Of a stretch of DNA of 64,000 nt, positions 1 through 64,000 are shown one piece after another. The notes under the pieces are model-generated. The model had not been told where the DNA came from and made no database searches. It saw only the letters and a list, made by a program, of their open reading frames with translations. Location: sequence record OP729297.1. One strand, given 5' to 3'. A program made the position numbers and the translations under genes. How positions within the stretch are numbered: position 1 is the stretch's first letter; every line of letters starts with the position of its first letter.

Positions 1-53
1 ACATGTCCTCATGTAAGTAGCTAAACGAGTGTCTAGCGTTCATCTCTATTATA

Positions 54-467
54 TCACGAACGATATCTGCTTGTAAGACCTATTTCGTCCAGAATTGTGC
101 TTAGTTGCTGTACCTTCTGTCCGTAGAAAGTCTGTCTAAGCGCTTCGAGCATCTCAGCAAGCTCCGACGTGTGCGGGTTCTTTTCTTCTTCTGACTGACG
201 AGCAATCGCAAGCACTACCTTACCCCAGTGGTTGTACTTGTTCTTATTATCCTTGAAGTCATTGCGAGTTCGTTTGAGAAACTCACGCTCCAGATTCCTA
301 CAAGAGGCAGGAGATATGTCTCGCCACACCTCTGTACCACTGCGATAGAACGAAGTGCCGTAGCGATTCGTCACCCAAGCACCTTCACGTCCATGAACAG
401 AATACCACTTGCCTGTTGGAGATCTCACATAGCGCGATCCCCAGTGTGTCATGTACGTCTTCTCCAT
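54..467 (-). CDS. hypothetical protein
   Basis: 137 aa ORF packed 2 nt after the kptA stop, same strand as neighbours. Confidence 0.7.
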   Translation of the reverse strand: MEKTYMTHWGSRYVRSPTGKWYSVHGREGAWVTNRYGTSFYRSGTEVWRDISPASCRNLEREFLKRTRNDFKDNKNKYNHWGKVVLAIARQSEEEKNPHTSELAEMLEALRQTFYGQKVQQLSTILDEIGLTSRYRS

Positions 468-469
468 AA

Positions 470-1003
470 CTACACCAGTCGAATATAACGGGACGGTACG
501 TACTCGGTCAGGATGACTCCGTTCTCAGCACGGTAGAACTTATAGCCGTGAGTAATCATGGACAGCGTGTCGATCTGAAACACAACAGGTACGCCGTGAC
601 GTTGACCAACACGTCGAGCAGTTTCGATATCGTTGCTCAAATGGACGTGCTTGCGTTTGCGCTTGAGGATGCCGTCATGTTGAATAGACGAGATGTTCTT
701 TTCGGCCGTACCATGATATAACGGCGACCAGTCTGTCCACGCCTGCATGTTCAAAAGCACATGCTCAACCGAGTGACCCTGAACACAACGAATGCGCGAT
801 TTGTTTTTGTTGAACTCGAAGCGGCCTTTGTTGTCTGCCTCCACTTCGGCTGTCAGTGATTCAAGAGTGACTGGTTTTACATAACGCGCCTTCTCAAGAA
901 GTTCATGCACAGACACCCAACCCTGAGTGTCCATTGCGATGCCAATATCTTGTGGCTTATGACGCAAGATATACGTCAGGTAAACACCAAGTGATTTAGC
1001 CAT
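470..1003 (-). CDS. kptA: RNA 2'-phosphotransferase (Tpt1/KptA family)
   Basis: Family motifs YILRH, GWV, RIRCVQGHS, LYHGT, RKHVHLS, ARRVGQRHG, FYRAENGV. Confidence 0.93.
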   Translation of the reverse strand: MAKSLGVYLTYILRHKPQDIGIAMDTQGWVSVHELLEKARYVKPVTLESLTAEVEADNKGRFEFNKNKSRIRCVQGHSVEHVLLNMQAWTDWSPLYHGTAEKNISSIQHDGILKRKRKHVHLSNDIETARRVGQRHGVPVVFQIDTLSMITHGYKFYRAENGVILTEYVPSRYIRLV

Positions 1004-1205
1004 TCTTTTCTTTTCCTTTCTTAACGCAGTAATCCCATGTGGCCGCGTCTAAGCACTTCACGCAGATAACGAGGCCAACGCCGAATACGATTGTGAGCAA
1101 CGTGCTCAACAAGAAGCTGTAGTGATTGAGTGCGACGGTGGAAGCAACCACTCCCACCACGCAGAAGATCACCAAAGCTGCCCAGGCGATCATCTTTCTA
1201 TTCAT
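996..1205 (-). CDS. small membrane protein (2 predicted TM helices)
   Basis: 69 aa with two hydrophobic segments; overlaps neighbours in operon style. Confidence 0.7.
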   Translation of the reverse strand: MNRKMIAWAALVIFCVVGVVASTVALNHYSFLLSTLLTIVFGVGLVICVKCLDAATWDYCVKKGKEKNG

Positions 1206-2257
1206 TCATCTTCATCCAGTGCATCGTCGTTTGCCTGATAGTCAAACTGCGGGTCAAACTGACGAGTTTCAAAGTTAAAGCCAAGCGCTTCTGCAACAGC
1301 AACGAAACACACCCACGCGTTTACTTCTGACCAGCTCTTAACACCTTCAGGCATTTTAGCATCATCAGCAACAGCAACTGCCGCCGTTCGCCAGTCATGT
1401 TCAGTCAGGCGACCAATGCCGTCAACTGACGTAGGCTCTTTATGATCGAGCACACCTTTGAAGTGTGCCACCAGCTCTGCTTTCACATGAGGGCTGAGGC
1501 TACGCAGGAACATGAAGATGCGATGGGTGTCGCTTACACCAGATAACGGAATCGCTTTCTGTGCGGCCTTCACGTTCGGACTATGCCATTCTGCCACCAG
1601 CACCCAATGACTAAGTAACGTCATAGGCAGATCGTCATCGTCACGATTTCCAGTAGAGTCACTGAACCACATAGTGGATTCACTTCCTTCATAGGATTCT
1701 ACGAAGGTCATGCCGTCAGCACTGTTAGGGAACAGGCGACCGTAACGAACCTGTTCGTGTTCGTCGAGGCACAGATACATACCAGAGATATCTGGTGCGT
1801 AGTCAGTACCAGCGTGAGTCAAATCAATATTACGCAAACCGCAAATCCACTGATTGAGTGCTTTGATCACATCACCACGAGAGCTATCACCACCAAGCAT
1901 GTTTTTACGGCGCTCGTCGGCAAAGGTGCGTTTGATCATGATAGGGCTATTCAATTCAGGCAGACTGTATTGAATGATACCACACGCATTCATGGCCAGA
2001 CCCAACAGTTGCACGTTAGACAACGTGAGGTCGTATTTGGCGTTCGGAGCAGCGAGCGACAGAAGGGTAAACAGATCAGCATGAGACAGCGCAGCAATGT
2101 CTTCATCATGCAGCATGTTCGGGATAGACAGCTCGGTGCGATGTGCGTAAGCAATCGCGTTGATCGTGTCAGCGATTTTACGTTGGTCGTGCGAAGTAAA
2201 ACCGTCGAGCCATTCCAGAACATCTTCGTCAATTACGGAACCAGAAATTGTGTTCAT
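1202..2257 (-). CDS. hypothetical protein
   Basis: 351 aa; 4-nt stop/start overlaps on both sides. Confidence 0.8.
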   Translation of the reverse strand: MNTISGSVIDEDVLEWLDGFTSHDQRKIADTINAIAYAHRTELSIPNMLHDEDIAALSHADLFTLLSLAAPNAKYDLTLSNVQLLGLAMNACGIIQYSLPELNSPIMIKRTFADERRKNMLGGDSSRGDVIKALNQWICGLRNIDLTHAGTDYAPDISGMYLCLDEHEQVRYGRLFPNSADGMTFVESYEGSESTMWFSDSTGNRDDDDLPMTLLSHWVLVAEWHSPNVKAAQKAIPLSGVSDTHRIFMFLRSLSPHVKAELVAHFKGVLDHKEPTSVDGIGRLTEHDWRTAAVAVADDAKMPEGVKSWSEVNAWVCFVAVAEALGFNFETRQFDPQFDYQANDDALDEDE

Positions 2258-2556
2258 GCTATATCTCCAAGAAATAAGGTATCGTCAGTGGCGTCGTGAA
2301 TACGAGCCGCGAATAAAAGTAAATCGTCAATGGCTTTCTTTACGTCCTTGTTCTCGCACATTTGACGTGCTGCAAGGAGTGCCATCTCCGCTTGGACCAC
2401 GTCTACCACGATAGCGCGACACAACATCTCGCGCACAATCGCTTCGACCTCAGGGAGGGCACCCAACATCTCTACTTGCATACTACGCAGAAACACTTTC
2501 CTGTCTAAAGAGGGCAATGCAGAAAACTCTTTGAGTTGTTGTTGTTGGGTGACCAT
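2254..2556 (-). CDS. hypothetical protein
   Basis: 100 aa, SD AAGGGA upstream. Confidence 0.75.
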   Translation of the reverse strand: MVTQQQQLKEFSALPSLDRKVFLRSMQVEMLGALPEVEAIVREMLCRAIVVDVVQAEMALLAARQMCENKDVKKAIDDLLLFAARIHDATDDTLFLGDIA

Positions 2557-2565
2557 GATAGTCCC

Positions 2566-3009
2566 TTATTTATGCTCCACGTAAATGTGGAGGTAGTAGT
2601 TGTCGTGTTGATAGCCCAGCACCTGATACGTCGATTGGTTGATCGTAATCAGAGGCAGCTTGCGACCTTTCAGGCACAGTGCGGTGATGTTATTGATCAA
2701 CACATCACGAAACATTCTTGCGACGGGGAAGTCATCATCCATCGCAATGCGAATCACAGCCGTATTCTCTTTATACGGATAAATGTCCACGTGCGTGTGC
2801 TCGCCGTCGTTCGAACTGTAACTCGCCTGCAAACATTTAATGCGCAGACGCTCAGGCATGTTGCCTGCGAGAATCTCGTCGAGAGCGTCATAGTCAAACG
2901 CTTTGAATGTCAGACGACGATTCACGGCAGCACGAAACCACGGAAACACAGCGTAGCATGTAACGAGAGGCAGCAAGCCAATAGCAATTGAAGGCCACCA
3001 GATATTCAT
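2566..3009 (-). CDS. hypothetical protein with N-terminal TM segment
   Basis: Start moved to MNIWW (ATGA overlap with upstream stop); hydrophobic N-terminus. Confidence 0.7.
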   Translation of the reverse strand: MNIWWPSIAIGLLPLVTCYAVFPWFRAAVNRRLTFKAFDYDALDEILAGNMPERLRIKCLQASYSSNDGEHTHVDIYPYKENTAVIRIAMDDDFPVARMFRDVLINNITALCLKGRKLPLITINQSTYQVLGYQHDNYYLHIYVEHK

Positions 3010-3446
3010 AGTGAACGCTCCTGTCGGTACATTGCACACTGCGTTGGGATTGTCTCGTCGTGGAACCAATAGAGACTACCGAACGGTATTTCGGCGTCAA
3101 TGCCAAACGGCTTGAATCCACCACGTTGTAGAAACTTTCTGAACTTCGGCGTTATTACGTTTTCAATCTGGAGAATCCAGTCACGCTGCCGACACAGCTC
3201 TTTGGTACGTGCGAGTAACTTCGAGAACTCGCCTTGACCTGGATTAGTCACGTCGATAGTAGACAGCACTAACACAGGGCGATTCCAGAGACACTGGAAC
3301 TGGGTGCGAAAGCGCAAGTACACTCGGAAGTTCTTCATCTCAGGGTGAAGGTCGTGAACGTGATACGCAACGTTTCCCCAAGACGACGCCAGTGACTTGA
3401 GATACGCCCGTTCGAACTCACGGATCAGAATATCTATTTCGCTCAT
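3006..3446 (-). CDS. GNAT-like protein (putative acetyltransferase)
   Basis: LSTIDVTNPGQGEFSKLL resembles GNAT motif A; later ENVITPKFRKFLQRGGF; SD GAGG. Confidence 0.55.
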   Translation of the reverse strand: MSEIDILIREFERAYLKSLASSWGNVAYHVHDLHPEMKNFRVYLRFRTQFQCLWNRPVLVLSTIDVTNPGQGEFSKLLARTKELCRQRDWILQIENVITPKFRKFLQRGGFKPFGIDAEIPFGSLYWFHDETIPTQCAMYRQERSL

Positions 3447-3458
3447 TTCTATTTCCTC

Positions 3459-3998
3459 TTAGGCTACTTTTGGTTTAGGAGAGTAAATCTCTTTGATTGC
3501 TTTACGCAGTTGCTCGTAACGCTCTTTGCCTTCCATGAACATCACAGTCTCCAACATGCTTGGGACTTCCGCGCTGATATGAATGAAGTGCGCCTTCAAC
3601 CAAACGCGTTGCGCATTGATTGGGTCTAAATCAGGGCCGCCGCATTCTTCATTATAGGCGCGTACACGTTCTTCACACATGCTGTCAACGTGATTGCACA
3701 GCAGGTCGTTCACCGCTTCTTCATGCGAATCATGCGCGAAGTCTTCGCTGTCCTGACTCTCAATCGGACCGCCGTTCATCTGGCGTTCGATTTCATAGGC
3801 AGCTTTCGAACCGCTCATGCAAGCGCCTTCAATTTCATGCACAGAAAACAGCGGGTAGTGACCACGCACGTCAAAGATTTTACCGTTCATACGAAAGCGC
3901 ACTGCCTGATTGCCGATGAAGTTAACCTGCTCTACTTCACGAACGTCTTTCAGGCTAGTCATCATCACTTGGACGATGTGAGTGATTTGGTCAAGCAT
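3459..3998 (-). CDS. hypothetical protein; N-terminal domain paralogous to 3991-4443
   Basis: LKDxRxxE...F..NG..F.V.G.YP pattern shared with upstream gene. Confidence 0.8.
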   Translation of the reverse strand: MLDQITHIVQVMMTSLKDVREVEQVNFIGNQAVRFRMNGKIFDVRGHYPLFSVHEIEGACMSGSKAAYEIERQMNGGPIESQDSEDFAHDSHEEAVNDLLCNHVDSMCEERVRAYNEECGGPDLDPINAQRVWLKAHFIHISAEVPSMLETVMFMEGKERYEQLRKAIKEIYSPKPKVA

Positions 3999-4443
3999 TT
4001 GGATTCCCCTTATAAGTCGGATGACAAATTTGAATTGCTGTTATTGTGTTATCGAAATACGCGGCGATACGTTCCGCCAGTTCCATAGAAGGTATCTGCA
4101 TACCCCGTTCGATTCGACTCAGATTGCCTGGGTCCATACCAAGCTCTTTAGCTATCTGCGTCAGTGTGAGATTGCGAGCGGTACGTGCTATGCGCATCGG
4201 CGTATCTTCTTCTACACCCTTCTTGCGCCGATAAACATAGTTGAGTTGGTTCATCATCTCTTGGTCATACTGACCGCGAGATACAACTTTCAGATTAGGA
4301 TAGCTGCCTGTGACAAAGTAGCCTACGCCGTTAACTTTGAAGTATACCTTGTCGTCGAACGTGCGTATGTCTTCTATTCTCCGCGCGTCTTTCAGGTTAC
4401 GCATGATTGCTTTAATCACGTTTGAGCGATCAAACATTTCCAT
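3991..4443 (-). CDS. XRE/Cro-C1 HTH transcriptional regulator with extra N-terminal domain
   Basis: C-terminal RTARNLTLTQIAKELGMDPGNLSRIERGMQIPS is a canonical HTH_3. Confidence 0.88.
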   Translation of the reverse strand: MEMFDRSNVIKAIMRNLKDARRIEDIRTFDDKVYFKVNGVGYFVTGSYPNLKVVSRGQYDQEMMNQLNYVYRRKKGVEEDTPMRIARTARNLTLTQIAKELGMDPGNLSRIERGMQIPSMELAERIAAYFDNTITAIQICHPTYKGNPNA

Positions 4444-4462
4444 AGGATTAGTCCTTGAATGT

Positions 4463-4493
4463 AAAACGGGACACCCACCGAAGTGAGCATCCC
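4463..4493 (-). terminator. intrinsic terminator
   Basis: GGGATGCTCAC-TTCG-GTGGGTGTCCC followed by TTTT. Confidence 0.8.
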
Positions 4494-4499
4494 TGACAG

Positions 4500-4679
4500 T
4501 TACATCTTACTCACTCGCCACGAGTAGATTGCGGTAACAACCACAGTAAAGGCGAGCGTGAACAAACCAAGCGGCAGACTTCTGAATATGAATGTCAGAA
4601 CCAGAAGTAGCACGACAACTATGCAGCATGCCATGTACTGCCGCATTATCCGCCGCATCTTGCGATGCCATTTAGTCAT
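4500..4679 (-). CDS. 59-aa membrane protein (absent from ORF track)
   Basis: MTKWHRKMRRIMRQYMACCIVVVLLLVLTFIFRSLPLGLFTLAFTVVVTAIYSWRVSKM; ATGA overlap with upstream stop; two TM segments. Confidence 0.75.
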   Translation of the reverse strand: MTKWHRKMRRIMRQYMACCIVVVLLLVLTFIFRSLPLGLFTLAFTVVVTAIYSWRVSKM

Positions 4680-5080
4680 TCATCACGCTCCAGAAGTTCG
4701 CCGTGAACTTCTTCGTCATACCCATCGTACTGTTTACACTCAGTACCTTTCGGGTAGATGAACAACGTGTTGTCAGAGCGGAACTGAGACACGTCAGGCT
4801 CGATAACACAGAGCGCTTCAATAGCCGCATCATCAACGGCGCGGAAAAGTGGAATCCACTCTTCGGTCTCGCGCACGTATATCCATTCAGTATCTGCCCA
4901 ACCAGGCAGGTCAGACAGGTTAGCAATATGCGACTGCTGAATAACCTGAATGCCTGCTGGCATGCCTACGTAACGCACTTTCTGCGGGACGAAGCGCAGG
5001 AACGGGCTATCACGCAGTTCAAGGTCATGCTCGATTTCTTTCAACGTGTAGATGCGATTACGCAGTGGAAATTGTTTCAT
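4676..5080 (-). CDS. hypothetical protein
   Basis: 134 aa, SD GAGGAG. Confidence 0.8.
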   Translation of the reverse strand: MKQFPLRNRIYTLKEIEHDLELRDSPFLRFVPQKVRYVGMPAGIQVIQQSHIANLSDLPGWADTEWIYVRETEEWIPLFRAVDDAAIEALCVIEPDVSQFRSDNTLFIYPKGTECKQYDGYDEEVHGELLERDE

Positions 5081-5145
5081 GTTAAGCTCCTCAGCTCATG
5101 GTGTTATGTTGACAGCAGGCTCTCGTAAGAACCTGCGAGCAACAA

Positions 5146-5499
5146 TCACTTCTTAGGCATACACGCTTCAACTGCACCAGCGATACGCTGCAACGTCGAG
5201 AACGAATCTTTCTGGCGTTCGATCTGAATGACTGCATCGCCGTGAATGATTTCGAAGTCTTCTACGATATCCTCACGCAGAACTTCGGACGGCATCAGAA
5301 TACGAACGGTGCTGATACCGAAAACGTTGTGGCCACCAGCGCGATACGCAACGTCAATGTGACGGCCTTTGATATGATGACGAAACTCAAGGTCACCACG
5401 AGACACACAGAAAGAGATCGCGTTGCACACCTGCAGGAAGTTGCTATTGCTCAGGTCATCAAAAGCGCGGGCGTCGATAGGCAATTCAGTTGCTGGCAT
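5146..5499 (-). CDS. hypothetical protein
   Basis: 117 aa, SD GAGGAG. Confidence 0.8.
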   Translation of the reverse strand: MPATELPIDARAFDDLSNSNFLQVCNAISFCVSRGDLEFRHHIKGRHIDVAYRAGGHNVFGISTVRILMPSEVLREDIVEDFEIIHGDAVIQIERQKDSFSTLQRIAGAVEACMPKK

Positions 5500-5563
5500 T
5501 GTTGTTCTCCTCAGAACATGGTTTGATTTTCAAAGGACCCTCGTCGAAGGCCCTTCACAAATC

Positions 5564-5881
5564 TTAGCGGTGATGCGCTACCTTCAGGTAGAGACAGGTA
5601 GATGCGAAATACTCGGTGCCGTGCTCAACGGCATCACGACAGCGGATATGCTCATGCGTTTCGTGTCGAGCAATCAGCATATTAAGCAGAGACTGATCGA
5701 AGCGGCTCATAACGCCAACTACGTTCGAGTCTTGCATCAGACGCAGCGCCTTAACATCGCTGAACGTCTTGTCCATGTTCTCGGCAATTCCCAGATAGTG
5801 AGGGACAACGCCGTTGCCGATAGAAACTTCCAGAGAGGTCAGTTCTGGGAAGATGAAAGTCAGAGTAGTAGAAGATGACAT
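5564..5881 (-). CDS. hypothetical protein
   Basis: Start moved to MSSSTT after SD GAGGAG. Confidence 0.75.
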   Translation of the reverse strand: MSSSTTLTFIFPELTSLEVSIGNGVVPHYLGIAENMDKTFSDVKALRLMQDSNVVGVMSRFDQSLLNMLIARHETHEHIRCRDAVEHGTEYFASTCLYLKVAHHR

Positions 5882-5928
5882 GTTAAGCTCCTCAGCTTGT
5901 GTTGTTTTGAGCAATAGCGCTCGCTCTT

Positions 5929-5984
5929 AGTATATCATAAGCTGGTACTGAAAAGAATGGCTATTTTGACCAGTTATTTGCAGA
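5929..5984 (-). promoter_or_regulatory. class A promoter candidate (TCTGCA..AAAATAGC..TGnTATACT)
   Basis: Extended -10 TGATATACT; aligns without gaps to 9950-10005 and 10764-10819. Confidence 0.7.
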
Positions 5985-6303
5985 GTTCGTCAGATTGACG
6001 GTCGACTGCTTTGAGTCTGTAACGCTTCACCTCGTCTACAATCAGCGTAAATCTGAATGCTTCGAACGAGGACCAGATAAGCATGTTTGCGCCTGTAATG
6101 AATTGCATACTACCGCAGGTCTTTCCCTGAGAGGACACGATAGTCAGGCCATCAATTTTGACTGTGGTGCGCTGCAACGTCAGGTTGTCTACGATCACCG
6201 CAGTATAGTCAGCAGGAAGATGGGGTAGATTGATGTTGCCTGCACGTTTGTCTATATCGAATCGCCAGTAGCTTCCGTTTAGATTACCCATTGATTGTAC
6301 CAT
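5974..6303 (-). CDS. hypothetical protein
   Basis: 109 aa, in operon context. Confidence 0.65.
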   Translation of the reverse strand: MVQSMGNLNGSYWRFDIDKRAGNINLPHLPADYTAVIVDNLTLQRTTVKIDGLTIVSSQGKTCGSMQFITGANMLIWSSFEAFRFTLIVDEVKRYRLKAVDRQSDELCK

Positions 6304-6914
6304 AGTGGTCGTTCGTGAAAGAGCAGGGCCAATGCAATAACGAACGCATGTCCGAATTTAGCATTGTTGTTTTGGATAGCCGATATCCAGGGACTACGTG
6401 CATCTGGATAGGCCTTCTGAATATCGTAGGTGTCATAGTCACGCAAAACTATGTGGGCACCTTTCTTATATTCCTTGAGCAGGCGCTTGAACATCTTTTG
6501 CTGCACCACCAGCTTTGCATACTCAGGCACATAGATTTGTTTTCGTGCGGCAACGTAAGAAAGGCGCAAGTCGCCCCATTTGGAGAACAGAGCCTTTTGG
6601 CCTTTCCCCATAGGATAGCGATGCGCCTGTTTTGTCGTACTGCCTTTCAAATGCCACGCCCACCAATCGGCAGCAATCTCGCCGTGAAATAGATCGTTCG
6701 AATTGACGAGATGTTCTTCATAGACCTTGCTGTACTGCCACAAGTTTTCCATGTTGTGGAACATGACGCCATCTGGCGTTCTGCATGGACCTAAATGAAA
6801 GGGACTCAGCGAGCCCCATTCTTCGTCTTTCGATACAGGCGTGATATCGAGGTCACATGATTTGGGTTGTTTGTCCTTTAATGACAACACCGTTACAATC
6901 CCGAGGCGTTTCAT
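6279..6914 (-). CDS. NADAR-fold-like protein (DUF6939-like)
   Basis: LSPFHLGP..TPDGVMFHNMENLWQYSKVY parallels the NADAR SNF..DG..ExxxQxxK motif; also ARKQIYVPEY. Confidence 0.6.
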   Translation of the reverse strand: MKRLGIVTVLSLKDKQPKSCDLDITPVSKDEEWGSLSPFHLGPCRTPDGVMFHNMENLWQYSKVYEEHLVNSNDLFHGEIAADWWAWHLKGSTTKQAHRYPMGKGQKALFSKWGDLRLSYVAARKQIYVPEYAKLVVQQKMFKRLLKEYKKGAHIVLRDYDTYDIQKAYPDARSPWISAIQNNNAKFGHAFVIALALLFHERPLWYNQWVI

Positions 6915-7215
6915 AGTGTCTCCGTATCAGGTACGTTTCGAAGCGTTGGCCACGATAGTCTTCGAACTCATAGCGCCAGACGTTTGCATCAGTGCGCTCC
7001 ATCAATTTGATTTTGAAGTCAGCGCGTCCCGCTTTGAGTACGTTGTATGGCGTGTACGTGTCGTATGCAGCACCGACATTAATCAGCGGCATCATCTTGA
7101 GCACGTCAGACGAATCAACCGTGATCATGTTCGGCTGCTTCATGAAGTTGAAGGCCGTGATCTTTAAGCGGTGCTGAACGCCATACAGCTTGCAGTAGAT
7201 GTGCGTGTCACTCAT
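6853..7215 (-). CDS. hypothetical protein
   Basis: Start moved to MSDTHIY; 62-nt overlap with downstream gene. Confidence 0.6.
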   Translation of the reverse strand: MSDTHIYCKLYGVQHRLKITAFNFMKQPNMITVDSSDVLKMMPLINVGAAYDTYTPYNVLKAGRADFKIKLMERTDANVWRYEFEDYRGQRFETYLIRRHYETPRDCNGVVIKGQTTQIM

Positions 7216-7453
7216 TGTCAGTCTGCACCTTAACGCCGTGCTTAGCCAACAGTTCTTCGACTGCAATCTCTACGGCGCGCGAACGAGACACGTTGAGTTT
7301 GTTGGCGAGCATACCAAGTGCATCATACTGCGCTGAGGTAGCGGCGCAGCTTAGTGTTCTGTTTTTGGGGTCGCGCTTCTTACGCTTCTCAATGTTAGCC
7401 TGAGAGGTGACAGCGAAGCGAGCGCCAAGTGAGGCGCCTAATGATTGACTCAT
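7208..7453 (-). CDS. ribbon-helix-helix (CopG/Arc-like) DNA-binding protein
   Basis: RTLSCAATSAQYDALGMLANKLNVSRSRAVEIAVEELL: beta-strand plus two helices with SRS turn. Confidence 0.7.
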   Translation of the reverse strand: MSQSLGASLGARFAVTSQANIEKRKKRDPKNRTLSCAATSAQYDALGMLANKLNVSRSRAVEIAVEELLAKHGVKVQTDNE

Positions 7454-7818
7454 GGGATAATCTCCAGTTGAGTGTGAAAGCGTTTGGCCTGGTCCATGTC
7501 CATATCAAGGCTGCGGCCAAAGTAGCGAATGCTCAGGTCTTGTGAGTTATTGATCATCGCTGCGGTGAGTTCTGCGAAAGGCAGCACGTATGCTGTTACG
7601 TCACGCGGCGCATCAAAGTCTACCTGACGAATGCCTGGCTCGACGCTCGGTTGATAGGTCAGTTCTGAAACACACAGCACCTGTTTGGTTTCACGAACGA
7701 CGAGGAAGACACAGCGAGCGCGGCGCAGTGACGAAACGATATTGAACTTAGATTGAAAGAAGCGGCAGTCATCAAGCTCTGCCTGACTGACGTTGAAGAC
7801 GATAACGAAGCGGCGCAT
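7450..7818 (-). CDS. hypothetical protein
   Basis: Start moved to MRRFVIV, downstream of a terminator and a CTGTAAATA box. Confidence 0.7.
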   Translation of the reverse strand: MRRFVIVFNVSQAELDDCRFFQSKFNIVSSLRRARCVFLVVRETKQVLCVSELTYQPSVEPGIRQVDFDAPRDVTAYVLPFAELTAAMINNSQDLSIRYFGRSLDMDMDQAKRFHTQLEIIP

Positions 7819-7850
7819 TGTATATCTCGCATTGTTGTTTGTGTACGAGA

Positions 7851-7859
7851 TATTTACAG
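7851..7859 (-). promoter_or_regulatory. class B motif CTGTAAATA
   Basis: Intergenic, 32 nt before ATG. Confidence 0.65.
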
Positions 7860-7864
7860 AAATG

Positions 7865-7893
7865 AAAAAGGGCCACCAGCAATGGCAGCCCTT
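7865..7893 (-). terminator. intrinsic terminator
   Basis: AAGGGCTGCC..GGTGGCCCTT followed by T-run. Confidence 0.7.
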
Positions 7894-7897
7894 GTAT

Positions 7898-8122
7898 TTA
7901 GCTTTCGAGTGTTTCCTCGTTCTTGAGGCCGTGTGTGCGACAGAAGGCCTGCCACCGTTTTTCAACTTCACGGTCCTCAACGAATTTGATTCGGCAAGAG
8001 TACGCAGTCTTAATAGCGACCATCGCTTGCTTCTTCTTAGGGAATTGCTCACGCCAGGCCATAGCTACAGGCGTCAGTACCAGATGCAGATACTCATTCA
8101 ATTCAGTAGGTGTCATTAGCAA
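7898..8122 (-). CDS. hypothetical protein
   Basis: 74 aa ending just before a terminator. Confidence 0.65.
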   Translation of the reverse strand: MLMTPTELNEYLHLVLTPVAMAWREQFPKKKQAMVAIKTAYSCRIKFVEDREVEKRWQAFCRTHGLKNEETLES

Positions 8123-8388
8123 TAATCCTCTGAGCCATCTTGACCGTCACGACGATTGATACGTGGGTCGCGATCATCTTCGGCGCGTTGTTTGTCGGCA
8201 GCATCTTGCTGTGCCTGATCGTCTTCGTTCTGCGCATCGAGAATCATGCCCACCAGCACTTCACGATCAGGCACATCGTCGTCATCGTCCAGATCGTCCA
8301 GCAGACCTTTGGCACTCGCCAGATGATAAAGCACATCAAGCGGCATGTCTTCGAGTTCTTCGCGTTCGTATACCATAACATTCTCCAA
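8116..8388 (-). CDS. acidic hypothetical protein
   Basis: 90 aa, SD GGAG, Asp-rich. Confidence 0.75.
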   Translation of the reverse strand: MENVMVYEREELEDMPLDVLYHLASAKGLLDDLDDDDDVPDREVLVGMILDAQNEDDQAQQDAADKQRAEDDRDPRINRRDGQDGSEDYC

Positions 8389-8392
8389 ATAG

Positions 8393-8415
8393 AAAAGCCC
8401 CGCTCAATGCGAGGC
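8393..8415 (-). terminator. intrinsic terminator
   Basis: GCCTCGC-ATTGA-GCGGGGC followed by TTTT. Confidence 0.7.
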
Positions 8416-8424
8416 AATGTGTGT

Positions 8425-9039
8425 TTACATTAATACGGTCATGCGAGCCAGAACAGGATAGTCGTCGTTGTGGCGCTTAATGCCGTTGTCTTTGTTGAGT
8501 TCGAATGCTGTGCGGTAGCGCTGAGTGAAAACGCCAACGCCATGATCGTGCTGCTTCACGTTATGATGAATATCGACAACGTGAATGCCTTTATCGTGCA
8601 GCGTCAGGCACAGGTCGGTCAGCGTACACATGCCACCGAAGTATTGAGTGAAACGCTGGCGGCTTTCGAGGTCAAGCGACAGCAGATTAGGATTGTTGCC
8701 TGATGCGTCATTCGACACGTTGAAACGCGGCACGTCTTTCAGGTCTTCTGCGTACATGTCGTACACATCAATACTGCCTTTCAGATCTTTCGGCATGACA
8801 GTCACAGGCATAGCGTGTGCGTCGGTCAGCGGGTCGAACGTAATGCGAACGTTGTGTTCGTCGATAGGCGTGATAGAGATGTTCTTTAACGCGAACGCAT
8901 TACGGTGGCCAGTGTCTACGTGTACGATCATACACTCACATTCCACCAGCTCTTGTACGTGCTTGGCGTCGATTGCAAAGTTACCAGCAGCCAGAGAAGC
9001 GTAAGAGCGTTTGGCGAAGAAAGTTTTAATAAGGTTCAT
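8425..9039 (-). CDS. hypothetical protein
   Basis: ~204 aa from MNLIKT. Confidence 0.75.
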   Translation of the reverse strand: MNLIKTFFAKRSYASLAAGNFAIDAKHVQELVECECMIVHVDTGHRNAFALKNISITPIDEHNVRITFDPLTDAHAMPVTVMPKDLKGSIDVYDMYAEDLKDVPRFNVSNDASGNNPNLLSLDLESRQRFTQYFGGMCTLTDLCLTLHDKGIHVVDIHHNVKQHDHGVGVFTQRYRTAFELNKDNGIKRHNDDYPVLARMTVLM

Positions 9040-9101
9040 GGCATGTTCTCTCAATTAGATTGTGAAGTAAGTGGCGCCGTAACGCCACAGTCAGACAAGG
9101 A

Positions 9102-9605
9102 TTAGAAAGCGATAGTGACGCCTTTAATGCGCGTTTTCAGGTTAGCTACGATTTCTTCTACAGTGAACTCGTCGAGCGTACCTGTTTTCTCGTCACTAAC
9201 GGTCAGACGTGCGGGGCGTGACTTGTACACAAACTTAGTATGACAGTCACGAAACGCTTCTGGTATAGCCGTATCGACTTCGCAGTAAATGCGATTAGTG
9301 CGCATCGCCGTAATTCTATCGCGCAACTCAGTTGGCAAACGGCGCATGCCAGAATCAATGAGGTTATCGTCAACACAGGACCAGTTGAAACGCGCCCAGC
9401 TTTGTTGAGTATCTGACTCAAGCAGGTTGATATCGACACGCGACAGGTGGTACATCTTAGATTCATCGGTCAGCAGACCTTCACCTACAATAGCAATAAC
9501 GCCGATAACTTTCTCGATGCGTTTTGCGTTGAAGCCGCGCATTAAAAATTCACGGTCGTACATATCTTTGGCGTTGAGGCGAATAATCAGGTATGATGTT
9601 TTCAT
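9102..9605 (-). CDS. hypothetical protein
   Basis: 167 aa ORF. Confidence 0.75.
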   Translation of the reverse strand: MKTSYLIIRLNAKDMYDREFLMRGFNAKRIEKVIGVIAIVGEGLLTDESKMYHLSRVDINLLESDTQQSWARFNWSCVDDNLIDSGMRRLPTELRDRITAMRTNRIYCEVDTAIPEAFRDCHTKFVYKSRPARLTVSDEKTGTLDEFTVEEIVANLKTRIKGVTIAF

Positions 9606-9625
9606 CGTTTAATCTCAGGCAGAAT

Positions 9626-9653
9626 AAAAAGAAGCGAGGCCGAAGCCCCGCTC
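9626..9653 (-). terminator. intrinsic terminator
   Basis: GAGCGGGGC-TTCG-GCCTCGCTTC followed by T-run. Confidence 0.8.
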
Positions 9654-9661
9654 AAACAACT

Positions 9662-9901
9662 TTACTTCACTTCTTCGACCGAACCTTCAAGGTCTTGTTC
9701 AGACAAGAAGCGTTTCAGATTGTCTTCATCGCCGATGATGTTCACTTCGGGGTAGCCGTTCGGCCCTTCGTTCTGCGACACGGTCAGACGCAGATCGTAT
9801 GGCGCCAGCCACTCATTAGACGATTGACCATCTTCGAAGATAACTTCTGTAGGTGATGCTACGTCTGCGATCAGATCAAGAACTACTTGTTTCTCAGCCA
9901 T
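9662..9901 (-). CDS. small acidic hypothetical protein
   Basis: Start moved to MAEKQVV after SD GAGG. Confidence 0.75.
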   Translation of the reverse strand: MAEKQVVLDLIADVASPTEVIFEDGQSSNEWLAPYDLRLTVSQNEGPNGYPEVNIIGDEDNLKRFLSEQDLEGSVEEVK

Positions 9902-9949
9902 TGTTATTGCCTCTTTCTGTGTTGAGCGCGTCATTGCGCTAGAGATTAC

Positions 9950-10005
9950 ATAATACGATAATGAGCGCCACATTGCTATGGCGCTTTTGACCAGCTTTGT
10001 GCAGA
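9950..10005 (-). promoter_or_regulatory. class A promoter candidate
   Basis: TCTGCA-N11-AAAAGCGC-N25-TATTAT. Confidence 0.65.
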
Positions 10006-10710
10006 TTACATCAGGTCGAGTGACTCGATTTCTTCTGAAATTTCGTCGAGGTCAGCAGAGCTGTATGAGTGATCATTCACGCCAGGGTAGCCAGCGTAGT
10101 GCAGGCTGTATTTCTCGTCGGTGCCTTCTACATCAGTATACGGCAGCGATAAGAAGAAGCCGTATTCATCACTGACTTCATCTTCTTCGGCGTCATAGCC
10201 AACTACCATAAGAATCAGATCGTCTTCGGCGCCGTTCGTTACGATCACCCGCGCATCGGTACGATCCATACGAGCGTTCAAAGTGTCGGCGAGTTTTTGC
10301 AGCATCTGACGATCAGATTCATTAAACACGCGGCTGGCACGTTCGATTTCTTCGTTCAGGTCAGCGGCGATTTCTGTCACGTCATCTTCGCTTACCATCT
10401 TGCCCCACTTCGTGGCTTCAACGCCAGTAAATGAAGCGTATACGAAAGCATCAGACGAATCGGCTTCAATTTGTTTTTCAGTCGGCGTGTAGATATCGAA
10501 AATTTCTTCGCCGTTCTGTGTAACGCGGAAACCGTTCGGGTCATTCACAAAATCAGGGCGCTCGCCGTACGGGTCGGTGCCGAAGAGGATTTGAAGTTTC
10601 AGGTCATAGCGACCGAGAGCGTTAAGCGCCGCAACAATTTTGTCGGCGTATGCGTTTAAGGTTGCTTCGTCTTTCGCGTTGAATGCTTTGTCAAAATCTG
10701 CTGCTTTCAT
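10006..10710 (-). CDS. acidic hypothetical protein
   Basis: Start moved to MKAADFD after SD AAGGGG. Confidence 0.8.
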   Translation of the reverse strand: MKAADFDKAFNAKDEATLNAYADKIVAALNALGRYDLKLQILFGTDPYGERPDFVNDPNGFRVTQNGEEIFDIYTPTEKQIEADSSDAFVYASFTGVEATKWGKMVSEDDVTEIAADLNEEIERASRVFNESDRQMLQKLADTLNARMDRTDARVIVTNGAEDDLILMVVGYDAEEDEVSDEYGFFLSLPYTDVEGTDEKYSLHYAGYPGVNDHSYSSADLDEISEEIESLDLM

Positions 10711-10763
10711 TGTATGCCCCTTAGCATGAGTTGTATGCGCTACGACATGTAGCGTCTGCATAT

Positions 10764-10819
10764 ATTGTATCACAGGCGCGTGTGCGTATAAAGAGCTATT
10801 TCAGCCTATTATTTGCAGA
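10764..10819 (-). promoter_or_regulatory. class A promoter candidate
   Basis: TCTGCA-N11-GAAATAGC-N22-TGATACAAT (extended -10). Confidence 0.7.
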
Positions 10820-10846
10820 CTTCACAGATCTGAGGGCATATAGACG

Positions 10847-10875
10847 CAAAAAGGGCAGCCGAAGCCACCCCTTTT
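10847..10875. terminator. bidirectional intrinsic terminator
   Basis: GGGTGGC-TTCG-GCTGCCC flanked by A and T runs; identical core at 43456 and 57358. Confidence 0.85.
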
Positions 10876-10877
10876 GA

Positions 10878-12518
10878 TTATGCTTTAGGACGCAGAATGC
10901 TCTTGTCCATCATACCCAGCAGGTCAACGATATCGAACGTTGCACCGACTTTTTTCTGCTTACCAGTAGCGCCAGTCTGAATAGTCCACGCGTTATCTGA
11001 CAGGCGGATCGTGTACAGCTTGCTACCAAGTGCAACGGTAACACCATCGGACGTTGTGTTAACCACAGAGTTACGCAGGTTAGAGTGCAGAGTATTACGC
11101 AGCGCATTGAAATATTCTTCACGCGCCTGCAATGGCTTTGCAGCGATCTTACGTGCGGTAACTTCTGCCAGTTCATCCACCAGCGTCACATCCGATTTAC
11201 CTGACGGCGTATATCCTGCGCTCTTAGCGACTGTGAGTTTTGGCTCAGTCTTGAAGTTGATGGTTTGGGCTTTCTGCTTCTTGGCCCATGCCATAAACTG
11301 TTTGGCCTGATCTTCGCTTGCGAATTTGAAGCTCGCGCTACCTGGCTGTTGGTGCTCCCAAACAAGGGTACCACCAATGGCAGTGACGCCACGCTGCAGG
11401 AATGATTCTGCCGTCTGATAACCAGATGTACCGTCATGATCGCTCGCAATAGAATCGCCTTGACGTGACAGGTTCAGTGACCACTCATGACCGTTCGAAG
11501 GTTGTTTGAAACTTAGCTCTACGGAATCTTTGCCTGTGTTTTTGCTCTTAACAAATTCAAAGGTCATTTTATTGATTTCGTCTGCCGTTGCAGTCTTCTG
11601 CTTACCGATAGCGTTTCGAACAACTCGTGAAGCACCTGCTGGAACTTTGCCAGACTTAGGCAGTTTCGCTTTTGCGTCAAAGGTCATACCGACTTTTCGT
11701 GCTCGCAGCCACTTAAACACTTTCGCCACGTTTGCAGCAGAACCCAGATCGAACGCAGCATCGCCAGCATCAGCCAGATACCAAACAGGCTTGACGCCAG
11801 TTGCTTTGAACGCTTCAACCAACAGACCAGCACCTTGCTCATGGCCGTTACCGTGAGAGGAAAGTCCGAGTTGAGTCGCTTGCTCACCTACACCTTTTCT
11901 GAACATCAGAGAGCTGGTGACTTCATGGCCACGGAAGAAGCGTCGAATTACAATAGAGTTAACGCCAATAGACTTGTTGTATGACGTGCTTGAAATTACA
12001 CTCACTTCATCTGTGGCTGGCGTCGCAGATCCCTTCTTCGGATCAATAACTTTGTTATCTACGGTAGTAGCTTCAGGTGCGCCTGGGTTGTCGAGCTTAA
12101 TCGGCTTCTCAACTTTGTTCCCAGCAGTACGACGTGCGCGAACCTCTTTGGTTTCCTGTACGCGAGCAGCAGCCACATCAGAGTGACCTTCGATCCACTT
12201 AACAGGAACGCGAATCAGTTTCAGTGCCTTGATAGAAGCAGTCAAAGTTTTCGCAACAGCAAACGCTTTGGCATTCTGGATGGTTTTCTTGCCCAAAGCA
12301 GAAGCACCGAATTTGATGATATCATCATCTTCGCCTTCTTTCATCAGCTTGAGCAGACCATCAAGGTGTGCAGAACGCAGTTCTTTGGCACGACTGAATT
12401 TGTCGAGCACGGCAACGATTGCGTGGCCCTTAGAGCCAAACAGAAATTCAGCAGCATCTTTCTGCGCTCGCGTTGGAGCGGAGGTGGATGCAACACCTTC
12501 AATCTTAATCAAAGACAT
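10878..12518 (-). CDS. Lys/Ala-rich protein, putative internal head protein
   Basis: 546 aa; N-terminus MSLIKIEGVASTSAPT resembles 50272 and 51222; CTAATTTT upstream. Confidence 0.8.
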   Translation of the reverse strand: MSLIKIEGVASTSAPTRAQKDAAEFLFGSKGHAIVAVLDKFSRAKELRSAHLDGLLKLMKEGEDDDIIKFGASALGKKTIQNAKAFAVAKTLTASIKALKLIRVPVKWIEGHSDVAAARVQETKEVRARRTAGNKVEKPIKLDNPGAPEATTVDNKVIDPKKGSATPATDEVSVISSTSYNKSIGVNSIVIRRFFRGHEVTSSLMFRKGVGEQATQLGLSSHGNGHEQGAGLLVEAFKATGVKPVWYLADAGDAAFDLGSAANVAKVFKWLRARKVGMTFDAKAKLPKSGKVPAGASRVVRNAIGKQKTATADEINKMTFEFVKSKNTGKDSVELSFKQPSNGHEWSLNLSRQGDSIASDHDGTSGYQTAESFLQRGVTAIGGTLVWEHQQPGSASFKFASEDQAKQFMAWAKKQKAQTINFKTEPKLTVAKSAGYTPSGKSDVTLVDELAEVTARKIAAKPLQAREEYFNALRNTLHSNLRNSVVNTTSDGVTVALGSKLYTIRLSDNAWTIQTGATGKQKKVGATFDIVDLLGMMDKSILRPKA

Positions 12519-12557
12519 GTTATTACCCCGAGTTCGGTTTGTGTGTATTGACAGGTC

Positions 12558-12565
12558 AAAATTAG
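12558..12565 (-). promoter_or_regulatory. class C motif CTAATTTT
   Basis: Intergenic, 39 nt before ATG. Confidence 0.6.
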
Positions 12566-12577
12566 CGTCAGAATAAG

Positions 12578-12612
12578 AAAAGGGCCATCAGATATTCTCT
12601 GAAAGCCCTTTT
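12578..12612. terminator. intrinsic terminator
   Basis: AAAAGGGC..TCAGA..TCTGA..GCCCTTTT hairpin. Confidence 0.7.
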
Positions 12613-12616
12613 ATCG

Positions 12617-12877
12617 TTAAGCAAGTAGCAACCGGAATTGAAGTGTATTGTCGCCTTCTATCTCATGCCATACAGCCTGACCAACCAGCTCTTGGCCATC
12701 AAAGAAAGAAACAACACTGGACGACTCTTGCACACTGCGGCAGTTTTTCGTTGCTGCCAGAAAATCTTCGCATTGTACGTTGGTCGCCTTCCGCTCACTA
12801 CAAGCGTTTACTTTATTATTGCACCAGTTCGAGGACCGTGCGTTGTACTTCAACCTGATAAGGCTACGACCGCACAT
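12617..12877 (-). CDS. hypothetical protein
   Basis: 86 aa; SD GGAG; CTAATTTC upstream at 12924-12931; terminator downstream. Confidence 0.6.
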   Translation of the reverse strand: MCGRSLIRLKYNARSSNWCNNKVNACSERKATNVQCEDFLAATKNCRSVQESSSVVSFFDGQELVGQAVWHEIEGDNTLQFRLLLA

Positions 12878-12951
12878 GTTATTTCTCCAATAACTCTACG
12901 TCAGCACTACTTGCCAACATATAGAAATTAGAGAGCAGGCTAAGAATATTC

Positions 12952-13719
12952 TTAAAAGCCCTTGAAGTCCCTGAGGATGTATTCTTCAAAGAATAGGCGT
13001 CGGAAGTCTTCGTGGAAGATGATACGGTGGTTCGTTTTGAACTCGCAGTCATCACACGCGAGTGACCACAGCAGGTTATGCACTTTGGATAGCAGGTAGT
13101 CCGTACGCACACAGAAGAACTCCAGGCCGATCGTAATCGTTTCGGCACGAAGCTCGTGGTATTGTTGATTGCTTTCGCACTTCATCAGTGCATCAAGGCT
13201 TACAGATGAAACCAAACCGCTGCGATATTCAATGTTGCGTCCACCCATGTGCATAAATGAAGCAGCGCCGTAGTCAAGAATAGCCTGCCACAAGTCCGGG
13301 TTTGAATACACCAAAGACAGCTCACTGTTTTTGAGGTCAGTATCACCTTCTTTCTGTTTCAGGCTGTCTATGATTTCTAGGACGCGTGTGGCAACCTTGT
13401 TCATTGTGTCGCTGCAAACATACGTTAGATCGTGCATCAACACAACGTGGGCGCCAGCGTAAGTATAGTCACGATGACTGATAGGCGGTTCGTCCACACC
13501 AAAGCAAATGAGAGTGTGTGGCAGATTGTTTGTATTCAGTAACTGCTTAACGTAGGCTTCGACTACACGTTTAGAAGTGCCGATGATCACGACAGGCTTT
13601 GACGTGCCGTAATTCAAGCCATTGTTTTCCAGTGCTCGCGCCATATGGCACAGAGAACGGACGTAAGGGTCAAACGATCCCATAGCAGGGATATACATAT
13701 GTTGTACACGAGATTTCAT
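12952..13719 (-). CDS. hypothetical protein
   Basis: Start moved to MKSRVQ after SD GGAGG. Confidence 0.75.
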   Translation of the reverse strand: MKSRVQHMYIPAMGSFDPYVRSLCHMARALENNGLNYGTSKPVVIIGTSKRVVEAYVKQLLNTNNLPHTLICFGVDEPPISHRDYTYAGAHVVLMHDLTYVCSDTMNKVATRVLEIIDSLKQKEGDTDLKNSELSLVYSNPDLWQAILDYGAASFMHMGGRNIEYRSGLVSSVSLDALMKCESNQQYHELRAETITIGLEFFCVRTDYLLSKVHNLLWSLACDDCEFKTNHRIIFHEDFRRLFFEEYILRDFKGF

Positions 13720-13765
13720 AATAGCCTCCGGGCATAACGCCCATACATGGAGTTGAGATAAAAAG

Positions 13766-14788
13766 TTATTCTGCGATAGTGCCACGAACAACACATGGTG
13801 GTACCCAGCGTGACTTTAATTCACGCTCACCCTTTAAAGGTCCGTACCAATAACTATGATGATGGCCTCTGCGTATATGCGCACGACGACCATTCGATTC
13901 ATGAGATTTCACTTCGCTTTCATAGGTACGAATTTCATTAAGCAACTCTGTACCCACATTCCACTCACGAACATCACGAACAGGAATGATTTTGTAACTG
14001 TTACCGCTACGTCTAGGTTTGAGTGATTTGATTCCTCCTTTATAGATATTGTCTACCTGTGATGCAACGAACAGCAGCACGTTAACGACAGGCTTCATGA
14101 GAGCCATGACAGCTCCAGTGATCTCAGGGCCGTTGTCAGAATTACTGTCAACACCAGTCGCGCCGTTAGCGCCTACAAGGTGCATGAACCAATCGAAACC
14201 ATCAGACAGTTCCATGTCTTTGGTAATGTCGAATATGATATAGAGCGACATTACTTGATTGCCTGTGCCATCATTATACACACCGAAGCAGGACAAGCTC
14301 AGGTGAGTTGCCTCTTGGTAGTTAACGTATGTTGCCCAGAACCCTTCAATATCAATTTCGTATTTGTTACCGGTCGCGGCATGTTTGTAGTCGAGTGTGA
14401 ACACACAATTGATCCACTGCGACCAGTGAGGTAATTGACGCAGCGTAGAGGTCGGCAGCACTTTAGGTGCATCACCCTCAATCAGATGCGGCCACAGTTC
14501 TTTCTCAATCACAAACGATGCTTTCGTAAAAGACCAAACGTAATGCGTATAGGTCGCTGACGAAATAAACATTAGCTGACGTGCTATGTCAGGATTGATC
14601 TCCGTTGGAATCATATTAGCCCAACGAACAAACTCTTCCATAGGGATTCCTAGGGAAGGGAGTTTACCGTTCTTGTTTTTCAGGTACTTAGTGAAGTGAT
14701 CGGTTATCTTTGATCGTGCTGCACCACGAGAGGCAGACTCCTGCAGGTATGCCTCATGTACTTGGACGAATGTTGCTTTTTCAGACAT
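13766..14788 (-). CDS. hypothetical phage protein with C-terminal RxHxRRGH motif
   Basis: Start moved to MSEKAT after SD GGGAG; C-terminal RRAHIRRGHHHSYWYG..WVPP. Confidence 0.8.
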   Translation of the reverse strand: MSEKATFVQVHEAYLQESASRGAARSKITDHFTKYLKNKNGKLPSLGIPMEEFVRWANMIPTEINPDIARQLMFISSATYTHYVWSFTKASFVIEKELWPHLIEGDAPKVLPTSTLRQLPHWSQWINCVFTLDYKHAATGNKYEIDIEGFWATYVNYQEATHLSLSCFGVYNDGTGNQVMSLYIIFDITKDMELSDGFDWFMHLVGANGATGVDSNSDNGPEITGAVMALMKPVVNVLLFVASQVDNIYKGGIKSLKPRRSGNSYKIIPVRDVREWNVGTELLNEIRTYESEVKSHESNGRRAHIRRGHHHSYWYGPLKGERELKSRWVPPCVVRGTIAE

Positions 14789-14802
14789 AGAAACTCCCAG
14801 AC

Positions 14803-14836
14803 AAAAAAAAAATGGGGAGGCCATCCGGCTCTCCCC
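14803..14836 (-). terminator. intrinsic terminator
   Basis: GGGGAGAGCC-GGAT-GGCCTCCCC followed by A and T10. Confidence 0.8.
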
Positions 14837-14884
14837 TGCCCAAGTCGGGCTAGACTACACACAGCATTTGTGTTCGGTTGGTGA

Positions 14885-15586
14885 TCAATATTTACAGATT
14901 ACGTTCATGAAGTAGTAGCGCATTAAGTCTGGATGCAGGATGCAGTTCTTTTTATATCTACGCAACATCTGAATGACTTTATGCAGGTCTTCATGGTGCA
15001 TGAACATGAAGTCACGACCAAACGTATAGGTTGTCGCATGGATCTCCTGAACGCGCTTTTCGAAATCTGGGTCAATTGCCATAGACACAAAGTTGTCTAC
15101 TGTGATGTTGGACTTTAGATCGAAGTCACCACAGGCCAGCTCAGGATTGCAGACGTCCAAGAAGTTTTTAAACTGAGTGTCTCGAACAATCGCCAGAAGT
15201 TTCTCGATTGCCGGTTCGCCGTAGATAGTGATTTGAGTGTCGTTAGTATGTACGGTACGACCAAGCGCATCAAAGATGCCAGCCAGAGAACTGGCGAGTC
15301 TCTCCAAACTTATGTGGAATAGACTTTCAGACAGCACGATAGGAAGTTGTGGGGGCGCTGTATGACCACGGAAACTAACAACAGAATCGTATGCAGTACC
15401 GACAATGCTTGAAGGAATATCCCGGCGGAGAATAGAGTACAGTGCATCGTTAGCACTACGTTCAGTGACGTCAATATAGAACAGCGTCTTGGTTGCAGCA
15501 TCAGGCTGTTTGGCCTGACGTGCGTAGCCATGAATTAATCCATGCAGAGCTTCGGTAGGTAAAATGTTAGTCTGAATCTTTTTCAT
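14885..15586 (-). CDS. hypothetical protein (possible degenerate LAGLIDADG fold)
   Basis: 233 aa, SD AGGAG; contains LAGIFDALG. Confidence 0.75.
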   Translation of the reverse strand: MKKIQTNILPTEALHGLIHGYARQAKQPDAATKTLFYIDVTERSANDALYSILRRDIPSSIVGTAYDSVVSFRGHTAPPQLPIVLSESLFHISLERLASSLAGIFDALGRTVHTNDTQITIYGEPAIEKLLAIVRDTQFKNFLDVCNPELACGDFDLKSNITVDNFVSMAIDPDFEKRVQEIHATTYTFGRDFMFMHHEDLHKVIQMLRRYKKNCILHPDLMRYYFMNVICKY

Positions 15587-15596
15587 AAATCACTCC

Positions 15597-15647
15597 TGGC
15601 GCATTGCCTATCGAGTTAGGTTGTTTGCTTGTGGCGCATTGCCTATC
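15597..15647. repeat. 16-nt direct repeat x2 in a 5' leader
   Basis: TGGCGCATTGCCTATC at 15597-15612 and 15632-15647. Confidence 0.9.
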
Positions 15648-15686
15648 AAGCGAGAGAATGTGGGAGGCATCCCTCCCACTATTGGT

Positions 15687-16115
15687 TTACAGTTTTACGC
15701 GGGCCGCGCTGTATGAGAGAATTGTGACACCCTCTTCAACATCGCTAACGTTTGCCACTGCAAGGCATGGCGCAACAGACTTGTCATTGACGACAACCTG
15801 TAGGCCGAGAATGCTGCCGACGTTACCAGCAGTGATATCTTCGACGCGAGCGATAGGGTCGAAGAAGTTTTCCAGGCCGTTGGTAGAGAAGCCCGCCACC
15901 AGATCAAGAGTTACCAATACGATTCGGCGGGTATCAGGCGCAGACTCTTCTGGCAGTGCTGACTGCAACAGAGAATAGACTGTATCGACATTGAACTCAG
16001 GTTCGCCTTCAACGTTAGGCACGATAGTTGGTGTACGAACCTCACTACCGTCTTCTTCGTTGGTTGTCACTGTTTCCAGATTAAGGATATCAGCAGTATA
16101 GATTTGAGTACGCAT
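15687..16115 (-). CDS. hypothetical protein
   Basis: 142 aa, SD GAGGAG, acidic. Confidence 0.8.
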   Translation of the reverse strand: MRTQIYTADILNLETVTTNEEDGSEVRTPTIVPNVEGEPEFNVDTVYSLLQSALPEESAPDTRRIVLVTLDLVAGFSTNGLENFFDPIARVEDITAGNVGSILGLQVVVNDKSVAPCLAVANVSDVEEGVTILSYSAARVKL

Positions 16116-16130
16116 TTGTTCTCCTCAAAC

Positions 16131-16157
16131 AAAAGAAGGGAGAGCCGAAGCCCTCCC
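16131..16157 (-). terminator. intrinsic terminator after recA
   Basis: GGGAGGGC-TTCG-GCTCTCCC followed by TTCTTTT. Confidence 0.8.
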
Positions 16158-16164
16158 GCGTTTA

Positions 16165-18684
16165 TTACTCGTCGTCATCGTCATCAGAAGTCTTCGCAGA
16201 CTTACTGATAGCGTTCTTCAACATCTCGTTGCCTTTGGTAGACTGCACGAACTTGAAGCACCACAGACGCAGGCCAGCAGGTTTGACTTTCAGTTTCTTA
16301 CACACGCCAACAACTTGCTCTTTGCTGCCGTTGATAAGAGTACGGAAGTCATCCCAGTCCATCTTAACGTCAGATGCGAGCGGGCATGGCGCCTTGATCT
16401 TGAAGCTCTTACGAGTGCCGTTGATCAGGCCGAGAGTTTTCAGGTAATGCCACGTATCGAACACTGGGTCGAAGCCACGCGCTTCACCGTTGCCGTCAGC
16501 TTCCCACAGACGTAACCAAGTCTGCTGGTTAGGGATGCCGCCCATCTTGTTCTTGATGGTCTTGGCTGCAATGAAACGGTAGCGGTCGGTACCACCTTCA
16601 ACAGTTACAGACTTCTCACCAACGATACCCGGTGCGTCTTTCATTGTCGGCCAGCCCTGAGGCACAGCACGAGAAGCCAGACGAACACGCACGTCAGAGT
16701 TGTGGCTAACGAAACCGTTAGTGATCACAACAGACGTTTCTTCGACGTTCACATCCCAGAACTCCACAGGATTGACCAGAGCTTTCAGCGTGAACGGAAC
16801 AGGAACGATAGAGTTATCGAAGTTATACCAGTCGTCGATGTACGCCAGTTGCTGCATCAGCAGGTCGTACTGGTCATCGTAACCTTCAATCTGCTTATGC
16901 AGAATCAGGTCGAGAGCCTGTGCGAAGTCCTGCTCTGGCGCCAGATAGATTTTATCCTGGCCAGTCTGCAACTGATAGTCCAGCACATAGCGAGTCAGTT
17001 CAGGGAACACGTCAGCGATCACAGTCAGCATCTGAGTCTGACGTTGACGGCTGGTGGCCTCGAAGCTGATACCAGCAAACGCACCGAGTTCTCCCTGCGC
17101 TACCGCCGCTTCCAGCTCGTGGTAGTTCAGGCCAGGGATATGCAGGCCGCTTTCGTCGGCGTAAGCATAGATACCGATAGACAGCAGGTGACGTGCCCAC
17201 AGAGAGAACGTGTGAACATCGTCCTGATCGCCAATCATATCAGTGGTCAGTACGTTCGCAGCAAACGTAGTGTCGCCAGCAACGGCCAGAGGCAATTGTA
17301 CGCTCTTGAAGTCAGCGTTACCTAGCATCTGATAAATCAGACTGCTTGACAGGTCGAACTCGTCAGGCACGTTCGCTTTCAGTTCTTTCACAGGCGGTAC
17401 ACGCAGACCTGCGTACTGGCCTTTCTGCTCTGGATATTGAGCAAGCTGGTTGAGCGTGTTCCACTCAGGACGCAGCACAGCCATACCATCAGCAGTCGTG
17501 TCATACATGAAGGTGAACTGACGATGTTCAGCGCTGCCTACATACGCATGACCACCAGCGTTCAGTTCGACCGGGAACGGAGCGTCATCAACTTTCCACG
17601 CGCCATTGATCTTCTGGAAGCCGTCGAACGATTCGACCATAACTTCCGTACCAGCATCGATCAGCTCTTTGATCTGAGGTGCAGTCAGCACGCCGTGATC
17701 AGTACGAATCAGAGTATCGCGGTCGAAGCAATAGAACTTCAACGCGTCACCGCCAGGCTCATACTCAGGTGAGCCGAACATAACAGCAGGCTTCTGACGT
17801 AACTGGTTAACGCCAACGATGGTCATCATCTTACGACGCATACCACCACGGAAACGTTTGATGCCGTCGGAGAACATACGCGCTTGCAGCGCCATTGCTT
17901 TCGAGCCTTCGTCATCATCGACCTGATCCGGCATCATTGCTGGATAGGAGTCAACGATAACCATCGCCTGCATGTGTCCGTCTGGTGCAGGTACTTTGAA
18001 CTGGTTGTTACGGCTGAACCATTTCTTGTCATACTTACCAGCCAGCTTCTTCGCGTTCTCTTTGTTGTTCTCAAAGATGTAGTACGCGGTACCGTCTTTC
18101 TCAACGATCTTATCTGGCAGACGACGACGCAGCATCGACATATAATCGAAGAAGCGCTCACCGTTGTCTGGTGCATAGTAACGGATCTTAGGCTTAACGA
18201 TCCAGCTACCGTCTTCATCATCACGCACACCGAAGATAGTTTTCGGGTCAACGCGAACGCCGAACGTTTTCAACTGACCAGCAACGTACTCTGCGTCGGT
18301 TGAACCTTCGTAGTCAAACACTACGCTAATGCCAGAGTAATGCAGACGAATCAGGCTCGCCATAATACTCATGGTCATTGTTGACTTACAAGACTGCTCA
18401 CCGCCGCTAAACGTGTACCAGCCACCAGGGACAATACCACCGGACAGGAACATGTCGAGTGCGAGACAGCCTGTTGAGATACGAGGTGCGTGACGCGCTG
18501 CATCCTGCGAACTTACTTTCGTTTTCTTTTCGATGCCATCAAGAACATCGTCCATCAAACTAGCCAGGTCAAAGCCCATGACTTCTACGCCGCCAACATC
18601 ATCGGCCGCGAATGCTTTACCTTTCTTGGCTTTGGTTTTACCTTCGGCTTCTTTTTCAGCCTTGATTCGTTTCGCTTTAGCCAT
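16165..18684 (-). CDS. recA: RecA/UvsX-like recombinase containing an intein
   Basis: TGCLALD..GGI..G, Walker A GGEQSCKST, DYEG, VDS..AM, NQLRQK, PGGDALKFY. Confidence 0.93.
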   Translation of the reverse strand: MAKAKRIKAEKEAEGKTKAKKGKAFAADDVGGVEVMGFDLASLMDDVLDGIEKKTKVSSQDAARHAPRISTGCLALDMFLSGGIVPGGWYTFSGGEQSCKSTMTMSIMASLIRLHYSGISVVFDYEGSTDAEYVAGQLKTFGVRVDPKTIFGVRDDEDGSWIVKPKIRYYAPDNGERFFDYMSMLRRRLPDKIVEKDGTAYYIFENNKENAKKLAGKYDKKWFSRNNQFKVPAPDGHMQAMVIVDSYPAMMPDQVDDDEGSKAMALQARMFSDGIKRFRGGMRRKMMTIVGVNQLRQKPAVMFGSPEYEPGGDALKFYCFDRDTLIRTDHGVLTAPQIKELIDAGTEVMVESFDGFQKINGAWKVDDAPFPVELNAGGHAYVGSAEHRQFTFMYDTTADGMAVLRPEWNTLNQLAQYPEQKGQYAGLRVPPVKELKANVPDEFDLSSSLIYQMLGNADFKSVQLPLAVAGDTTFAANVLTTDMIGDQDDVHTFSLWARHLLSIGIYAYADESGLHIPGLNYHELEAAVAQGELGAFAGISFEATSRQRQTQMLTVIADVFPELTRYVLDYQLQTGQDKIYLAPEQDFAQALDLILHKQIEGYDDQYDLLMQQLAYIDDWYNFDNSIVPVPFTLKALVNPVEFWDVNVEETSVVITNGFVSHNSDVRVRLASRAVPQGWPTMKDAPGIVGEKSVTVEGGTDRYRFIAAKTIKNKMGGIPNQQTWLRLWEADGNGEARGFDPVFDTWHYLKTLGLINGTRKSFKIKAPCPLASDVKMDWDDFRTLINGSKEQVVGVCKKLKVKPAGLRLWCFKFVQSTKGNEMLKNAISKSAKTSDDDDDE
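16699..17730 (-). mobile_element. intein (344 aa) in RecA
   Basis: Begins CFDRDT (block A), block B AEHRQF, block F FWDVNVE, ends VSHN followed by Ser. Confidence 0.92.
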
Positions 18685-18706
18685 TTGTGCTATAGTCCAG
18701 ATTGAG

Positions 18707-18733
18707 AAAAGAAGGGGCAGCCTAAGCTACCCC
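18707..18733 (-). terminator. intrinsic terminator
   Basis: GGGGTAGC-TTAG-GCTGCCCC followed by TTCTTTT. Confidence 0.75.
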
Positions 18734-18741
18734 GTTACCGA

Positions 18742-19983
18742 TTACTTTTTCTTTTTCTTTTTCTTCTTCGGCGCGTCGTCATCATCGTCATCAGAAGATT
18801 TCTTTTTCTTCTTCTTATCGGATGATTTCACCTTGTCAGAAGATTTCTTTTTCTTCTTCTTAGGTGCATCGTCTTCGTCGTCGTCATCATCGTCCGACTT
18901 CTTAGACTTCTTAGACTTCACCTTCGAGGACTTTTTCTTTTTCGAAGGACGATCGTCATCATCGTCTTCGTCATCGTCATCTTCGTCATCGTCTAACAGC
19001 TTACGAGACTTAGACGCTTTTGACTTCTTGGACTTGGATGGACGGTCATCGTCGTCATCTTCATCCTCGTCGTCATCGTCATCGTTGCGACGTTTTTTCT
19101 TGTCTGCCTTGCCGCCTTTCTTCTTGCGGCCCAGCGCCATGTCATCGTCGTCATCGTCTTCGTCATCATCACCATCATCGTTGGTGTTGACACCGATAAC
19201 GTCCATCTTTTTGAAGTCTGCCATAGCGGCGGCTTCATCCAGACGACCCAGCATGTCGTAGATTTCGTTCCAGTTGTCGAAGTCCCAGGTCAGGTAACCC
19301 TTTTCTTCTTCGGTCAGCGGAGTGTGATCGCCACGTTCGATGGTGTAACGCTCGGCCGGAGATTTTTTGGCGTTGTATTTGATTTCAATATCGCAGCCAT
19401 ACTTCGGATGGTTAACCTGGAACGCCTGCTTAGACTTCTTACCAGACTTCTTATCTTTGACCGTGTGAATGTTACGTTCACCCAGCTCGCGGATTTTGCC
19501 TGCCAGAGAGTTAGACAGCGGAATACACATAACAGGAGTCCAAGACTCACTGCCCATTTCTTTCTTGCCTGTCTTCTGCTCTTGCTTAGTGAGCTTAGGC
19601 ATTTTACGCGGTGCAGCAGCCTGCTCGTCACGAATGATTGCCTGTGCGTACCACTTATAGTCGTACTGCGCTGGCGCACCAGATTCGTCGTTACCGTGAG
19701 CGATACCACAGTACGGACACTTCATACCGTTCAGAGGTTTGTTCTGATTGTCCGGGTCGAAGCTAACGCACATGCGCGGGATTTTGATCTCTTTGTCTTT
19801 ATCTTTGCCGCCCATGATCTTGATCCAGTGCTTCTTGATTGGAAGCAGGTCAAGGTCAAGCAGACGAATTGATACCCAGTTGCCGTTTGCTTTCTTCGAA
19901 AGAGGGAAGATTTCAAAGATCTCTGACTCACGCAAGCTATCGCGCTTGCTGTTGTCTTGAATGTCACCAAATCCACGTGCCAT
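18742..19983 (-). CDS. single-stranded DNA-binding protein (T4 gp32-like core) with Asp/Lys low-complexity tail
   Basis: WVSIRLL..KHW..C..CPYC..WYAQAIIR..HPKYGCDIEIK pattern; adjacent to recA. Confidence 0.75.
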   Translation of the reverse strand: MARGFGDIQDNSKRDSLRESEIFEIFPLSKKANGNWVSIRLLDLDLLPIKKHWIKIMGGKDKDKEIKIPRMCVSFDPDNQNKPLNGMKCPYCGIAHGNDESGAPAQYDYKWYAQAIIRDEQAAAPRKMPKLTKQEQKTGKKEMGSESWTPVMCIPLSNSLAGKIRELGERNIHTVKDKKSGKKSKQAFQVNHPKYGCDIEIKYNAKKSPAERYTIERGDHTPLTEEEKGYLTWDFDNWNEIYDMLGRLDEAAAMADFKKMDVIGVNTNDDGDDDEDDDDDDMALGRKKKGGKADKKKRRNDDDDDEDEDDDDDRPSKSKKSKASKSRKLLDDDEDDDDEDDDDDRPSKKKKSSKVKSKKSKKSDDDDDDEDDAPKKKKKKSSDKVKSSDKKKKKKSSDDDDDDAPKKKKKKKK

Positions 19984-20022
19984 TGTTGTTCCTCAATATT
20001 GAGTTTGCTCTTGTGTGAGCAT

Positions 20023-20031
20023 TGTTTACAG
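20023..20031 (-). promoter_or_regulatory. class B motif CTGTAAACA
   Basis: Upstream of SSB. Confidence 0.65.
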
Positions 20032-20033
20032 TT

Positions 20034-21071
20034 TTAGGCTAGCCCTTGAGCCTGCATATGTTTGCGCATCTGTTCAAGTTCGAACTTATCGAACTCCTCA
20101 CCAACGTCCATCGTTAGACGAGCAACGCCGAGTGGGTCTACGCGCTTAATAAGCAGCCTCAGTTTTTCGGTACGTCTTTCACTATCTACGTGATCTTCTA
20201 AGTGATGATGGTCACTCACTTTTTGATGTAGGGACGCGTCCGCACCTTCATCAGATTCATTCGCAGGAGTATCGAGACTTACCGAGAAATTCAGAGAAGT
20301 GGTATCTTCACCTGTCGCCAGTTTCTTACGTTGAGTCTGGGGAATAGTGTACGCGATGCCGTATTCATGCTCGCTACTACTACAGGTTTGTGCGTTCAAG
20401 ATCCACCACTTCGTATAACTCACAATCGCACCACGCGACGAGTCATACTTGTTGATAGCCACGATGACGTTACGCAGGAAGTTCTGGCGCACGTCTTTGC
20501 TGTCGTACAGCTTACCGCGGTTCGTATCAACGTAGAATTTTGTTTGCTTGCTGCATAGTCTATAGAAGTCAGCAACTACCGAGTGGAAGTATTCCATGAA
20601 CTGCGGTAGAAGGTCATTCAGACGGCACAACGCGATAAAGAGTTTGGAACGAGACTCTGCGCCAAACATCTTCACGTATGCGTTCAATCGTTTCGAATAC
20701 GCTTCGCGCTTGATAGGGTCTTGCGTCGAAATGAATCCGCGATAGAGATCAACATACGTCGCGTAGTATCGCTTAATTACATTTTCCAGGAAGACGTAGA
20801 TGAAGTTGCGCTCCATTTTCAGTTCCTGGATATAAATCATTTTCTGATCACGAGGCACAGAGAGCGCCTTAATCAGAAGGCTAATCGCACGGTCACGCGT
20901 TTCTGCGTTATACGGCTTTCGCTTCTTATTCGACGTAATCATGTTCAACAGATAGGTCAGTTGCACATCGAATACGTTCGTGTTCTCAACAATCTCACGG
21001 AGGCAGTCGTGAAGCATGGTGTCCATGACGCTTTCTATCTGACCGCCTGTGAGATTCGACTTATTGTTCAT
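20034..21071 (-). CDS. phage sigma-70-like factor (regions 2-3, no clear region 4)
   Basis: DVRQNFLRNVIVAINKYDSSRGAIVSYTKWWILNA (region 2.2-2.4); VSLDTP (region 3). Confidence 0.85.
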   Translation of the reverse strand: MNNKSNLTGGQIESVMDTMLHDCLREIVENTNVFDVQLTYLLNMITSNKKRKPYNAETRDRAISLLIKALSVPRDQKMIYIQELKMERNFIYVFLENVIKRYYATYVDLYRGFISTQDPIKREAYSKRLNAYVKMFGAESRSKLFIALCRLNDLLPQFMEYFHSVVADFYRLCSKQTKFYVDTNRGKLYDSKDVRQNFLRNVIVAINKYDSSRGAIVSYTKWWILNAQTCSSSEHEYGIAYTIPQTQRKKLATGEDTTSLNFSVSLDTPANESDEGADASLHQKVSDHHHLEDHVDSERRTEKLRLLIKRVDPLGVARLTMDVGEEFDKFELEQMRKHMQAQGLA

Positions 21072-21103
21072 GGTCAAATACACCTGTTAGTTGCTTTGAC
21101 TCT

Positions 21104-21112
21104 TATTTACAG
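21104..21112 (-). promoter_or_regulatory. class B motif CTGTAAATA
   Basis: Upstream of the sigma gene. Confidence 0.65.
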
Positions 21113-21116
21113 ATTT

Positions 21117-21428
21117 TTAGATCTTCGTGAGGTCGTCATGTTGATCTTGAATCTCGGAGCCAGTCAGTTCTGCCTCAGGCTTACGCTGACCTAAATCTGC
21201 TGGTGGTTTAGTGCGTTGTTCTTCACGCTGCTCCTGTTCGCGTTCAGTGCGCTCTTTTTCCTTTTTCTCAATCTCTTCCTTGGGTGTGTCGATACCATAT
21301 TCTTCTTTGATGCGCTGCTGGTCCTGTTGCTCCAGTGCGCGTTGCTGGCCATCGAGAGGCGGTTGTTTCTCCGACGTGTCCTGACGATCAACACGAATCT
21401 CGTGTGAAAGGCTTACAAAGATTTCCAT
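21117..21428 (-). CDS. charged protein with MEIFVSLS N-terminal tag
   Basis: Start after SD GGAG; 103 aa, E/Q/K-rich. Confidence 0.8.
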   Translation of the reverse strand: MEIFVSLSHEIRVDRQDTSEKQPPLDGQQRALEQQDQQRIKEEYGIDTPKEEIEKKEKERTEREQEQREEQRTKPPADLGQRKPEAELTGSEIQDQHDDLTKI

Positions 21429-21448
21429 GGGATTTACTCCAGAATGAC

Positions 21449-21473
21449 AAAAGCGGCAGCACAAGGCCACCGC
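21449..21473 (-). terminator. intrinsic terminator
   Basis: GCGGTGGC..GCTGCCGC followed by TTTT. Confidence 0.65.
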
Positions 21474-21479
21474 TAGATT

Positions 21480-21947
21480 TTAGCTACGCTTCTCCAACAC
21501 CTTGCGATCTTCTTCAATGAAGCGCAGAGTAATTGGAGGGCGTCCTGGGTGCTGAATGATCTGATTGAGATATTCAGCCTGACTGTCTTTCGCGTGTTTC
21601 AGCAACGTGACGTGCGGGCGATACGGCGTGTGCGAAAACTTCGCTGCACCACATGCGTGAATGCGCTCATGCTCCGCACACAGGTCAGGTGATTCGAGAA
21701 CGAGAACCAGAATCTTATCTTGACCTTCGCCGAACAGTTCAGCAGAAGCGACGGTAGCGAAGAACTCACCAGCATCGTTTTGCTCAGCCTGAACGTCAGG
21801 ATTGGTTTCATCATAAGCCAGAGTAACGTGCAATTCTTCTGGCACATCATCGCTATCACGGTCGATGCCGATAGCAGCACCGAGTTTCAGCAGCATCTCC
21901 TCTGAATCATAGTCAGGGAAGACGCGCCACAGGCCACCTTTAACCAT
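21480..21947 (-). CDS. 2H phosphoesterase, Acb1/T4 gp57B-like
   Basis: Two HxT motifs (LHVTLAY, RPHVTL) and LVLVLES..L...H; start moved to MVKGG after SD GAGG. Confidence 0.85.
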   Translation of the reverse strand: MVKGGLWRVFPDYDSEEMLLKLGAAIGIDRDSDDVPEELHVTLAYDETNPDVQAEQNDAGEFFATVASAELFGEGQDKILVLVLESPDLCAEHERIHACGAAKFSHTPYRPHVTLLKHAKDSQAEYLNQIIQHPGRPPITLRFIEEDRKVLEKRS

Positions 21948-22464
21948 TTTGAGTTTCCTCTTTGGGCAAGTGGAAGCAGCCAGCCTGCTGCAATTGACCG
22001 CACTTATCGCAGTGGAACATACCGATTGGTTTACCGTGCAGTAATTCAGGATGACCTTTGCACACGAAGTCCTGATTGCGATAAATACGCAACAGCGCAC
22101 CAGTGACTTTATTGTCCACAGAGATGTATTGGCCAGTAAGATGGCAGTCACTTTCCCGTGCGCGTGTCTGATACTTGGCGACTATCTCACGGACAGTTTC
22201 ATCCAGAGTATCGGCATCGTAATCTTTGGTCACAGGATTATCTGCGGTCTCTGCAATCAGAACATCCAGAACGACGATAGGCGACACAACACCAGTAAGG
22301 TTTGAGTAGCTCAGGCTGCGTTTGGTTTCTTCAAACAAAGTAACCGTAGGTATCTGAGAAGCCGTGCTCGCTGTGGTCAACACGTTAATCAAAGATTCTT
22401 CGTAGACAGCGCTACCGAAGTCTTCCCAGTCTTTTTGGTTGTCGAACTGAATAGCATCAGACAT
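21940..22464 (-). CDS. hypothetical protein with C-terminal Cys/His cluster
   Basis: CKGH..FHCDKC..GCFH. Confidence 0.75.
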   Translation of the reverse strand: MSDAIQFDNQKDWEDFGSAVYEESLINVLTTASTASQIPTVTLFEETKRSLSYSNLTGVVSPIVVLDVLIAETADNPVTKDYDADTLDETVREIVAKYQTRARESDCHLTGQYISVDNKVTGALLRIYRNQDFVCKGHPELLHGKPIGMFHCDKCGQLQQAGCFHLPKEETQNG

Positions 22465-23191
22465 TTGCTTTTTGTCCTTTAGCGTTCGGGATAGGCCATG
22501 CCGCGTAAATCACGTTACGGCATTCAGCCACCAGCGGGAATAATACAGACACACCATAGTCGCGCAACGACACATGAATATCCAGCGTGTCGCTGTACGT
22601 TTTCAACATCGCTTCCATCAAATGATTGACCAAAACGTTATGCGTAGTCGTAAACGCTAGTGGGCTTTCATTAAAGGTGTTCGTAGGATGATCAAACGCT
22701 GGTGCAGGCGCAGGTAGCCAGCAGTCCGTTTGCTCACGCGCGTACTGATCAAAACACACCATAGACAGGAAGGCCTGAACTTGGTCTGCCGTGTACTTGA
22801 GGAAGCGCGATGCAAACTCTTTCTCATGCTCGCCAGGAAGACGCTCAGGAACTGCGGGCGTCAGAGTTTCCTGCTTGGCTTTGTACGGGTTACCACGCGA
22901 CAGATCTTCACGATATTGCGCAACGTACTGACCAAAGAGAGAACGGAAGCGATAGAGAATACCCTGAATAGGAAATTCCAAATCAGTGCGGCTGATTGCA
23001 TTGTCGAATGCCAGCTCGATGCTCTCCGCCAATGAGTGCAGACGTCGCTCATTGATTGGTTGATTGTATGGCGCCTCAGGAGGCACAACACAAAGAGAAC
23101 TGCCGAATTGAATGTGAACCATATTCTCCGCATAGAAGCGACAATGGTCCAGAGCGGCCACAAGGCCAACGAGATTGTTCATCATGATCAC
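22457..23191 (-). CDS. hypothetical protein
   Basis: 244 aa, overlap-coupled. Confidence 0.75.
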   Translation of the reverse strand: MIMMNNLVGLVAALDHCRFYAENMVHIQFGSSLCVVPPEAPYNQPINERRLHSLAESIELAFDNAISRTDLEFPIQGILYRFRSLFGQYVAQYREDLSRGNPYKAKQETLTPAVPERLPGEHEKEFASRFLKYTADQVQAFLSMVCFDQYAREQTDCWLPAPAPAFDHPTNTFNESPLAFTTTHNVLVNHLMEAMLKTYSDTLDIHVSLRDYGVSVLFPLVAECRNVIYAAWPIPNAKGQKANV

Positions 23192-23403
23192 TCGTCTAAA
23201 GTGCAGTCACATGGCTTATTGATGTTTTCTGCAAATGGTGAAGGCTCAGATACTTTCCCGCACTTAACGCAGGTGCGTACCCAGCCCATTGGAGTTAAAC
23301 GCGCAGCGCTTAACGTATCGTCCTCTTCGACTTCGACTTGAGGAGCAGAAGCGCCGTGATAGCTAATGCGTGTGCTACGACGGCCGCAACCTGAACACGC
23401 CAT
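23188..23403 (-). CDS. small Cys-rich (Zn-binding) protein
   Basis: CSGC, CVKC and CDC motifs. Confidence 0.75.
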   Translation of the reverse strand: MACSGCGRRSTRISYHGASAPQVEVEEDDTLSAARLTPMGWVRTCVKCGKVSEPSPFAENINKPCDCTLDE

Positions 23404-23834
23404 TAGGAGGACACCGTTCTCAGCACAATACCAGGAACGTCTTCAAACGAAGGCTCGACAGCAGTGATAATGATCTTATCAATCTGTTCATCGGTCATGC
23501 CTTTAGCTCGAAGACCTGGTCGCATCCAGTCAGGCACAGAGCACGGTTCGAACTCCTTGACTGGTTCCTGTCTGGCAATCATCTCACGCCAGCGCTGGAC
23601 AGACCCGAGAATGCTGCTGGCTTTTACCTCAGAAAAATCGAATGATGTAGGAGCGGCAGCAGGGGTACCAGCCATCTTCTCAAACATCTCACCGCATGTC
23701 TTGTTGATCTCACGCAGCAACATGTTCTGCATCACTTTGCCAAACGCGCTTTCTTCTGCATGTCCGTGAACGATGTGCGGACCAAAGTGCAACGACACAC
23801 TATTGATTGCAGGATTAAATTTCTGCTTCTGCAT
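23403..23834 (-). CDS. hypothetical protein
   Basis: Start moved to MQKQKF after SD GGAGG. Confidence 0.7.
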   Translation of the reverse strand: MQKQKFNPAINSVSLHFGPHIVHGHAEESAFGKVMQNMLLREINKTCGEMFEKMAGTPAAAPTSFDFSEVKASSILGSVQRWREMIARQEPVKEFEPCSVPDWMRPGLRAKGMTDEQIDKIIITAVEPSFEDVPGIVLRTVSS

Positions 23835-24096
23835 CTTCGCCTCCGATTTGCAAACGAGCAGGACGACTGACGATAGGACCTTTGAACATGTCCATGTGAC
23901 GCTGCACGATTTCATCCACAGTGATAGACGCACCAGCAGGTACTTCAATCAGCATCTCACCGCAGTTCTCAACTACAGTACAACCAGCAGCGATCAGTTC
24001 ACCATTCAGTTCTGCAACACGACGGTGCATCTCTGTAATCGAGTGGATGATTGGCTGGCTGGGCACAACACCCATCGCAGGATTTTTAAAGAACAT
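23815..24096 (-). CDS. hypothetical protein
   Basis: Start moved to MFFKNP after SD GGAG. Confidence 0.65.
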   Translation of the reverse strand: MFFKNPAMGVVPSQPIIHSITEMHRRVAELNGELIAAGCTVVENCGEMLIEVPAGASITVDEIVQRHMDMFKGPIVSRPARLQIGGEDAEAEI

Positions 24097-24101
24097 CGAG
24101 A

Positions 24102-24758
24102 TTAATCTCCGTTGCGTTTGACTTGATCGGCTAAAGCCATCAGGTGCTTGCACAAACCAGGAGCATGTCCTGGGTTAGTGAAGTCAGGTGGCTCACCGTT
24201 GCCGTAAATAATTCGCGCACAGCCGTGTTCGGCGTCCGCATACTCCCACATGAAAACAAAGTTCTCACATGGACAACTGACCAGTACACGCTTTTGTTTT
24301 GAAATAGGCTTGAACGGGTCATCCAGACCGATAATCATCGGCTTGTGAATGCGCACTGTTTTATTAGGGCGCAGTGGATCTTTGTGTCGCACGTTAGCCA
24401 TGATCATCGGCAGACCTTTGTTAGTCTTACCGCGTTTCACACCGTTAACGTAACACTCCATCGCGTTCTCTTTCATCAGGCGAGGTGTCGAGCGCATCAG
24501 CGCAGTAAGCGACATACCTTTTTCCATCAGAGGAGTCTTCGGTGGCTGAGGTACAACTTGCGGCTTGAATGGCTGCAATTGAATTGCGCGTTTCTCACCT
24601 TTGGTCATGCGACGAGACTTGGCTGTAGCAGCACTGATCGTTTTAACAGCTTGCGCGAGCTTACCACGCTTCGCTTGTTTGTGTGCCTTATTCCGAGTCT
24701 CGGCCTCTTTGGCGGCTTTCGACTTCTTCGGTTTCTTGGCGAGTGATTTGTACGCCAT
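24102..24758 (-). CDS. SWIM zinc-finger protein with basic N-terminus
   Basis: VSCPCENF...GLCKHL (CxCxnCxH). Confidence 0.8.
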   Translation of the reverse strand: MAYKSLAKKPKKSKAAKEAETRNKAHKQAKRGKLAQAVKTISAATAKSRRMTKGEKRAIQLQPFKPQVVPQPPKTPLMEKGMSLTALMRSTPRLMKENAMECYVNGVKRGKTNKGLPMIMANVRHKDPLRPNKTVRIHKPMIIGLDDPFKPISKQKRVLVSCPCENFVFMWEYADAEHGCARIIYGNGEPPDFTNPGHAPGLCKHLMALADQVKRNGD

Positions 24759-25203
24759 AATTAACTCCATTAAGCAGATACATTCGCGGCTTACGAATTT
24801 GAGTAAGCTGGGTCAGGTTCCGAATGTCATACTGACGACGATACGCGAAGTCAGGATCATCCTGTGTGAAATAGCGAGTGATTAACGGCTGGAAGTCGCC
24901 ACTCCTATCTGCTATCACAGGCAACAAATCGAAGTGCAAGGCAGTGCGAGTGAATGCACGTAATAACCAACGCGAGTTCACTTCACAGTTTGGATCTTGC
25001 AGGGCAGTATAGACTTTCGTAGGCTTCATCTGGAGACAGGCTTTGTTCATCACCAGATAGTTGTTGCTCTGCTCGATTGTTGCAGCGACTACAGGATAGA
25101 CCATTCGCTTCATGCACATATAACGAATGGCGATCAGGACTTCGATCATTGCATCATGCGTTTTCGGCACATCGACGGGATCGTTATTCGAGGTCCTCGT
25201 CAT
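24688..25203 (-). CDS. hypothetical protein
   Basis: 3' part of track ORF 24688-25410, from MTRTSNN; the 5' part shadows another gene. Confidence 0.6.
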   Translation of the reverse strand: MTRTSNNDPVDVPKTHDAMIEVLIAIRYMCMKRMVYPVVAATIEQSNNYLVMNKACLQMKPTKVYTALQDPNCEVNSRWLLRAFTRTALHFDLLPVIADRSGDFQPLITRYFTQDDPDFAYRRQYDIRNLTQLTQIRKPRMYLLNGVNYGVQITRQETEEVESRQRGRDSE

Positions 25204-25660
25204 CAATGCTTTCAGCATCTGCATCCCCGTCATCACCTTCGGATTCATCCGCGTCAGGGTCTTCTGCGTCTTCTGCGTCAGCATCTCCAGAGGTGTCAGA
25301 TTTCTTTCCACCTTTCTTAGTCTTAGACTTTCCATCGGAGTCGTCTCCAGTATCATCGGAAGCGTCATCTGTTTCATCGTCACCACCATCTGTATCAGTG
25401 TCGGTATCAATGTCAGTATCGTCTTCTTCGGGTTTAGTTTCGCCGGATTTCTTGGCGCCTTTCTTACCCTTTACAGAATCACCGCCACCAGCCTTTTGAG
25501 CTAGTTTTTCTTTGTCCTTGGCTTCTTCTGTGAGACGGAGCTTCTTCTCCAATGAAGCGTAATCGGCCAGGTCAGTGCGTCCAGTTGTGGACTCTGGGCT
25601 TGATACGCGAGCGCGGTTCTTGTACGTGCTATCCTGACTAAGGCTTACATAAATTTCCAT
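25184..25660 (-). CDS. acidic disordered protein with MEIYVSLS tag
   Basis: 158 aa, SD GAGG, Asp-rich C-terminal half. Confidence 0.85.
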   Translation of the reverse strand: MEIYVSLSQDSTYKNRARVSSPESTTGRTDLADYASLEKKLRLTEEAKDKEKLAQKAGGGDSVKGKKGAKKSGETKPEEDDTDIDTDTDTDGGDDETDDASDDTGDDSDGKSKTKKGGKKSDTSGDADAEDAEDPDADESEGDDGDADAESIDDEDLE

Positions 25661-25667
25661 GATTACC

Positions 25668-26078
25668 TCAAGTGTATCGAGAGTTGGGTTCTTTGCCGTC
25701 GAGAATATCGGTTAGGATATTTGCTCTGTAGTCCAGTAGCAATCTCTGGCCTTCGATGTTCTTGTCTTGACTATTAACCAGTTCTTCAAGGCGTCTAATG
25801 CGACGCTGAATCTCTGGTGTTGGATGCTTGCGACTGAGTAGAGCCATCTTAACTACCAGTTGTTCTCTCATGGTCAAGGCCGATCGCAGGTTATCACAGG
25901 TCTGGCTGACCAACATCAGCATTACCAGATACTTACGCGACTGTACTTGATCAGGTGGCTTTACCTTAGAGAGAATAACGTCGATGCAGCGAGGCACCAC
26001 ATAACCTAGCTGTTCAGTGCGATAGACAGACTCCTTAAGTCGGCGCAATGATCGTTCATAATCTTTTTGTATGCTCAT
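25668..26078 (-). CDS. hypothetical coiled-coil protein
   Basis: 136 aa, ATGA-coupled. Confidence 0.75.
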   Translation of the reverse strand: MSIQKDYERSLRRLKESVYRTEQLGYVVPRCIDVILSKVKPPDQVQSRKYLVMLMLVSQTCDNLRSALTMREQLVVKMALLSRKHPTPEIQRRIRRLEELVNSQDKNIEGQRLLLDYRANILTDILDGKEPNSRYT

Positions 26079-27166
26079 AGCTCAAATGTTTTTACGATAT
26101 GCTTCGGACGTTGAGACTTCTGCTTCTTGTCCGGCAGCAGACCTTGTTGTTGAGTTTTCCGACCCGTACTTACGATTTCCATATATGTCAGGTCAGGGTT
26201 GGCCATGATTCGCTGCTCTAACTTCTTCATGAAGTCAATCATGTGTGATTGAATAAAGCAATAGTCAACAAAAGGGCATGTGTCATATCCGTGGAACTCG
26301 TCCCAATAATACTCAGCGCTCTTGCACGGCTTACGTTTAATAGCTGGCAGCAGATCACCCGTGCGCGCCGATTTTACCGCAGCATCCCATGCGCGTATTT
26401 GCTCCATCATAAAATCTTTTGCGCGTTTTGACTCTGCCTCGTCAAACACAAAGGTCTTCTCGACAAACTTTTTAGGGTTGTCACGCGGTACGTACACCAG
26501 AGTGTAGTCCACGATGTTGTAGCCATAACGCTTTTTGAGAAGATAGGCGTAGGTCGCGATCTGAAAGCGATGGTACTTAACAAAGAACGAACCATCTGCG
26601 GCCTTAGTGACCATAGTTGATTTCAAATCGATCAGACTGTATGTGCCGTCAAGATTATCAATCAGTCCATCGACGTAACCTTTGAGTGACTTGTACAGGA
26701 CTTTCAATTCTGCATAAGCCATAGGTTGATCGCAAGATGGGCAGCGGTTGTTCGTGCTTTTAGTTCGCGTGTACTTCCCTTTCTTGTACTTACCGTCAAC
26801 CATTTTGCCTTTGGTCTTCGGGTACTCTACGCACTTCTCGTTGGTACACTTCCAGTGACCAACCATCTGACCACTGTGGCCCAGAGCATTCTGCAACGAT
26901 TCGTGCATCCCTGTCCCTGCTTTCGCAAAGATGTTCAGCAACGTACCAGACTCACCAGTCATGCACTTGTTGTGCTTCTGGTAAATCAGCTTGGCCGTTT
27001 CTTGAATCGCACAGATAGGAAACATTGAAGGGCTGACACGTTTCTTCGGCCAGCGCTTCTCTTGGTTCTTTACGTCAAGCGCAGCATCGATCATCTTGCC
27101 GATGCGCGACAACACGCGAGTATCATTGACTCGCGCTGGTACGTTTGCGAACGTTCTCATAGTCAT
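26075..27166 (-). CDS. Cas4-like PD-(D/E)XK exonuclease
   Basis: SPSMFPIC, GTGMHE, GYVDGL..LIDLKS, QIATYAY, C-terminal Cys cluster; inserted CxxxxC..CPSC. Confidence 0.85.
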   Translation of the reverse strand: MTMRTFANVPARVNDTRVLSRIGKMIDAALDVKNQEKRWPKKRVSPSMFPICAIQETAKLIYQKHNKCMTGESGTLLNIFAKAGTGMHESLQNALGHSGQMVGHWKCTNEKCVEYPKTKGKMVDGKYKKGKYTRTKSTNNRCPSCDQPMAYAELKVLYKSLKGYVDGLIDNLDGTYSLIDLKSTMVTKAADGSFFVKYHRFQIATYAYLLKKRYGYNIVDYTLVYVPRDNPKKFVEKTFVFDEAESKRAKDFMMEQIRAWDAAVKSARTGDLLPAIKRKPCKSAEYYWDEFHGYDTCPFVDYCFIQSHMIDFMKKLEQRIMANPDLTYMEIVSTGRKTQQQGLLPDKKQKSQRPKHIVKTFEL

Positions 27167-27458
27167 CCTCGCTTACGGCAATTGTTTGTTCAAAGAAAAC
27201 GAACTTGTAGTAGCGAGTACCAAACAGGTAACAGCGTACTTCAACACCTTCTTCCTTGAAAGAATACATCAGGCGCAGACTACTGGTCATTGTCTCAATA
27301 TCAGTAGCGGCAGGCAAAGTAAGGCCTATCATATCACCCTGATTGTTGAACGCACCTAACGTTTGAGGTTCGACTTTGAGTAGATCGCAAAACTGTAGCC
27401 AGTGCCGATCATAAAAGCGACGTTCCGCTTTATGTACATAGCGATGTGGATTACCCAT
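27123..27458 (-). CDS. hypothetical protein
   Basis: 111 aa ORF. Confidence 0.7.
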   Translation of the reverse strand: MGNPHRYVHKAERRFYDRHWLQFCDLLKVEPQTLGAFNNQGDMIGLTLPAATDIETMTSSLRLMYSFKEEGVEVRCYLFGTRYYKFVFFEQTIAVSEDDYENVRKRTSASQ

Positions 27459-27474
27459 TCTTATTGTCCCTTTT

Positions 27475-27483
27475 CTGTAAATA
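27475..27483 (+). promoter_or_regulatory. class B motif CTGTAAATA
   Basis: Upstream of primase. Confidence 0.65.
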
Positions 27484-27522
27484 TAGCTATATGCGTAAAT
27501 TACGAAACGAATAGAGGATGGT

Positions 27523-28581
27523 ATGGCAGAAGATGTCCATCAGATAATTCTCGATGAAATTGGCAAACTGCCAGGCGAGAAGAAATACAACGGCGACACT
27601 GTTATGGTGTGCTGTCCGTTCCACAGCGATAAGACTCCTAGTTGTGGTATTTACACATCTGTAGGGATGGAGATACCGCTCGGATTCTTTCACTGCTTTG
27701 GTTGCGGTGAGAAAGGTGGTTGGAACAAACTCGCAGCACACGCGAGACTACAAGAGATCAAAGGCTGGGCGCTAAAAGATGCTGGCACGAACTCTCTTAG
27801 TGCTCTGCTTAAAACGTATGACCAGATAGGCTCGAAGATTGGTACTTACCCATCAGTTGGTCTGTTGATGAAAGCGCTTGGACGTAAGAGCTACATGGAG
27901 TGGCCGCTTGATGTTGAGTGGCGCGGTTATCCTGGAGCGCTTGTTCGTGCTGCTGGTGGTTTGCTTAACGCACAGCACACAGGGACGAACGTTTGTTTCT
28001 TCCCATGCAAACACGGAACGAAATACATAGGTGGTATCGCTGCATATCTGCGTAAGCAAATGAACGGCACCAGCTATGTGAACTCGCAAGGTGATTGGGC
28101 AAAAGACAAAGGCCTGTTCCCACTTCCATTAGTCAAAGAGTGTTTGAAGAAATACAAGCTGCGGTACGTTGTGCTGGTGGAAGGTCCTCGTGATGCTCTC
28201 GCGCTGTTATCGTATGGTATACCTGCTCTGGCCGTTCTTGGCGCAGAACAGTTTGGTGAAACGAAACGCAGAACGATTGAGATGCTTGGTGTGAGTGTCG
28301 TGTACACCATGACAGATAACGATGGTGGTGGGAAGTTGCTGCGCACCAAGATCAAGGAAGAGTTTGCGAAGAACTCACCAGTACCAGTCAAACACTTCAA
28401 GCTGCCGCGTGAGTTTGATGAAGAAGGTAAACTGATTAAGCTCGACCCAGACAACGCACCATTCAAGTTGATCAAAGAAGTTCGCATGACACTGAAAGAC
28501 ATTCACGGCAAGAAGTGCATCATGCCAGCGAAAGCGCTTGGATGGAATCGACCTAAAGCAATAGAGAAGAAAGGAAAGTAG
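27523..28581 (+). CDS. dnaG: DNA primase (CHC2 Zn finger plus TOPRIM)
   Basis: CCPFHSDKTPS..CFGCG; LVEGPRDAL; TDNDGGG. Confidence 0.92.
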   Translation: MAEDVHQIILDEIGKLPGEKKYNGDTVMVCCPFHSDKTPSCGIYTSVGMEIPLGFFHCFGCGEKGGWNKLAAHARLQEIKGWALKDAGTNSLSALLKTYDQIGSKIGTYPSVGLLMKALGRKSYMEWPLDVEWRGYPGALVRAAGGLLNAQHTGTNVCFFPCKHGTKYIGGIAAYLRKQMNGTSYVNSQGDWAKDKGLFPLPLVKECLKKYKLRYVVLVEGPRDALALLSYGIPALAVLGAEQFGETKRRTIEMLGVSVVYTMTDNDGGGKLLRTKIKEEFAKNSPVPVKHFKLPREFDEEGKLIKLDPDNAPFKLIKEVRMTLKDIHGKKCIMPAKALGWNRPKAIEKKGK

Positions 28582-28582
28582 A

Positions 28583-28762
28583 ATGGCTTTGAAATTCAGA
28601 AAGCAGTTTAAGCAACACTCGATTGAAGATTTACGCAGCCGCAGTATTCGTCGTATGCAGCGTCTGATCAACCGCATCAAAGTTGAACCGCGATTGATTA
28701 AGCCCGGTGAGTCATCAGCGTTTCTTGATCGTTTACGCGAGCAAACAGAACAGCAGCAGTAA
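28583..28762 (+). CDS. 59-aa basic protein (absent from ORF track)
   Basis: MALKFRKQFKQHSIEDLRSRSIRRMQRLINRIKVEPRLIKPGESSAFLDRLREQTEQQQ; starts 1 nt after primase stop, ends at terminator. Confidence 0.7.
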   Translation: MALKFRKQFKQHSIEDLRSRSIRRMQRLINRIKVEPRLIKPGESSAFLDRLREQTEQQQ

Positions 28763-28763
28763 T

Positions 28764-28803
28764 AAAAATGGGAGACTCCTTTCGGGGCCTCCCATTTTTT
28801 TTT
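28764..28803. terminator. bidirectional terminator between convergent genes
   Basis: AAAAATGGGAG..CTCCCATTTTTTTTT hairpin. Confidence 0.85.
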
Positions 28804-28819
28804 GTCTATGGCTTGTCGA

Positions 28820-29470
28820 TTACGCGTCGTCAAGAGCCTGAACGATCAGTTCAACGATTGCTGGACGAGTGATGTGCTCGCGCAGAATGTTGAGTTCAGA
28901 CACAGGCAGACCGAGACCACGAGACAGGAATTCACGTTCCAGGTTGTCGTCAGATTCTTCGCTGTCTTCTTGCGCTCGCATGATGAATGCGTTAACGAAC
29001 TGGTTGCTGGAGAACTGCTCGCCGCCTTCGAAGATGATTTCTTTCTTACGGGCACCACCGCCCAGATCGATAGCTTGCAGTTCGCCAGTTTCTTCACCCA
29101 GCTCAGCCGCGATAGCCGCGTTCATCTTGTTCAGGTTACGCATTTCTTTCTGCGCCAGCTTGCTGCTACGCATGTACTCTTCGGCGCTCTTGGTATCAAT
29201 GATAACCAAGTGGCCCATACGCAGGGCGCGGCGAAGGTGAGTAGACTGCATCAGGCTTTCTTTGGTAGCTTGCTGCGTCAGATCGATTGGGATGAAGGTA
29301 GCAGGAACCAGAACAGGAACTGGCTGGCCCATGTCGTCTTTCGCGCTGAACATTACGTTGCCGCGAGGCTCAGTACGGTTAGCGACGTACATAGGTGCAA
29401 CGGTGTCTTTGCCGTAGCGCTCGTTATAGGTAGTCAGGGTAATCGGTTGTACAAGGACTTTATTGCTCAT
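28820..29470 (-). CDS. hypothetical protein; N-terminal domain shared with 29524-31293
   Basis: PATxxxxDLTQQA motif. Confidence 0.8.
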   Translation of the reverse strand: MSNKVLVQPITLTTYNERYGKDTVAPMYVANRTEPRGNVMFSAKDDMGQPVPVLVPATFIPIDLTQQATKESLMQSTHLRRALRMGHLVIIDTKSAEEYMRSSKLAQKEMRNLNKMNAAIAAELGEETGELQAIDLGGGARKKEIIFEGGEQFSSNQFVNAFIMRAQEDSEESDDNLEREFLSRGLGLPVSELNILREHITRPAIVELIVQALDDA

Positions 29471-29523
29471 GGGTAAATCTCCGAATTTTCAGTTCTATTA
29501 GGGGCCGAAGCCCCTGTAAAGGA

Positions 29524-31293
29524 TTAAGCTGCCGCGACAGCTAAAGTGTCGGTGAAGTCAACATAGCCAGCATGTTGCACCACAAGCTGAGCCTGACCTT
29601 CAACCAGAGGGCCGGACAGCGTAATAATGAACTCACCAGTGGACGCATCAGCTACAGCATCACCCGTAACACTACCCTGCGTCAGAGTGACAGTAGAGCC
29701 AGGCGTTGCTTGTCCTGCAACGGTGTCTTCGCCAGCTTTCAGATCAGCATCAAGCTGACCGAGTGCTTCAACGACCAGAGTAACCTGGAAGGAAGCTGGC
29801 AGATATTGAGCGCGTGACAGTTCGACAGTAATCGGACCAGGCACAACGTTCGTGAAGCCGTTAACACTGAACGCACCCTGCGGATTTGAAGACGCAGTTT
29901 TGGTTTCGCCGTTCATGGTGATCTTAACGGTGGCGCTCGCAACAGTGTCACCGACTACAGCAGTCTGACCGTCCTGTGCTTGTTGCAGCGTAGGCGCAGC
30001 GAACTCTTCCAGAATAGTGAACGACGTTGAGCCATCTTCGTAGAACGCAGAGGTAACGTTGACCACACCAGTAGAACCCACACCAGCTTTCGCATCAACA
30101 CCAGTAATGTTGAACGTACCAGCAGCCAGATTGACAGTACCTTCGTACACGCCAGCCTGAACTGTTACGGTAACAGCGATATCGTTCGCTTCGGCATTCA
30201 GACCTGCAATGGTACCAGATACCACAGTGCGGGTTTCGCCGAACGCATCAGCGTCATCAACTGCGATTGCACCGAACTGGAGTTTAGTCGGCTGCATTGT
30301 CGCGGTTGCTTCATCGTAGCCGTCTTTTTCCAGCACACGAATAGACACAGCGCCTTTAACTGCACCGACAGTAGCAGTCCAGTCACCCTGCGCATTGGCA
30401 GTAGCGAACTGATTAGACTGGCCGTCGATCAGGATTTCGACTTCTGCTTCTGGCGTTGCTTTACCAGACAGAGAAGTAGTCAGGAACGATGCGCTGTCAA
30501 TCTGCGCCAGACCAGGCACTGAGTCAGTTACGACAGTTACCGTTTTATCCAGATAGCCGTCAGCAGTGAACGTCAGATGGATATCACCAAACGGCAGTGG
30601 ATCGACGTTGATAGAGAACGCACCAGCGTTATCAGCCTGGCCAGTGAACTGTTTGCTTTGTACCGATACCACGATATTAGCATTCGCAACAGTCGTTCCC
30701 GAAACCGTAGTTTCTTTGAAGACTGCATGAACAACAGGTTCAGGCATTGGTTGCAGCGGCTGTGGGCCTGCTTCGAAGTCGTAACGCGCTGGCGTATAAC
30801 CGTTTGCAGTTACAGTGATCGAGAACGGACCTTCTTCCAGACCAGACACGTCAACAGTGAACACGCCACTACCGTTCGAAGTACCAGTCCACACGTTACC
30901 GTTCTGTTCAACGATCACAACGGCGTTAGGGATTGTGGTACCGTCAACTGACACTGCACCAGCAACTGGAGTTTGTGACAGAGAAGGCTGTGGAATACCT
31001 TCACCAGGCTGAGGCATATCGTCAGGGTTCAGCAGAGCGACACGCTGCAACTGGATCAGAGATTTCAGTTGGCTACACGCCAGCAGGTTTTCCAGAGGCG
31101 CTTGCTGCGTCAGGTCAACAGCATTGCGCGTCGCAGGAATGATAACGTCCTTCATCTGGAAGTTGTCACCTGGGCACTGGAAAGAGATTTGACCCAGCGG
31201 CTGAGTCTGGTTGCTGACCAGCATCTGAGGCTCGCTCAGAATGTTGCGCTGAATAAAAGCGCGATACTGATCGAGAGAAATAAAGTTACTCAT
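29524..31293 (-). CDS. putative virion decoration protein with tandem Ig-like repeats
   Basis: ~5-6 repeats of the pattern SG.T.P.A.V.V....T..A...G.F.I. Confidence 0.8.
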   Translation of the reverse strand: MSNFISLDQYRAFIQRNILSEPQMLVSNQTQPLGQISFQCPGDNFQMKDVIIPATRNAVDLTQQAPLENLLACSQLKSLIQLQRVALLNPDDMPQPGEGIPQPSLSQTPVAGAVSVDGTTIPNAVVIVEQNGNVWTGTSNGSGVFTVDVSGLEEGPFSITVTANGYTPARYDFEAGPQPLQPMPEPVVHAVFKETTVSGTTVANANIVVSVQSKQFTGQADNAGAFSINVDPLPFGDIHLTFTADGYLDKTVTVVTDSVPGLAQIDSASFLTTSLSGKATPEAEVEILIDGQSNQFATANAQGDWTATVGAVKGAVSIRVLEKDGYDEATATMQPTKLQFGAIAVDDADAFGETRTVVSGTIAGLNAEANDIAVTVTVQAGVYEGTVNLAAGTFNITGVDAKAGVGSTGVVNVTSAFYEDGSTSFTILEEFAAPTLQQAQDGQTAVVGDTVASATVKITMNGETKTASSNPQGAFSVNGFTNVVPGPITVELSRAQYLPASFQVTLVVEALGQLDADLKAGEDTVAGQATPGSTVTLTQGSVTGDAVADASTGEFIITLSGPLVEGQAQLVVQHAGYVDFTDTLAVAAA

Positions 31294-31978
31294 TGGAGTC
31301 TCCAGATTGTTTAAGGTTCTGTAGCGACTGGCAGAACGTCTGATACTTACGAGGCGTTAACCGCAGCGCTGTGCCTAAATTAAATTCAGAATTGGTTATC
31401 TTGCCCACCATCTGAGTAAATCGTTCTTCATCGTCCAGGTAGGCAAGCATCCATGGGCGATAGTCGTTGAACGTTTGAACCAGATAGTTATGAACCTGAT
31501 CGACAATGCGGCTTCGGCCTTCTACGTAGTCAAAAGACCGATCGCAATCAGAATCATCAATCCCGGCAATAAACATAGTAAGACAGATAGCAGTACGGGT
31601 ACGATTTTGTGCGCGTCGAATCGTATTGTCCAACTGCTTTTGATCCATCTCTTTGAGTTCTGGGAAGAGGCCACGTTTGTAATAAGCGATCTCCTTGTTA
31701 GAGATTGAACGGTCGGCAGCTTCTTTGCGGTCTAACGCCATACAGCCTGTAGGCGTTTCGCGTGTGCAATACTGGCACGTTGTGATCGGACACTGACCAC
31801 GAAAACGAAACTGTTGTGGCTTGTCTTCCATTTCAGGACAGACAATGATTGGACGATTGTCCTGCACAACACGAATCGGAACTGCTTTTCCTTTATTTGT
31901 TTTGGTGGTCGCAGACTTCTTCACCTTGACAGGTTTCTTTGCCGCAACTGCCTTTTGTTCTTTCTTTAACTTCGCCAT
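31286..31978 (-). CDS. hypothetical protein with Lys-rich N-terminus and Cys cluster
   Basis: CPITTCQYC..C; class B motif upstream at 32015-32023. Confidence 0.75.
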   Translation of the reverse strand: MAKLKKEQKAVAAKKPVKVKKSATTKTNKGKAVPIRVVQDNRPIIVCPEMEDKPQQFRFRGQCPITTCQYCTRETPTGCMALDRKEAADRSISNKEIAYYKRGLFPELKEMDQKQLDNTIRRAQNRTRTAICLTMFIAGIDDSDCDRSFDYVEGRSRIVDQVHNYLVQTFNDYRPWMLAYLDDEERFTQMVGKITNSEFNLGTALRLTPRKYQTFCQSLQNLKQSGDSNE

Positions 31979-32024
31979 TTCTATATCCCACAAGCCGTGT
32001 TAACCAAGTAAGGATATTTACAGA

Positions 32025-32390
32025 TTAATTGGCCACAAACATGGGAAAACCTATGGAGACCGAATACAGTACGCCGTTAGGAATTTCGTTCACAGACGGG
32101 TCACGATAGGTAAACTTCGGAGCCTGAGTAACAGGAGCCAGAATCTGGACAGCGCCGTCGTAAGTACGCGTTGCGCCATCGGTACGCAGCAGTTCGAGAT
32201 AGTCCGCGATCTTGGCTTTCAGATCTTGCAGCAGCGTAGTGCCCTGTTCATCCGAACGAACACTGACCAGAGTTTCCATTGTGGAATACGTCTGGCTGTT
32301 CTCACCGACCTGACCACGATCGAGATAGACAGGTGTGCCAAACTCAGACACTACATCTTTAACGAGAGAAAGCAGTTGTTCATGTTCCAT
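32025..32390 (-). CDS. hypothetical protein
   Basis: Start moved to MEHEQLL after SD GAGG. Confidence 0.7.
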   Translation of the reverse strand: MEHEQLLSLVKDVVSEFGTPVYLDRGQVGENSQTYSTMETLVSVRSDEQGTTLLQDLKAKIADYLELLRTDGATRTYDGAVQILAPVTQAPKFTYRDPSVNEIPNGVLYSVSIGFPMFVAN

Positions 32391-32397
32391 GTTTGCC

Positions 32398-32946
32398 TCA
32401 CAGTACAGGTGCTGACAAGAACTTCGGAACGTAGACGTCAACGATGCGGTCGAAGCCTGCGAATGGTTTCCGGTTCGTATGTCGGTAGAAGGTATACATG
32501 CCAATAAGGCTTGCGTCAAATTCGTGAATCGCTTTGCGACTCTTTTTGGAAGTCAGATTATAATGCGCGTAATAACCTTTAAGGTCCATAGTACGGTTGA
32601 ACGCGTTCTTCCACTGACTTGCCGTGATCAAATCGATCGGGCAGTTCTTTTTCAATGCGAACATGGACAGCACACCAAGCATCAAACTGATAGCCTCAAT
32701 AGTGTTACCGCCAAGGCCACGCGACTGGAATCGCTCGAAGCACATTGCATCAAACGGTCCATAGCGCTTCCATATGTCATCAAGCTCTTTCATGAACTCT
32801 TTGACTGGTTGGCGCATGTCGTGGTGTAGGTTTTGAATTGGATGTTGAAACATCCTCGTCCCGAGAATCTCTATGCGCTTGTCCTTAAATTCAGTGACAG
32901 ACAACGCGAAGTTAACCTTTCCCGGGTCGCCTGAAAGAATACGCAT
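32398..32946 (-). CDS. RuvC-like Holliday junction resolvase
   Basis: MRILSGDPGKVNFALS, CFERFQ, HEFDASLIG (RNase H-fold D/E/D). Confidence 0.8.
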   Translation of the reverse strand: MRILSGDPGKVNFALSVTEFKDKRIEILGTRMFQHPIQNLHHDMRQPVKEFMKELDDIWKRYGPFDAMCFERFQSRGLGGNTIEAISLMLGVLSMFALKKNCPIDLITASQWKNAFNRTMDLKGYYAHYNLTSKKSRKAIHEFDASLIGMYTFYRHTNRKPFAGFDRIVDVYVPKFLSAPVL

Positions 32947-33015
32947 GTTAGGCTCCTCGTTTTAACATACACTAAATAAGTATTTGTCAGGGCAAAGGTC
33001 CAAAATTCTTAGTCA

Positions 33016-33023
33016 CTAATTTC
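33016..33023 (+). promoter_or_regulatory. class C motif CTAATTTC
   Basis: In the divergent intergenic region, 22 nt before ATG. Confidence 0.6.
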
Positions 33024-33045
33024 AAGCACACAGAGGAGAACTTTT

Positions 33046-34155
33046 ATGAGCTGGATTGAGCGCGGGAAACCCCGCAACACATACGACCGGCACAAGACCT
33101 ACGAAACGGAACGCGTACAACGCCGATTGGACAGTGTGCAAAAGGTTGTGCAGTCCAAAGTCGAACAGGCATTGCAGGTAGACGCCACCGATATCGTCAT
33201 CTTCAAGAAAGCGAAGATGGGCCTCACCTGTAGCTGCAACAAAACCGAAAACGATGTACTGGATAACATTGCTGGTGGCCTGAAAAGTTTAGGCCGTGAA
33301 TCCGATGCAATGTCTGCTGGCGTTAAGATCGATACTGTCTCCAAGGGTATGTTCGGCGGTGGGCGCCAAGCAGTAAGCCTTGATGATATCGACGACGGCA
33401 TGAACGCTGTTATGGACGCCGCAGACCTGATGGGCATTGACACAGGTGAGGAGTTCGACGTCAAGTGGGATGGTGGTAACGTTGCGAACTGCGGCATCTG
33501 CTATCGTCAAGGTGTTGTGCCTGGTTTTGTCAGTACAGGCTTCATCTACAACATCGCCACGCACTATCACGTCAAGGAACTGGAGGGTTATACACTCGAT
33601 CAGTCCACCAGCCCAGCGACATTCAGGCAGGTACGTAAAGACGGTTACGCGGATTTCGATCAGCTTATCCCAAAATACTTTACGCAGGCGACTTATTCGG
33701 TGCGTCTGAATGAAACCATGTTACCTGCTTTCCCACGCCCTATGCTGTTGGTTAACGGTGTTGAAGTCGAACTGACAGCAGCTAATCTGGAACGCTGGCG
33801 TGGTAAACATGTGACGATTCGTGTTCGAGGAGTTGAGGCATTCTCACACGTCACGATGATCTTCGATTTGGGTGTGCCGCCTGTTAAAGGCAACATCAGC
33901 GAAGAAGCAAACGTGCTGAACTACGATCAGGAACTGACTGTCGGTAACATCACGGTAGTTCTGCCTGCGCGTAGCGGTGCGATTGAACCAGAAGATATTC
34001 TCGTTCTGCCTTTCAAAAACTACGTGCTGAAAGTTATGGAAGCACCGAAGAAACGCACAGCGAAGAACGATCAGTGGGAATGGGTGTGTACCACTCGTCC
34101 CGTACAGCGCAAAGAGATTGCGTATAACATTTTCAAAGGCTTCAAAATCCGATAG
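33046..34155 (+). CDS. putative virion neck/head-closure-like protein
   Basis: CSC..CGICY..G..PGF Zn motif recalled from jumbo-phage neck proteins; CDS secure, function inferred. Confidence 0.6.
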   Translation: MSWIERGKPRNTYDRHKTYETERVQRRLDSVQKVVQSKVEQALQVDATDIVIFKKAKMGLTCSCNKTENDVLDNIAGGLKSLGRESDAMSAGVKIDTVSKGMFGGGRQAVSLDDIDDGMNAVMDAADLMGIDTGEEFDVKWDGGNVANCGICYRQGVVPGFVSTGFIYNIATHYHVKELEGYTLDQSTSPATFRQVRKDGYADFDQLIPKYFTQATYSVRLNETMLPAFPRPMLLVNGVEVELTAANLERWRGKHVTIRVRGVEAFSHVTMIFDLGVPPVKGNISEEANVLNYDQELTVGNITVVLPARSGAIEPEDILVLPFKNYVLKVMEAPKKRTAKNDQWEWVCTTRPVQRKEIAYNIFKGFKIR

Positions 34156-34164
34156 GAGATTAAC

Positions 34165-34824
34165 ATGACTCGTATTAAGATCAGCTTGAGCAGTGAAGCG
34201 AATGGGGATATGACCAATAAGCCACAGCCTGCTTCTGACATTCCAGATAGCTGGCCAGATCCCAACAAGCTGACAGGTAAAATTCCGTTTGACGCGAATC
34301 AGAGCGAAACAGCCGACGACATGTTCGACCCTGATAAAGCTGTCGAAGGTAACCCTGATTTGCGCAACGGCAACACCAAGCCGGGCGCAGAGGGTAAAGC
34401 GTCACGCCCTGACGAGAACTACCGTGCTGGTGGCCGTACCACGAATCAGGTTGAATCCGTGCATTGCAATAAAGTGAATGCGCTCGGACAGCCTGTTCGT
34501 TTCACGAAAAACGACATTATGAGCGGTGGTCTATCGTTCAAAGACCTGTTCGGTGACGTATTCGGCGATATCTTCGGTGATCGTCGTGTGCAGAAAGCGA
34601 TTAGCAGTGCGCTCACTGCTAACGAAGGCGTATCGGTATCGAAAGGCAAGTCTAAATCAGCTAAAATGCGCTCGCAGATGCTTAAAATGGTCATGCCTGA
34701 GCTATCGCGTGAACAGGGCGAGCGTTTAGCGTCTGCGATGGCCGAACACGACGGCGAAACAGTCAAGCGAATACTGACTCAAATCGGTGTTAAGCTCGGA
34801 AAACGCGTTTCACAGAAAAAATGA
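34165..34824 (+). CDS. hypothetical protein with MTRIKISLSS N-terminus
   Basis: 219 aa, SD AGGAG; variant of the SLS tag. Confidence 0.8.
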   Translation: MTRIKISLSSEANGDMTNKPQPASDIPDSWPDPNKLTGKIPFDANQSETADDMFDPDKAVEGNPDLRNGNTKPGAEGKASRPDENYRAGGRTTNQVESVHCNKVNALGQPVRFTKNDIMSGGLSFKDLFGDVFGDIFGDRRVQKAISSALTANEGVSVSKGKSKSAKMRSQMLKMVMPELSREQGERLASAMAEHDGETVKRILTQIGVKLGKRVSQKK

Positions 34825-35227
34825 TCTGATTTTTCGTTTCAAAATTGGGGAAAGTCCTTGATTTTTCTCGGATTTTCCTCATTTTTAGTCTGAAAAGGGG
34901 CATTTGGTCAAAAAATGTACTACTTTTTTGGAAAAATTTACACGGTTTAGACGACCTAGGGTTTTCCGCTAGATCGCTGCCCAGGGTGCGTAGAGGGTGC
35001 AATCTCGGCTGTTCGGAGCATGGTTTCTTTATTTTCTATGTCTCCGAAACGTGCCGCCTAAAGATGTACCTGTAGTTGTAATGTTCAAGCGTACCACGAG
35101 CGTTGTAGCTAGCCCGCTGTAGCCCATGCCTTCCATGCCTAGCTGTTGTAGCTTCCAGCTGTAGCATTCGGAGTTAAGAGTTGTCTGATTCTGTAAAGAA
35201 ACGATAGAAAAATCAGGTAATCATGAT
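34825..35227. other. candidate replication origin / regulatory intergenic region
   Basis: ~400 nt non-coding; clustered T-tracts; TGTAGC x4 (35104, 35118, 35147, 35160); CCATGCCT x2. Confidence 0.4.
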
Positions 35228-36844
35228 GTGAACATGAAAAAACGAATCGTTTCCGGTCAGGGGCCCGTGCTCGTCACGAATCCCTCGTACCAGGAGAAGG
35301 AAGTCGTTATTTGGGTGCGAGACAACGTTATAAACGCTTGCCCGTACGAGGGGCCTGATGCTGAACAACGTGAGTTCCGTGCTCAATTGAACTTATTCTT
35401 CTGGCACATTCTTCAATGCAGCCTTTATCCTGCACGTAAACACAAAAAGAAGAAGTTTGGACGGGTCTGGGTGCCGTTTCCAAGCTCATTGGGCAAAGAG
35501 AAGCTACCTATGGTGTTCGGTCATCAAAGGGGCGGTGATAATGTAGCTGTAGGGCGATATGCCAAGTCGAAGAAAGGCACGTTTAGTAGATCCCTTGACT
35601 GGTTGATGGCTAACGTGTTTGAAACGAAACCGTACGATAAGAAAAAGGGCCTTAGTCGAGAGTTTAGGATGCGTCCTGAAATCTTAGACGGGATGTACGG
35701 GCATTTTAAGCCGCAGTCTCATTACGATATTTTGTACCGCATTCGATTCTATAGTCCTCTTAAAATCTTGAGAGAGGATTACGGGGTAACGGTGTGGTCG
35801 CAGATTCAGAAAAATTCTAAGCTGCCGTTCAAACGCCCTACGCACGATCTTAGCTCGCTTGATCGAAATCGTGACAGGGGTAACGGTAAGGAACTTAAAG
35901 GCCGTGCTCTTTATCGTAAGGTACTTGACAAGCTGATGCCGAATGAGGTGAACATCGAACCTATCCTCGCTTATTTAGAAGACAGGTCCTTGATTGCTAA
36001 TCACAAGGCGAAGAAGCAGTACCTGCAGGTTAAGACGTTGCTCGATACTATTGTGTCGGGGCCTGTTCAGATCGTTAGCGAGAAACCTCTTGTCATTCGT
36101 TATTGGCCTAAATATAGGCTGTCGCAAATTGGCGGACGACTGTTCGAAGTTGGTGGTGGGTTCCAGAACTTACCGTCAGACCTGAAAGAGCAATGTTACA
36201 CGATTGGCACTAACTGGGATATGAAGTCCAGCCAGTTCAACGTGTTGCGTAAAGAGTTTGGCGCTTACGGAATTGAGTGTGCGATGTTTGATACGGTAAG
36301 CTCCGTTGATGATATCAGTCGCATAATGAAATTGGACAGACGTGCAGCAAAAGTTTGTTTATACGGTACGATCTTCTCGGCAGGCCAACTTGAGACAACG
36401 AAGTACAGCAACGTCTTTAAGGAACTTGCTCGCTTCATGCCTGTCTCGAAAGTGAAAGAGGAGATATTGGATTGGAATACGAGGATGACGCCTCTGTATT
36501 TCGCCATCACTGATCTGCTTGGTGTGTATCGTTCCAAGTTCCGAAAAAATAAAAATGCACGGAGGCCAGAGTACGGCGTTCTCCAGTGTGCAACGGGATC
36601 GAACTATGATCCTGATCCTGACGATACGGACAAGAAGATTAAGAAGCGCGTTCTCAACCACATGCTTTCTGGGTGGGAGAGTTATTTTCTTTTCGATGCG
36701 ATTCTTAACTGCCCTAACGTCAAGGGTGTGTATTCTCTTGAGCACGATGGCGCATTGCTCTGCGTTGAAGGAGACACCGTAACGAGCAACCACGCCGAGT
36801 TTGTACTCAAGAAGTTTTCTGATAAAAAGATATTCTCGGAGTAA
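35228..36844 (+). CDS. family A polymerase-like protein (TV-Pol-like), no exonuclease domain
   Basis: GGRL..FQNLP, WDMKSSQ (motif A), RRAAKVCLY (motif B), LNHMLSGWE, LEHDG (motif C). Confidence 0.65.
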   Translation: MNMKKRIVSGQGPVLVTNPSYQEKEVVIWVRDNVINACPYEGPDAEQREFRAQLNLFFWHILQCSLYPARKHKKKKFGRVWVPFPSSLGKEKLPMVFGHQRGGDNVAVGRYAKSKKGTFSRSLDWLMANVFETKPYDKKKGLSREFRMRPEILDGMYGHFKPQSHYDILYRIRFYSPLKILREDYGVTVWSQIQKNSKLPFKRPTHDLSSLDRNRDRGNGKELKGRALYRKVLDKLMPNEVNIEPILAYLEDRSLIANHKAKKQYLQVKTLLDTIVSGPVQIVSEKPLVIRYWPKYRLSQIGGRLFEVGGGFQNLPSDLKEQCYTIGTNWDMKSSQFNVLRKEFGAYGIECAMFDTVSSVDDISRIMKLDRRAAKVCLYGTIFSAGQLETTKYSNVFKELARFMPVSKVKEEILDWNTRMTPLYFAITDLLGVYRSKFRKNKNARRPEYGVLQCATGSNYDPDPDDTDKKIKKRVLNHMLSGWESYFLFDAILNCPNVKGVYSLEHDGALLCVEGDTVTSNHAEFVLKKFSDKKIFSE

Positions 36845-36847
36845 AGT

Positions 36848-37372
36848 ATGAGTAAGGTACTTACCGAATATGAGGTTGTACGCTACGCAGCAATCTTGGA
36901 AACGATTCTGCAAAACAAGTACGGCACTTGTGCCAAGCTGTTTCAGGCGTACAAAGAAAAGAAGGAAGAGAAGCCAATTCTCATGGTCATGTATGATGCC
37001 CTGGTCTATGAGGAAACTCAAGGTCTGGCTTCACTGGATGACTGGTACTATGCTCACCCTGAATCTCATGCCCAAATCGAGCAGTACCTGAATACCGTTC
37101 ATCGTTTGTTGGGTGATACGGTGCCGAACAAAGATTTTCCTTTGGTGTTCAGCTACAAGTTGTTGCAGAATCATCTGCCTGAAAAGAATCCGATCGTCAA
37201 GCAGGCACGGTTCATGTACGACCGACTCCAACGTCTGTCCAACAAGATTCGCTTTCCTAAGGGATCTAAATCCGACCGTGAGTTTGATCGTATGTTGGCT
37301 AAAGACGGTTTCGCCACGTGGGACGATTACTTCGCCTACGAGCTTGAGCGTCAACTAGGCAAGAGTGATTGA
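36848..37372 (+). CDS. hypothetical protein
   Basis: 174 aa, 3 nt after the upstream stop. Confidence 0.75.
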   Translation: MSKVLTEYEVVRYAAILETILQNKYGTCAKLFQAYKEKKEEKPILMVMYDALVYEETQGLASLDDWYYAHPESHAQIEQYLNTVHRLLGDTVPNKDFPLVFSYKLLQNHLPEKNPIVKQARFMYDRLQRLSNKIRFPKGSKSDREFDRMLAKDGFATWDDYFAYELERQLGKSD

Positions 37373-37411
37373 TACTGTAAACTAACAGCAATCAACATAG
37401 AGGATTAATAT

Positions 37412-37606
37412 ATGACAGCTATCGTCAAACATATCTCCGTACACCCGAAGTTTCGTTATGCCCGTCGCGTAGGTATTTTTGACGAGCTGGACAAACGTGA
37501 GGCCGAAGCCAAACGCAAACAGAATCAGGGACGTCAGTCCTACAAACAGGTAGCGTTTGGCTATCACTACTCGTCCTCTCACCTCTCACCAACTCCTGAG
37601 AAATGA
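37412..37606 (+). CDS. small basic hypothetical protein
   Basis: 64 aa, SD GAGG, CTGTAAACT upstream at 37375. Confidence 0.7.
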   Translation: MTAIVKHISVHPKFRYARRVGIFDELDKREAEAKRKQNQGRQSYKQVAFGYHYSSSHLSPTPEK

Positions 37607-37613
37607 GGTTACA

Positions 37614-38132
37614 ATGAATAATCTCGCACACAGCATTATCGAAAGTCTTGCTGGGAAGTCTTGTTCGGTAGAAGCCCGTGCAGAACCTAATCCATACATG
37701 GGCTTGCTCCAGATGCGCGCCGCACCTTCTATTCTGGTGGACGCGCCTCACTTTTTTGTTAGCCAAACCGACGTCAACGATTTTGAAATTGTTTATTTCG
37801 GACCAGAGGAGTATCACGGTAACGCGTCGGTTGATGCGCACCAGATCTGCTCTCTGTCTGAACTCGGTTGGGCACTCGACGAAATTGATTCACGGCCGAA
37901 GCCTCGCATCGTCATTGCGGAGCTGTTGCACCTGGGTCAAGATCGTCCTGCTGCTCTGCGTATGATTGCAGATGCCTTGACTGATGCCGACATGTGGGAA
38001 GAACAGTTGATCATCTCCGTCGAAGCCTCAGAACACTGGCGCCCAGCAACGTTCGAGCAAACCGAAGGACGTGCCTGTCGCGGTCACACAGCGCAGGTTC
38101 ACGTCAACCATACCGTTGACTCACTCTATTAA
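37614..38132 (+). CDS. hypothetical protein
   Basis: Start moved to MNNLAH after SD GAGG. Confidence 0.75.
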   Translation: MNNLAHSIIESLAGKSCSVEARAEPNPYMGLLQMRAAPSILVDAPHFFVSQTDVNDFEIVYFGPEEYHGNASVDAHQICSLSELGWALDEIDSRPKPRIVIAELLHLGQDRPAALRMIADALTDADMWEEQLIISVEASEHWRPATFEQTEGRACRGHTAQVHVNHTVDSLY

Positions 38133-38143
38133 TAAAGGCCGTT

Positions 38144-39118
38144 ATGAAACATAGTGAAAGAGATTACGTTGTCGTAAGACAGGGTAATAAAAATCATCTT
38201 GTTCTGGCAACCGGCAAAACTGTTGGCATTCTGGCTAATACGCTCGGTTCGCCTGATCCAGAAACAATCAAGTTCAGTCCTAAGGCTGGCGATGTACTTG
38301 CAGTGCTTGGGCCAGACCCTGAGCCTGGTATGTCAGTCTGTGGTGTGACTGTTCGACCATACGCTTCAATGCCTGTCTATGGTGGTCTGCCTCGTCTTGC
38401 TCTTTATGGGCGTGAGGCCGAAGTAGCCAAAGCCTGTCGCATGGCAGTGAAGAAACTTCCTAAGGTCATTGAGAAGTACGGCCTGAACGAAGCCGTTCGT
38501 CGCTGCAAGCAAATCAATTTCGTCCAGCAGTCTGGTTCGAAGACGCACTCGTTCCGTTCTAAGTTCAAGAAGGACGAGTGGCATGACGAGATTACGATCT
38601 TCGTTGACCGCGATTGCGTTAGCGTTGACGTCTACAACAAACTGATCATCGCACTCGGTGAATCGGTGTGGACGCACCTGCTGAGTTCTAAGCGCAAGGT
38701 CAAATGGATGATGCTGTTTAAGAAACTGCGTAACGTCCAGAAGATCACGCAAACTCACCTCGAAGGTCTGCTGGAAGATTTCCAGCGAGCTGGTGATGCG
38801 AAAGACGTGAAGAACGTTGTGTCCGAAGACCTGTTGCCTTTCGTTGACATGATCTTCCGCACGATTGCTCGTCAGAACTCTATCTCGGTCCGTGAGCTGG
38901 AACTGATTGCCTCCAACGACAGTCAGGCAGTTGCAGAACTCTGGCCGGGTGAGATTCAAATCGCTGAGGGTCGACCTGACCTTGATAAAGCGATCATGAA
39001 GAATCCAACAACGTTGTTTGCTAACGTGTTCGCTCGTCATCTCGACGGCATCGACACAGGCAAGACGTTGCGTAAAGCGATTAAGAACTCGCTTAAAGAG
39101 ATTCGTGGCGCTGAGTGA
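38144..39118 (+). CDS. hypothetical protein
   Basis: 324 aa ORF. Confidence 0.8.
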   Translation: MKHSERDYVVVRQGNKNHLVLATGKTVGILANTLGSPDPETIKFSPKAGDVLAVLGPDPEPGMSVCGVTVRPYASMPVYGGLPRLALYGREAEVAKACRMAVKKLPKVIEKYGLNEAVRRCKQINFVQQSGSKTHSFRSKFKKDEWHDEITIFVDRDCVSVDVYNKLIIALGESVWTHLLSSKRKVKWMMLFKKLRNVQKITQTHLEGLLEDFQRAGDAKDVKNVVSEDLLPFVDMIFRTIARQNSISVRELELIASNDSQAVAELWPGEIQIAEGRPDLDKAIMKNPTTLFANVFARHLDGIDTGKTLRKAIKNSLKEIRGAE

Positions 39119-39690
39119 TGCAACGCCTTACGCGTATTAAGGCAGAGCACCTGTTAAGACGTCAAGGGTTACGTCAGGCCCTTGACTACTTTGACCAGAC
39201 AGCTAACTCTCACCCGCTCTACACTCGTGACTTCTCGTTGAACGTGGTACTGACCTCACACGCCATGTTGAACATCGAGCAAGGCCCGCAGTTAGAAATA
39301 AACCTGCTGCTCGCTTCACTCTTTCTCCGTATGCCGACTTCTTCGGACTACGACTTTATGCACACCGTGAGTGCTGCTCGTAAGTTTTTTAAACTGCACC
39401 GCAACATAGGTAATGAGGACCGTGTGATCTCTTACATTCTCGATCAGGAAACAGAAATGAAACCTGTTACCGAGATGGGTAGCGTCCTGCACGACGCGGA
39501 GATCTTAACGTTCCTTATCCAACCACCATCAGCCATAATTGAGTTCGTTCGGCAGAAGACAGGTCAGGACGTTATCAGTTCTCGCCTCTTCCTCGAACGC
39601 ATCGTTGTATCGCAAGTAATGTACACACCTCTCGGGCGTGAGATGCTCCGAGATTTGTCTGCGTCTATCTTGGTTGATTTAAGGGCATAG
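39118..39690 (+). CDS. hypothetical protein (possible degenerate HD-like domain)
   Basis: 190 aa; scattered His residues and LHDAE. Confidence 0.7.
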   Translation: MQRLTRIKAEHLLRRQGLRQALDYFDQTANSHPLYTRDFSLNVVLTSHAMLNIEQGPQLEINLLLASLFLRMPTSSDYDFMHTVSAARKFFKLHRNIGNEDRVISYILDQETEMKPVTEMGSVLHDAEILTFLIQPPSAIIEFVRQKTGQDVISSRLFLERIVVSQVMYTPLGREMLRDLSASILVDLRA

Positions 39691-39692
39691 TT

Positions 39693-40037
39693 ATGGGCGA
39701 CGAGGATTTCGACTTTGAATTTGGTGCGGACGATGATAGTGGTTACTACATCGACCAACCACTCCACATGATCGTGGATGGTGACGAGCGCATCATTGGT
39801 CACCTCGTAGATTCAGGTGACACTGTGTTAATGTATGGAGGCTACTACGTTGTTGATGACGAAGAAAGCGAATTGGAAGCACAGCTTTTCGAAGTCCCAA
39901 TCTTCAAGGTAGATCCTCTCGCCGATATTGCTATCGTTATGAATGCCGATGAAATGCGATTGCGCCACAATGGTGAGTTGCTGACAATGGCATTCATTAA
40001 CGATATTCCTCTGGTAGTTAAAAGCACGAGGCATTAA
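39693..40037 (+). CDS. acidic hypothetical protein
   Basis: 114 aa, coupled. Confidence 0.75.
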   Translation: MGDEDFDFEFGADDDSGYYIDQPLHMIVDGDERIIGHLVDSGDTVLMYGGYYVVDDEESELEAQLFEVPIFKVDPLADIAIVMNADEMRLRHNGELLTMAFINDIPLVVKSTRH

Positions 40038-40624
40038 TGATCAAATATATTTTCTTCGACATGGACGACACGGCATTTGATACGCATAACTTCATGTTGT
40101 GCTATCTGATGAACTTTGGGATCTATCCAGGCAGTGACACGTACATCACGCCAGAGAATGGACATGAGCCTTTCGTCGAAATGTTGGAAGATGGCCGCTT
40201 CATGCTTGAAGCCAACATGCGTGACTACTTCATCCAGACTGTTGCGATGTTGGTGCGTGAAGGTTTCAGCGTAGGCATTTGTACGCATCGTGGTTATCAC
40301 GCTAAAGGTGAGCGCAACACACGCAAGGCACTTGAGAAGCACCTGTCGCTGTTTGATCATATCGAAGTGCTGGACAGTCGTCAACATCCAGATAAGATTG
40401 CCTACCTGAATGAGAAGTTCGGTGAAGGTACTTGGATTCTGGTTGACGACAATCCTGTTACTGCGGTGCGCGACAAGTTCACACGCGTCGGCGATCAACT
40501 GGTACTGCCTAACAATGTGATGCTGTTCACCAAAGGATGGAACACGCACATTGATCATCCTCACCGAATTAGTTCATTCGACAAGAAACATTTCTTGCAA
40601 AATCTTCTCCCGATGTTGGGTTAA
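40037..40624 (+). CDS. HAD-family phosphatase, 5'(3')-nucleotidase-like
   Basis: FFDMDDT (motif I), ICTHR (II), DK (III), LVDDNP (IV). Confidence 0.85.
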   Translation: MIKYIFFDMDDTAFDTHNFMLCYLMNFGIYPGSDTYITPENGHEPFVEMLEDGRFMLEANMRDYFIQTVAMLVREGFSVGICTHRGYHAKGERNTRKALEKHLSLFDHIEVLDSRQHPDKIAYLNEKFGEGTWILVDDNPVTAVRDKFTRVGDQLVLPNNVMLFTKGWNTHIDHPHRISSFDKKHFLQNLLPMLG

Positions 40625-40651
40625 GAATTGTCTGAATATTTCACAATGTTT

Positions 40652-40659
40652 CTAATTTG
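40652..40659 (+). promoter_or_regulatory. class C motif CTAATTTG
   Basis: No ORF follows; structured sequence follows instead. Confidence 0.55.
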
Positions 40660-40664
40660 TAACA

Positions 40665-40753
40665 GTACAAAACAGCGCATACGGAGTGTGTGCTGACTGT
40701 TTAGTTCGGCCTGTTTCTTTTGCCGAATTTGGGGATAGGCCGAACTCTTTTTT
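40665..40753 (+). ncRNA. candidate small RNA (two hairpins plus U-tail)
   Basis: CAGCGCATAC/GTGTGTGCTG stem; 14-bp stem 40704-40717/40732-40745 followed by TCTTTTTT. Confidence 0.5.
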
Positions 40754-40756
40754 GTA

Positions 40757-41003
40757 CAGACTCGGCCCAGAGTCACCCTAGGCCAAATAGCGTAACACCG
40801 CGTTATCGCTAATGGCCGAAAGCGGCTGCTCTAGGCTGCGAACGCTGCTACCTGCCGATAAGTTCGCAAGCCGCAAAGGGCGTAAGACCGCAAGCGCTAC
40901 CGTGTCGGTGCATTCGAAAGACACGGGGAGAAAGCCCTGGCTAGACCGTCATCTGGCGAGGGTGGACTCCAATAGGTTTTTCACGGAGAGCCTATTGGAG
41001 TTT
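40757..41003 (+). ncRNA. candidate structured ncRNA of unknown family
   Basis: At least six nested helices, GNRA-type loops, 16-bp terminal hairpin whose G-U pairs form only on the + strand. Confidence 0.65.
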
Positions 41004-41046
41004 AAGACTTTTCTGACTTTATTCTTGTGTGACTACTCGCAGTAAA

Positions 41047-41055
41047 CTGTAAACA
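41047..41055 (+). promoter_or_regulatory. class B motif CTGTAAACA
   Basis: Upstream of the 65-aa gene. Confidence 0.6.
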
Positions 41056-41095
41056 TAATTCAGAAGAACGAGAAATTTTTAGCACAGGAGAATAG

Positions 41096-41293
41096 ATGCT
41101 TCGTAGACCAAGCTACCGTGTTGTCGCCGACTTGATTCAGGCTGACGGTACATTCACCACTCACACTGTTGAGAGTGGCATAAAAGATTATGACGTTGTG
41201 GAAAAGAAACTTGAGTCCATCAAGCAGAACCCGCCGTCCCACTTTAAGCAATTCTTCCGCGTGGTGCCACGCTGGGAAATGAGCTTTGCCTAA
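41096..41293 (+). CDS. small hypothetical protein
   Basis: 65 aa, SD AGGAG. Confidence 0.75.
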   Translation: MLRRPSYRVVADLIQADGTFTTHTVESGIKDYDVVEKKLESIKQNPPSHFKQFFRVVPRWEMSFA

Positions 41294-41344
41294 TCGTCAG
41301 CGCCCACTGCCGATGTGTTATCATCCCAAACTTTGTAACACCAT

Positions 41345-41380
41345 AAGGACCCTCCATTTTGGATGTGGTCCTTTCTTTTT
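41345..41380 (+). terminator. intrinsic terminator
   Basis: AAGGACC..GGTCCTT followed by TCTTTTT. Confidence 0.7.
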
Positions 41381-41389
41381 GTCTAAAAT

Positions 41390-41398
41390 CTGTAAATA
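41390..41398 (+). promoter_or_regulatory. class B motif CTGTAAATA
   Basis: Upstream of the clamp loader. Confidence 0.65.
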
Positions 41399-41435
41399 TC
41401 AGGTGTAACGCATCAAAACTATAGGGCGAAGTAAA

Positions 41436-42722
41436 ATGGCGAAAGAAGAAAAGAAAAAGAAGAAGTCGCGTTCGTTCGGTGACGATAAGCCATCGAAAAA
41501 GAAAGGCGGTTCTTCCGAGTCTGTAGAGTTGACCACGATTAACTTTGCAGACCAATTCCGACCGAAGAAGATTGAAGACTATGTTGGTCAAGACCACATC
41601 GTTAAGATCATGAAAGGTTGGCAGAAGTCGAAAACGATTCCATCAACGATGATCATTACTGGCCATCTTGGTTCTGGTAAAACAACGTTTGCTCGTCTGG
41701 TGGCGAAGTACATCAACTGTGAATCGTTCTCGGCCTGTGGCAAATGTCGTTCGTGTGAAATGCACGACCGCGGCGCACACCCTGACGAGCAAGAGTTCGA
41801 TATGGGCGGTGAAGCTGGTAAAGTTGACGGCAGCCAGAAGATTGTGGACAGCGCACCATTGAGTCCGATGTTCAAACGTCGTGTGTTCATCTTCGACGAA
41901 TCGCATCTCATGTCCAGCGCAGCCGAATCGAAGTTCCTTAAGATCACCGAGCAGCCACCAGCGCACGTTGTATTCATCTTCGTAACAACGAACCCAGAGA
42001 AGATGAAGAACACGATGATCAGCCGCATGACGCAACTGCCTATCAGGCCGATTCCTACTGACGTGATTCATAAGCGTCTGTTGGAGATCAGTGACCAGCT
42101 TGATATCATGCCGAAGAAAGATAAGGCGCGTGATAAAGCAGACGCAGCATTGCATCAGGTTGCTGAATATGCTGGTGGCCAGATGCGTGGTGCAATCACC
42201 ATGTTGCAGAACATCTACGCTTCGGTGAAAGGTGGTGAGGACTTCGATAAGAACCTCGTTGCCGAACTCGCAGCAGCAGATCCAGAGATCGATATGGAAG
42301 CGAAAGCTGTCCAGATGATCGGTGCGTATCTTGCGATGGACCTGATTGGTGTTATTCAGTTCCTGCGTGAAGCGAACAACCCTCGTGCAATCGTAGCGAA
42401 AGCTCGTTGGATTATTCACGGTGTGTTGGGGCATTATGCCGAAACGAATAAGTGGCAGTCGGCTGGCCTCAAGATGTTCATGAACATGGTCAAGAAAGAC
42501 AACATCAAAGTCAATCTGGTCAGTTTGGTGTATCTGCAATCCGCATTAGCAGAAGCCGAAGTAGCATTCAACTCTACATCGGTGCCAGCAGATATCATGC
42601 TGGAAACTGTGACCACCAGAACCATGTCTGATATCTATAGCGGCAAGCTGGTGGTTGATTTGGGTAACGACGACGAAGACGACGAACCCAAAGAGAAGAA
42701 GAAAAAGAAAAAGAAGAAGTAA
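41436..42722 (+). CDS. dnaX: DNA polymerase III gamma/tau-like clamp-loader subunit
   Basis: FRP..EDYVGQ, GHLGSGKTT, INC..CGKCRSC, DESH, LKITEQPP, AGGQMRGA. Confidence 0.92.
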   Translation: MAKEEKKKKKSRSFGDDKPSKKKGGSSESVELTTINFADQFRPKKIEDYVGQDHIVKIMKGWQKSKTIPSTMIITGHLGSGKTTFARLVAKYINCESFSACGKCRSCEMHDRGAHPDEQEFDMGGEAGKVDGSQKIVDSAPLSPMFKRRVFIFDESHLMSSAAESKFLKITEQPPAHVVFIFVTTNPEKMKNTMISRMTQLPIRPIPTDVIHKRLLEISDQLDIMPKKDKARDKADAALHQVAEYAGGQMRGAITMLQNIYASVKGGEDFDKNLVAELAAADPEIDMEAKAVQMIGAYLAMDLIGVIQFLREANNPRAIVAKARWIIHGVLGHYAETNKWQSAGLKMFMNMVKKDNIKVNLVSLVYLQSALAEAEVAFNSTSVPADIMLETVTTRTMSDIYSGKLVVDLGNDDEDDEPKEKKKKKKKK

Positions 42723-42729
42723 ATAAGTG

Positions 42730-42761
42730 AAAAATGGGTGGCCAAAGTGCTGCCCATTTTT
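42730..42761. terminator. intrinsic terminator
   Basis: AAAAATGGGTGGC..GCTGCCCATTTTT. Confidence 0.8.
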
Positions 42762-42785
42762 ATTTCAGAAATGTCTGACTCAACG

Positions 42786-42793
42786 CTAATTTT
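42786..42793 (+). promoter_or_regulatory. class C motif CTAATTTT
   Basis: Upstream of an MEIFVSLS gene. Confidence 0.6.
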
Positions 42794-42827
42794 AATCCAC
42801 AATTCACAATAGCGCTGGAAGACAATA

Positions 42828-43364
42828 ATGGAAATCTTTGTATCACTCTCGAAGATTACACTTGGGTCTGAGGGCATGGCACAAATTGATAGCCCATGCA
42901 CGACCCCTGACCTGAAGAAGCTCGCATCGCTTATCTTTGGTCTGGCCCGCTTCGATCAAGACACCTTTGGTTCAATCACTACTCGCAAGGGCACACTGTC
43001 TGCCGTGCGTGAAGGCGAAGAAGGTGCTCTCTGGTTGTTAGGCGATAAGCGTCTTAAAGATGCTACTGACTTTGCCCAAATCATGAAGCCGATGCCTATG
43101 TTAGGTCCTAACGGCGTCGGTGATCTGTACATGACGCTCAACGTACCGCAGCGTCCTGCTCAATTCTTGATCTGCCCTAAAGGTGGTCACTCCATTATGT
43201 GGTTCGGTACTGAGAAAGCTCTTATCGACCACTACGCAGAGCGCGATGCCAAGCCATCTGTTAAGATGATGCTGACAGGCAACCGCGGTAATGCGTCCGT
43301 GATTCGTTCGTGGTCTGCCGCTGATATCGAAGACGAGGAAATTCTCGACCTTCAATCAGCATGA
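42828..43364 (+). CDS. protein with MEIFVSLS tag
   Basis: 178 aa. Confidence 0.85.
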   Translation: MEIFVSLSKITLGSEGMAQIDSPCTTPDLKKLASLIFGLARFDQDTFGSITTRKGTLSAVREGEEGALWLLGDKRLKDATDFAQIMKPMPMLGPNGVGDLYMTLNVPQRPAQFLICPKGGHSIMWFGTEKALIDHYAERDAKPSVKMMLTGNRGNASVIRSWSAADIEDEEILDLQSA

Positions 43365-43451
43365 GGAGGTGATCCCAATCTCCTCGCTGACTACTGCGAG
43401 GTAAAATAATCGTAGTAGACTTAACAGTCGGGTGCATAGCGCGCCATCTAC

Positions 43452-43478
43452 AAAAGGGTGGCTTCGGCTGCCCTTTTT
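43452..43478. terminator. intrinsic terminator
   Basis: GGGTGGCTTCGGCTGCCC followed by TTTTT. Confidence 0.85.
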
Positions 43479-43494
43479 CATTTCTGGAGCCGTT

Positions 43495-43944
43495 ATGGAA
43501 ATCATGGTCAGTTTGAGTGTGCGCTCTAGCCCACTCGAAGATACCAAAGTGAGTTTAGAAAACTCGCGTGACGATCTCAAAGGTGCGCAACGCAGAAGTA
43601 ATGCGGCGCGTAAAGAACTGAACGACAAACAATCCGAGGGAGATACACGAGGTGTTGAGGTCGCACGTAAGAAAGTGCAGGACACTCAACGTTCGGTAAA
43701 GACCCAGCAGGATATCGTTCGCACCAACCAACAACGTGTGAGCCGTGCTGCTGTCGTTGATCGTTTGGTGAAAGAATGGAACCGTCTTGAGAAACTGAAA
43801 GGCACCGACCAAGATACTGACGCGACGAAGAAACAACGCGCAGCATTGTCTGGTCAGATCGCCGAAGCGCGTAAAGCGTTACAGCGTATCAAGCGTCCTA
43901 AATCCACAAGGCCTAAGAAGCCTAAGAAGCCACGGAGGTACTGA
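43495..43944 (+). CDS. basic coiled-coil protein with MEIMVSLS tag
   Basis: Start after SD GGAG; Arg/Lys-rich. Confidence 0.85.
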   Translation: MEIMVSLSVRSSPLEDTKVSLENSRDDLKGAQRRSNAARKELNDKQSEGDTRGVEVARKKVQDTQRSVKTQQDIVRTNQQRVSRAAVVDRLVKEWNRLEKLKGTDQDTDATKKQRAALSGQIAEARKALQRIKRPKSTRPKKPKKPRRY

Positions 43945-44228
43945 TGGAACTCACCGTAGATCTTTCTAAGCCTGTGTGCAACGTACCAACTCCAGAACAG
44001 GACTACGCCGAACTTTGTAAGATTGACGCGAAGATTCGTGGCCTGATGATGGACCAACGTGAAGCAATGCCTGCTGTTATTCATCTGATAGATGATGAAC
44101 TGGTATGGCCTAAGCGCTTGCACAGACAGCTACGTCGGCGTATTGGTCTTGAAAATGTTGATGGTCCGTTCTATGGAGACCACTACCTGGATAATGGTGT
44201 GCGCAAAGTGTTCGCAGGGGCTGCCTAA
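43944..44228 (+). CDS. hypothetical protein
   Basis: 94 aa, TGATG-coupled. Confidence 0.75.
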   Translation: MELTVDLSKPVCNVPTPEQDYAELCKIDAKIRGLMMDQREAMPAVIHLIDDELVWPKRLHRQLRRRIGLENVDGPFYGDHYLDNGVRKVFAGAA

Positions 44229-44262
44229 CGGTGGCCCTTCTTTTTGTCTATACCGATCAAAA

Positions 44263-44271
44263 CTGTAAATA
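44263..44271 (+). promoter_or_regulatory. class B motif CTGTAAATA
   Basis: After a terminator-like hairpin (44216-44245), heads the sbcC operon. Confidence 0.65.
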
Positions 44272-44307
44272 ACGAGTATCATTAACACCAATACTTGGGC
44301 TTTAACC

Positions 44308-44520
44308 ATGAACCAGACTATCAATATCCGTGGCTCGAATAGCCGCTGGAACGTAATGCGTCACGATACCGATATCAATCCAGTAACAGGCAAAGAGGAG
44401 AAGACACCGCAGTGCATCTTCTCGTCTGCTACTCCTGTACCAGAAGAAAAACTGAATGAGCTGCGCCAGGTGTATCGTGCTGCTGACCTTTGGGTTGAGC
44501 GTCAGGGAGTATTCCACTAA
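44308..44520 (+). CDS. small hypothetical protein
   Basis: 70 aa, TAATG-coupled to next gene. Confidence 0.7.
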   Translation: MNQTINIRGSNSRWNVMRHDTDINPVTGKEEKTPQCIFSSATPVPEEKLNELRQVYRAADLWVERQGVFH

Positions 44521-44720
44521 TGACTGCTATCCAGCGCAAACCGATCGCTATGCCACTGTGGCGTGTTTTAAAACCAATCGCAAGCGATACCCGCGACGAA
44601 TCATATGCGTATGATGTGATCGCAGAATCTGCCGAGCCGTACACCGCTGATGAAATCGAAGTATTCGAACAGATTCACGGTACAGGTCTTATCCAGGAAG
44701 AAACAATCGAGTACGTCTAA
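44520..44720 (+). CDS. small hypothetical protein
   Basis: 66 aa, TAATG-coupled on both sides. Confidence 0.7.
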   Translation: MTAIQRKPIAMPLWRVLKPIASDTRDESYAYDVIAESAEPYTADEIEVFEQIHGTGLIQEETIEYV

Positions 44721-47056
44721 TGGGCAAAGCGAAGCAGAAGCAAAAACAGAACCACGGCATCGGCCTGAAAGAAATTCATCTGCGCGATGTTGGCGTGTAC
44801 AAAGAGCTTGATATCGACACACTGGACAGTGAAGGCTTCGCAACCATTTGTGGTAAGAACCTCGACAGTCCGAACGTTAAAGACAACACGAACGGTGTAG
44901 GCAAAAGCCTGTTGTTCGGTGCAATCCCTACGCTGCTGTATGAAGCTGATCCTCTTGCGATGAAGAAGAAAGACAAGGGGAACATGCTCGGCAAAGACAG
45001 TTCGATTGAGCTGGCGTGGGAATCACCTCTCGGTGGTGAAGTCCGTATCGTTCAAACCAAATCGAAGTATCAGGTGTTCTACAATGGTGAGAACCAGAAA
45101 GTAGATCGTCAGGATGTTGCTCGCTCTTGGGTGACGAAGCACTGGCCATTAACGCGTGACGAGTTCTATAGCTACGCATATATCCAGTCACAGATTCAGC
45201 ATCCATTCCAACGCGCTACTCCTGCTGAACGCCTGTCTTACCTGACCTCGTTGTTTAACCTGGATGTGTTCGATAACATTCGCATGGCGTTGAAGAAGAA
45301 ACTGGACTTGGCGAAAGACGCTGAGACAGAATCTAAAGGTCTGGCTGATATGCTGGACGTTACTCAACGTAAGCAGAACGCGTTGTCGATTCACGCCGAA
45401 GAAAAGAATACGCTCGCCTCAATCATCAAGCACTCTGATAAAATGAAGGCCAGACGTAACGATCTGTCGGAGCAGTTGATTGAACTTGGTACTCAGCGCT
45501 CGAACGCGCGGAAATACGAAAAGCTCAAGCATCAACTCGACACGTTAGGCATCGAATGCTCTGACCTGAAAGGCGAATTGAATGCGCTGCGTGGTGAACT
45601 GATCGAGCACGACCGCTACGACGATTACGTTGAAGCACTGGAGGAGTACCAACAGGAACTCGCTGACGTTAAAAAGAAAATGAAGGCGCTCGGTGATGTT
45701 GCTGACCTCGACAACAAAAAGCTGCGCAAAGAACATGGACGCTTAGTCAAAGAGGAAGAGAGCCTCGAAGCGTTGCTGGAGAAAGTCGATGAACAACAAG
45801 AAGAATACGACGAGTGGCGAGAAGCCGTGGACAAGCTCAGTAAAAAGCTGTCTAAGCTCAAGGCTCCTAAGCGAACTCAGGAAGAGGCACAAGATTCCCG
45901 AGCAGAAGCCAAAGCGATAGTTCAGGCGTATCGTGCTTTCGAAGAACACGACCACGACGGTAACTCTTGTCCTACCTGCGGTCAGGATGTTGACCTGAAA
46001 GCTATGGCGCGCGCTGCAACAAAAGCTCAGGCAATCATTGACGAGTGCATCGAGGCTTTGGATTATCACAAGCTCAACGATCAACTCACCGAATTGAAAG
46101 CTGAGAAGGTGAAGAAGCCTAAGCACAAGCGCAAGGACCTTGAGAAGAAACTCAAGGCAATCAGCACAGCACTGGACGCTATCGAAGAACAATTCGAAGC
46201 GGCTAAGAAGTACGAGAAGCTGGTGGCCAAGCGTGATGCGCTCAAGAAACCTAAAGCAGTGAAGCAGCCTAAGAAAGCTCGTAAGACGATCAAGAACCGA
46301 ATCAAGGACCTTGAGATTCTGAAAGACCTTCGTGCTGCACTCAAAGCTGTTGGTGAACCAGAAGACCCGTTCTATATACTTGATGGTCGATATAAAAAGA
46401 TTAGCGCCGAAGTTGAAAAGCTGATCACCGATATCGAGAAGAAGGAGCGTAAAGCGCAGAACATCCAGATGCGTATTCAGGAGCATGAGCACTACGAAGA
46501 AACGTTGCGTGAACTCCGTAGTAAACTCGCAGACCTGCAACCGCTGATTGATAAGCGCAAAGTATTCGAAGTCCTGTACAAGGCTTACAGCAACAATGCT
46601 CTCAAGCTGAAAGCGGTTGAAGGCCGTATCAAACAGATTGAGAAGAAGCTGAACGAATACAGCGGTCTGGTGTTCCCTGAGCCGATGCACTTCGATTTGT
46701 TCACTACCAAGCAGGGTGTTGGTGCAACCGTTACGCGTGTGTCTTCTAAAAAGACAACCGATATTGCAATCATGAGTGGTGCAGAGACAAACTGCTTCCG
46801 CCTGTTGTTTGCTGTAGCGATCATGCCATTCATCCCTGCTAACCGTCGCACGAACTTTATCATTCTCGACGAGCCTGATAATAGTTGCAGCCCTGCGGTC
46901 AGTGAGCACATCATCAACAACTTCCTGCCGATACTCAAACAGATTATCCCGAACATTTACTGGATAACTCCGAATGATGTTGAGCACTTCTCTCATAATC
47001 AGTGGACGGTAACCAAGAAGCAAGGTACGTCTGCACTTACACGTAAGGTAATGTGA
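44720..47056 (+). CDS. sbcC: SbcC/Rad50 (T4 gp46-like) SMC ATPase
   Basis: Walker A G..NGVGKS, Q-loop YIQSQ, Zn hook CPTCGQ, signature MSGAE, Walker B IILDEPD. Confidence 0.92.
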   Translation: MGKAKQKQKQNHGIGLKEIHLRDVGVYKELDIDTLDSEGFATICGKNLDSPNVKDNTNGVGKSLLFGAIPTLLYEADPLAMKKKDKGNMLGKDSSIELAWESPLGGEVRIVQTKSKYQVFYNGENQKVDRQDVARSWVTKHWPLTRDEFYSYAYIQSQIQHPFQRATPAERLSYLTSLFNLDVFDNIRMALKKKLDLAKDAETESKGLADMLDVTQRKQNALSIHAEEKNTLASIIKHSDKMKARRNDLSEQLIELGTQRSNARKYEKLKHQLDTLGIECSDLKGELNALRGELIEHDRYDDYVEALEEYQQELADVKKKMKALGDVADLDNKKLRKEHGRLVKEEESLEALLEKVDEQQEEYDEWREAVDKLSKKLSKLKAPKRTQEEAQDSRAEAKAIVQAYRAFEEHDHDGNSCPTCGQDVDLKAMARAATKAQAIIDECIEALDYHKLNDQLTELKAEKVKKPKHKRKDLEKKLKAISTALDAIEEQFEAAKKYEKLVAKRDALKKPKAVKQPKKARKTIKNRIKDLEILKDLRAALKAVGEPEDPFYILDGRYKKISAEVEKLITDIEKKERKAQNIQMRIQEHEHYEETLRELRSKLADLQPLIDKRKVFEVLYKAYSNNALKLKAVEGRIKQIEKKLNEYSGLVFPEPMHFDLFTTKQGVGATVTRVSSKKTTDIAIMSGAETNCFRLLFAVAIMPFIPANRRTNFIILDEPDNSCSPAVSEHIINNFLPILKQIIPNIYWITPNDVEHFSHNQWTVTKKQGTSALTRKVM

Positions 47057-47376
47057 TGATCTTCGGTCAACTCAATCGCGATCATGAAAAAGGTAGTGTG
47101 CCTATCGACCCTGCGTACATTAATCGCAATCCTCATATCTTTGCTAGGTATGAGGTTGTGTCCAGCATTAACTGCGTAGACGAGCAAGAGGAGTTTTACT
47201 ACAAGACTCCTCTGCATAAAATGTTCGGCCTCTATCCTCAGGTTCGTAAGGTGATGCGTCCTTCGCTGCGTGTGTATATGAAAGACCACCAGCTTATCTG
47301 TCATCCTACTTTGGCCAAGAACATCGAACGTACTTTGCGTGAGTACACGGCACAAGCATTAGACACAGTGGAGTAA
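47056..47376 (+). CDS. hypothetical protein
   Basis: 106 aa, coupled. Confidence 0.75.
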   Translation: MIFGQLNRDHEKGSVPIDPAYINRNPHIFARYEVVSSINCVDEQEEFYYKTPLHKMFGLYPQVRKVMRPSLRVYMKDHQLICHPTLAKNIERTLREYTAQALDTVE

Positions 47377-47378
47377 CG

Positions 47379-48092
47379 ATGCCTGTAATTGCGGTAACAC
47401 GCCAGAGCCCAGAGCAAGTGCTGGGCTGGCTGCGAAAGAAAGGTCAGGCAGAACGTGTGACCTTTGTTCCACTTGGTGGCGTCTTAGACCCTGCCAAGAA
47501 ATATCGTAAGTACCTGTTCGTTATCGGCGAGAAAGAGTATAGCCGTAACGCGGTTGCTATTCGTGATATGCCTGACCACATTGTGTTTGTGTTCGGTCAT
47601 CCAGAAACGTTACGTCGATACGGCCTTGACGTCGATCTCAAACTCGACGAGATGCAGCCGCAGAAAGGCAAACTCAGTCCTGTCGGTAAGTACCTTGACG
47701 ATTTGAAGAAACGCGCAATCGACGGCAGCCTGTTCTATCGACTGATGACCTACATCTATACGTTGCCTTCGAAGACTCACCAGAAGCCTTTGACTGCAAC
47801 CATCTGTCGTTGGATTTATCACGGTGGTCGTAAGAACATCGAGCGTGAGATCGACGCGCTGCCAATCAAACTGACTGCTATGCAGAAACACACGCTGATG
47901 AAGATTCTGGCTAAGCCTGTTGCTGAACGTCTGTGTCAGGCTTTCCTCGATCTGAATAGCGGTGCATGTGAGACAGTTGGTGAAGCAGTTGTCAAACATA
48001 ACGTGCAGGTGTTTGAGATTGGTTACATTCGCGGTAACGTGGAGAAGACCTCAAACATCACCGATACCTACCTCGCTAATCAGGGTGTGTGA
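47379..48092 (+). CDS. hypothetical protein
   Basis: 237 aa ORF. Confidence 0.8.
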   Translation: MPVIAVTRQSPEQVLGWLRKKGQAERVTFVPLGGVLDPAKKYRKYLFVIGEKEYSRNAVAIRDMPDHIVFVFGHPETLRRYGLDVDLKLDEMQPQKGKLSPVGKYLDDLKKRAIDGSLFYRLMTYIYTLPSKTHQKPLTATICRWIYHGGRKNIEREIDALPIKLTAMQKHTLMKILAKPVAERLCQAFLDLNSGACETVGEAVVKHNVQVFEIGYIRGNVEKTSNITDTYLANQGV

Positions 48093-48093
48093 T

Positions 48094-48411
48094 ATGGCAA
48101 TCCCTCATGATGTAAGTAAAAGCGGTACGCTGTTGGTGCAAGTTCGAGATGACGTACCCAGCATCGCTAACGTAAATATCCCAGGCCTGTCTGCTGCGGT
48201 GTTTGGCTCTGCTGGTGATTATGAACTAACACCAAGCCACATCCGAGAACTCTCAGTTGTTAAAGACAGCATGAGTGCTTACTCGGATGAAGATCTGGAG
48301 TCTATGGCTCGCATAGGGCGCAAGGCACAACTCGCACTTGATATGCGTCGCAAGAAACCAATAAGCACGGAAGAGGTGGAAGAAGCATGTCAGCCGACTA
48401 TCAGGCGTTAA
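48094..48411 (+). CDS. hypothetical protein
   Basis: Start moved to MAIPHDV, 1 nt after the upstream stop. Confidence 0.7.
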   Translation: MAIPHDVSKSGTLLVQVRDDVPSIANVNIPGLSAAVFGSAGDYELTPSHIRELSVVKDSMSAYSDEDLESMARIGRKAQLALDMRRKKPISTEEVEEACQPTIRR

Positions 48412-48728
48412 TGTTGGTGTCAATACTCGCGGCGTTCGTTATGCGTCCTGTTGTGTTAGGCATTAACATGGCTGAGATGAAACGCACTGTGTACATCATG
48501 GCCGTTGCACTATTCCTGATAGTGTTCTGCAACGAAGCTATGGAGATGACTAAGTGGCATGTGTTCACCTACGTCATGTCCTTCATGATAATCGCGGCCA
48601 TGTATGATGGTGCGTATGCTGGTGGCCTGAAACACTATGTCAAAGGTTATGTATTGCAGTTCGGTTATCTGGCACACATCGGCATTATCTCAGGCTTAAT
48701 CGCTTGGGCAACACGTTGGACATTCTAA
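48387..48728 (+). CDS. membrane protein (3-4 TM helices)
   Basis: 113 aa, mostly hydrophobic. Confidence 0.75.
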   Translation: MSADYQALMLVSILAAFVMRPVVLGINMAEMKRTVYIMAVALFLIVFCNEAMEMTKWHVFTYVMSFMIIAAMYDGAYAGGLKHYVKGYVLQFGYLAHIGIISGLIAWATRWTF

Positions 48729-48746
48729 GGGGCTTCGGCCCCTTTT
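48727..48746 (+). terminator. intrinsic terminator
   Basis: AAGGGGC-TTCG-GCCCCTT followed by TT. Confidence 0.8.
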
Positions 48747-48759
48747 GTCATTTCCGCAG

Positions 48760-48767
48760 CTAATTTT
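48760..48767 (+). promoter_or_regulatory. class C motif CTAATTTT
   Basis: Upstream of paralog A. Confidence 0.6.
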
Positions 48768-48814
48768 AGACTAAGGCGTAGCACATTATCCTTAATCTAC
48801 CTGAGGTGGAAACC

Positions 48815-49660
48815 ATGCAGTACATATCATCTTTTTTCGGGTTGGGTGGTCCATCACCCACGAACCCGAACGTATTCCTATACGACAGCCGAGAAGACTC
48901 TGACTTCTCCACGCTGACGGATATGACCAAGGCAAACGTCCTTGCTCGAAAAGCCCGTGCTGTTTTAGGCTTCAATGGATATCTCAATCCAATCAGAGGG
49001 CGTAAGTCCAATAAATATCACTTCACCTGCTTGAAGTACCAGCAGCCAAGTTCAATCGCGCTTGATAACTCCTACGACATTGTTCAACAGGACCCTTCAA
49101 AAGGTCTTAGTGGTAACTGTAGTATTGCGGCCTCGCAGTCCTATTCGTTTCTGAACACATCAGGCAACACGACAGTATTTCTGACCACAGGGATGATTGC
49201 TGGTCAGCCTATACAGATGCCTCCGATGAATCTGCATGATGGTAACTGTCCGTACGGTCAATTTGCCACAGGATTCATTGTCAGTCGATATGTCAGAGAC
49301 ACAGGCGTAACTGCAACTGGTACATGTAGCGCTGGTGGTGCAACGGGTGTTTGTACGTATACAACTGTCACGGCGAACGAAACTCCTGCATACGCGTGTA
49401 CGATGATGGGACTGCCTACATCTTTCTATGCTACTGGTGCTAACGGTACACCAGGTGTTTCTGCGGGTGCGTCATATACAGGCGTCTTCGCTCAGAATCA
49501 GACAGGTGAAGATGAAGCGCCTATCCTGAATAAAGCATTCTTCTATAGCTCTGTCCTACGTGCATTCTGCAAGCTCGATACGAATGACTTTGATGCTGTC
49601 ACGTCAGATCCCGGCACTCGTCCTAAGATGCGGTTCAAACAATCGAACTTAGCCATCTAA
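48815..49660 (+). CDS. putative virion protein, paralog family member A
   Basis: MQYISSF..LNPIRG..KYHFT..PGTRPK. Confidence 0.8.
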   Translation: MQYISSFFGLGGPSPTNPNVFLYDSREDSDFSTLTDMTKANVLARKARAVLGFNGYLNPIRGRKSNKYHFTCLKYQQPSSIALDNSYDIVQQDPSKGLSGNCSIAASQSYSFLNTSGNTTVFLTTGMIAGQPIQMPPMNLHDGNCPYGQFATGFIVSRYVRDTGVTATGTCSAGGATGVCTYTTVTANETPAYACTMMGLPTSFYATGANGTPGVSAGASYTGVFAQNQTGEDEAPILNKAFFYSSVLRAFCKLDTNDFDAVTSDPGTRPKMRFKQSNLAI

Positions 49661-49696
49661 CGATAATTTTAACCTGTCTAAAAGAGGGCTATATCT

Positions 49697-50269
49697 ATGG
49701 ACGCTATGACGTTTCGAAAGAAAGCAATCGCGGAAGTTATTGATCGTGAAGGTGGCGAGAAATACACTAACCGCTCTGCTGACCGTGGCGGTCCTACACG
49801 TTGGGGTGTCACGGAAAAGAATGCTCGCGCTTATGGTTACAAAGGCGCTATGCAAGACCTGCCATATGAGATTGCGTATGCGATCTACAGTGCTAACTTC
49901 TGGGACTTCTGCAAATGCGATCAGCTTGCGAAGTACAGTCAGGAACTGGCGCTGTGGGTATTTGACTACGCAGTTAACTCAGGACCACCAGCCGCAATTG
50001 CGGAGTTACAGGACCAGTTGAATATTCTGAACAGCAGAGGCAAGCTCTATCCAGACTTTGCACCTGCTGCGAATATTGGTCCTAAGACTATCGCTGCGCT
50101 GGACGCGTATTGCAAAGTGCGCGATATCAAAGTATTGGCTTATGCCTACAACGGCTGCCGTATTGCGAAGTTGAAAAACATCGCTAAGGCAGATGAAACC
50201 CAGGAAGATAACATTTATGGTTGGTACCAGCGTGTTATCACAATCACTAAACAAGTTGGAGTAAACTAA
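49697..50269 (+). CDS. endolysin, glycoside hydrolase family 108 plus PG-binding domain
   Basis: REGGEKYTNRSADRGGPTRWGVT; FDYAVNSG; DGxIGPxT-like ANIGPKT; YGWYQR. Confidence 0.9.
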   Translation: MDAMTFRKKAIAEVIDREGGEKYTNRSADRGGPTRWGVTEKNARAYGYKGAMQDLPYEIAYAIYSANFWDFCKCDQLAKYSQELALWVFDYAVNSGPPAAIAELQDQLNILNSRGKLYPDFAPAANIGPKTIAALDAYCKVRDIKVLAYAYNGCRIAKLKNIAKADETQEDNIYGWYQRVITITKQVGVN

Positions 50270-50271
50270 CC

Positions 50272-50607
50272 ATGTCCCTGATTAAACTGAATCTGAAAGA
50301 AGCTGTTAAGTCCGAATCTGCTGCCGCTGCTCTGTCTGCGTTCTTCAAAGGCCTGGACAAGAAAGCGCTGTTCGAGATTATCGACGACGGTATGCCGTCT
50401 GACCTGTCTGGTCCTAACGATATCCTCGACCTGCGTTTCATCAGCGCTACTGGTGACACTGCTCGTTTCGGCATCATCACCAAAGACGAAGATGAAGGCT
50501 TCAACGTATCTGGTATCGACATTCGCTTCGAAGGCGAGTTCGACGATGAAGGTGACATTCAGCCAACTCTGGCCGCTGCTAAAAAGGCGCTGGCCCGCCT
50601 GCGTTAA
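50272..50607 (+). CDS. acidic protein with MSLIK..SESA N-terminus
   Basis: 111 aa, SD GGAG. Confidence 0.8.
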   Translation: MSLIKLNLKEAVKSESAAAALSAFFKGLDKKALFEIIDDGMPSDLSGPNDILDLRFISATGDTARFGIITKDEDEGFNVSGIDIRFEGEFDDEGDIQPTLAAAKKALARLR

Positions 50608-51206
50608 TGGAAATCTACGTCTCCCTGTCACAGGCGACGCAAATCACAGCCCAGGCACTGCAAAGTGTCGTGGGCTTTCGCGTATTAGATCACAAACTTT
50701 TACGCGAAGAAGATGGTTTCGCCTTCTACGCGTTTGTCACTTTCATGCGCGATGATTCTGGTGATTATGAACTCAAGATCGCCAAGCTAATTCGCAAAGG
50801 CTTGACAACGCATAGCTTCAAGTTGACTAACATCACGACAGTCAGTGAGGGTTATCAGACGATCTATGAAGCAGCCAACGCTATGGAGCGTTTGAACAAG
50901 AACGGCAAATTCATGTCGCTCTCGTCGCCACCTCCTATTCAGAGCGTTGTGTTCCAGCTCGCTGACTTCCGCATTCCAATCACGCCAGATCTTCAAATCA
51001 AGATCGACGCATGGTGCAATGCGCAGGTTATCTGCCCACTGCGTTACGCTGTATTGAATCCAAGAACAGAAGCGATTGAGGTTGCATTCAAAGATGCCTC
51101 AGCACACAACTCGGATATCATTCAGCGTATGCTGCGTGACTCTTTGTACCAGGCGCTGGGTGATTACTCGGCAGGTAAGAACTTCGATGTGCCTGGGCGA
51201 CCCTAG
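50607..51206 (+). CDS. protein with MEIYVSLS tag and an internal SLS
   Basis: 199 aa, TAATG-coupled. Confidence 0.85.
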   Translation: MEIYVSLSQATQITAQALQSVVGFRVLDHKLLREEDGFAFYAFVTFMRDDSGDYELKIAKLIRKGLTTHSFKLTNITTVSEGYQTIYEAANAMERLNKNGKFMSLSSPPPIQSVVFQLADFRIPITPDLQIKIDAWCNAQVICPLRYAVLNPRTEAIEVAFKDASAHNSDIIQRMLRDSLYQALGDYSAGKNFDVPGRP

Positions 51207-51221
51207 GCATAAGGAAACAAA

Positions 51222-52154
51222 ATGGCACTTATCAAAATCAATATTGCGGATTCTCTGCTGTCTGAGTCGGCAGCTAAGAAGCCAGGCTACAAAATGGCTA
51301 AAGTCGGTGGCGCGTCTGCTCTTGTTATTAGCAGCGAACATAAACCTGCTGTATCGAAGTGCATCTCCAATGCGCGTAAAGCTCAGAAGCTGGCACTGTC
51401 CGCGTTAAAGAACCGTATTGAAGCAAACACTATTGCGGCTGTGCGTGTTCCGCGTGAAGAAAACCCTGCGCGTAAAGCTAAACTGCGCCAGCGTGTCAAG
51501 GCCATGAAAACTAAAGCCTCTGCTGACGTGAAGACAGCCAAACAGCTACTGCGTGAAGGTACCGCCGCTATGAAAGCTGCTGGCCTGAGTGCATTGTCTT
51601 CTCCTCTGAAAGCAAGCGACATTTCATTGACTAGCGAGCCTGGCCGCTCTGCACGTACCGTTAAGGCGGCACAAACCGACTCTCTGATAGTCAAAGGGAA
51701 GAAGGGCTACAGCAAACCTAAATTCCTGGCGGCCTCGAAGTTTGAAGCTCTCGGAAGCAAGGCCCCTACGAAAGCTGCGACCAAAGCTCCGATCAAGAAA
51801 ATGAAAGGCGCTATCACTGGTGCGCATACTCCAGCTAAAGCTCGCGCTGTGAAAAAGCAACGCGCCGAGGCGCTTACTGGAAAAAAGCCTGAAGGGATTA
51901 GTGGTGCGGTGCCCGGAAAGCGTATTGACGACTACACTGATCCCAAAGTGAAATCAGCTATCACTCGCTTTGTTAAGAAGGCGGATTCCGACTTATCCCG
52001 TCTCACCAACGAAGAACTGAAATTTGCACAAAGTTCTTTACTTAACAAACGTCAATCTCGCGCCAATATGGGTCATGGGAAGAAAGCCGGTACGTTATAC
52101 AACGGTGATACTTACCAGCGCGTGATGGATGAAATAAAGCGTCGTAAAGGCTAA
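51222..52154 (+). CDS. Lys/Ala-rich protein with MALIK..SESA N-terminus, putative DNA-binding internal head protein
   Basis: 310 aa, very basic, SD AAGGA. Confidence 0.8.
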   Translation: MALIKINIADSLLSESAAKKPGYKMAKVGGASALVISSEHKPAVSKCISNARKAQKLALSALKNRIEANTIAAVRVPREENPARKAKLRQRVKAMKTKASADVKTAKQLLREGTAAMKAAGLSALSSPLKASDISLTSEPGRSARTVKAAQTDSLIVKGKKGYSKPKFLAASKFEALGSKAPTKAATKAPIKKMKGAITGAHTPAKARAVKKQRAEALTGKKPEGISGAVPGKRIDDYTDPKVKSAITRFVKKADSDLSRLTNEELKFAQSSLLNKRQSRANMGHGKKAGTLYNGDTYQRVMDEIKRRKG

Positions 52155-52663
52155 TGCAGATCTTTGTTAGTCTGAGTGCGCCCACCATCTACTATCGCGG
52201 TCTTGCAGAAGACTGGTCTGATGATCATGCGAAGAAGCAGCACATGACTTGGGTAACTCCAGATCGTGCGTATGCTGAATTGTATGCGGAGGGTGGGCGC
52301 CTCTACAAATTTCATGCGGACCCTGGTCGCTATGCTACCTTGAAGTTCCGTTCTCTGTGGACGGAAGTAAAGTTCGCTGAGATTCATAGACGAGTGAAGC
52401 AGCTTATCATGGAAGCCTTCCAGTTGCATCTGGTTGGCAAAGATGAAGCGATGACTCTCGTTAAAAGGTTAGACGCGCTGAATAACCTCATACCTGCCTC
52501 GCAGTACAAGCGAGTCTATATGTGGTGGGACGAGTATACCGAGATCAGCAAGATACTCAAACTAGCTGGGTACGACTCAATCAAAGGCAATGAAGGTGAG
52601 CACCATGATGTTCCTACCTTCGGCATCTTTGATCACACGCGTGTCAAAATGATTAAGGAGTAA
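52154..52663 (+). CDS. ADP-ribosyltransferase-fold-like protein with MQIFVSLS tag
   Basis: YRG..WVT.D..YA..YA..G.LY..GYDSI..FGIFD pattern; CDS secure, fold inferred. Confidence 0.6.
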   Translation: MQIFVSLSAPTIYYRGLAEDWSDDHAKKQHMTWVTPDRAYAELYAEGGRLYKFHADPGRYATLKFRSLWTEVKFAEIHRRVKQLIMEAFQLHLVGKDEAMTLVKRLDALNNLIPASQYKRVYMWWDEYTEISKILKLAGYDSIKGNEGEHHDVPTFGIFDHTRVKMIKE

Positions 52664-52665
52664 TC

Positions 52666-52803
52666 ATGTTCCAGTCAAAACGTCTGCAACTCGTTTCACG
52701 ACGCACGGTGCAGATGATCAACTTCGGCATGGGCAAGATTATTGAAGAAGTTTGGTTCGACCCAAAGAAGAACCGTAATGTGATCAAGACAGTTATAGTC
52801 TGA
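52666..52803 (+). CDS. 45-aa protein (absent from ORF track)
   Basis: MFQSKRLQLVSRRTVQMINFGMGKIIEEVWFDPKKNRNVIKTVIV; SD AAGGAG; terminator follows. Confidence 0.7.
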   Translation: MFQSKRLQLVSRRTVQMINFGMGKIIEEVWFDPKKNRNVIKTVIV

Positions 52804-52808
52804 CACCC

Positions 52809-52841
52809 AAAGGGCTTGCATCGAAAGGTGTAGGCCCTTTT
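52809..52841 (+). terminator. intrinsic terminator
   Basis: AAAGGGCTTGCA..TGTAGGCCCTTTT. Confidence 0.75.
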
Positions 52842-52883
52842 GTGCTATGCCGTGGTTCCACAATAAAAACCAAGGCTTATACA

Positions 52884-53744
52884 ATGCAATATTTATCCAG
52901 TTTCGCTTCAATCACCAATACATCTCAACCAACCACTGTGTTTTTATCTGATGATGACAACCTGCCTCAGATCAATGAAGACACAATGGAAGAGATATTC
53001 CGTAAAGCACGAACAACACTAGGAGGTGGCTTTCAATTAAATCCAGTTCGTGGTCAAACCGCCGAGAAGTATTACTTCACTCAGATGCGCAATGCCTACA
53101 CATCGCGTAGTGCTGTGCCCGCGGCAGACAATACAGTCATTGGTGCTGCGCTTAGGACAGACGAGAACTATGCCTCTCTCGCTTCTGATGGTCAGTCAAC
53201 CGAATGGTCTGTGTTTGAGTATGCTGTGTCAGATGCAATCTATGTCTATCCATTGAAACGAAACTTCGTTATCAACCCAGGCCTAGGACACACGCAAATG
53301 ATCATGCCCACATTCTCCGTCAATCGAAGTATGTCCTCTCAGTGGGCGGGTTACTACCTGGATGCGTACTTGTGTGAGTCTGGTGCTGCACCAACAAAAA
53401 CAAATGCCTACCTGGATGTTACGTACAGCGGCAACTACAACGTAACTCCGACATATCCTGTGACAGACTCAATATCAATGCTTGACTGCATGTATGGCAC
53501 TCGATACCAGAGCACTTCATCTGGCACAAGTCTGGGCTGGGGCAATAACCGAGTCACAGATTCTTTCCACTCTACTGAGACACTGTTTGAGCCTGAGACA
53601 GTGAATATTCACTTCGGACTCTTTCCACTTTCCTCTACCTTATTCTGGAAATTTGAAAGAGACATAGACTTCACGGTAGAAGATAACCTTGTGCCTGGCT
53701 CTCGTCCCTTTATTCAATTCACTGTAACCCACACAGAGCTATAA
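52884..53744 (+). CDS. putative virion protein, paralog family member B
   Basis: MQYLSSF..LNPVRG..KYYFT..LVPGSRPF. Confidence 0.8.
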   Translation: MQYLSSFASITNTSQPTTVFLSDDDNLPQINEDTMEEIFRKARTTLGGGFQLNPVRGQTAEKYYFTQMRNAYTSRSAVPAADNTVIGAALRTDENYASLASDGQSTEWSVFEYAVSDAIYVYPLKRNFVINPGLGHTQMIMPTFSVNRSMSSQWAGYYLDAYLCESGAAPTKTNAYLDVTYSGNYNVTPTYPVTDSISMLDCMYGTRYQSTSSGTSLGWGNNRVTDSFHSTETLFEPETVNIHFGLFPLSSTLFWKFERDIDFTVEDNLVPGSRPFIQFTVTHTEL

Positions 53745-53753
53745 GGAGCATTT

Positions 53754-54119
53754 ATGTGGAAATATGAACAGACAACTGGCCGTCTGTATAACGCTGCTGG
53801 TAAACTTGTCGCTACTGGCTATGCTGGTAAAGGCGAGCACAAAAACAAACATGAGTCTCAGAACGTAGTGGGTATGGGTCCTCTGCCTGTTGGTCACTAC
53901 ACGCTGAATGCGCCGCGCACCAGTGCGAAGACAGGACCTTACGCAATGGACCTGACTCCTGCAAAAGAGAACGTGATGTTCGGCCGCTCTGCTTTCCAGA
54001 TGCACGGCGATAGCATCAAAGCACCAGGTACTGCATCCAGTGGTTGTATCATCATGCCACGCAACATTCGTGAACTCGTATGGAACTCAGGCGACCACCA
54101 GCTTGAAGTAACAGTCTAA
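53754..54119 (+). CDS. Tlde1/DUF2778-like L,D-transpeptidase-fold protein
   Basis: GPLPVGHY, GRSAFQMHGDS, ASSGCII (His/Cys catalytic motif). Confidence 0.8.
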   Translation: MWKYEQTTGRLYNAAGKLVATGYAGKGEHKNKHESQNVVGMGPLPVGHYTLNAPRTSAKTGPYAMDLTPAKENVMFGRSAFQMHGDSIKAPGTASSGCIIMPRNIRELVWNSGDHQLEVTV

Positions 54120-54143
54120 CTGTTGTGGCACAAGGACGTGCTT

Positions 54144-54152
54144 CTGTAAATA
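54144..54152 (+). promoter_or_regulatory. class B motif CTGTAAATA
   Basis: Only 6 nt before the ATG of the SLOG gene. Confidence 0.55.
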
Positions 54153-54158
54153 TTTAAC

Positions 54159-54665
54159 ATGGAAAAGATATCCTTTACTGGCCATCGCCCGCAATCGCTG
54201 GGTGGATTCAGCCCTAAGGCAAAATACCGCCTGTATAAATTCGCGCACCGTAAAATGCTCACAATCGACGATGATGCAATTATCTATGTTGGTTGTGCTC
54301 TAGGTTTTGACATGGCCATTGCTACCGCTGCAATCGAGCAGGGCCATAAAGTTGTCTCCTGTCTGCCTTATCCTGGATTCAATTCACGCTGGCCTGTTAG
54401 CAGTGTGTTTGAGCTTGACGGCCTTCTTAATAAAAGTCACGAAGTAAGAATAGTCACATCAAAAGAAGATTGGCTGCACATGGATGGTCAGGCGGGTTTT
54501 GCGTTGAACAAACGCAATCACTACATGGTCGATGAAACTGATCGACTCATATCATTATGCTGCGGTGCTCCATCAGGTACGCAGAACTGTATCGACTATG
54601 CGCTCAGGCAGAACAAGCCCGTGACATACTGGTGGAAGGACTGGCTGCGATTCAATAGGAAGTAG
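54159..54665 (+). CDS. SLOG-family protein (YspA/DUF1273-like)
   Basis: FTGHRP, GCALGFD, RNHYMVD, SGTQNCIDYA. Confidence 0.85.
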   Translation: MEKISFTGHRPQSLGGFSPKAKYRLYKFAHRKMLTIDDDAIIYVGCALGFDMAIATAAIEQGHKVVSCLPYPGFNSRWPVSSVFELDGLLNKSHEVRIVTSKEDWLHMDGQAGFALNKRNHYMVDETDRLISLCCGAPSGTQNCIDYALRQNKPVTYWWKDWLRFNRK

Positions 54666-54668
54666 CCT

Positions 54669-55424
54669 ATGCAATACCATGTTTCCAACTACGGTGTATT
54701 CAGTCCATTGTGTGCTCAGGTCTACGCATTCGATCAGAGCACATCGTTGCAGACGAGCGCCGCAGTAGACGCCGTGTATAAATCTTTGTTCACGCTCGGC
54801 CTTGAGGGTCAAGCCAATACAGTCTCTGGTGTGCTATCTGGTAAGCGCTATGCCTCAAATCTCAAGTGGGCATACAGCGCCGTGCCGACAACTGACGATC
54901 AGTTCCACATAGGAACGACCGTGAGCGAAGGCTGCTCTAGAGGAAACTCTAATAGCGATTTAAACTGGTCGGCTAACAACACTCTATTCATCTGTGATAG
55001 TTCTGGCAACAGGGCTTGGTCCTACGGTAGATGCTCGGTGTCTACAGGTTCGCAGTCTCCTTCTCTGTCTGCAACCATTGTGCTGCGAAATGAAAACAAC
55101 ACAGGGTACAGTCTGACTTATGTGGGTAAGGTCAGCTTTAACACCTACCTAAGTGTGGCCTCTGCACAATTCAAATATGCGCGTGGTTCTAGCCTGAGTA
55201 TTAACGCCAGCTCGTACTCGTACACCATAAACAACGGCTCGTCTGACATGCGCATGATAGCTGATACGACTGAGGCTGATGGTGTGAGAACGCTGGACAA
55301 GTACGAGTGCATACAGAACGGCAAGCTGTTCAGCTTTAAGCCTGAAGAACTGAACTTCGGTCAACTTGTCCCAGGCACACGGCCTAAGGTTCAAGCCTTC
55401 TTGACCGCCAAGTTTGACCTTTGA
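54669..55424 (+). CDS. putative virion protein, paralog family member C
   Basis: MQY..S start and LVPGTRPK near the C-terminus. Confidence 0.75.
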   Translation: MQYHVSNYGVFSPLCAQVYAFDQSTSLQTSAAVDAVYKSLFTLGLEGQANTVSGVLSGKRYASNLKWAYSAVPTTDDQFHIGTTVSEGCSRGNSNSDLNWSANNTLFICDSSGNRAWSYGRCSVSTGSQSPSLSATIVLRNENNTGYSLTYVGKVSFNTYLSVASAQFKYARGSSLSINASSYSYTINNGSSDMRMIADTTEADGVRTLDKYECIQNGKLFSFKPEELNFGQLVPGTRPKVQAFLTAKFDL

Positions 55425-55426
55425 TT

Positions 55427-55435
55427 CTGTAAATA
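55427..55435 (+). promoter_or_regulatory. class B motif CTGTAAATA
   Basis: Upstream of sbcD. Confidence 0.65.
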
Positions 55436-55451
55436 GCAGTCAAAGAAACCT

Positions 55452-56540
55452 ATGGACTCTGTAGTGATGAAAAAGAAAAAAGTATCTGAGATGTTAGAGG
55501 CTCTTGTCACATCTGACTGGCACTTCGAAGGGCTTGCTAATCATTTCCCTACTGACCACGTTGACCGTCAACTCGAAACGATCGACCGTATCTATCAGTA
55601 TGCAATCGAGCACGGCATTCGTCACATCTTCGTTCCTGGGGATATCACTGATAAGTTTAAGATGGACGACGAGACTAAGCGCAAGCTGCTCCAGTTCTTC
55701 TTGAAGTACGAAGGGATTATTGATACGTGGTATAGCGGTGGCAACCATGACTGGGCAGATATGTCGAACACCAGCATGGACTTGATTAAGACGTTCTGTG
55801 AGTGGGACTTCTTAAAGTCACTGCACATCTACCTGCGTCCTGAACAGGTAGAGATTGATGGTGTGATCGTTAACTTCCTGCCGCACCCTGCGAAAGAAAG
55901 TATCAGACACAAGAAGCCGTGCCTGAACTTCTGTCACGTTGAAGCAGTTGGTGCTCTCGGTGATAACGGTCGTCCGCTTAAAGCGAAGCACGATATCAAG
56001 GTTGACCCTCGTGACTATACGATAAGCGGACACATCCATCTTGCTCAGGTGCTTGAGAAGAAGCGCTTCGAGTATTGTGGTTCACCGTATCAGAAAACAT
56101 TTGGGGAAGCGTTGCCGAAGGGATTCATCCACATTCGCGCCAAATATAAAAAAGGTGAGCTGGTGGTTCAACGGAAGTTCGTTGACAGTAAGCCTGGGTT
56201 TAGATTGGAAACAGTTGCAATTGAAAATCAGAAAGACTGGTCACGTCTGGAAGTAAACCCTGCGATTCGCTACCGACTCATTGTTAAAGATACGGTGTCA
56301 ATCCCAGCAGATATTCGTACACGCGTCCCAAATATTTCCCAAATAAATTCCACGAATAAACGTGTCGATCTCGATAATATAGATACAGTTGATGTTAGCG
56401 AGCTGGCGCTTGCGGATATTGACCCACGTGATGGCCTAAAGGATTACCTGAAGGCTTCGGGAATTAAAAAGTCTTTGCGGGTTCGTGCTCGCAAGGAACT
56501 TGACGCGGTGTTATCTGAAATAGGGTATGCTGCTATGTAA
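55452..56540 (+). CDS. sbcD: SbcD/Mre11 (T4 gp47-like) nuclease
   Basis: TSDWH, PGDI, GGNHD, GHIH, YCGSP. Confidence 0.92.
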   Translation: MDSVVMKKKKVSEMLEALVTSDWHFEGLANHFPTDHVDRQLETIDRIYQYAIEHGIRHIFVPGDITDKFKMDDETKRKLLQFFLKYEGIIDTWYSGGNHDWADMSNTSMDLIKTFCEWDFLKSLHIYLRPEQVEIDGVIVNFLPHPAKESIRHKKPCLNFCHVEAVGALGDNGRPLKAKHDIKVDPRDYTISGHIHLAQVLEKKRFEYCGSPYQKTFGEALPKGFIHIRAKYKKGELVVQRKFVDSKPGFRLETVAIENQKDWSRLEVNPAIRYRLIVKDTVSIPADIRTRVPNISQINSTNKRVDLDNIDTVDVSELALADIDPRDGLKDYLKASGIKKSLRVRARKELDAVLSEIGYAAM

Positions 56541-56583
56541 AAAAGATTTAGGAAATTTCCTGAGAAAACTTTCAGGGATTATA

Positions 56584-56591
56584 CTAATTTT
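56584..56591 (+). promoter_or_regulatory. class C motif CTAATTTT
   Basis: Upstream of the histone-like gene. Confidence 0.6.
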
Positions 56592-56658
56592 TACATGCTG
56601 ATTTCAAAAACTTAATGTCCTAAGGACGAAAGTTCAATTGTAACTTGAGGAAATAACC

Positions 56659-57321
56659 ATGGCCGTAAAACGCAAACTGAAAAGCACCAAAGATCCTAAG
56701 ATGACCAAAAAAGCTGGCGCTGCCAAGGCTACTAAGCCTAAGGCGAAAAAAGCTAAAGCTGCACCTGCGGCTAAAGCTCCAAAGGCTACCAAAGCTGCTA
56801 AGCCAAAAGCTGCCAAAGCGAAAAAGCCGGCGCGTACCGCTTCTGAGAAAAAGTTCGACAACGAACGTGCTACTCACCTGCGTAAGCAGGCTAAGAAAGC
56901 AAAAGGTAAAAGCATCGAGCAACGCCTGAAAGAGCGTCTGGCTAAATACCAGGCTGGCCTGAAAGCGACTGCCGTTTCTCAGGGCAAAGTTCGTAAGCTG
57001 CTGCTGAAACGTCAGACCATCGCTCTGGGTAACCTGAAAGCGAAACAGAAAGCTGGTTATCGTAACCTGATCGCCAAGCAGAAAGCTCGTCTGGCCGCGC
57101 GCAAAGCTCGCAAGCCGATGATCAAAGACGGCAAGCTGGTCACTCCGAAAGTAGCTCCGAAAGCGGTTACCCTGGTTAAGCCTAAGCTGAAACCACTGCC
57201 GCGCCTGAAAAAAGGTAAAGAGACTACCCAGAAAGCTGTGAAGCACACTGGTACCGCAGCGCAGAAAGCTGGCGCTAAGAAAGCGGCAAAGACCAAAGCA
57301 AAAGGTAAAGTAACTGTTTAA
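56659..57321 (+). CDS. histone H1-like Lys/Ala/Pro-rich DNA-binding protein
   Basis: KAAKPKAAKAKKP-type repeats; SD GAGG. Confidence 0.8.
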   Translation: MAVKRKLKSTKDPKMTKKAGAAKATKPKAKKAKAAPAAKAPKATKAAKPKAAKAKKPARTASEKKFDNERATHLRKQAKKAKGKSIEQRLKERLAKYQAGLKATAVSQGKVRKLLLKRQTIALGNLKAKQKAGYRNLIAKQKARLAARKARKPMIKDGKLVTPKVAPKAVTLVKPKLKPLPRLKKGKETTQKAVKHTGTAAQKAGAKKAAKTKAKGKVTV

Positions 57322-57351
57322 TCGGCCTGGTCGATAGACATTACTACAAAC

Positions 57352-57381
57352 AAAAAGGGGTGGCTTCGGCTGCCCCTTTTT
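57352..57381. terminator. intrinsic terminator
   Basis: GGGGTGGCTTCGGCTGCCCC followed by TTTTT. Confidence 0.85.
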
Positions 57382-57393
57382 GTATTTCTGTCA

Positions 57394-57401
57394 CTAATTT
57401 T
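57394..57401 (+). promoter_or_regulatory. class C motif CTAATTTT
   Basis: Upstream of the MEIQVSLS gene. Confidence 0.6.
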
Positions 57402-57430
57402 TCTTCAATATCCGAACACTGGGGAAAATC

Positions 57431-59338
57431 ATGGAAATACAGGTTAGCTTGTCTGCCCTGGCTCCTTCACAATATCGACCGTACTTGAAGAACTGGACGC
57501 CAAACAAAGCGCTCTTAAAAATCTTCGAGCGCATAAGCGGTAAGACCGGCCGCAAGGCAATGCGCATTTATTTCGATATCGGCCATAACGTCATTAAGAA
57601 CGCCGATGTGTTGTCCACTGCACCGCAGCCTATCAACGATTTTCTTGCCGAAAAGAAAATCACTGTACTGGATTATTTTGCAGGTATCGGTCGTGATTCT
57701 CACGGGCGTACTGTGCGTTTAGGTAAAGCTCTTGCCAAAGAAGCCGAACTCAAGAAGATGTTCGACTCTGACCCTAATCGTAAAGTTGTAGCGCAAGAAG
57801 GTAAGAGTGGTCGCATGGTGTGTCTGTCAATGCACCCATACGATATTGCAGGCATGTCTACTGACCGTGGTTGGGTGAGCTGTATGAACCTGGTCAACGG
57901 CACGAACAAACACTACATCAAATCAGAAGTGAAGACAGGCACTTTAATAGCATATCTTATTGACGCTAACGACAAGAATATCAACAAGCCTGTTGCTCGC
58001 TGCCTGTTGAAACCTTTCTTTGACGTCGATGCTGTTAGGCCGAGTGTTGGCAAGAAAGGCGTTACTGTCGTATATCTTGCAGACCGTGCGTACCCAGATA
58101 AGAACGCCACGTTTGTAATGCAGGTTCAGGACTGGGTTGACCAGAATATCAATAAAGACCTTGCTGCCGGTAAAACTACGTTAAGTCTCGCGCTGCCTGA
58201 CAAGTTGTATGACGATATGCAGCGTGGCATGTTTAAGTATGATGCATCTAAGACTGCCGCTGAAAACAACGAGGCGTCCTACGCAGAACTGCGTATGCGT
58301 CAAGAAGTGCGTAATGATCCTGATGGCTATTTGTCGAAGATTACTGCTACGGAATATACGGACCGACTCGGCAACAATATCGCTAACATGTCGAAAGAGT
58401 TCTTCTCGTTTGTGCGTAAAGTCCTCGCTTCTGGTTGGGGCGGCGATGACCTGCTGTCTAAGGTCACCAAAGCAGTTGCACATATGGAGGCTTTTGAAAG
58501 CCCTAGTGTGTACTCTCAGATCAAGAAAGCCTATCTCGACTACGCCTCTAACAATCTGTCAGATAGTCAGTTGCTGGAGCAGGCCGAGCTGGTGGGCTTC
58601 AACCCAGGCCTAGCTATACCTCTTCTTGGTTTTGTCGAGAGTGAGGATGAGAGCATGACTGACCGCGTTACTCAATCCCTTGATACGATTGCCCTGTATT
58701 CTAAAAAGGATGGAAGTGAGGGTGGATATCCTGACGCACTGCGTGAGATTTGGGATAAGGCAAAATATTTTTCAGATTCTGATGGTGTGTTCTGGCGACA
58801 GGCTTCGTATGTAGGTTTCAATGGCGGTACCGTAGAGTCGGTACTTGAGGACATGAATAGCCGCTACAGCAAAGAAAATCTTGTGGCCGCGCTTGTGTCT
58901 CTGTACTTCGCTGTTCGAGACAAAGATAAAATTGAAGCATTGACAGCCAAATCGTTAAAGGCCTGTGATGATGTTGTTCGCCCTGATTACACTGAATATG
59001 CACTGCCTATATTTGACGGCCTGACTCCTATTAAGATTCATCTAGGCATGCGCCTGACAAACAGAATAGTGGCTGATACTCATGGCTTCGACAAGAAGAC
59101 ATTCAGAAAAGTGAATGCTAACAGATTCCAAATGGAGAAAGGCATCACTGCCTCGGATGTAATTAACTCCAACGTTATTGCTGATGTAGGCTTGACGTTT
59201 GTGGACAAGATCGCTGACTCGTCTGGTTTCGTTGCGTTTTACGTCAAAGACCAGCTTGACGCAGAGGCATATTCCGCGGCAATTAATGCTATTGAGAAAG
59301 CTATTGTTCTCAACTATCTCGATCACGCAACCAATTAA
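57431..59338 (+). CDS. large protein with MEIQVSLS tag
   Basis: 635 aa; HPYDIAGMSTDRGWVSCM motif. Confidence 0.85.
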   Translation: MEIQVSLSALAPSQYRPYLKNWTPNKALLKIFERISGKTGRKAMRIYFDIGHNVIKNADVLSTAPQPINDFLAEKKITVLDYFAGIGRDSHGRTVRLGKALAKEAELKKMFDSDPNRKVVAQEGKSGRMVCLSMHPYDIAGMSTDRGWVSCMNLVNGTNKHYIKSEVKTGTLIAYLIDANDKNINKPVARCLLKPFFDVDAVRPSVGKKGVTVVYLADRAYPDKNATFVMQVQDWVDQNINKDLAAGKTTLSLALPDKLYDDMQRGMFKYDASKTAAENNEASYAELRMRQEVRNDPDGYLSKITATEYTDRLGNNIANMSKEFFSFVRKVLASGWGGDDLLSKVTKAVAHMEAFESPSVYSQIKKAYLDYASNNLSDSQLLEQAELVGFNPGLAIPLLGFVESEDESMTDRVTQSLDTIALYSKKDGSEGGYPDALREIWDKAKYFSDSDGVFWRQASYVGFNGGTVESVLEDMNSRYSKENLVAALVSLYFAVRDKDKIEALTAKSLKACDDVVRPDYTEYALPIFDGLTPIKIHLGMRLTNRIVADTHGFDKKTFRKVNANRFQMEKGITASDVINSNVIADVGLTFVDKIADSSGFVAFYVKDQLDAEAYSAAINAIEKAIVLNYLDHATN

Positions 59339-59377
59339 ATGTAAAGCAATCATGTAGGGTAAAACAGGCCTTAGTCG

Positions 59378-59385
59378 CTAATTTT
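59378..59385 (+). promoter_or_regulatory. class C motif CTAATTTT
   Basis: Heads the 59.4-63 kb operon. Confidence 0.6.
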
Positions 59386-59422
59386 TACTCGATATGATTA
59401 CTAGACCCAGTAGAGGATGATC

Positions 59423-60706
59423 ATGGCTAAGACTGCCAAAAACAATGAAGTTAGCAGTATCAGCGCATCTGTTGACTATAGCTCTGGGAATATGACTGCA
59501 TTACGTGGTGCGCGTACAGCGAAAGAGTTCCGTAACGTACTCGATAAAGTTATCGCTAACGCCACCTCAGTAGTCATCCCACAGAAACTCCTGTCCGTCA
59601 GCGCTAAAGCCATCGAACTGTCTGATATCGAAGGCTCAATCAAAGGCAAACAGGCCAAGGCTATCGACCTTAACCAAGTTATCGATCTGACCAAGATTGA
59701 TATCTCTGATGTTAAGAGCAAAGCTCAATACAACCAACAGGTAAGCCAACTGTCTCAGGCGATTGGTGAACTGTCGGTCGCGTACCAGATTCTGAACAGT
59801 AAGACTTTCAGCGCATTCAAAGATCAGAACGCAGCCGCTAAGTCTCTGCTGAACGTTATCACTCAGGCGAAAGACCAGCAGCAAAAACTGGTTAAGCTCA
59901 TGAGCATCGACGTTAAAAACGGCGCGCCTAAAGAGCATACCAAGCTGGCTGCAACCATCGCCAACTACCTGTCGAAGATTCTGAATAAAGAAGACTATTC
60001 GAAGATTCGTACTCGTACTTTCATCGCGTCTGGTACTGACCCAATCTGTTTCCAGACCTACGTGTTCATTGATAACTTCGTGAACTCCGATGGCATGCAC
60101 TACCCGAACTATGCTCTGGTACTGTCTACCACAATCGCAGTAGCAAGCGGTATCAGCGAAAACTTCCTGACGTCACTCGTTGACGAGAAAGTTCCTGGCT
60201 CGTTCCCTATGGGACGTCAGATCGCTACCGCTCCTGAGATGAAGCGTACTATCAACCATCTGATGGCTCTCGACGGATTCTTGAACTACAGCGAGCGTAA
60301 GCCTATCAACCGTTCTACGCAGAACCTGCGTGACACCACCATGCTGGGTAATCAGCAACACACCATTCGTGGTCGTAAGAAAGAAATCTTCGACAACGTT
60401 CGTGTGCAGAACGATAGCCTGTATGTGCGTCTGGTTCCTGGTCTTAGCCCGACCGAGAAGAAAGAAGCTGTCACAGAGATTCTGGGCATGGCGTCTACTG
60501 CGCTTCGTGCTGGCCGCGGTGGTAAGAACAGCATCGTTCACCAGATGGTCAATGGCCGTAACGGCCGTGAGTTCGTTAAGATCTCTCTGACTGGTTCTGG
60601 CGGTACTGCGAAAGGCGTTCTGACCCTGCGTAAGATTGATGAAATCGCCGACGTTATGGGTCTGAACCCACAACAGAAACGTCTGCTGAAACAATCGGTC
60701 AAGTAA
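59423..60706 (+). CDS. putative virion/head protein
   Basis: 427 aa; SISA and SVSA sites near the N-terminus; highly-expressed-style codons. Confidence 0.75.
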   Translation: MAKTAKNNEVSSISASVDYSSGNMTALRGARTAKEFRNVLDKVIANATSVVIPQKLLSVSAKAIELSDIEGSIKGKQAKAIDLNQVIDLTKIDISDVKSKAQYNQQVSQLSQAIGELSVAYQILNSKTFSAFKDQNAAAKSLLNVITQAKDQQQKLVKLMSIDVKNGAPKEHTKLAATIANYLSKILNKEDYSKIRTRTFIASGTDPICFQTYVFIDNFVNSDGMHYPNYALVLSTTIAVASGISENFLTSLVDEKVPGSFPMGRQIATAPEMKRTINHLMALDGFLNYSERKPINRSTQNLRDTTMLGNQQHTIRGRKKEIFDNVRVQNDSLYVRLVPGLSPTEKKEAVTEILGMASTALRAGRGGKNSIVHQMVNGRNGREFVKISLTGSGGTAKGVLTLRKIDEIADVMGLNPQQKRLLKQSVK

Positions 60707-61812
60707 TGGCGTTAACGCATTTCAAGGTAGATCGCACGTTCAAGGAGAATACGTATAGCGGGCAGTATCGTCCGCAACAAATGCGTAGCGCAACTCCTTA
60801 CGTGCTTGATACTATCATTCGTCAAGTCCTCGCCTATTTGATTGAAGCTCAGATGCCTTTCACCAAGTCGCTGAACTTCACTCTGGTGAACGTGTACTCG
60901 ACGGATAACGATATGTCGATGGGTTACTCGAATCGTCCTGATGATTCAGTGATCATGATTGACAGCGGTATCTGCTTCACGTTCTGCCTGAAACCTCGCG
61001 CTAACCGTATTCTCCCGCAGCCGATGACTCAACTTGGCCGCGGGCGTTACTGGCGCTTGTGGGGCGTTGACAATAACAACGAATACATCACTATTGGTCT
61101 TCCACGTTCGGTCATCTTTGGTCTGAACGGCAATGGTGTTGAGATGCTGAATGTGGTGTACAACACTATCGGTGCTGTCACGCGCAACTACGTCCAGCTG
61201 GTATCGAGTTCGAACCTTGCTCCTTCGCAGAGCGCTCGCGATCTTGCATCGCAGGCGAACCAAGTGAAAGACCTGACTGTATCGAACCTGATGCGCACAG
61301 TGCCTTACGATGAATGGCACTTCAATATCAACATCTGGAAAGACTACTCGGAGATGCTTATCCCCGACGTGATGCGTAAAGACTTTCCGCTTTACTTCTG
61401 TATTTTCATCCTGCCTGGCTTGTATCTGCCTAACGTAGGTAAAGCTGGTACGGAGTTCATCGAGAAGACTGTGGTTGACTTTGTTGCGAAAGGCCTGATG
61501 AAGATTGCTGCTTCTCTGGCTTCGCCGATTGTTGATCAGAGTCCTGAGTTGCTTGCTGCACTCTATCTCCTTCTGACTCCTACGCAGGACACGAGCGATA
61601 TGGAAGCGAGTAACGTGGAACGAACGAACTTCGTGCGTAGCTACTTCTACAACCTGAGCCAGAACATGCAAAACGTTCCTGAGTATCAGGCTAAGGTAGT
61701 GCGTACTGCGAACTCCAACCACGTTGCAATGGCGAGAGCGCTAATCGAAGGTGGGTATAATGACCAGCTACGCAATTTGATTGAGTACCTGGGACTCACT
61801 AAGGCAGACTGA
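60706..61812 (+). CDS. putative virion protein
   Basis: 368 aa, TAATG-coupled. Confidence 0.75.
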   Translation: MALTHFKVDRTFKENTYSGQYRPQQMRSATPYVLDTIIRQVLAYLIEAQMPFTKSLNFTLVNVYSTDNDMSMGYSNRPDDSVIMIDSGICFTFCLKPRANRILPQPMTQLGRGRYWRLWGVDNNNEYITIGLPRSVIFGLNGNGVEMLNVVYNTIGAVTRNYVQLVSSSNLAPSQSARDLASQANQVKDLTVSNLMRTVPYDEWHFNINIWKDYSEMLIPDVMRKDFPLYFCIFILPGLYLPNVGKAGTEFIEKTVVDFVAKGLMKIAASLASPIVDQSPELLAALYLLLTPTQDTSDMEASNVERTNFVRSYFYNLSQNMQNVPEYQAKVVRTANSNHVAMARALIEGGYNDQLRNLIEYLGLTKAD

Positions 61813-61813
61813 T

Positions 61814-62977
61814 ATGCGCACAACAGAAGGTAACGTACTGGTCCTCGAGGAAAGTTTCTTCGACGATCTAGACCAGCCTGTTTATCCACAGTCAGATGAT
61901 ATGGGGCCTGTAGTAAGCCTCATTGACCCTGACGATAAATCGGTGCTGGCTCAAGTGGTCGCAACGCCGGGAGAAGTGCCTGGCTACTGGACTGCTGATG
62001 TTGCGATTCCTAACATGGGGCTGGTGGACGATAAACGTCTGACAGTCAAATGGCGCTATGATTCCGAAGAAGGGATCATGCAGTCGAGTCAGGAACTCAT
62101 TGTTGAGCCACTGACTGAGAACCGTGTTACGGATATCGTTACGCTTTTTGGTGATAACGAAACGTTTGAGATGACGTTGCCGTTTCACTTCGATACGCGT
62201 GGCGATAAGCTGAAATTCCAGCTCGCGTTAAACAACCAAATCGTTGCATCTGATATCGACTCCGGCGATGCAGGTGTGAAGATGATTGTGAACCGCGCCA
62301 AGACCTGCGTGTTTCAGGTGCCTGTGTGGGTTGCTACTCGTCGCTTAGAGCCGATTAGTTTAATCGCGCAGTACACTTCTGCCTCACGCAAGACAACCAA
62401 GATGCTGACGTATAAGCTGTGGGCAGTAACGCCGCAGATTCTTATTGCAGCGTCGATGGTAGAAGACCACATCAACAAAGCGCGTCAGTACAACGTTATT
62501 CCTGAACTGGAATATACGCAAGCTGACCTGATTGGTTATCTGTATCGTGGTCTGGCGTTGTTCAACATGATTGGCCCGCGTGTTACTGGTTTCAACGGTA
62601 CGAACATGCAAGGCACAATCCTTGACGGCTGGATTACCTGTAGTTGTTACTATGCGCTCGCTGCTCAGTTACAGGCAGAAGGGCAAATGGCTTTCGACTT
62701 CACAGGGCAGGTCGTTAACTTAAACATGGACCGCACACCTTCGATTGAGGCTGCTCTCGGTAGACTCGAAACGCAGATTCAAGGTCCTGTTACGAACTTG
62801 AAGAACAAACTGTCTAAGGCCGGAATCAACGACGGTGATGGTTCTCAGGGTTCTGGTGCGATTGACGGTGCTCGCGCACTTGGCAAGCTCGGCATCACAA
62901 ACAGCCCAACCACCAAATGGGCTACTGTTGGTAACCGCAGTATCTGGGTCAATGCGCGATATCGCGTAACAGGCTAA
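61814..62977 (+). CDS. putative virion protein (possible head-tail adaptor)
   Basis: Start moved to MRTTEG; helical C-terminal region; function is a guess from context. Confidence 0.65.
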   Translation: MRTTEGNVLVLEESFFDDLDQPVYPQSDDMGPVVSLIDPDDKSVLAQVVATPGEVPGYWTADVAIPNMGLVDDKRLTVKWRYDSEEGIMQSSQELIVEPLTENRVTDIVTLFGDNETFEMTLPFHFDTRGDKLKFQLALNNQIVASDIDSGDAGVKMIVNRAKTCVFQVPVWVATRRLEPISLIAQYTSASRKTTKMLTYKLWAVTPQILIAASMVEDHINKARQYNVIPELEYTQADLIGYLYRGLALFNMIGPRVTGFNGTNMQGTILDGWITCSCYYALAAQLQAEGQMAFDFTGQVVNLNMDRTPSIEAALGRLETQIQGPVTNLKNKLSKAGINDGDGSQGSGAIDGARALGKLGITNSPTTKWATVGNRSIWVNARYRVTG

Positions 62978-62988
62978 CCCTAAGTTTA

Positions 62989-62996
62989 CTAATTTC
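62989..62996 (+). promoter_or_regulatory. class C motif CTAATTTC
   Basis: Upstream of the 63024 gene. Confidence 0.6.
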
Positions 62997-63023
62997 AATT
63001 GTCGAAACATTCAGGAGATGACA

Positions 63024-63824
63024 ATGAAGGCTTTCATCAAACAGATTGACCAGCTCAACGACAACCAGAGCGTGGCCATCGTGCAAGTGACTCACAACGT
63101 CGGCGAAAACATTGCTGACAACTTCGGTGCTGTAGTCAGTGCTTCCTGCAATCGTGAATATATGCCGGTCGCTGGTGCAACTACTGTGATTGAGCCAGGC
63201 AAAACCACCAGCTTCGTCCGCACCATTCTGAACCGTATGCAGGATGTTATTCCTGTGTCTCAGATGGGCGACGAGTTCCAGGCACTGTCTAAAAACATGT
63301 ACATGGACAAGTCCGAGCGCATGTGGGCAGTACGCCGTAGCGAAAGCGGTGAAGACGTGCTGGTACGCGAGAGCGATGCCAATGACAACTCTGAACTGAT
63401 CGATATGATTCGTTCTGTGTCTGGTGCTGCTAACATTAACCTGGCTTCGTCTATGCCTACTCTGGCGCAGGCGATTGCTCGTCACAACCTGGTGCTGGCT
63501 GGCGCTGTCGGTGGTGACATGGTTAGCTTCGTGTCTAACTCTGGCGATCTGAAAGTTGGTTTCGTTGCTGCTAACGTTACCGATGACAACACCTTCCTCG
63601 TTGTTGACACTCAGGGCAACGAAGAACAGATCAGCTCCATGAGCATGGTCGCTGTGCTGTCTGGCGACGAGCTGGACGAGAAACACTTCCCACAGGTTGA
63701 TAGCGTGTCTGCTGCCGCTGGCGTTGACGTGCCGAAACTGTTGAGCTACTATGCTCAGGTGTTCCGTTACAGCCCTGACTACTACGCTAAGATCGAAGGT
63801 ATCATCAAAGGTCACAGCTTCTAA
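63024..63824 (+). CDS. putative virion/head protein
   Basis: SD AGGAG; internal DSVSAAAG. Confidence 0.75.
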   Translation: MKAFIKQIDQLNDNQSVAIVQVTHNVGENIADNFGAVVSASCNREYMPVAGATTVIEPGKTTSFVRTILNRMQDVIPVSQMGDEFQALSKNMYMDKSERMWAVRRSESGEDVLVRESDANDNSELIDMIRSVSGAANINLASSMPTLAQAIARHNLVLAGAVGGDMVSFVSNSGDLKVGFVAANVTDDNTFLVVDTQGNEEQISSMSMVAVLSGDELDEKHFPQVDSVSAAAGVDVPKLLSYYAQVFRYSPDYYAKIEGIIKGHSF

Positions 63825-63833
63825 ACAAACCCT

Positions 63834-63861
63834 AAAGGGAGCCTCACGGGGTTCCCTTTTT
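63834..63861 (+). terminator. intrinsic terminator
   Basis: AAAGGGAGCC-TCAC-GGGGTTCCCTTTTT. Confidence 0.75.
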
Positions 63862-63883
63862 CGTTTCCACTGAGGATTTCAAC

Positions 63884-64000
63884 ATGGCGGCCATAAGCTT
63901 GGATGACATTGGCTCTTTCGCACAATCTGCAAAGACAGGCAAAAAGAGCAAAGCGAAAGTTAAAGCTAAGACCACCGTCAAGAAAGCTAAGACAGTTAGC
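63884..64000 (+). CDS. Lys-rich protein, truncated by the window edge
   Basis: MAAISLDDIGSFAQSAKTGKKSKAKVKAK...; SD GAGG. Confidence 0.65.
   Translation, partial: MAAISLDDIGSFAQSAKTGKKSKAKVKAKTTVKKAKTVS

Follow-up and report, generated by a model that had tools for sequence, protein, structure and literature searches.

The late promoters of T4 are TATAAATA boxes, which gp55 reads together with gp33 and the gp45 clamp. In the cascade of Bacillus phage SPO1, host sigma A is followed by gp28 and then by gp33/34. Phage phiEco32 encodes gp36, a sigma without region 4, which reads a single 9-bp element, tAATGTAtA, at middle/late promoters with starts 6-8 bp downstream, and which is itself a middle-gene product (PMC8948821).

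The DNA analysed here (the window, 64,000 nucleotides) corresponds to positions 186001-250000 in the 262,854 bp genome of vB_Ea_2910A, an Erwinia phage of the genus Alexandravirus. As judged from the letters of the genome, its repeated CTGTAAATA very probably serves as a one-piece promoter for the DNA-replication genes of this jumbo phage. The box is kin to known promoter types, with phiEco32 gp36 and the T4 late promoters as the comparison. As in phiEco32, there is a single box and no -35; the candidate sigma has region 2, and region 4 is not detectable. However, the sequence of the box is different, and the phages are unrelated (a 77-kb podovirus and a 263-kb myovirus). In phiEco32, both the transcription starts and their dependence on the sigma are experimental, whereas in vB_Ea_2910A they are predicted. 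The Erwinia phage also differs in having two classes of single-box promoter and perhaps two sigma-like proteins.

The T4 late promoters also have a single AT-rich box near -10 and no -35. The earlier note had stated that a single base separates the box from that of T4, which is correct by inspection (TGTAAATA versus TATAAATA). A T4 late promoter was rejected as the identity of the box: the G at the second position of TGTAAATA is invariant (34/34 boxes), TATAAATA is present just twice in the 262,854 bp genome, and the box heads replication and recombination genes, not late virion or lysis genes. The T4 reader is the small gp55, whereas the candidate in vB_Ea_2910A is a 345-aa RpoD-like protein. 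The likeness to the T4 late box is a resemblance only.

Occurrence and anatomy of the box

Three promoter classes were found in the genome:

Class A: early promoters of sigma-70-like form
Class B: the CTGTAAAYA box, ahead of replication genes
Class C: (W)CGC-TAATTT, ahead of structural genes

The class B boxes, their variants and the associated features are distributed along the window as follows:

7851..7859, minus strand: class B box CTGTAAATA, after a strong hairpin terminator, 32 nt before an annotated gene without assigned function (7450-7818, minus)
14889..14897, minus strand: class B box CTGTAAATA, overlapping the 3' end of gene 14885-15586 (minus), before 13766-14788 (minus; phrog_6160, annotated without function)
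15684..15692, minus strand: variant box CTGTAAACC, with AAAA context upstream
20023..20031, minus strand: class B box CTGTAAACA, 39 nt upstream of the SSB gene 18742-19983 (minus; phrog_15004)
20034..21071, minus strand: RpoD-like phage sigma gene (345 aa; phrog_17569), whose product is one of two candidate readers
21104..21112, minus strand: class B box CTGTAAATA, 32 nt upstream of the sigma gene
21452..21474, minus strand: strong intrinsic terminator, upstream of a small gene (21117-21428, minus) and the sigma gene
27475..27483, plus strand: class B box CTGTAAATA, 39 nt upstream of the primase gene 27523-28581 (plus), in a divergent intergenic region
32015..32023, minus strand: class B box CTGTAAATA, 36 nt before 31286-31978 (minus; phrog_19006, annotated without function)
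35191..35199, plus strand: variant box CTGTAAAGA, 28 nt before 35228-36844 (plus; phrog_30690)
37375..37383, plus strand: variant box CTGTAAACT, 28 nt before a small ORF (37412-37606, plus)
41047..41055, plus strand: class B box CTGTAAACA, 40 nt before a small ORF (41096-41293, plus)
41390..41398, plus strand: class B box CTGTAAATA, after a terminator, 37 nt before the clamp-loader gene 41436-42722 (plus)
44263..44271, plus strand: class B box CTGTAAATA, after a terminator, heading two small ORFs and an SbcC-like gene (44720-47056, plus)
54144..54152, plus strand: class B box CTGTAAATA, 6 nt upstream of the start codon (ATG) of an SLOG/YpsA-like gene (54159-54665, plus)
55427..55435, plus strand: class B box CTGTAAATA, before an SbcD-like gene (55467-56540, plus)

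The window contains 11 exact copies of CTGTAAAYA, against 0.98 expected and a maximum of 4 in dinucleotide shuffles. The whole genome contains 34 copies, against about 4 expected by chance. The earlier note had given the same 11 copies, and every coordinate and strand was confirmed; its three variants (15684(-), 35191 and 37375) are real. Every copy is oriented with the downstream gene, as had been claimed. All 34 genome-wide copies lie on the sense strand relative to local genes, and the antisense strand carries none. A fixed-boundary script scored 33/34 boxes as sense (binomial p = 2e-9); the single box scored otherwise is that of the primase, within the divergent intergenic region.

Most copies are found 6-100 nt upstream of a start codon. 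Boxes within 110 nt upstream of a start account for 23 of the 34, compared with 16% of the genome that lies so close, and 6/34 are deep inside genes. About six boxes genome-wide directly follow strong hairpin terminators, at points where transcription requires a further promoter; that the box often follows a terminator is true in the window for the copies at 7851, 41390 and 44263. A C immediately precedes 27 of the 29 genomic TGTAAATA octamers, and the hexamer TAAATA is under-represented in the genome outside the box.

Alignment of the 34 sites defined the full element as a single box, (A)AAT-CTG-TAAAYA. The only extra information upstream lies at -4 to -1 relative to the box (A/A/A/T), and the AAT/AAA flank accompanies the 34 sense-strand copies. 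No conserved -35 was detected, in agreement with the earlier reading (no position between -50 and -5, counted from the box, exceeds 0.14 bit). An A is enriched at the seventh nucleotide after the box (21/34 sites), which places TAAAYA at -12 to -7, and the element would span about -18 to -7 relative to the predicted start. In appearance it is an extended -10 element (T-12, A-11) without a -35 partner. At the 54144 box, the seventh nucleotide downstream is the A of the ATG at 54159, which has no ribosome-binding site. The predicted +1 thus coincides with the A of the start codon, and this mRNA may be leaderless.

Genome-wide, class B boxes head the genes for the beta clamp, a DNA polymerase subunit, the NAD ligase, SSB, primase and the clamp loader, and also those for a DNA methyltransferase, sigma, SbcC, SbcD and an HNH endonuclease. 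Replication genes within the structural block possess boxes of their own; the structural genes carry TAATTT in place of the class B box. The two classes share the same geometry, and TAATTT-N6-G of class C has the canonical -11A/-7T pattern. The gene identities proposed earlier for SSB, sigma, primase, dnaX (clamp loader), the sbcC operon and sbcD were confirmed, but the 'Pol-like gene' at 35228-36844 was not: it belongs to phrog_30690, a PHROG family without function annotation.

Conservation in related jumbo phages

Jumbo phages of Dickeya, Pseudomonas and Vibrio carry the box as well, ahead of the orthologous replication genes. The genomes compared were JA29, Lu11, GR7B, Peetri and, in part, PaBG. 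The box is kept before the SSB, primase, polymerase subunit, SbcD, clamp loader and ligase orthologues, and the flanks differ. It precedes SSB in 5/5 genomes in which an orthologue was found, in the same place in Lu11, JA29, GR7B and Peetri; the boxes before the other orthologues were found in 3-4 genomes each. The word CTGTAAAT was counted against a reversed-word control in Lu11 (48 vs 6), JA29 (39 vs 7), GR7B (14 vs 3) and Peetri (10 vs 1). PaBG has the sigma, yet CTGTAAAT is almost absent. Contigs with related sequence are present in metatranscriptomes; they are fragmentary and derived from relatives.

vB_Ea_2910A shares the features of the Lu11/PaBG/Alexandravirus group, namely the CTGTAAAT core, the A-rich 5' flank and the gene-wise orientation, and it encodes the RpoD-like sigma of this group (phrog_17569). 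Pseudomonas phage Lu11 is reportedly the subject of a paper by Adriaenssens et al. 2012. In this distant relative, the identical box already carries a putative-promoter annotation: the GenBank record NC_017972 labels it 'putative middle/late promoter', and the annotated features read AAAACTGTAAAT(A/G). The core, the A-rich 5' flank and the orientation rule are the same as here, a box precedes the SSB orthologue, and a sigma gene of the same family is close by. However, the Lu11 sigma is only 36% identical to that of vB_Ea_2910A, G is tolerated at the last box position, and many copies lie within genes. The Lu11 annotation is a prediction only, and does not separate replication from structural genes.

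The earlier reading of a single-box promoter with no -35, used for replication genes, is thus well supported at the level of sequence and comparison. It follows from the strict strand bias, from the position of the boxes between terminators and start codons, from their retention before orthologous replication genes in phages whose sigmas are only 24-70% identical, and from a geometry that resembles a -10 element.

Candidate readers of the box

CTGTAAAYA is likely to be the core of a phage-specific 'middle' promoter that is read by a phage sigma-family factor. Two phage sigma-like proteins are candidates, of which the RpoD-like sigma (window 20034-21071) is slightly favoured. Whereas the box statistics, the conservation and the sigma fold are direct results, we infer the start site, the timing of class B and the identity of its reader. 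Host core RNA polymerase with the phage-encoded factor would melt the DNA at the box and start about 7 nt past its last A. It would then transcribe the replication, recombination and DNA-modification genes, and also the operon that contains the RpoD-like sigma gene. As the favoured reader, this sigma would activate its own gene.

The 345-aa protein matches the PHROG sigma family (E 2.6e-157). The family profile matches RpoD regions 1.2-2.4, the Y..WW motif is retained, and the top structural matches are sigma-70 chains. In Pfam, 30/40 homologues match Sigma70_r2, and 0/40 match region 3 or 4; the C-terminus forms a conserved 55-residue three-helix domain. The protein is a true sigma-70-family member with the region 2 melting residues kept. 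Since region 2 is present and region 4 is not detectable, it fits as the box reader, and it is plausible that it reads class B. Upstream of its gene lie a strong terminator and a B box that belongs to it, and no sigma-70-like (class A) promoter was found upstream of it in vB_Ea_2910A. The sigma gene follows a B box in every lineage checked, with B-box-headed operons in Lu11, GR7B and Peetri. Self-reading would therefore require an unexplained first supply, and this arrangement suits a sigma cascade about as well as self-activation. Moreover, the RpoD-like region 2 might prefer the TAATTT class (A-11/T-7), which would count against it as the reader of class B.

In such a cascade, host sigma-70 reads class A, an early phage protein reads CTGTAAATA, and the RpoD-like sigma, made from class B, reads TAATTT. 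This order of events is possible, although we consider it doubtful. In this case, too, the box is a phage promoter with a single element, read by a protein other than the sigma proposed in the earlier note. The early protein would be encoded outside the window:

Genome 140596-141735: phrog_19229 protein, ECF-sigma-like by structure only

This protein is a homologue of PaBG gp112, which has been proposed as a possible sigma (Evseev et al. 2020, PMC7412058). The five best matches of its predicted structure are all ECF sigmas and span sigma-2 and sigma-4 (Z 6.4-7.7), but a Z of 6-8 is middling among helical proteins. No member of the family matches a Pfam sigma domain (0/18), and the profile comparison with the sigma family was not significant. 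ECF sigmas normally need a -35 box, whereas class B has none. At the head of its operon stands a class A promoter of sigma-70-like form (genome 144687), no convincing terminator separates the two, and the protein is probably made early, which makes the cascade a serious rival. However, the operon is also preceded by a B box, and a clear sigma-70-like promoter was not found ahead of the corresponding operon in Lu11 and PaBG. The position of the RpoD-like sigma gene behind a B box, the canonical -11A/-7T pattern of TAATTT-N6-G, and the retention of the phrog_19229 protein in JA29, Lu11, GR7B and Peetri alongside both motifs would all suit the cascade. Three temporal classes, with phage sigmas made from the preceding class, are also known from SPO1. 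The SPO1 promoters have two boxes (-35 and -10) versus two single-box phage-specific classes here, and the second sigma of vB_Ea_2910A is suggested by structure alone.

Recognition of the box by a host sigma-70 holoenzyme that small phage proteins have re-targeted, with neither phage sigma-like protein involved, is improbable. Such re-targeting has precedents in T4 (AsiA/MotA) and in the Thermus phage P23-45, whose factors favour extended -10 promoters. The TG just before a TA-starting hexamer is loosely extended -10-like, and re-targeting would explain who first transcribes the sigma gene. However, given the predicted start, the invariant A at -7 and the A/A at -10/-9 fit sigma-70 poorly, the alternative register of the box would read AAATAN, and a MotA-like box upstream was not found among the 34 sites. 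The box is conserved with the phage sigma over Erwinia, Dickeya, Pseudomonas and Vibrio hosts, and the clear class A promoters of this phage look quite unlike it. An ordinary host sigma-70 promoter (TTGACA-like -35 and TATAAT-like -10, 16-18 bp apart) was rejected, as there is no -35 and TAAAYA has A at -7.

A role of the word in RNA, as a processing site or a translational-regulator binding site on mRNA, is very unlikely: it would account for the sense orientation, the location of most copies in 5' leaders or upstream-gene 3' ends and the six intragenic ones, but there should be little RNA right after strong intrinsic terminators (about six copies) unless a promoter follows, one ATG only 6 nt past a box has no ribosome-binding site, the distance to the start codon ranges between 6 and 100 nt, and both the purine enrichment at a constant 7 nt from the box and the geometry common to the TAATTT class fit initiation.

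A promoter read by a phage sigma-family factor remains the preferred reading. More tentatively, there might be a three-step programme throughout a clade of Gram-negative jumbo phages (Alexandravirus, Salmondvirus, Lu11, PaBG, and the Vibrio and P. putida relatives), with host core polymerase, two phage sigma-like proteins and two single-box classes of the same geometry, in which the RpoD-like protein would be the late factor. If so, AAT-CTG-TAAAYA-N6-A would serve replication genes and WCGC-TAATTT-N6-G virion genes, the two classes being distinguished only by three upstream bases and positions -9 and -7, and a very divergent ECF-sigma-like protein would read a promoter that has no -35.

Copies, layout and genes of the class B box

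The class B box, CTGTAAAYA, is very likely a single-box promoter of replication genes that lacks a -35 element. This reading of the sequence, first offered in an earlier note, is supported by strand bias, placement after terminators, and conservation before orthologous genes. The phage vB_Ea_2910A (OP729297.1), an Alexandravirus, is a jumbo phage that infects Erwinia amylovora; its genome has 262,854 bp, of which bases 186001-250000 are identical to the window. Nearly all genes in this record are annotated as 'hypothetical protein'. Genes were called anew on the whole genome, in close agreement with the deposited calls.

The window contains 11 exact copies of CTGTAAAYA, against 0.98 expected from dinucleotide shuffles. 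Their coordinates and strands agree with those reported earlier: 7851(-), 14889(-), 20023(-), 21104(-), 27475, 32015(-), 41047, 41390, 44263, 54144 and 55427. Three variant boxes (CTGTAAACC, CTGTAAAGA and CTGTAAACT) are also present as claimed. There are 34 copies genome-wide, where Markov models of order 1-4 predict 1-4. All 34 run in the direction of the surrounding gene block; when scored by script with the block boundaries fixed, 33/34 did so, the exception being the primase box, which lies in a divergent intergenic region. Of the boxes, 23 are no more than 110 nt ahead of a called start, a zone that makes up only 16% of the genome. The class B word seems to be avoided where unwanted, because C precedes 27 of the 29 TGTAAATA octamers genome-wide and the hexamer TAAATA seldom occurs outside the box (70 copies genome-wide, 27 in the box). 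TAATTT, the core of the class C box, is likewise scarce outside promoter context, with 45 of its 47 genome-wide copies on the sense strand and 2 antisense. The scarcity of both hexamers suggests selection against stray promoter-like words.

Alignment of the 34 sites showed an additional A, A, (A/T), T immediately upstream of the class B box. From -50 to -5 relative to the box, the alignment carries no more than 0.14 bit at any position; therefore, class B has no conserved -35 element, as had been claimed. The seventh base after the box is A in 21/34 sites. If this A is +1, the element would be AAT-CTG-TAAAYA, with TAAAYA at -12 to -7. This would be the register of the sigma-70-family -10 hexamer, of which T-12 and A-11 are retained. 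About six boxes stand immediately after strong hairpin terminators, and the window ones (7851, 41390 and 44263) account for the earlier remark that boxes often follow a terminator. A promoter is needed directly after a terminator; a signal acting in the RNA would make little sense there.

Behind the box at 54144, the seventh base coincides with the A of the ATG that starts the SLOG/YpsA-like gene. Within this stretch (54144-54161), the box ends 6 nt before the ATG, and there is no Shine-Dalgarno/ribosome-binding site; in JA29, a normal leader precedes the orthologue. Judged from the sequence, this mRNA may be leaderless, with its predicted +1 at the A of the ATG.

In the window, the box heads the genes for SSB, the sigma factor, primase, the clamp loader, an SbcC-like operon, and the SbcD-like and SLOG/YpsA-like proteins, as well as several unknowns. 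The first six had been named correctly in the earlier note, whose 'Pol-like' gene at 35228 turned out to be of unknown function. Elsewhere in the genome, the box heads genes for the beta clamp, a DNA polymerase subunit, an NAD-dependent ligase, a DNA methyltransferase, a phosphatase, and an HNH endonuclease. Each replication gene inside the long structural block has a box of its own.

Two gene-poor regions carry a class B box. The first (genome 56063-57387), 1.3 kb without an annotated gene, begins with a class B box (genome 56066) and ends with a TAATTT box. Neither a tRNA nor an Rfam family was found in it, so that small ORFs or an RNA missed by the annotation may lie there. The second (genome 259867-260304) has a box right after a strong terminator, followed by about 440 nt free of ORFs until the opposite-strand block starts. 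In addition, the RecA/UvsX-like gene at 16165-18684(-) encodes 839 aa; in JA29, Lu11, and PaBG its length is about 500 aa. Two stretches of it are matched by Pfam RecA, and the gene may carry an intein or other insertion.

Conservation in relatives and previous annotation

Relatives of the RpoD-like sigma factor, the 345-aa protein encoded at 20034-21071(-), were found in 81 phage records. Five whole genomes were compared, those of Dickeya phage JA29, Pseudomonas phages Lu11 and PaBG, Vibrio phage GR7B, and P. putida phage Peetri, in which identity to the vB_Ea_2910A protein ranges from 70 to 24%. The word CTGTAAAT is strongly over-represented against a reversed-word control in Lu11 (48 vs 6), JA29 (39 vs 7), GR7B (14 vs 3), and Peetri (10 vs 1); by the same control, it is not over-represented in PaBG. 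The box is changed to GGTAAATA in Peetri and to CTGTAAAR in PaBG. Block-free gene calls for Lu11 and JA29 are poor, so that sense-strand fractions there are underestimated. The box precedes the orthologues of SSB, primase, polymerase subunit, SbcD, clamp loader, and ligase, with unrelated flanks.

In the GenBank record of Lu11, copies of the same box, the one before SSB among them, already carry the label 'putative middle/late promoter'. A search for experimental literature on these promoters found none, and nothing relevant was found for CTGTAAATA either. A recent review states only that such sigma homologues 'likely' direct the host polymerase to phage promoters (PMC13282480). Parts of the region occur in six public RNA-labelled runs. 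The RNA contigs over 17000-22900 are short and of low depth, and no start or end positions of molecules were reported for them; being mostly 90-95% alike, the contigs derive from relatives.

Promoter classes A and C

A k-mer screen of upstream regions gave two dominant words, CTGTAAA and CTAATTT. The usual form of the latter is (W)CGC-TAATTT (class C). After TAATTT, the seventh base is preferentially G, and the geometry is that of class B. The bases in which the two classes differ are T-14/G-13 of class B (G/C in class C), A-9 (T), and A-7 (T). The tail sheath gene and other large virion-type genes are headed by TAATTT, and the tail-sheath orthologue is preceded by it in four genomes, with JA29, Lu11, and PaBG among those named. 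(W)CGC-TAATTT is probably the late promoter class.

About twelve sigma-70-like early promoters (class A) were recognized when the remaining intergenic regions were read. They consist of an upstream TGGACAAAAT box, about 8 nt, a TTGtat -35, about 18 nt, and a tGTGATAyAAT extended -10. All are on the minus strand at 144-197 kb (genome 144687-196771). The distance of the unusual extra TGGACAAAAT box from the -10 is too great for a -35; the box may be a UP-like or factor-binding element. A strict sigma-70 consensus scan gave chance-level matches only, with no strand preference.

Class A promoters and TAATTT copies in the window
about 55, minus strand: class A promoter
5936, minus strand: class A promoter
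9957, minus strand: class A promoter
10771, minus strand: class A promoter
12559, minus strand: TAATTT
12925, minus strand: TAATTT
33016, plus strand: TAATTT
40652, plus strand: TAATTT
42786, plus strand: TAATTT
48760, plus strand: TAATTT
56584, plus strand: TAATTT
57394, plus strand: TAATTT
59378, plus strand: TAATTT
62989, plus strand: TAATTT

Candidate readers of the class B box

The RpoD-like sigma factor is a plausible, unproven reader of the class B box, to which we give slightly less than an even chance. It is a member of PHROG 17569 ('RNA polymerase sigma factor'). When 40 homologues were combined in a profile, it matched RpoD regions 1.2-2.4, with the Y..WW melting residues kept, and the best structural matches of its model (pLDDT 81.6) are sigma-70 chains. 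Pfam Sigma70_r2 is matched by 30/40 homologues, and Pfam region 3 or 4 by 0/40. A sigma factor with region 2 and no region 3 or 4 match fits a -10-only promoter. A precedent for this combination is the phiEco32 protein gp36, which has no region 4 and reads tAATGTAtA as its single element, transcription starting 6-8 bp downstream (PMC8948821). A class B box always lies upstream of the RpoD-like sigma gene, as a box for this gene itself in vB_Ea_2910A and JA29, and at the head of its operon in Lu11, GR7B, and Peetri. If this protein is the reader, it would activate its own gene.

The phrog_19229 protein is a second candidate, somewhat less likely than the RpoD-like sigma to be the class B reader. 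This 379-aa protein (genome 140596-141735(-), outside the window) is the homologue of PaBG gp112, which was proposed as a possible second sigma by Evseev et al. (PMC7412058). A 369-aa ORF at 33046-34155 was also tested as the gp112 homologue and rejected. Sequence methods detected no sigma domain in phrog_19229. The five best matches of its model are all ECF sigmas, covering both domains with middling Z scores of 6.4-7.7, and for residues 147-379 of the predicted structure the best alignments are to ECF sigma factors over their full length. The protein is conserved in JA29, Lu11, GR7B, and Peetri. Its structural model suggests that it may be a second phage sigma.

With phrog_19229 as the reader, a cascade might run from host sigma-70 to phrog_19229, then through class B to the RpoD-like sigma, and finally to class C. 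In vB_Ea_2910A, the RpoD-like sigma gene stands behind a strong terminator as well as its box, and no class A promoter was found upstream. The phrog_19229 operon, on the other hand, has a class A promoter adjoining a class B box at its head, and no convincing terminator intervenes. These gene placements fit self-activation by the RpoD-like sigma and the cascade about equally well. Both proteins and both motifs occur in almost all relatives, so that the phylogenetic profile cannot separate the two readers. When the profiles of the two protein families were compared with each other, the result was not significant.

Promoters of this kind are already known from the phiEco32 gp36 promoters, the T4 late promoters, and the Lu11 annotation; the advance is one of breadth and precision. 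The analysis provides a sequence-level map of the transcription programme for a poorly annotated group of jumbo phages that serve in the control of fire blight and soft rot, in which early, replication, and virion gene classes can be sorted from DNA alone. Two sharp single-box classes and two candidate sigma-like proteins also make a clean system for the study of how sigma domain 2 separates near-identical -10 elements.

Follow-up and report, generated by a model that had tools for sequence, protein, structure and literature searches.

What role does the heptamer CTAATTT play in the Erwinia jumbo phage vB_Ea_2910A? The window analyzed here is a 64-kb stretch of this phage (OP729297.1, record positions 186001-250000), for which an initial annotation had described ten intergenic, correctly oriented copies of the word and had read them as a second phage-specific promoter class serving virion and late genes.

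Position, orientation, and neighborhood of the CTAATTT box

Scanning both strands returned exactly 10 CTAATTT copies in the window, at 12559(-), 12925(-), 33016, 40652, 42786, 48760, 56584, 57394, 59378, and 62989. The plus-strand coordinates were as annotated, and the two minus-strand ones (given as 12558 and 12924) were off by one. According to the deposited CDS table, all 10 copies are indeed intergenic and share the orientation of the downstream gene, with intergenic DNA accounting for 7.3% of the window, and no intragenic copy was found in the window on either strand. Nine are located 23 to 68 nt 5′ of a start codon, and the next annotated gene after the copy at 40652 is 437 nt away. As the annotation had cautioned, the raw number of copies is near chance (10 versus 7.6 +/- 3.0 in shuffles), and the signal is therefore positional. 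When every oriented 7-mer was ranked without bias, CTAATTT came first in the window with 10/10 copies upstream of genes (binomial P of 3.9e-15, or about 6e-11 once corrected for 16,384 words). In the whole genome, all 20 copies of CTAATTT are on the transcribed strand and 17 are found just 5′ of starts, while the core TAATTT ranks first among upstream 6-mers (29 of 47 copies before starts, P of 3e-34), with 46/47 copies on the transcribed strand. Chance or AT-rich intergenic DNA was rejected as an explanation, given that 12.7% of pooled A/T-only hexamers are upstream compared to 62% for TAATTT.

On the minus strand, the box at 12559-12565 is located 40 nt before the gene of a 546-aa protein (10878-12518), right after a terminator-like hairpin, and the box at 12925-12931 is located 47 nt before the gene of an 86-aa protein (12617-12877) that is not histone-like in appearance. 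The box at 33016-33022 (+) starts the plus-strand arm, 23 nt before gene 33046-34155, and is kept in AD1, SNUABM_1, SNUABM_2, Y3, and Lu11; since no co-directional transcription is possible from upstream, a promoter is required there. Further along the plus strand, boxes are found at 42786-42792 (35 nt before gene 42828-43364; ATAATTT in SNUABM_1), at 48760-48766 (16 nt after the intrinsic terminator 48727-48744 and 48 nt before gene 48815-49660), at 56584-56590 (68 nt before gene 56659-57321, encoding a Lys-rich N-terminus), at 57394-57400 (11 nt after the terminator 57350-57383 and 30 nt before gene 57431-59338), at 59378-59384 (38 nt before the operon 59423-62977, of which the head-tail connector gene is a part; kept as far as Lu11), and at 62989-62995 (28 nt before gene 63024-63824). 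Gene 57431-59338 is absent from the relatives and would thus have brought a box of its own. Two variants had also been proposed. The ATAATTT at 49663-49669 (+), at 27 nt from the endolysin gene (49697-50269), is supported by its agreement with the extended consensus and by the CTAATTT present at this spot in SNUABM_1, SNUABM_2, and Y3. The word at 9052(-) is CTAATTG, and its distance of 12 nt from the start codon along with its lack of enrichment ruled it out as a member. The window contains one additional member that had been missed, GTAATTT at 27497-27503 (-), 38 nt before gene 27123-27458 and back-to-back with the class B box of the primase gene (27475-27481, +).

The remaining box, at 40652-40658 (+), precedes a conserved, structured non-coding stretch. 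A candidate RNA of ~345 nt (40665-41010, +) begins at the predicted +1 of this box, which is also where conservation starts, and the GTACAAAAC at this position is conserved in 5 phages. Compensatory change was found in 23 of the 108 predicted pairs of the candidate, and no Rfam family matched anywhere in the window, the candidate included. The box points to a promoter-driven conserved non-coding RNA.

Architecture, conservation, and targets

The extended consensus usually reads t-C-G-(C/A)-TAATTT, with a weak t-C-G-C prefix, and the hexamer keeps T-12, A-11, and T-7 (T1, A2, and T6) of a sigma70-type -10 box. No -35 element was found at TAATTT sites. Downstream of the hexamer, a G occupies offset 7 in 16/29 upstream sites and GT[CAT] peaks at the same offset; apart from this base at the canonical +1 distance, no further conserved element was found between -45 and +30. 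With its conserved A2 and T6, gene orientation, and upstream placement, the hexamer has the features expected of a sigma70-family, -10-type single-box element. Several sites are located directly 3′ of strong intrinsic terminators according to our terminator scan; a separate, stricter detector, set aside as too strict, flagged 2/29 sites. Coding sequences carry a trace of the same signal. The reverse complement AAATTA was seen once in coding sense strands compared to 57 +/- 7 expected from synonymous shuffles (z of -8.4), whereas sense TAATTT is barely depleted (17 versus 24 expected from the same shuffles). Purging of the antisense word only is what harmful antisense promoters would bring about and is at odds with an RNA-level signal, and this near-total strand-specific loss is an example of genome-wide selection against stray promoters.

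At orthologous sites, five other genera or lineages have kept the hexamer and its predicted start despite drifting flanks. In a footprint of AD1, SNUABM_1, SNUABM_2, and Y3, identity is about 0.96 over the hexamer, 0.66 to 0.70 in the flanks, and 0.96 and 0.92 at +7 and +8. TAATTT is also retained at orthologous sites in Y3 and Lu11, and it emerged de novo as the top upstream 6-mer in the structural arms of Yoloswag and JA11, where it precedes the genes for the ATPase, the major head protein (Yoloswag), and the sheath and PAAR proteins (JA11). Matches in public sequencing runs were limited to DNA runs and to contigs from wastewater metagenomes or metatranscriptomes; the RNA-labeled runs were all of the contig kind, which does not show where transcripts begin.

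Genome-wide, TAATTT is found in front of the two sheath genes, the ATPase/major-head block, the PAAR/baseplate block, the endolysin gene, and the connector operon, while class B, defined by the CTGTAAATA box, has replication genes downstream. The two target sets were said not to overlap, and this holds: 28 upstream regions are TAATTT-only, 21 are CTGTAAA-only, and a single long region carries both boxes, for different transcription units. The functional split between virion/lysis genes (TAATTT) and replication genes (class B) has a Fisher P of 0.009, and the association with virion and late genes is supported wherever function is known; most targets in the window are functionally unassignable, and one is a non-coding RNA. 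The downstream proteins in the window matched PHROGs families of "unknown function" only and no Pfam family, and no virion mass-spectrometry labels were found in the homologous arm of the Y3 record. Given that most of these targets lack a known function, the late/virion label rests on the structural arm and on the annotation of relatives. A few TAATTT sites precede non-virion genes, i.e., one that is tRNA-methyltransferase-like and one of 71 aa that falls in a PHROG family labeled DNA ligase, and some structural genes, such as the vB_Ea_2910A major head gene, do not have their own box.

CTAATTT, with its core TAATTT, is thus very probably a single-box promoter for late genes in this phage and its relatives. 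We infer both promoter action and late timing from position, orientation, promoter-like geometry, cross-genus conservation, antisense purging, and the functional split, and these observations argue for the second phage-specific promoter class that had been proposed. Such a definition of late promoters covers a widespread, experimentally unstudied jumbo-phage lineage, some members of which are candidates for the biocontrol of fire blight and soft rot. With the box, late transcription units can be annotated in genomes with >90% "hypothetical" genes, and unassigned proteins can be marked as probable virion or late proteins.

Candidate readers and alternative explanations

The box is probably read by a phage factor on the host polymerase. 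Searches for the beta and beta' catalytic domains of a phage RNAP (PF00562 and PF00623) gave no match, with positive controls that worked in 14/14 genomes, while the search for a T7-like RNAP (PF00940) was without a working positive control; a published classification (PMC7824862) places this phage group among those that have sigma factors but are RNAP-less. The window encodes an RpoD-like phage sigma factor of 345 aa (20034-21071, -) with a sigma1.2-NCR-sigma2 organization and a match to phrog_17569. Its family profile aligns to region 2 of SigA and retains the Y-x-x-W-W motif. Residues 3-233 superpose on residues 111-446 of sigma70 (Z of 15.8, 3.3 Å, 223 aligned), and this structural superposition revealed no recognizable sigma3 or sigma4; Sigma70_r4 and r4_2 profiles gave no match. 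A class B box (21106-21112) is located 32 nt upstream of the start of the RpoD-like sigma gene.

Our preferred reading, to which we assign a probability of about 0.75, is a single-box, -10-type late-promoter class used by host RNAP with a phage specificity factor, most likely the RpoD-like sigma. TAATTT would be the -10-type core of a promoter peculiar to this phage group, from which host RNAP and the phage-encoded factor would transcribe virion, lysis, and associated genes along with one structured RNA, starting at a predicted G about 7 nt 3′ of the hexamer. The RpoD-like sigma gene would itself be turned on by a class B promoter, in a cascade presumably running from host sigma70 promoters to class B (replication and sigma genes) and then to class C (TAATTT). 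The choice of this sigma as the favored reader is circumstantial, and we would put it at even odds.

The initial annotation implied instead that a second sigma, encoded outside the window, reads TAATTT, which would leave CTGTAAATA to the RpoD-like protein. An ECF-like sigma candidate was indeed found outside the window (record positions 140596-141735), although its assignment to TAATTT is not established. This protein is a homologue of PaBG gene 112 (phmmer E of 2e-28), for which HHpred gave 97% to sigmaE in the hands of the PaBG authors (PMC7412058). In structure, its residues 146-237 match the sigma2 domain of the ECF factor sigmaH (Z of 10.2, 2.0 Å, 78 aligned), though for helical proteins a Z of about 10 does not settle the matter; the match to complete ECF sigmas extends over residues 143-379, and the top 50 structural matches are all sigma factors. 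However, no sequence-level support was found for the ECF-like call, and a location two genes downstream of a host-type early promoter would suit a factor that is made early and reads the middle class. Furthermore, since its own gene lies directly behind a CTGTAAATA box, an RpoD-like sigma that reads CTGTAAATA would need to switch itself on, and the A-11/T-7 signature of TAATTT is of the kind read by RpoD-type sigma1.2/sigma2, retained in this protein. Based on this class B box and these sigma70-type -10-reading residues, the RpoD-like sigma is no less likely than the ECF-like protein to be the TAATTT reader, and we consider the ECF-like reader rather unlikely.

Two other explanations would not involve a promoter core at all. 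TAATTT could be an operator bound by an activator or repressor of the phage, or a site for a nucleoid protein, next to promoters with their true -10 elements elsewhere. The conserved bases number only 6 to 8, and sigma70-like scans do give matches nearby, but at chance level: the late arm has 23 sigma70-type matches compared to 22.7 in shuffles. The lack of a companion element between -45 and +30, except for the base at the predicted +1, also speaks against an operator, for which strict orientation and purging of the reverse orientation would be unusual, and we regard this explanation as improbable. Alternatively, TAATTT could act in RNA, as a processing site or a 5′-UTR element of polycistronic late transcripts, in line with sense-oriented boxes shortly before start codons. 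This is the least probable explanation, and we give it very little credence: a cleavage signal predicts the opposite of tolerated intragenic sense copies and purged antisense ones, several sites are found just past strong terminators, the box at 33016 heads a divergent arm where an upstream transcript is impossible, and one box precedes a non-coding RNA.

A broader and more tentative scheme, to which we give somewhat less than even odds, extends the preferred reading to the lineage from Erwinia, Dickeya, and Yersinia phages to Pseudomonas phages Lu11 and PaBG; in distant members, infecting Xanthomonas and P. putida, the sigma is 23-25% identical. In this three-tier host-RNAP cascade with two unrelated phage sigmas, an early ECF-like factor that carries an additional N-terminal domain would read CTGTAAATA and turn on replication genes and the RpoD-like sigma, which would in turn read TAATTT before virion and lysis genes and the ~345-nt RNA. 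If so, TAATTT alone would be potent enough to cause an almost complete antisense purging genome-wide. The comparison of the two sigma families by hhalign was not significant, and how the two single-box promoters are shared out between these very divergent sigma-like proteins is a clean biochemical question.

Comparison with known phage promoters

A single-box promoter is a familiar type of phage signal; we did not find the TAATTT consensus described in the literature. Within the same lineage, the Lu11 record (JQ768459) has phage-specific intergenic boxes annotated as "putative middle/late promoter," but 5/5 of these features in the homologous region are of the CTGTAAATA class, and the Lu11 TAATTT sites are unannotated. 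Successive promoter classes read by phage sigma70-family factors on the host core, as proposed here, are found in SPO1 (gp28, gp33/34), phiEco32 (gp36), and phage 7-11 (PMC8948821). Their promoters have their own -35/-10 or an extended -10, whereas both phage-specific classes described here are single-box and the candidates are two unrelated sigma-like proteins. Short single-box late promoters of jumbo phages are also read by the non-virion RNAPs of phiKZ and AR9; these are phage multisubunit enzymes, and the absence of beta/beta' domain matches in vB_Ea_2910A sets the box apart from phiKZ-type promoters.

T4 late promoters (TATAAATA; gp55, gp33, and the gp45 clamp) likewise have a single -10-type box without a -35 and virion/lysis targets. 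Host RNAP reads them together with a phage factor that amounts to a sigma2 module and is encoded among replication genes, as would be the case here. Here, the box is TAATTT rather than TATAAATA, and the sigma is an RpoD-like sigma1.2-NCR-sigma2 protein. The T4 gp55 (phrog_234 and phrog_12791) and gp33 (phrog_254) families had no match at E<=10 in the whole record, in a search blind to very divergent homologues, and with its different box the class falls outside T4-type late transcription. A word one base off the T4 late consensus, TGTAAATA, does precede replication genes in vB_Ea_2910A.

Position and consensus of the TAATTT motif

The window is identical (100% match) to positions 186001-250000 of the 262,854-bp genome of Erwinia phage vB_Ea_2910A (OP729297.1, genus Alexandravirus). 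The gene table comprised its 334 deposited coding sequences (CDS), all with verified start codon and stop and nearly all labeled as hypothetical proteins. The initial annotation had proposed CTAATTT as a mark of late genes, and exactly 10 window copies were found, at the sites it gave. Shuffles yielded 7.6 ± 3.0 copies, and this count is therefore unremarkable by itself. All 10 copies are intergenic, although intergenic DNA represents 7.3% of the window; all 10 are oriented along the direction of the next gene, and 9 lie 23 to 68 nt from its start codon. In a ranking by upstream enrichment, CTAATTT came first among all oriented window 7-mers (10/10 upstream; P = 3.9e-15). The observation is thus confirmed, far beyond chance. 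Across the whole genome, of which 6.0% is intergenic, none of the 20 copies departs from the strand transcribed locally, and a start codon follows closely in 17 cases.

The first position of the motif is degenerate (C, then A, G, and T), leaving TAATTT as the core. Genome-wide, no other 6-mer is as strongly enriched upstream (29 of 47 copies; P = 3e-34); pooled A/T-only hexamers are upstream in 12.7% of cases. A weak t-C-G-C prefix occupies positions -4 to -1; in the 45 nt upstream, no -35-type element is conserved. In -10 elements of the sigma70 family, positions 1, 2, and 6 (T, A, and T) weigh most, and TAATTT carries these same bases. G is favored exactly 7 nt past the hexamer (16/29 sites), where GT[C/A/T] shows a sharp peak, and this G coincides with the canonical +1 distance. 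In the late arm, matches to sigma70-type promoters were as frequent as expected by chance (23 versus 22.7). Strong intrinsic terminators end 11 to 16 nt 5′ of the boxes at 48760 and 57394. The box at 33016, at the head of the plus-strand arm, adjoins a divergently transcribed gene and is therefore unreachable by any upstream transcript.

Strand-specific depletion and conservation in relatives

Nearly all TAATTT copies in the genome (46/47) are on the transcribed strand. Using synonymous-codon shuffles of all CDS to obtain expected coding hexamer counts, we found its reverse complement, AAATTA, only once in CDS sense strands against 57 ± 7 expected (z = -8.4), whereas sense-oriented TAATTT within genes is scarcely depleted (17 versus 24). 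The observed/expected ratio of AAATTA (0.02) is among the lowest of all 4,096 hexamers and comparable to that of avoided restriction-site words; unlike these words, however, AAATTA is depleted on one strand. Such a one-stranded loss is the pattern that selection against antisense promoters would be expected to leave. If TAATTT were instead an RNA cleavage signal, the opposite of this strand-specific purging would be predicted. At the sequence level, there is good support for TAATTT as a second phage-specific class of promoters, which would serve late genes. Restriction-type words strongly avoided in coding strands relative to the same shuffles include AAGCTT (1 versus 75), GAATTC (4 versus 88), CTGAAG/CTTCAG, CAGCTG, CTGCAG, TCGCGA, and GCGTGC/GCACGC; GACATC (2 versus 88) and AAAAAA (32 versus 224) are likewise depleted.

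At the window sites, the hexamer is retained in AD1, SNUABM_1, SNUABM_2, and Y3 while adjacent bases drift. Identity averages 0.96 over the hexamer (short of 1 because one locus ends ahead of the site), 0.66 for positions -10 to -5, 0.70 for +1 to +6, and 0.96 and 0.92 for +7 and +8. At 42786 and 49663, the first motif position is C in some relatives and A in others. In Y3, CTAATTT is kept ahead of the genes orthologous to 33046, 42828, 56659, 59423, and 63024 in the window, ahead of the endolysin-type hydrolase gene, and ahead of the non-coding stretch that follows the box at 40652. De novo analysis of structural arms in Yoloswag and JA11, which belong to other genera (sheath identity, 71 to 78%), again returned TAATTT as the top upstream 6-mer, preceding genes for a 620- to 650-aa protein, ATPase, sheath, and PAAR/baseplate proteins and, in Yoloswag, the major head protein. 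Lu11, a very distant Pseudomonas phage, has a TAATTT-class box ahead of its 33046 and 59423 orthologues. For the homologous region, the Lu11 record lists five "putative middle/late promoters", each of them CTGTAAATA, and the TAATTT class is not annotated there. Phage late promoters acting on host RNA polymerase are a well-known kind of system; in the literature searched, we found no description of the TAATTT consensus, its lineage-wide conservation, or its antisense purging.

The gene at 57431-59338 (635 aa, no family) has its own terminator and CTAATTT box (window 57322-59422). The gene occurs in 2910A and is missing from AD1, SNUABM_1, and SNUABM_2; a whole late transcription unit seems to have been inserted here recently.

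Putative promoter tiers and their genes

Three promoter tiers are visible in the genome: host-type, CTGTAAATA, and TAATTT. Host-type promoters combine a CTGGACAAAA box with TGnTATAAT and lie ahead of small ORFs at record 144-197 kb. The conserved CTGGACAAAA box is about 33 nt 5′ of the extended -10 element; each of the roughly 10 copies precedes a small ORF, and the window copies of these early promoters are at 5929-5973 and 10764-10772, on the minus strand. The class B box CTGTAAATA is a single box (consensus aAAT-CTGTAAA-tA) preceding genes for ligase, Dam methylase, SSB, sigma factor, primase, clamp loader, recombination endonuclease, and HNH endonuclease. The reverse complement of its core, TTTACAG, is absent from coding sense strands (9.6 expected), and within genes sense CTGTAAA exceeds expectation (31 versus 15), often falling in the final codons of the gene upstream.

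TAATTT is found ahead of both tail-sheath genes, the ATPase/virion-protein/major-head block, the PAAR/baseplate block, the endolysin gene, and the head-tail connector operon. Among targets of known function, virion or lysis genes versus others number 6 versus 3 for TAATTT and 0 versus 8 for CTGTAAATA (Fisher P = 0.009). The proposed link to virion and late genes finds support among targets of known function; most TAATTT targets inside the window have no assignable function. The 86-aa protein at 12617-12877 is not histone-like in appearance; the histone-like gene of the initial annotation may be 56659-57321, whose product has a Lys-rich N terminus.

No ORF follows the box at 40652, which leads a conserved non-coding stretch of about 345 nt (40665-41010, plus strand) with conservation beginning at the predicted +1. 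RNAalifold on five phages folded it with 108 pairs, 23 of them with compensatory changes, and Rfam gave no match. An internal hairpin with a T-run lies at about 40703-40760. Two plus-strand class B boxes follow, at 41047-41053 (5′ of a 65-aa ORF, 41096-41293) and 41390-41396 (5′ of the clamp-loader gene, 41436-42722), so that one late and two middle units would lie within 800 nt. Predicted promoters are also back-to-back at 27459-27522, where a class B box (27475-27481, plus strand) 5′ of the primase gene and GTAATTT (27497-27503, minus strand) 5′ of a 111-aa gene (27123-27458) diverge 15 nt apart.

Candidate sigma factors

vB_Ea_2910A has been placed in the "Lupandier" jumbo group with Lu11, PaBG, AD1, Alexandra, Y3, and Yoloswag, which encodes sigma factors and lacks an RNA polymerase of its own (PMC7412058, PMC7824862). 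No beta or beta′ polymerase catalytic domain was found in its genome, nor, by sequence, any sigma region 4, gp55, or gp33. The sole sequence-detectable sigma, an RpoD-like protein (20034-21071, minus strand), matches phrog_17569 and, weakly, Sigma70_r2. Its family has at least 233 relatives, many on 200- to 310-kb contigs, and the family profile aligns with SigA region 2, retaining the Y-x-x-W-W motif. In the AlphaFold model (pLDDT 79), residues 3 to 233 superpose on sigma70 residues 111 to 446 (Z = 15.8, 3.3 Å, 223 aligned). A disordered linker and three helices come next, and this C-terminal part gave no sigma3 or sigma4 match. As modeled, a sigma70-like protein of this makeup would presumably recognize a -10-type box alone.

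The initial annotation had also called for a second sigma or co-activator outside the window. A candidate does exist at record 140596-141735 (minus strand, 379 aa), a homologue of PaBG gene 112, and either this protein or the RpoD-like sigma may read TAATTT. By sequence it resembles no sigma. In the model of this candidate (pLDDT 82), however, residues 146 to 237 match sigma2 of ECF sigmaH (Z = 10.2, 2.0 Å, 78 aligned), residues 143 to 379 span whole ECF sigmas, and the top 50 structure matches are all sigma factors, making a second phage sigma possible. The ECF-sigma-like fold covers the C-terminal 240 residues, and the roughly 140 residues ahead of it form an additional helical domain at the N terminus.

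In the ordering that we prefer, and which we infer, transcription would start under host sigma70 and the ECF-like factor, whose gene lies two genes past a host-type promoter, would follow. The CTGTAAATA genes, including that of the RpoD-like sigma, would then be turned on, and the TAATTT genes would come last. A CTGTAAATA box lies 32 nt 5′ of the RpoD-like sigma start and is present in every relative examined.

What the first reader, a model, noticed from the sequence alone, without database searches (positions are those of the whole stretch)
18742..19182. SSB with a ~145-aa tail of alternating poly-Asp and poly-Lys blocks
Seen: after the gp32-like core, five acidic blocks alternate with five basic blocks (units DDDDDRPSK x2 and DDAPKKKKKK x2), ending in KKKKKKKK. 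Established: T4 gp32 and bacterial SSB have short acidic tails. Blocky polyampholytes are a recognised driver of liquid-liquid phase separation. Inference: this SSB may nucleate a membraneless replication compartment.
Basis: partly seen in the sequence, partly recalled or inferred. Interest (0 to 1): 0.66.

Follow-up and report, generated by a model that had tools for sequence, protein, structure and literature searches.

The report
Phage SSB with charge-block tail
A giant phage of the fire-blight bacterium makes a T4-gp32-like single-stranded-DNA-binding protein with a long floppy tail of alternating aspartate and lysine blocks; hundreds of related phages share this tail, and one unit of it also sits on the phage's helicase and clamp loader, so it probably acts as an electrostatic tag that gathers the replication machinery.

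Summary
ORF 18742-19983 (-) of Erwinia jumbo phage vB_Ea_2910A encodes a 413-aa protein. Residues 269-413 form five acidic and five basic blocks and end in eight lysines. The tail is near neutral but extremely segregated: kappa is 0.60 against 0.11 +/- 0.03 for shuffles.

The core has no Pfam or PDB sequence match, but its AlphaFold model has the gp32 fold (Z 11 to T4 and RB69 gp32; next hit 3.7). The tail is predicted to be disordered.

The tail is a hallmark of the family. 157 of 167 representatives carry one, built from the same unit: acidic tract, Pro, Lys/Arg/Ser tract. Only the C-terminal tip varies: basic, acidic/aromatic, or the bacterial SSB motif DDDIPF.

New here: in a near-identical genome, exactly three of 1507 ORFs match a loose pattern for this unit. 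They are the SSB, the DnaB-like helicase and the clamp loader.

My reading is that the tail is a multivalent electrostatic hub for SSB self-association and replisome recruitment. A true membraneless compartment is plausible but not shown. I class it as a new variant of a known kind. I found no paper describing it. Other notes in this scan report SSB-type tips on other phage proteins, not this tail.

The parts
18742..19983 (-). SSB gene, 413 codons plus stop (P0001)
   Evidence: ORF list and translation. PHROG 15004 'single strand DNA binding protein', E 4.7e-147, profile covered 4-421 of 421. 100% identical to OP729297.1.
19927..19983 (-). N-terminal 19 residues, low-confidence and flexible, in the position of gp32's cooperativity (B) domain
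   Evidence: pLDDT 50-69. VIA alignments to gp32 begin at model residues 18-24, matching gp32 residues 24-29. MARGF...RD.LRE is conserved.
19198..19926 (-). gp32-fold OB core (aa 20-262) with candidate zinc ligands H52, C72, C89, C92
   Evidence: pLDDT 82-95. VIA Z 11.4 to RB69 gp32 and 11.0 to T4 gp32; next hit 3.7. Foldseek probability 1.0. Ligands conserved in 69-74 of 81 sequences. CPYC aligns to gp32 C87/C90.
18745..19179 (-). Disordered charge-block tail (aa 269-413): five acidic and five basic blocks; four of the five acid-to-basic junctions hold Pro
   Evidence: kappa 0.60, z 15. pLDDT about 50 with no secondary structure. Lys-run codons interleave AAG and AAA; longest A-run 6 against 11.7 simulated, P 0.016.
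18745..18768 (-). Poly-Lys (K8) C-terminal tip
   Evidence: All 9 rows of the well-supported clade that holds this protein end in poly-Lys.
18714..18733 (-). Terminator-like GC hairpin plus T-run, starting 9 nt after the stop codon
   Evidence: Consensus scan only.
41436..42722 (+). Clamp loader (DnaX-like). It carries the same unit at its C-terminus (DDEDDEPKEKKKKKKKK) and a K-block plus DDKPSKKK at its N-terminus.
   Evidence: Translation. PHROG 5846, E 2e-111. Tags conserved in homologues down to about 54% identity. One of only three ORFs that match the unit pattern.
16165..18684 (-). UvsX/RecA-like recombinase directly downstream. K-rich N-terminus, C-terminus SDDDDDE, and a 344-aa intein-like insert.
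   Evidence: The SSB-RecA gene order is conserved in distant relatives.
20034..21083 (-). Phage sigma factor directly upstream (conserved sigma-SSB-RecA gene order)
   Evidence: PHROG 17569, E 2.7e-157. Gene order seen.

Best explanation
The gene encodes the phage's replication and recombination SSB. It has a gp32-fold, probably zinc-binding OB core, followed by a 145-residue intrinsically disordered, nearly neutral, strongly charge-segregated tail. The tail is built of about five tandem units of the form 'Asp/Glu tract, Pro, Lys/Ser tract'.

Shown here: the fold, the predicted disorder, the charge patterning, the family-wide conservation of the unit grammar, and the presence of the same unit on the helicase and clamp loader.

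Inferred mechanism:
1. In free protein, the acidic tracts fold back on the basic DNA-binding cleft and on the protein's own Lys tracts. This lowers DNA affinity, as the acidic tails of gp32, T7 gp2.5 and E. coli SSB do.
2. On ssDNA the tails are released at high local density. They pair block against block with neighbouring tails. This raises cooperativity and produces a dense, salt-sensitive, condensate-like coat.
3. The DnaB-like helicase and the clamp loader each carry one or two copies of the same unit, and the RecA-like recombinase carries an acidic tip. They partition into this tail layer as low-valency clients. The SSB tail therefore acts as the replisome's electrostatic hub.
4. In this clade the poly-Lys tip takes the place held in relatives by an acidic/aromatic tip or by the bacterial DDDIPF tip.
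For: Fold and disorder:
- gp32 fold: VIA Z 11.4 and 11.0, rmsd 3.8-4.0 over 183-185 residues; next unrelated hit Z 3.7. Foldseek probability 1.0. The atlas search pointed to PF08804 clusters.
- H52/C72/C89/C92 are conserved, and CPYC aligns to gp32 C87/C90.
- The tail is predicted disordered.

Patterning and selection:
- kappa 0.60, z 15.
- Lys-run codons avoid long A-runs.

Conservation:
- The family has 423 clusters at 50% identity.
- 157 of 167 representatives have tails of at least 30 aa, with 2-13 blocks of each sign.
- 468 of 523 acid-to-basic junctions hold Pro.
- Proteins with identical cores differ only in run lengths, always in frame.

Shared unit:
- Under the loose pattern it occurs in exactly 3 of 1507 ORFs of the 97.9%-identical genome: SSB, DnaB-like helicase and clamp loader.
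- It is confirmed in the window's own genome.
- It is conserved in the homologues of these proteins.
- It is absent from the clamp loader beside an SSB with a DIPF tip.

Precedents: alternating charge blocks drive RNase E bodies. Nucleolar D/E tracts and K-blocks co-condense. E. coli SSB and T4 gp32 condense in vitro.
Against: - There is no experimental datum on this protein or on any family member.
- AlphaFold disorder and sequence statistics cannot show binding or condensation.
- In E. coli SSB, a charged linker (from P. falciparum SSB) or a Lys-substituted tip abolishes phase separation, so charge alone is not sufficient.
- gp32 is monomeric, which lowers valency compared with tetrameric SSB.
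- Cytoplasmic salt and polyanions (RNA, DNA) could screen the blocks or compete for them.
- The helicase and clamp-loader tags are strong only in the Erwinia/Dickeya clade. They are partial in PaBG and Lu11 and absent in RSL1 and BcepSauron. Any client recruitment by tags is therefore not family-wide.
- The shared unit could instead be read by a common third partner.
Confidence: 0.55

Rival explanations
1. Compartment reading. The tail drives true liquid-liquid phase separation in the infected cell and nucleates a microscopically distinct, membraneless replication factory. This would stand in for the protein-shelled nucleus of other jumbo phages.
For: Everything listed for the hub model also applies here. 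In addition:
- The tail has near-zero net charge with extreme blockiness, the regime in which the cited work finds blocky-charge tails condensing.
- The unit valencies look like a scaffold and its clients: 5 units on SSB, 1-2 on helicase and clamp loader.
- The taxonomy lines give genus Alexandravirus with no family assigned, so the record is not filed under Chimalliviridae.
Against: No imaging or biochemistry exists. Local fuzzy complexes at forks would explain the same sequence features without a mesoscale phase. Absence of a chimallin gene was not tested here.
Confidence: 0.25
2. Regulatory tail only. The tail is an autoinhibitory flap and spacer whose working end is the tip. The alternating blocks merely set linker compaction, with no higher-order assembly or client recruitment.
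For: - Acidic tails of gp32, T7 gp2.5 and E. coli SSB compete with ssDNA for the core (established knowledge; tip-core contacts are cited).
- The first block after the core is always acidic.
- The tip type switches at least 45 times on the tree, as expected if the tip is the functional module.
Against: - A flap does not need 2-13 repeated units or a conserved Pro at 89% of junctions.
- It does not explain the same unit on the helicase and clamp loader.
- The poly-Lys tip cannot dock on a basic DNA cleft.
Confidence: 0.15
3. Second nucleic-acid-binding or DNA-mimic module. Either the Lys blocks bind duplex DNA or RNA (histone-H1-like compaction, or control of the protein's own mRNA), or the Asp tracts mimic DNA to soak up host DNA-binding or defence proteins.
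For: - Lys/Ser/Pro-rich blocks resemble basic DNA-binding tails.
- One Rhizobium-phage homologue was annotated 'Nop14-like'.
- SSB is expected to be abundant.
- A terminator-like hairpin follows the gene.
Against: The near-exact charge balance within each molecule favours intramolecular or tail-to-tail neutralisation over free polycation or polyanion behaviour. No defence-related context was seen. Nothing here tests binding.
Confidence: 0.08
4. Neutral low-complexity expansion. Replication slippage in GAY and AAR repeats produced a functionless tail.
For: - Short tandem DNA repeats lie in the region.
- Run lengths vary between proteins with identical cores.
Against: - The tail is retained in 157 of 167 representatives across very deep divergence, always in frame.
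- The unit grammar and junction Pro are conserved.
- Lys is replaced by Arg/Ser in one lineage while the blocks are kept.
- Codon interleaving limits slippage.
Confidence: 0.03

Closest known systems
T4/RB69 gp32 (PDB 1GPC, 2A1K, 8GME; Pfam PF08804)
   Same: Same core fold (Z 11). A His/Cys3-type pattern, with CxxC aligned to gp32 C87/C90. A short flexible N-terminal segment. An acidic segment directly after the core. The gene sits beside the recombinase gene.
   Different: About 14% identity and no match to PF08804. gp32's tail is 48 aa with 15 acidic and 3 basic residues. This tail is 145 aa, with 57 acidic and 51 basic residues in ten blocks, and ends in K8.
E. coli SSB: disordered linker plus DDDIPF tip, which phase-separates in vitro
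   Same: Architecture of core, disordered linker and C-terminal tip. 31 of 167 relatives of this protein end in D[IVLM]P[FWY], the bacterial tip motif.
   Different: A different OB family and oligomeric state. The E. coli linker is Gly/Gln/Pro-rich with 3 charged residues; this tail is 74% charged. This protein's own tip is poly-Lys.
Caulobacter RNase E C-terminal domain (BR-bodies); Ddx4
   Same: A disordered region with alternating positive and negative blocks attached to a nucleic-acid enzyme. There, the region is necessary and sufficient for condensates and recruits client proteins.
   Different: Unrelated proteins acting on RNA, not ssDNA. Their blocks are 10-30 residues with milder charge density. 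No experiment exists for the phage tail.
Nucleolar D/E-tract and K-block proteins (UBF, nucleolin, NUCKS, LYAR, PolR1F; PMC11938373)
   Same: Long acidic tracts and Lys blocks tethered to nucleic-acid-binding domains. They co-condense by complex coacervation.
   Different: Eukaryotic. Their K-block class is defined as Glu-rich, whereas this tail is Asp-rich (51 D, 6 E). Here both grammars sit in one chain in strict alternation.
T7 gp2.5 and gp4 shared acidic C-terminal tails (established knowledge, not checked in a paper here)
   Same: The SSB and the replicative helicase of one phage carry look-alike C-terminal tails that organise the replisome.
   Different: The T7 tails are short, purely acidic and end in Phe. 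Here the shared element is an acid-Pro-Lys unit, repeated five times on the SSB.

Membership tests
gp32-type phage SSB (Pfam PF08804) | gp32 OB-fold core topology | tested here: met
   VIA Z 11.4 (RB69) and 11.0 (T4), 183-185 residues aligned, next hit Z 3.7. Foldseek E 3e-5, probability 1.0.
gp32-type phage SSB (Pfam PF08804) | Match to the PF08804 profile | tested here: not met
   No Pfam hit for the protein at E <= 0.1, nor PF08804 for any of 44 family members at E <= 1. hhalign against T4 gp32 gives probability 10.7%. Membership is by fold, not by the sequence model.
gp32-type phage SSB (Pfam PF08804) | Zinc-binding His/Cys3 subdomain (T4: H64, C77, C87, C90) | tested here: met
   H52, C72, C89 and C92 are kept in 72, 74, 72 and 69 of 81 sequences. 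CPYC aligns with gp32 CPVC. Metal binding itself was not tested.
gp32-type phage SSB (Pfam PF08804) | Basic N-terminal cooperativity domain with the KRKST motif | tested here: inconclusive
   A flexible, conserved 19-residue N-terminus is present, but it has no KRKST-like motif.
gp32-type phage SSB (Pfam PF08804) | Binds ssDNA cooperatively | not testable with these tools
   Needs biochemistry.
Bacterial SSB (core, disordered linker, DDDIPF tip) | C-terminal D-D-D-I-P-F tip | tested here: not met
   This protein ends in KKKKKKKK. The tip is present in 31 of 167 family representatives.
Bacterial SSB (core, disordered linker, DDDIPF tip) | Bacterial SSB OB domain | tested here: not met
   No Pfam hit at all. 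The fold matches gp32.
Charge-block condensate scaffolds (RNase E CTD, Ddx4, nucleolar IDRs) | Disordered region with alternating blocks of opposite charge | tested here: met
   pLDDT about 50 and no secondary structure. Ten blocks, kappa 0.60, z 15.
Charge-block condensate scaffolds (RNase E CTD, Ddx4, nucleolar IDRs) | 'K-blocks + E-rich regions' as defined by King et al. (fraction of E at least the fraction of D) | tested here: not met
   D 51 against E 6. The definition is quoted.
Charge-block condensate scaffolds (RNase E CTD, Ddx4, nucleolar IDRs) | Demonstrated salt-sensitive phase separation and client recruitment | not testable with these tools
   Needs purified protein and imaging.

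The most novel reading that the evidence does not exclude
A large group of jumbo phages that lack a protein-shelled nucleus uses a charge-block 'address code'. A pentavalent Asp-tract/Pro/Lys-tract tail on the SSB scaffolds a membraneless replication factory on ssDNA. One or two copies of the same unit on the helicase and clamp loader send those proteins into it. The swappable tail tip (poly-Lys, acidic/aromatic, or bacterial DDDIPF) decides whether host SSB partners are drawn in as well.
Probability: 0.25. Interest if true: 0.85.

Novelty: new variant of a known kind. Interest (0 to 1): 0.64.

Why it matters
SSB tails are the organising hubs of replication and repair, and how they work is an active question for E. 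coli SSB and T4 gp32.

This family offers a natural, extreme and highly evolvable version of such a tail. It is a nearly neutral polyampholyte with a charge-segregation value (kappa 0.60) about 15 standard deviations above shuffled versions of itself. It is present in more than 400 sequence clusters, with 2-13 units and three kinds of tip.

The same unit on the helicase and clamp loader gives a directly testable scaffold-and-client hypothesis for replisome assembly in a bacterial virus. It also gives a possible answer to how jumbo phages without a phage nucleus concentrate their replication machinery.

It is also a compact natural system for testing polyampholyte theory: unit number, blockiness and tip can each be varied.

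Tried and rejected
Searches that found nothing or little:
- Pfam on the protein and on 44 relatives: no family for the core.
- PDB sequence searches with the protein and with a profile: only low-complexity or zinc-ribbon noise.
- hhalign of the family profile against T4 gp32: weak, probability 10.7%. I used it only for the CxxC register.
- Literature searches for this tail in jumbo-phage SSBs: nothing. The PaBG paper does not discuss the SSB.

It was run later with alignment A2.
- No whole genome is held for the window. I scanned the 97.9%-identical pEa_SNUABM_33 record piece by piece instead and checked the helicase tail in the window's own record.
- My first automatic ORF pick for the Lu11 and RSL1 clamp loaders took the wrong strand. 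The Lu11 pick was corrected. The RSL1 re-pick still looks spurious, so RSL1's clamp loader is not established.

Not run:
- Complex prediction, because fuzzy electrostatic contacts of disordered tails are outside what it can judge.
- The reads tools, because expression level would not discriminate between the models.

Rejected readings:
- The plus-strand 242-aa ORF over the tail is a low-complexity shadow.
- Neutral slippage junk, for the reasons given under rival explanations.
- A frameshift or two-gene artefact. The ORF is continuous in all relatives and the PHROG profile spans it.

Full report
**What is there.** The window is 100% identical to Erwinia phage vB_Ea_2910A (OP729297.1), a 263-kb Alexandravirus-type jumbo phage of Erwinia amylovora. 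ORF 18742-19983 on the minus strand encodes 413 residues.

There are five Asp-rich blocks (6-14 residues, net charge -6 to -14) alternating with five Lys/Ser-rich blocks. DDDDDRPSK occurs twice, DDAPKKKKKK occurs twice, and the tail ends in K8. The tail holds 57 acidic and 51 basic residues out of 145, so its net charge is only -6.

The charges are extremely segregated. Kappa (my own implementation) is 0.603 against 0.108 +/- 0.033 for 5000 shuffles, with none above 0.29. Sequence charge decoration is -8.6, z = -6.

The Lys runs are encoded by interleaved AAG and AAA codons. The longest A-run is 6 nt, against a simulated mean of 11.7 (P = 0.016). This is what one expects if faithful transcription and translation of the runs is under selection.

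**What the core is.** Sequence methods fail. There is no Pfam hit for this protein or for 44 relatives. PDB sequence searches give nothing. Only PHROG 15004 ('single strand DNA binding protein') matches, and its profile spans the tail.

An AlphaFold2 model built on 81 homologues is confident for residues 20-260 (pLDDT 82-95). It leaves the tail without secondary structure at pLDDT about 50.

The core model matches RB69 and T4 gp32. Foldseek gives probability 1.0 and E 3e-5. VIA-align gives Z 11.4 and 11.0, rmsd 3.8-4.0 over 183-185 residues, and the next unrelated chain scores Z 3.7.

H52, C72, C89 and C92 are kept in 69-74 of 81 sequences. A weak profile alignment puts CPYC on gp32's C87-x2-C90. 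'gp32-like core' is therefore right at the level of fold and probable zinc site. However, the family lies outside Pfam's gp32 model, at about 14% identity.

**The tail is a family hallmark.** A word-indexed search found 95 homologues. An exhaustive HMMER search found 423 clusters at 50% identity.

All close relatives keep five acidic and five basic blocks. Proteins with 100% identical cores differ only by in-frame changes of run length.

Of 167 representatives, 157 have a tail of at least 30 residues, with 2-13 blocks of each sign. One lineage replaces Lys with Arg/Ser and keeps the blocks.

The unit has a grammar. 468 of 523 acid-to-basic junctions contain Pro, while basic-to-acid junctions often contain Val, Leu or Ser.

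Only the tip varies: basic (56), acidic with an aromatic residue (41), the bacterial SSB motif D[IVLM]P[FWY] (31), and plain acidic (24). On a tree of 147 cores the tip type changes at least 45 times (shuffled mean 71). This protein lies in a well-supported nine-member clade in which every member ends in poly-Lys.

The gene order sigma factor, SSB, RecA-like recombinase is kept in PaBG, Lu11, RSL1, BcepSauron and a Vibrio phage. SSB followed by the RecA-like gene is also kept on a distant metagenomic contig.

**A new observation.** The unit is not confined to the SSB.
- The clamp loader in the window (41436-42722, PHROG 5846) starts MAKEEKKKKKSRSFGDDKPSKKK and ends DDEDDEPKEKKKKKKKK.
- The DnaB-like helicase of the same genome ends DDDDDDDLPKKKKKRKSYDVA.
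- The recombinase next to the SSB has a Lys-rich N-terminus and ends SDDDDDE.

In a six-frame scan of 1507 ORFs of the 97.9%-identical pEa_SNUABM_33 genome, a loose pattern for 'acid tract, Pro, Lys tract' hit exactly three ORFs: helicase, clamp loader and SSB.

The tags are conserved in clamp-loader homologues down to about 54% identity. They are conserved in helicase homologues down to about 63% in strict form and about 50% in loose form. They are partial in PaBG and Lu11. The helicases of RSL1 and BcepSauron, whose SSBs end in acidic tips, and the BcepSauron clamp loader lack them; the RSL1 clamp-loader ORF I picked looks spurious, so it is not counted. A distant contig whose SSB ends in DIPF has an untagged clamp loader.

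**How it most likely works.** The items above are shown. What follows is inference.

Free SSB probably keeps its tail collapsed on itself and on the basic DNA cleft, as known acidic SSB tails do. On ssDNA the released tails are crowded and can pair block against block. This would raise cooperativity and give a dense, salt-sensitive layer. The helicase (six tags per hexamer) and the clamp loader (tags at both ends of each subunit) would partition into that layer as low-valency clients. In this reading the five-unit tail is a scaffold and the single units are address tags.

Precedents support the physics:
- The alternating charge blocks of Caulobacter RNase E are necessary and sufficient for BR-bodies and recruit degradosome clients.
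- Nucleolar D/E tracts and K-blocks co-condense.
- E. coli SSB condenses through its linker.
- T4 gp32 and UvsX form droplets in vitro with PEG.

There are cautions from the same literature. The net-negative, highly charged P. falciparum SSB linker, and a Lys-substituted tip, each abolish E. coli SSB condensation. This tail differs in being charge-balanced and blocky, but only experiment can tell whether that matters.

I put the electrostatic-hub reading at about 0.55. A true mesoscale replication compartment gets about 0.25. A purely autoinhibitory tail gets about 0.15. Second nucleic-acid-binding or mimicry roles get under 0.1, and neutral junk about 0.03.

**Comparison and novelty.** By fold the protein is a divergent gp32-type SSB. 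By tail logic it parallels bacterial SSB (linker plus tip), and many relatives even carry the bacterial tip. By sequence physics it resembles RNase E and nucleolar charge-block regions. The shared tails on SSB and helicase recall T7 gp2.5 and gp4 (established knowledge, not checked in a paper here).

The searches of the held library that targeted the tail found no paper describing it. Public records annotate these genes merely as SSB or as hypothetical.

Other notes in this scan report bacterial SSB-type tips on other phage proteins, not this tail.

I class it as a new variant of a known kind. Interest is moderately high because it yields a sharp, cheap experimental test.

Noticed in passing
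window 16699-17730 (-), inside ORF 16165-18684: The UvsX/RecA-like recombinase is 839 aa because of a 344-residue insert (aa 319-662). The insert begins with Cys after ...ALKFY and ends ...VSHN followed by Ser, which are the junction residues of an intein. No intein or homing-endonuclease Pfam domain was detected at E <= 0.1.
   Followed up: partly
P0078, P0081, P0082, P0086, P0093, P0094 and 25 further representatives; L002 8001-9356: Distant members of this gp32-fold SSB family end in the bacterial SSB C-terminal tip (DDDIPF, DDIPY, DDVPF). This suggests they plug into host SSB-partner proteins. The tip has been gained or lost many times.
   Followed up: partly
OP729297.1 138690-140114 (L008 331-1755), outside the window: The DnaB-like replicative helicase of the same phage ends in one acid-Pro-Lys unit, DDDDDDDLPKKKKKRKSYDVA. 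The unit is conserved in its homologues.
   Followed up: yes
P0069-P0077: In one metagenomic lineage (44-46% core identity) the basic blocks are Arg/Ser-rich (RSRRSKRSSS...), reminiscent of eukaryotic RS domains, and the acidic blocks are half Glu. The block architecture is unchanged.
   Followed up: no
L007 37641-38450 and 27862-29493 and 32947-35958; L005 5880-7883 (pEa_SNUABM_33 gp329, gp321, gp326, gp143): Several other proteins of the near-identical genome carry very long pure D/E tracts. gp329 is about half Asp/Glu over 130 residues. They have no Lys blocks, and their functions are unknown or annotated 'ATPase'.
   Followed up: no
L003 30146-30856; L007 42979-44628; L006 8007-8825 (pEa_SNUABM_33 gp049, gp335, gp182): A ParB-like protein and a topoisomerase II subunit have Lys-rich N-termini, and a 272-aa hypothetical protein has K5 and K7 blocks. 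These could be further members of the same electrostatic network.
   Followed up: no
window 18533-19261 (+): A 242-aa ORF rich in Ser and Phe on the opposite strand of the tail. It is a mirror artefact of the GAY/AAR low-complexity coding sequence, not a gene.
   Followed up: yes
window 18714-18733 (-): A strong terminator-like hairpin (8 pairs, 6 of them G-C, then a T-run) starts 9 nt after the SSB stop codon, before the recombinase gene. It may set the SSB-to-recombinase expression ratio.
   Followed up: no
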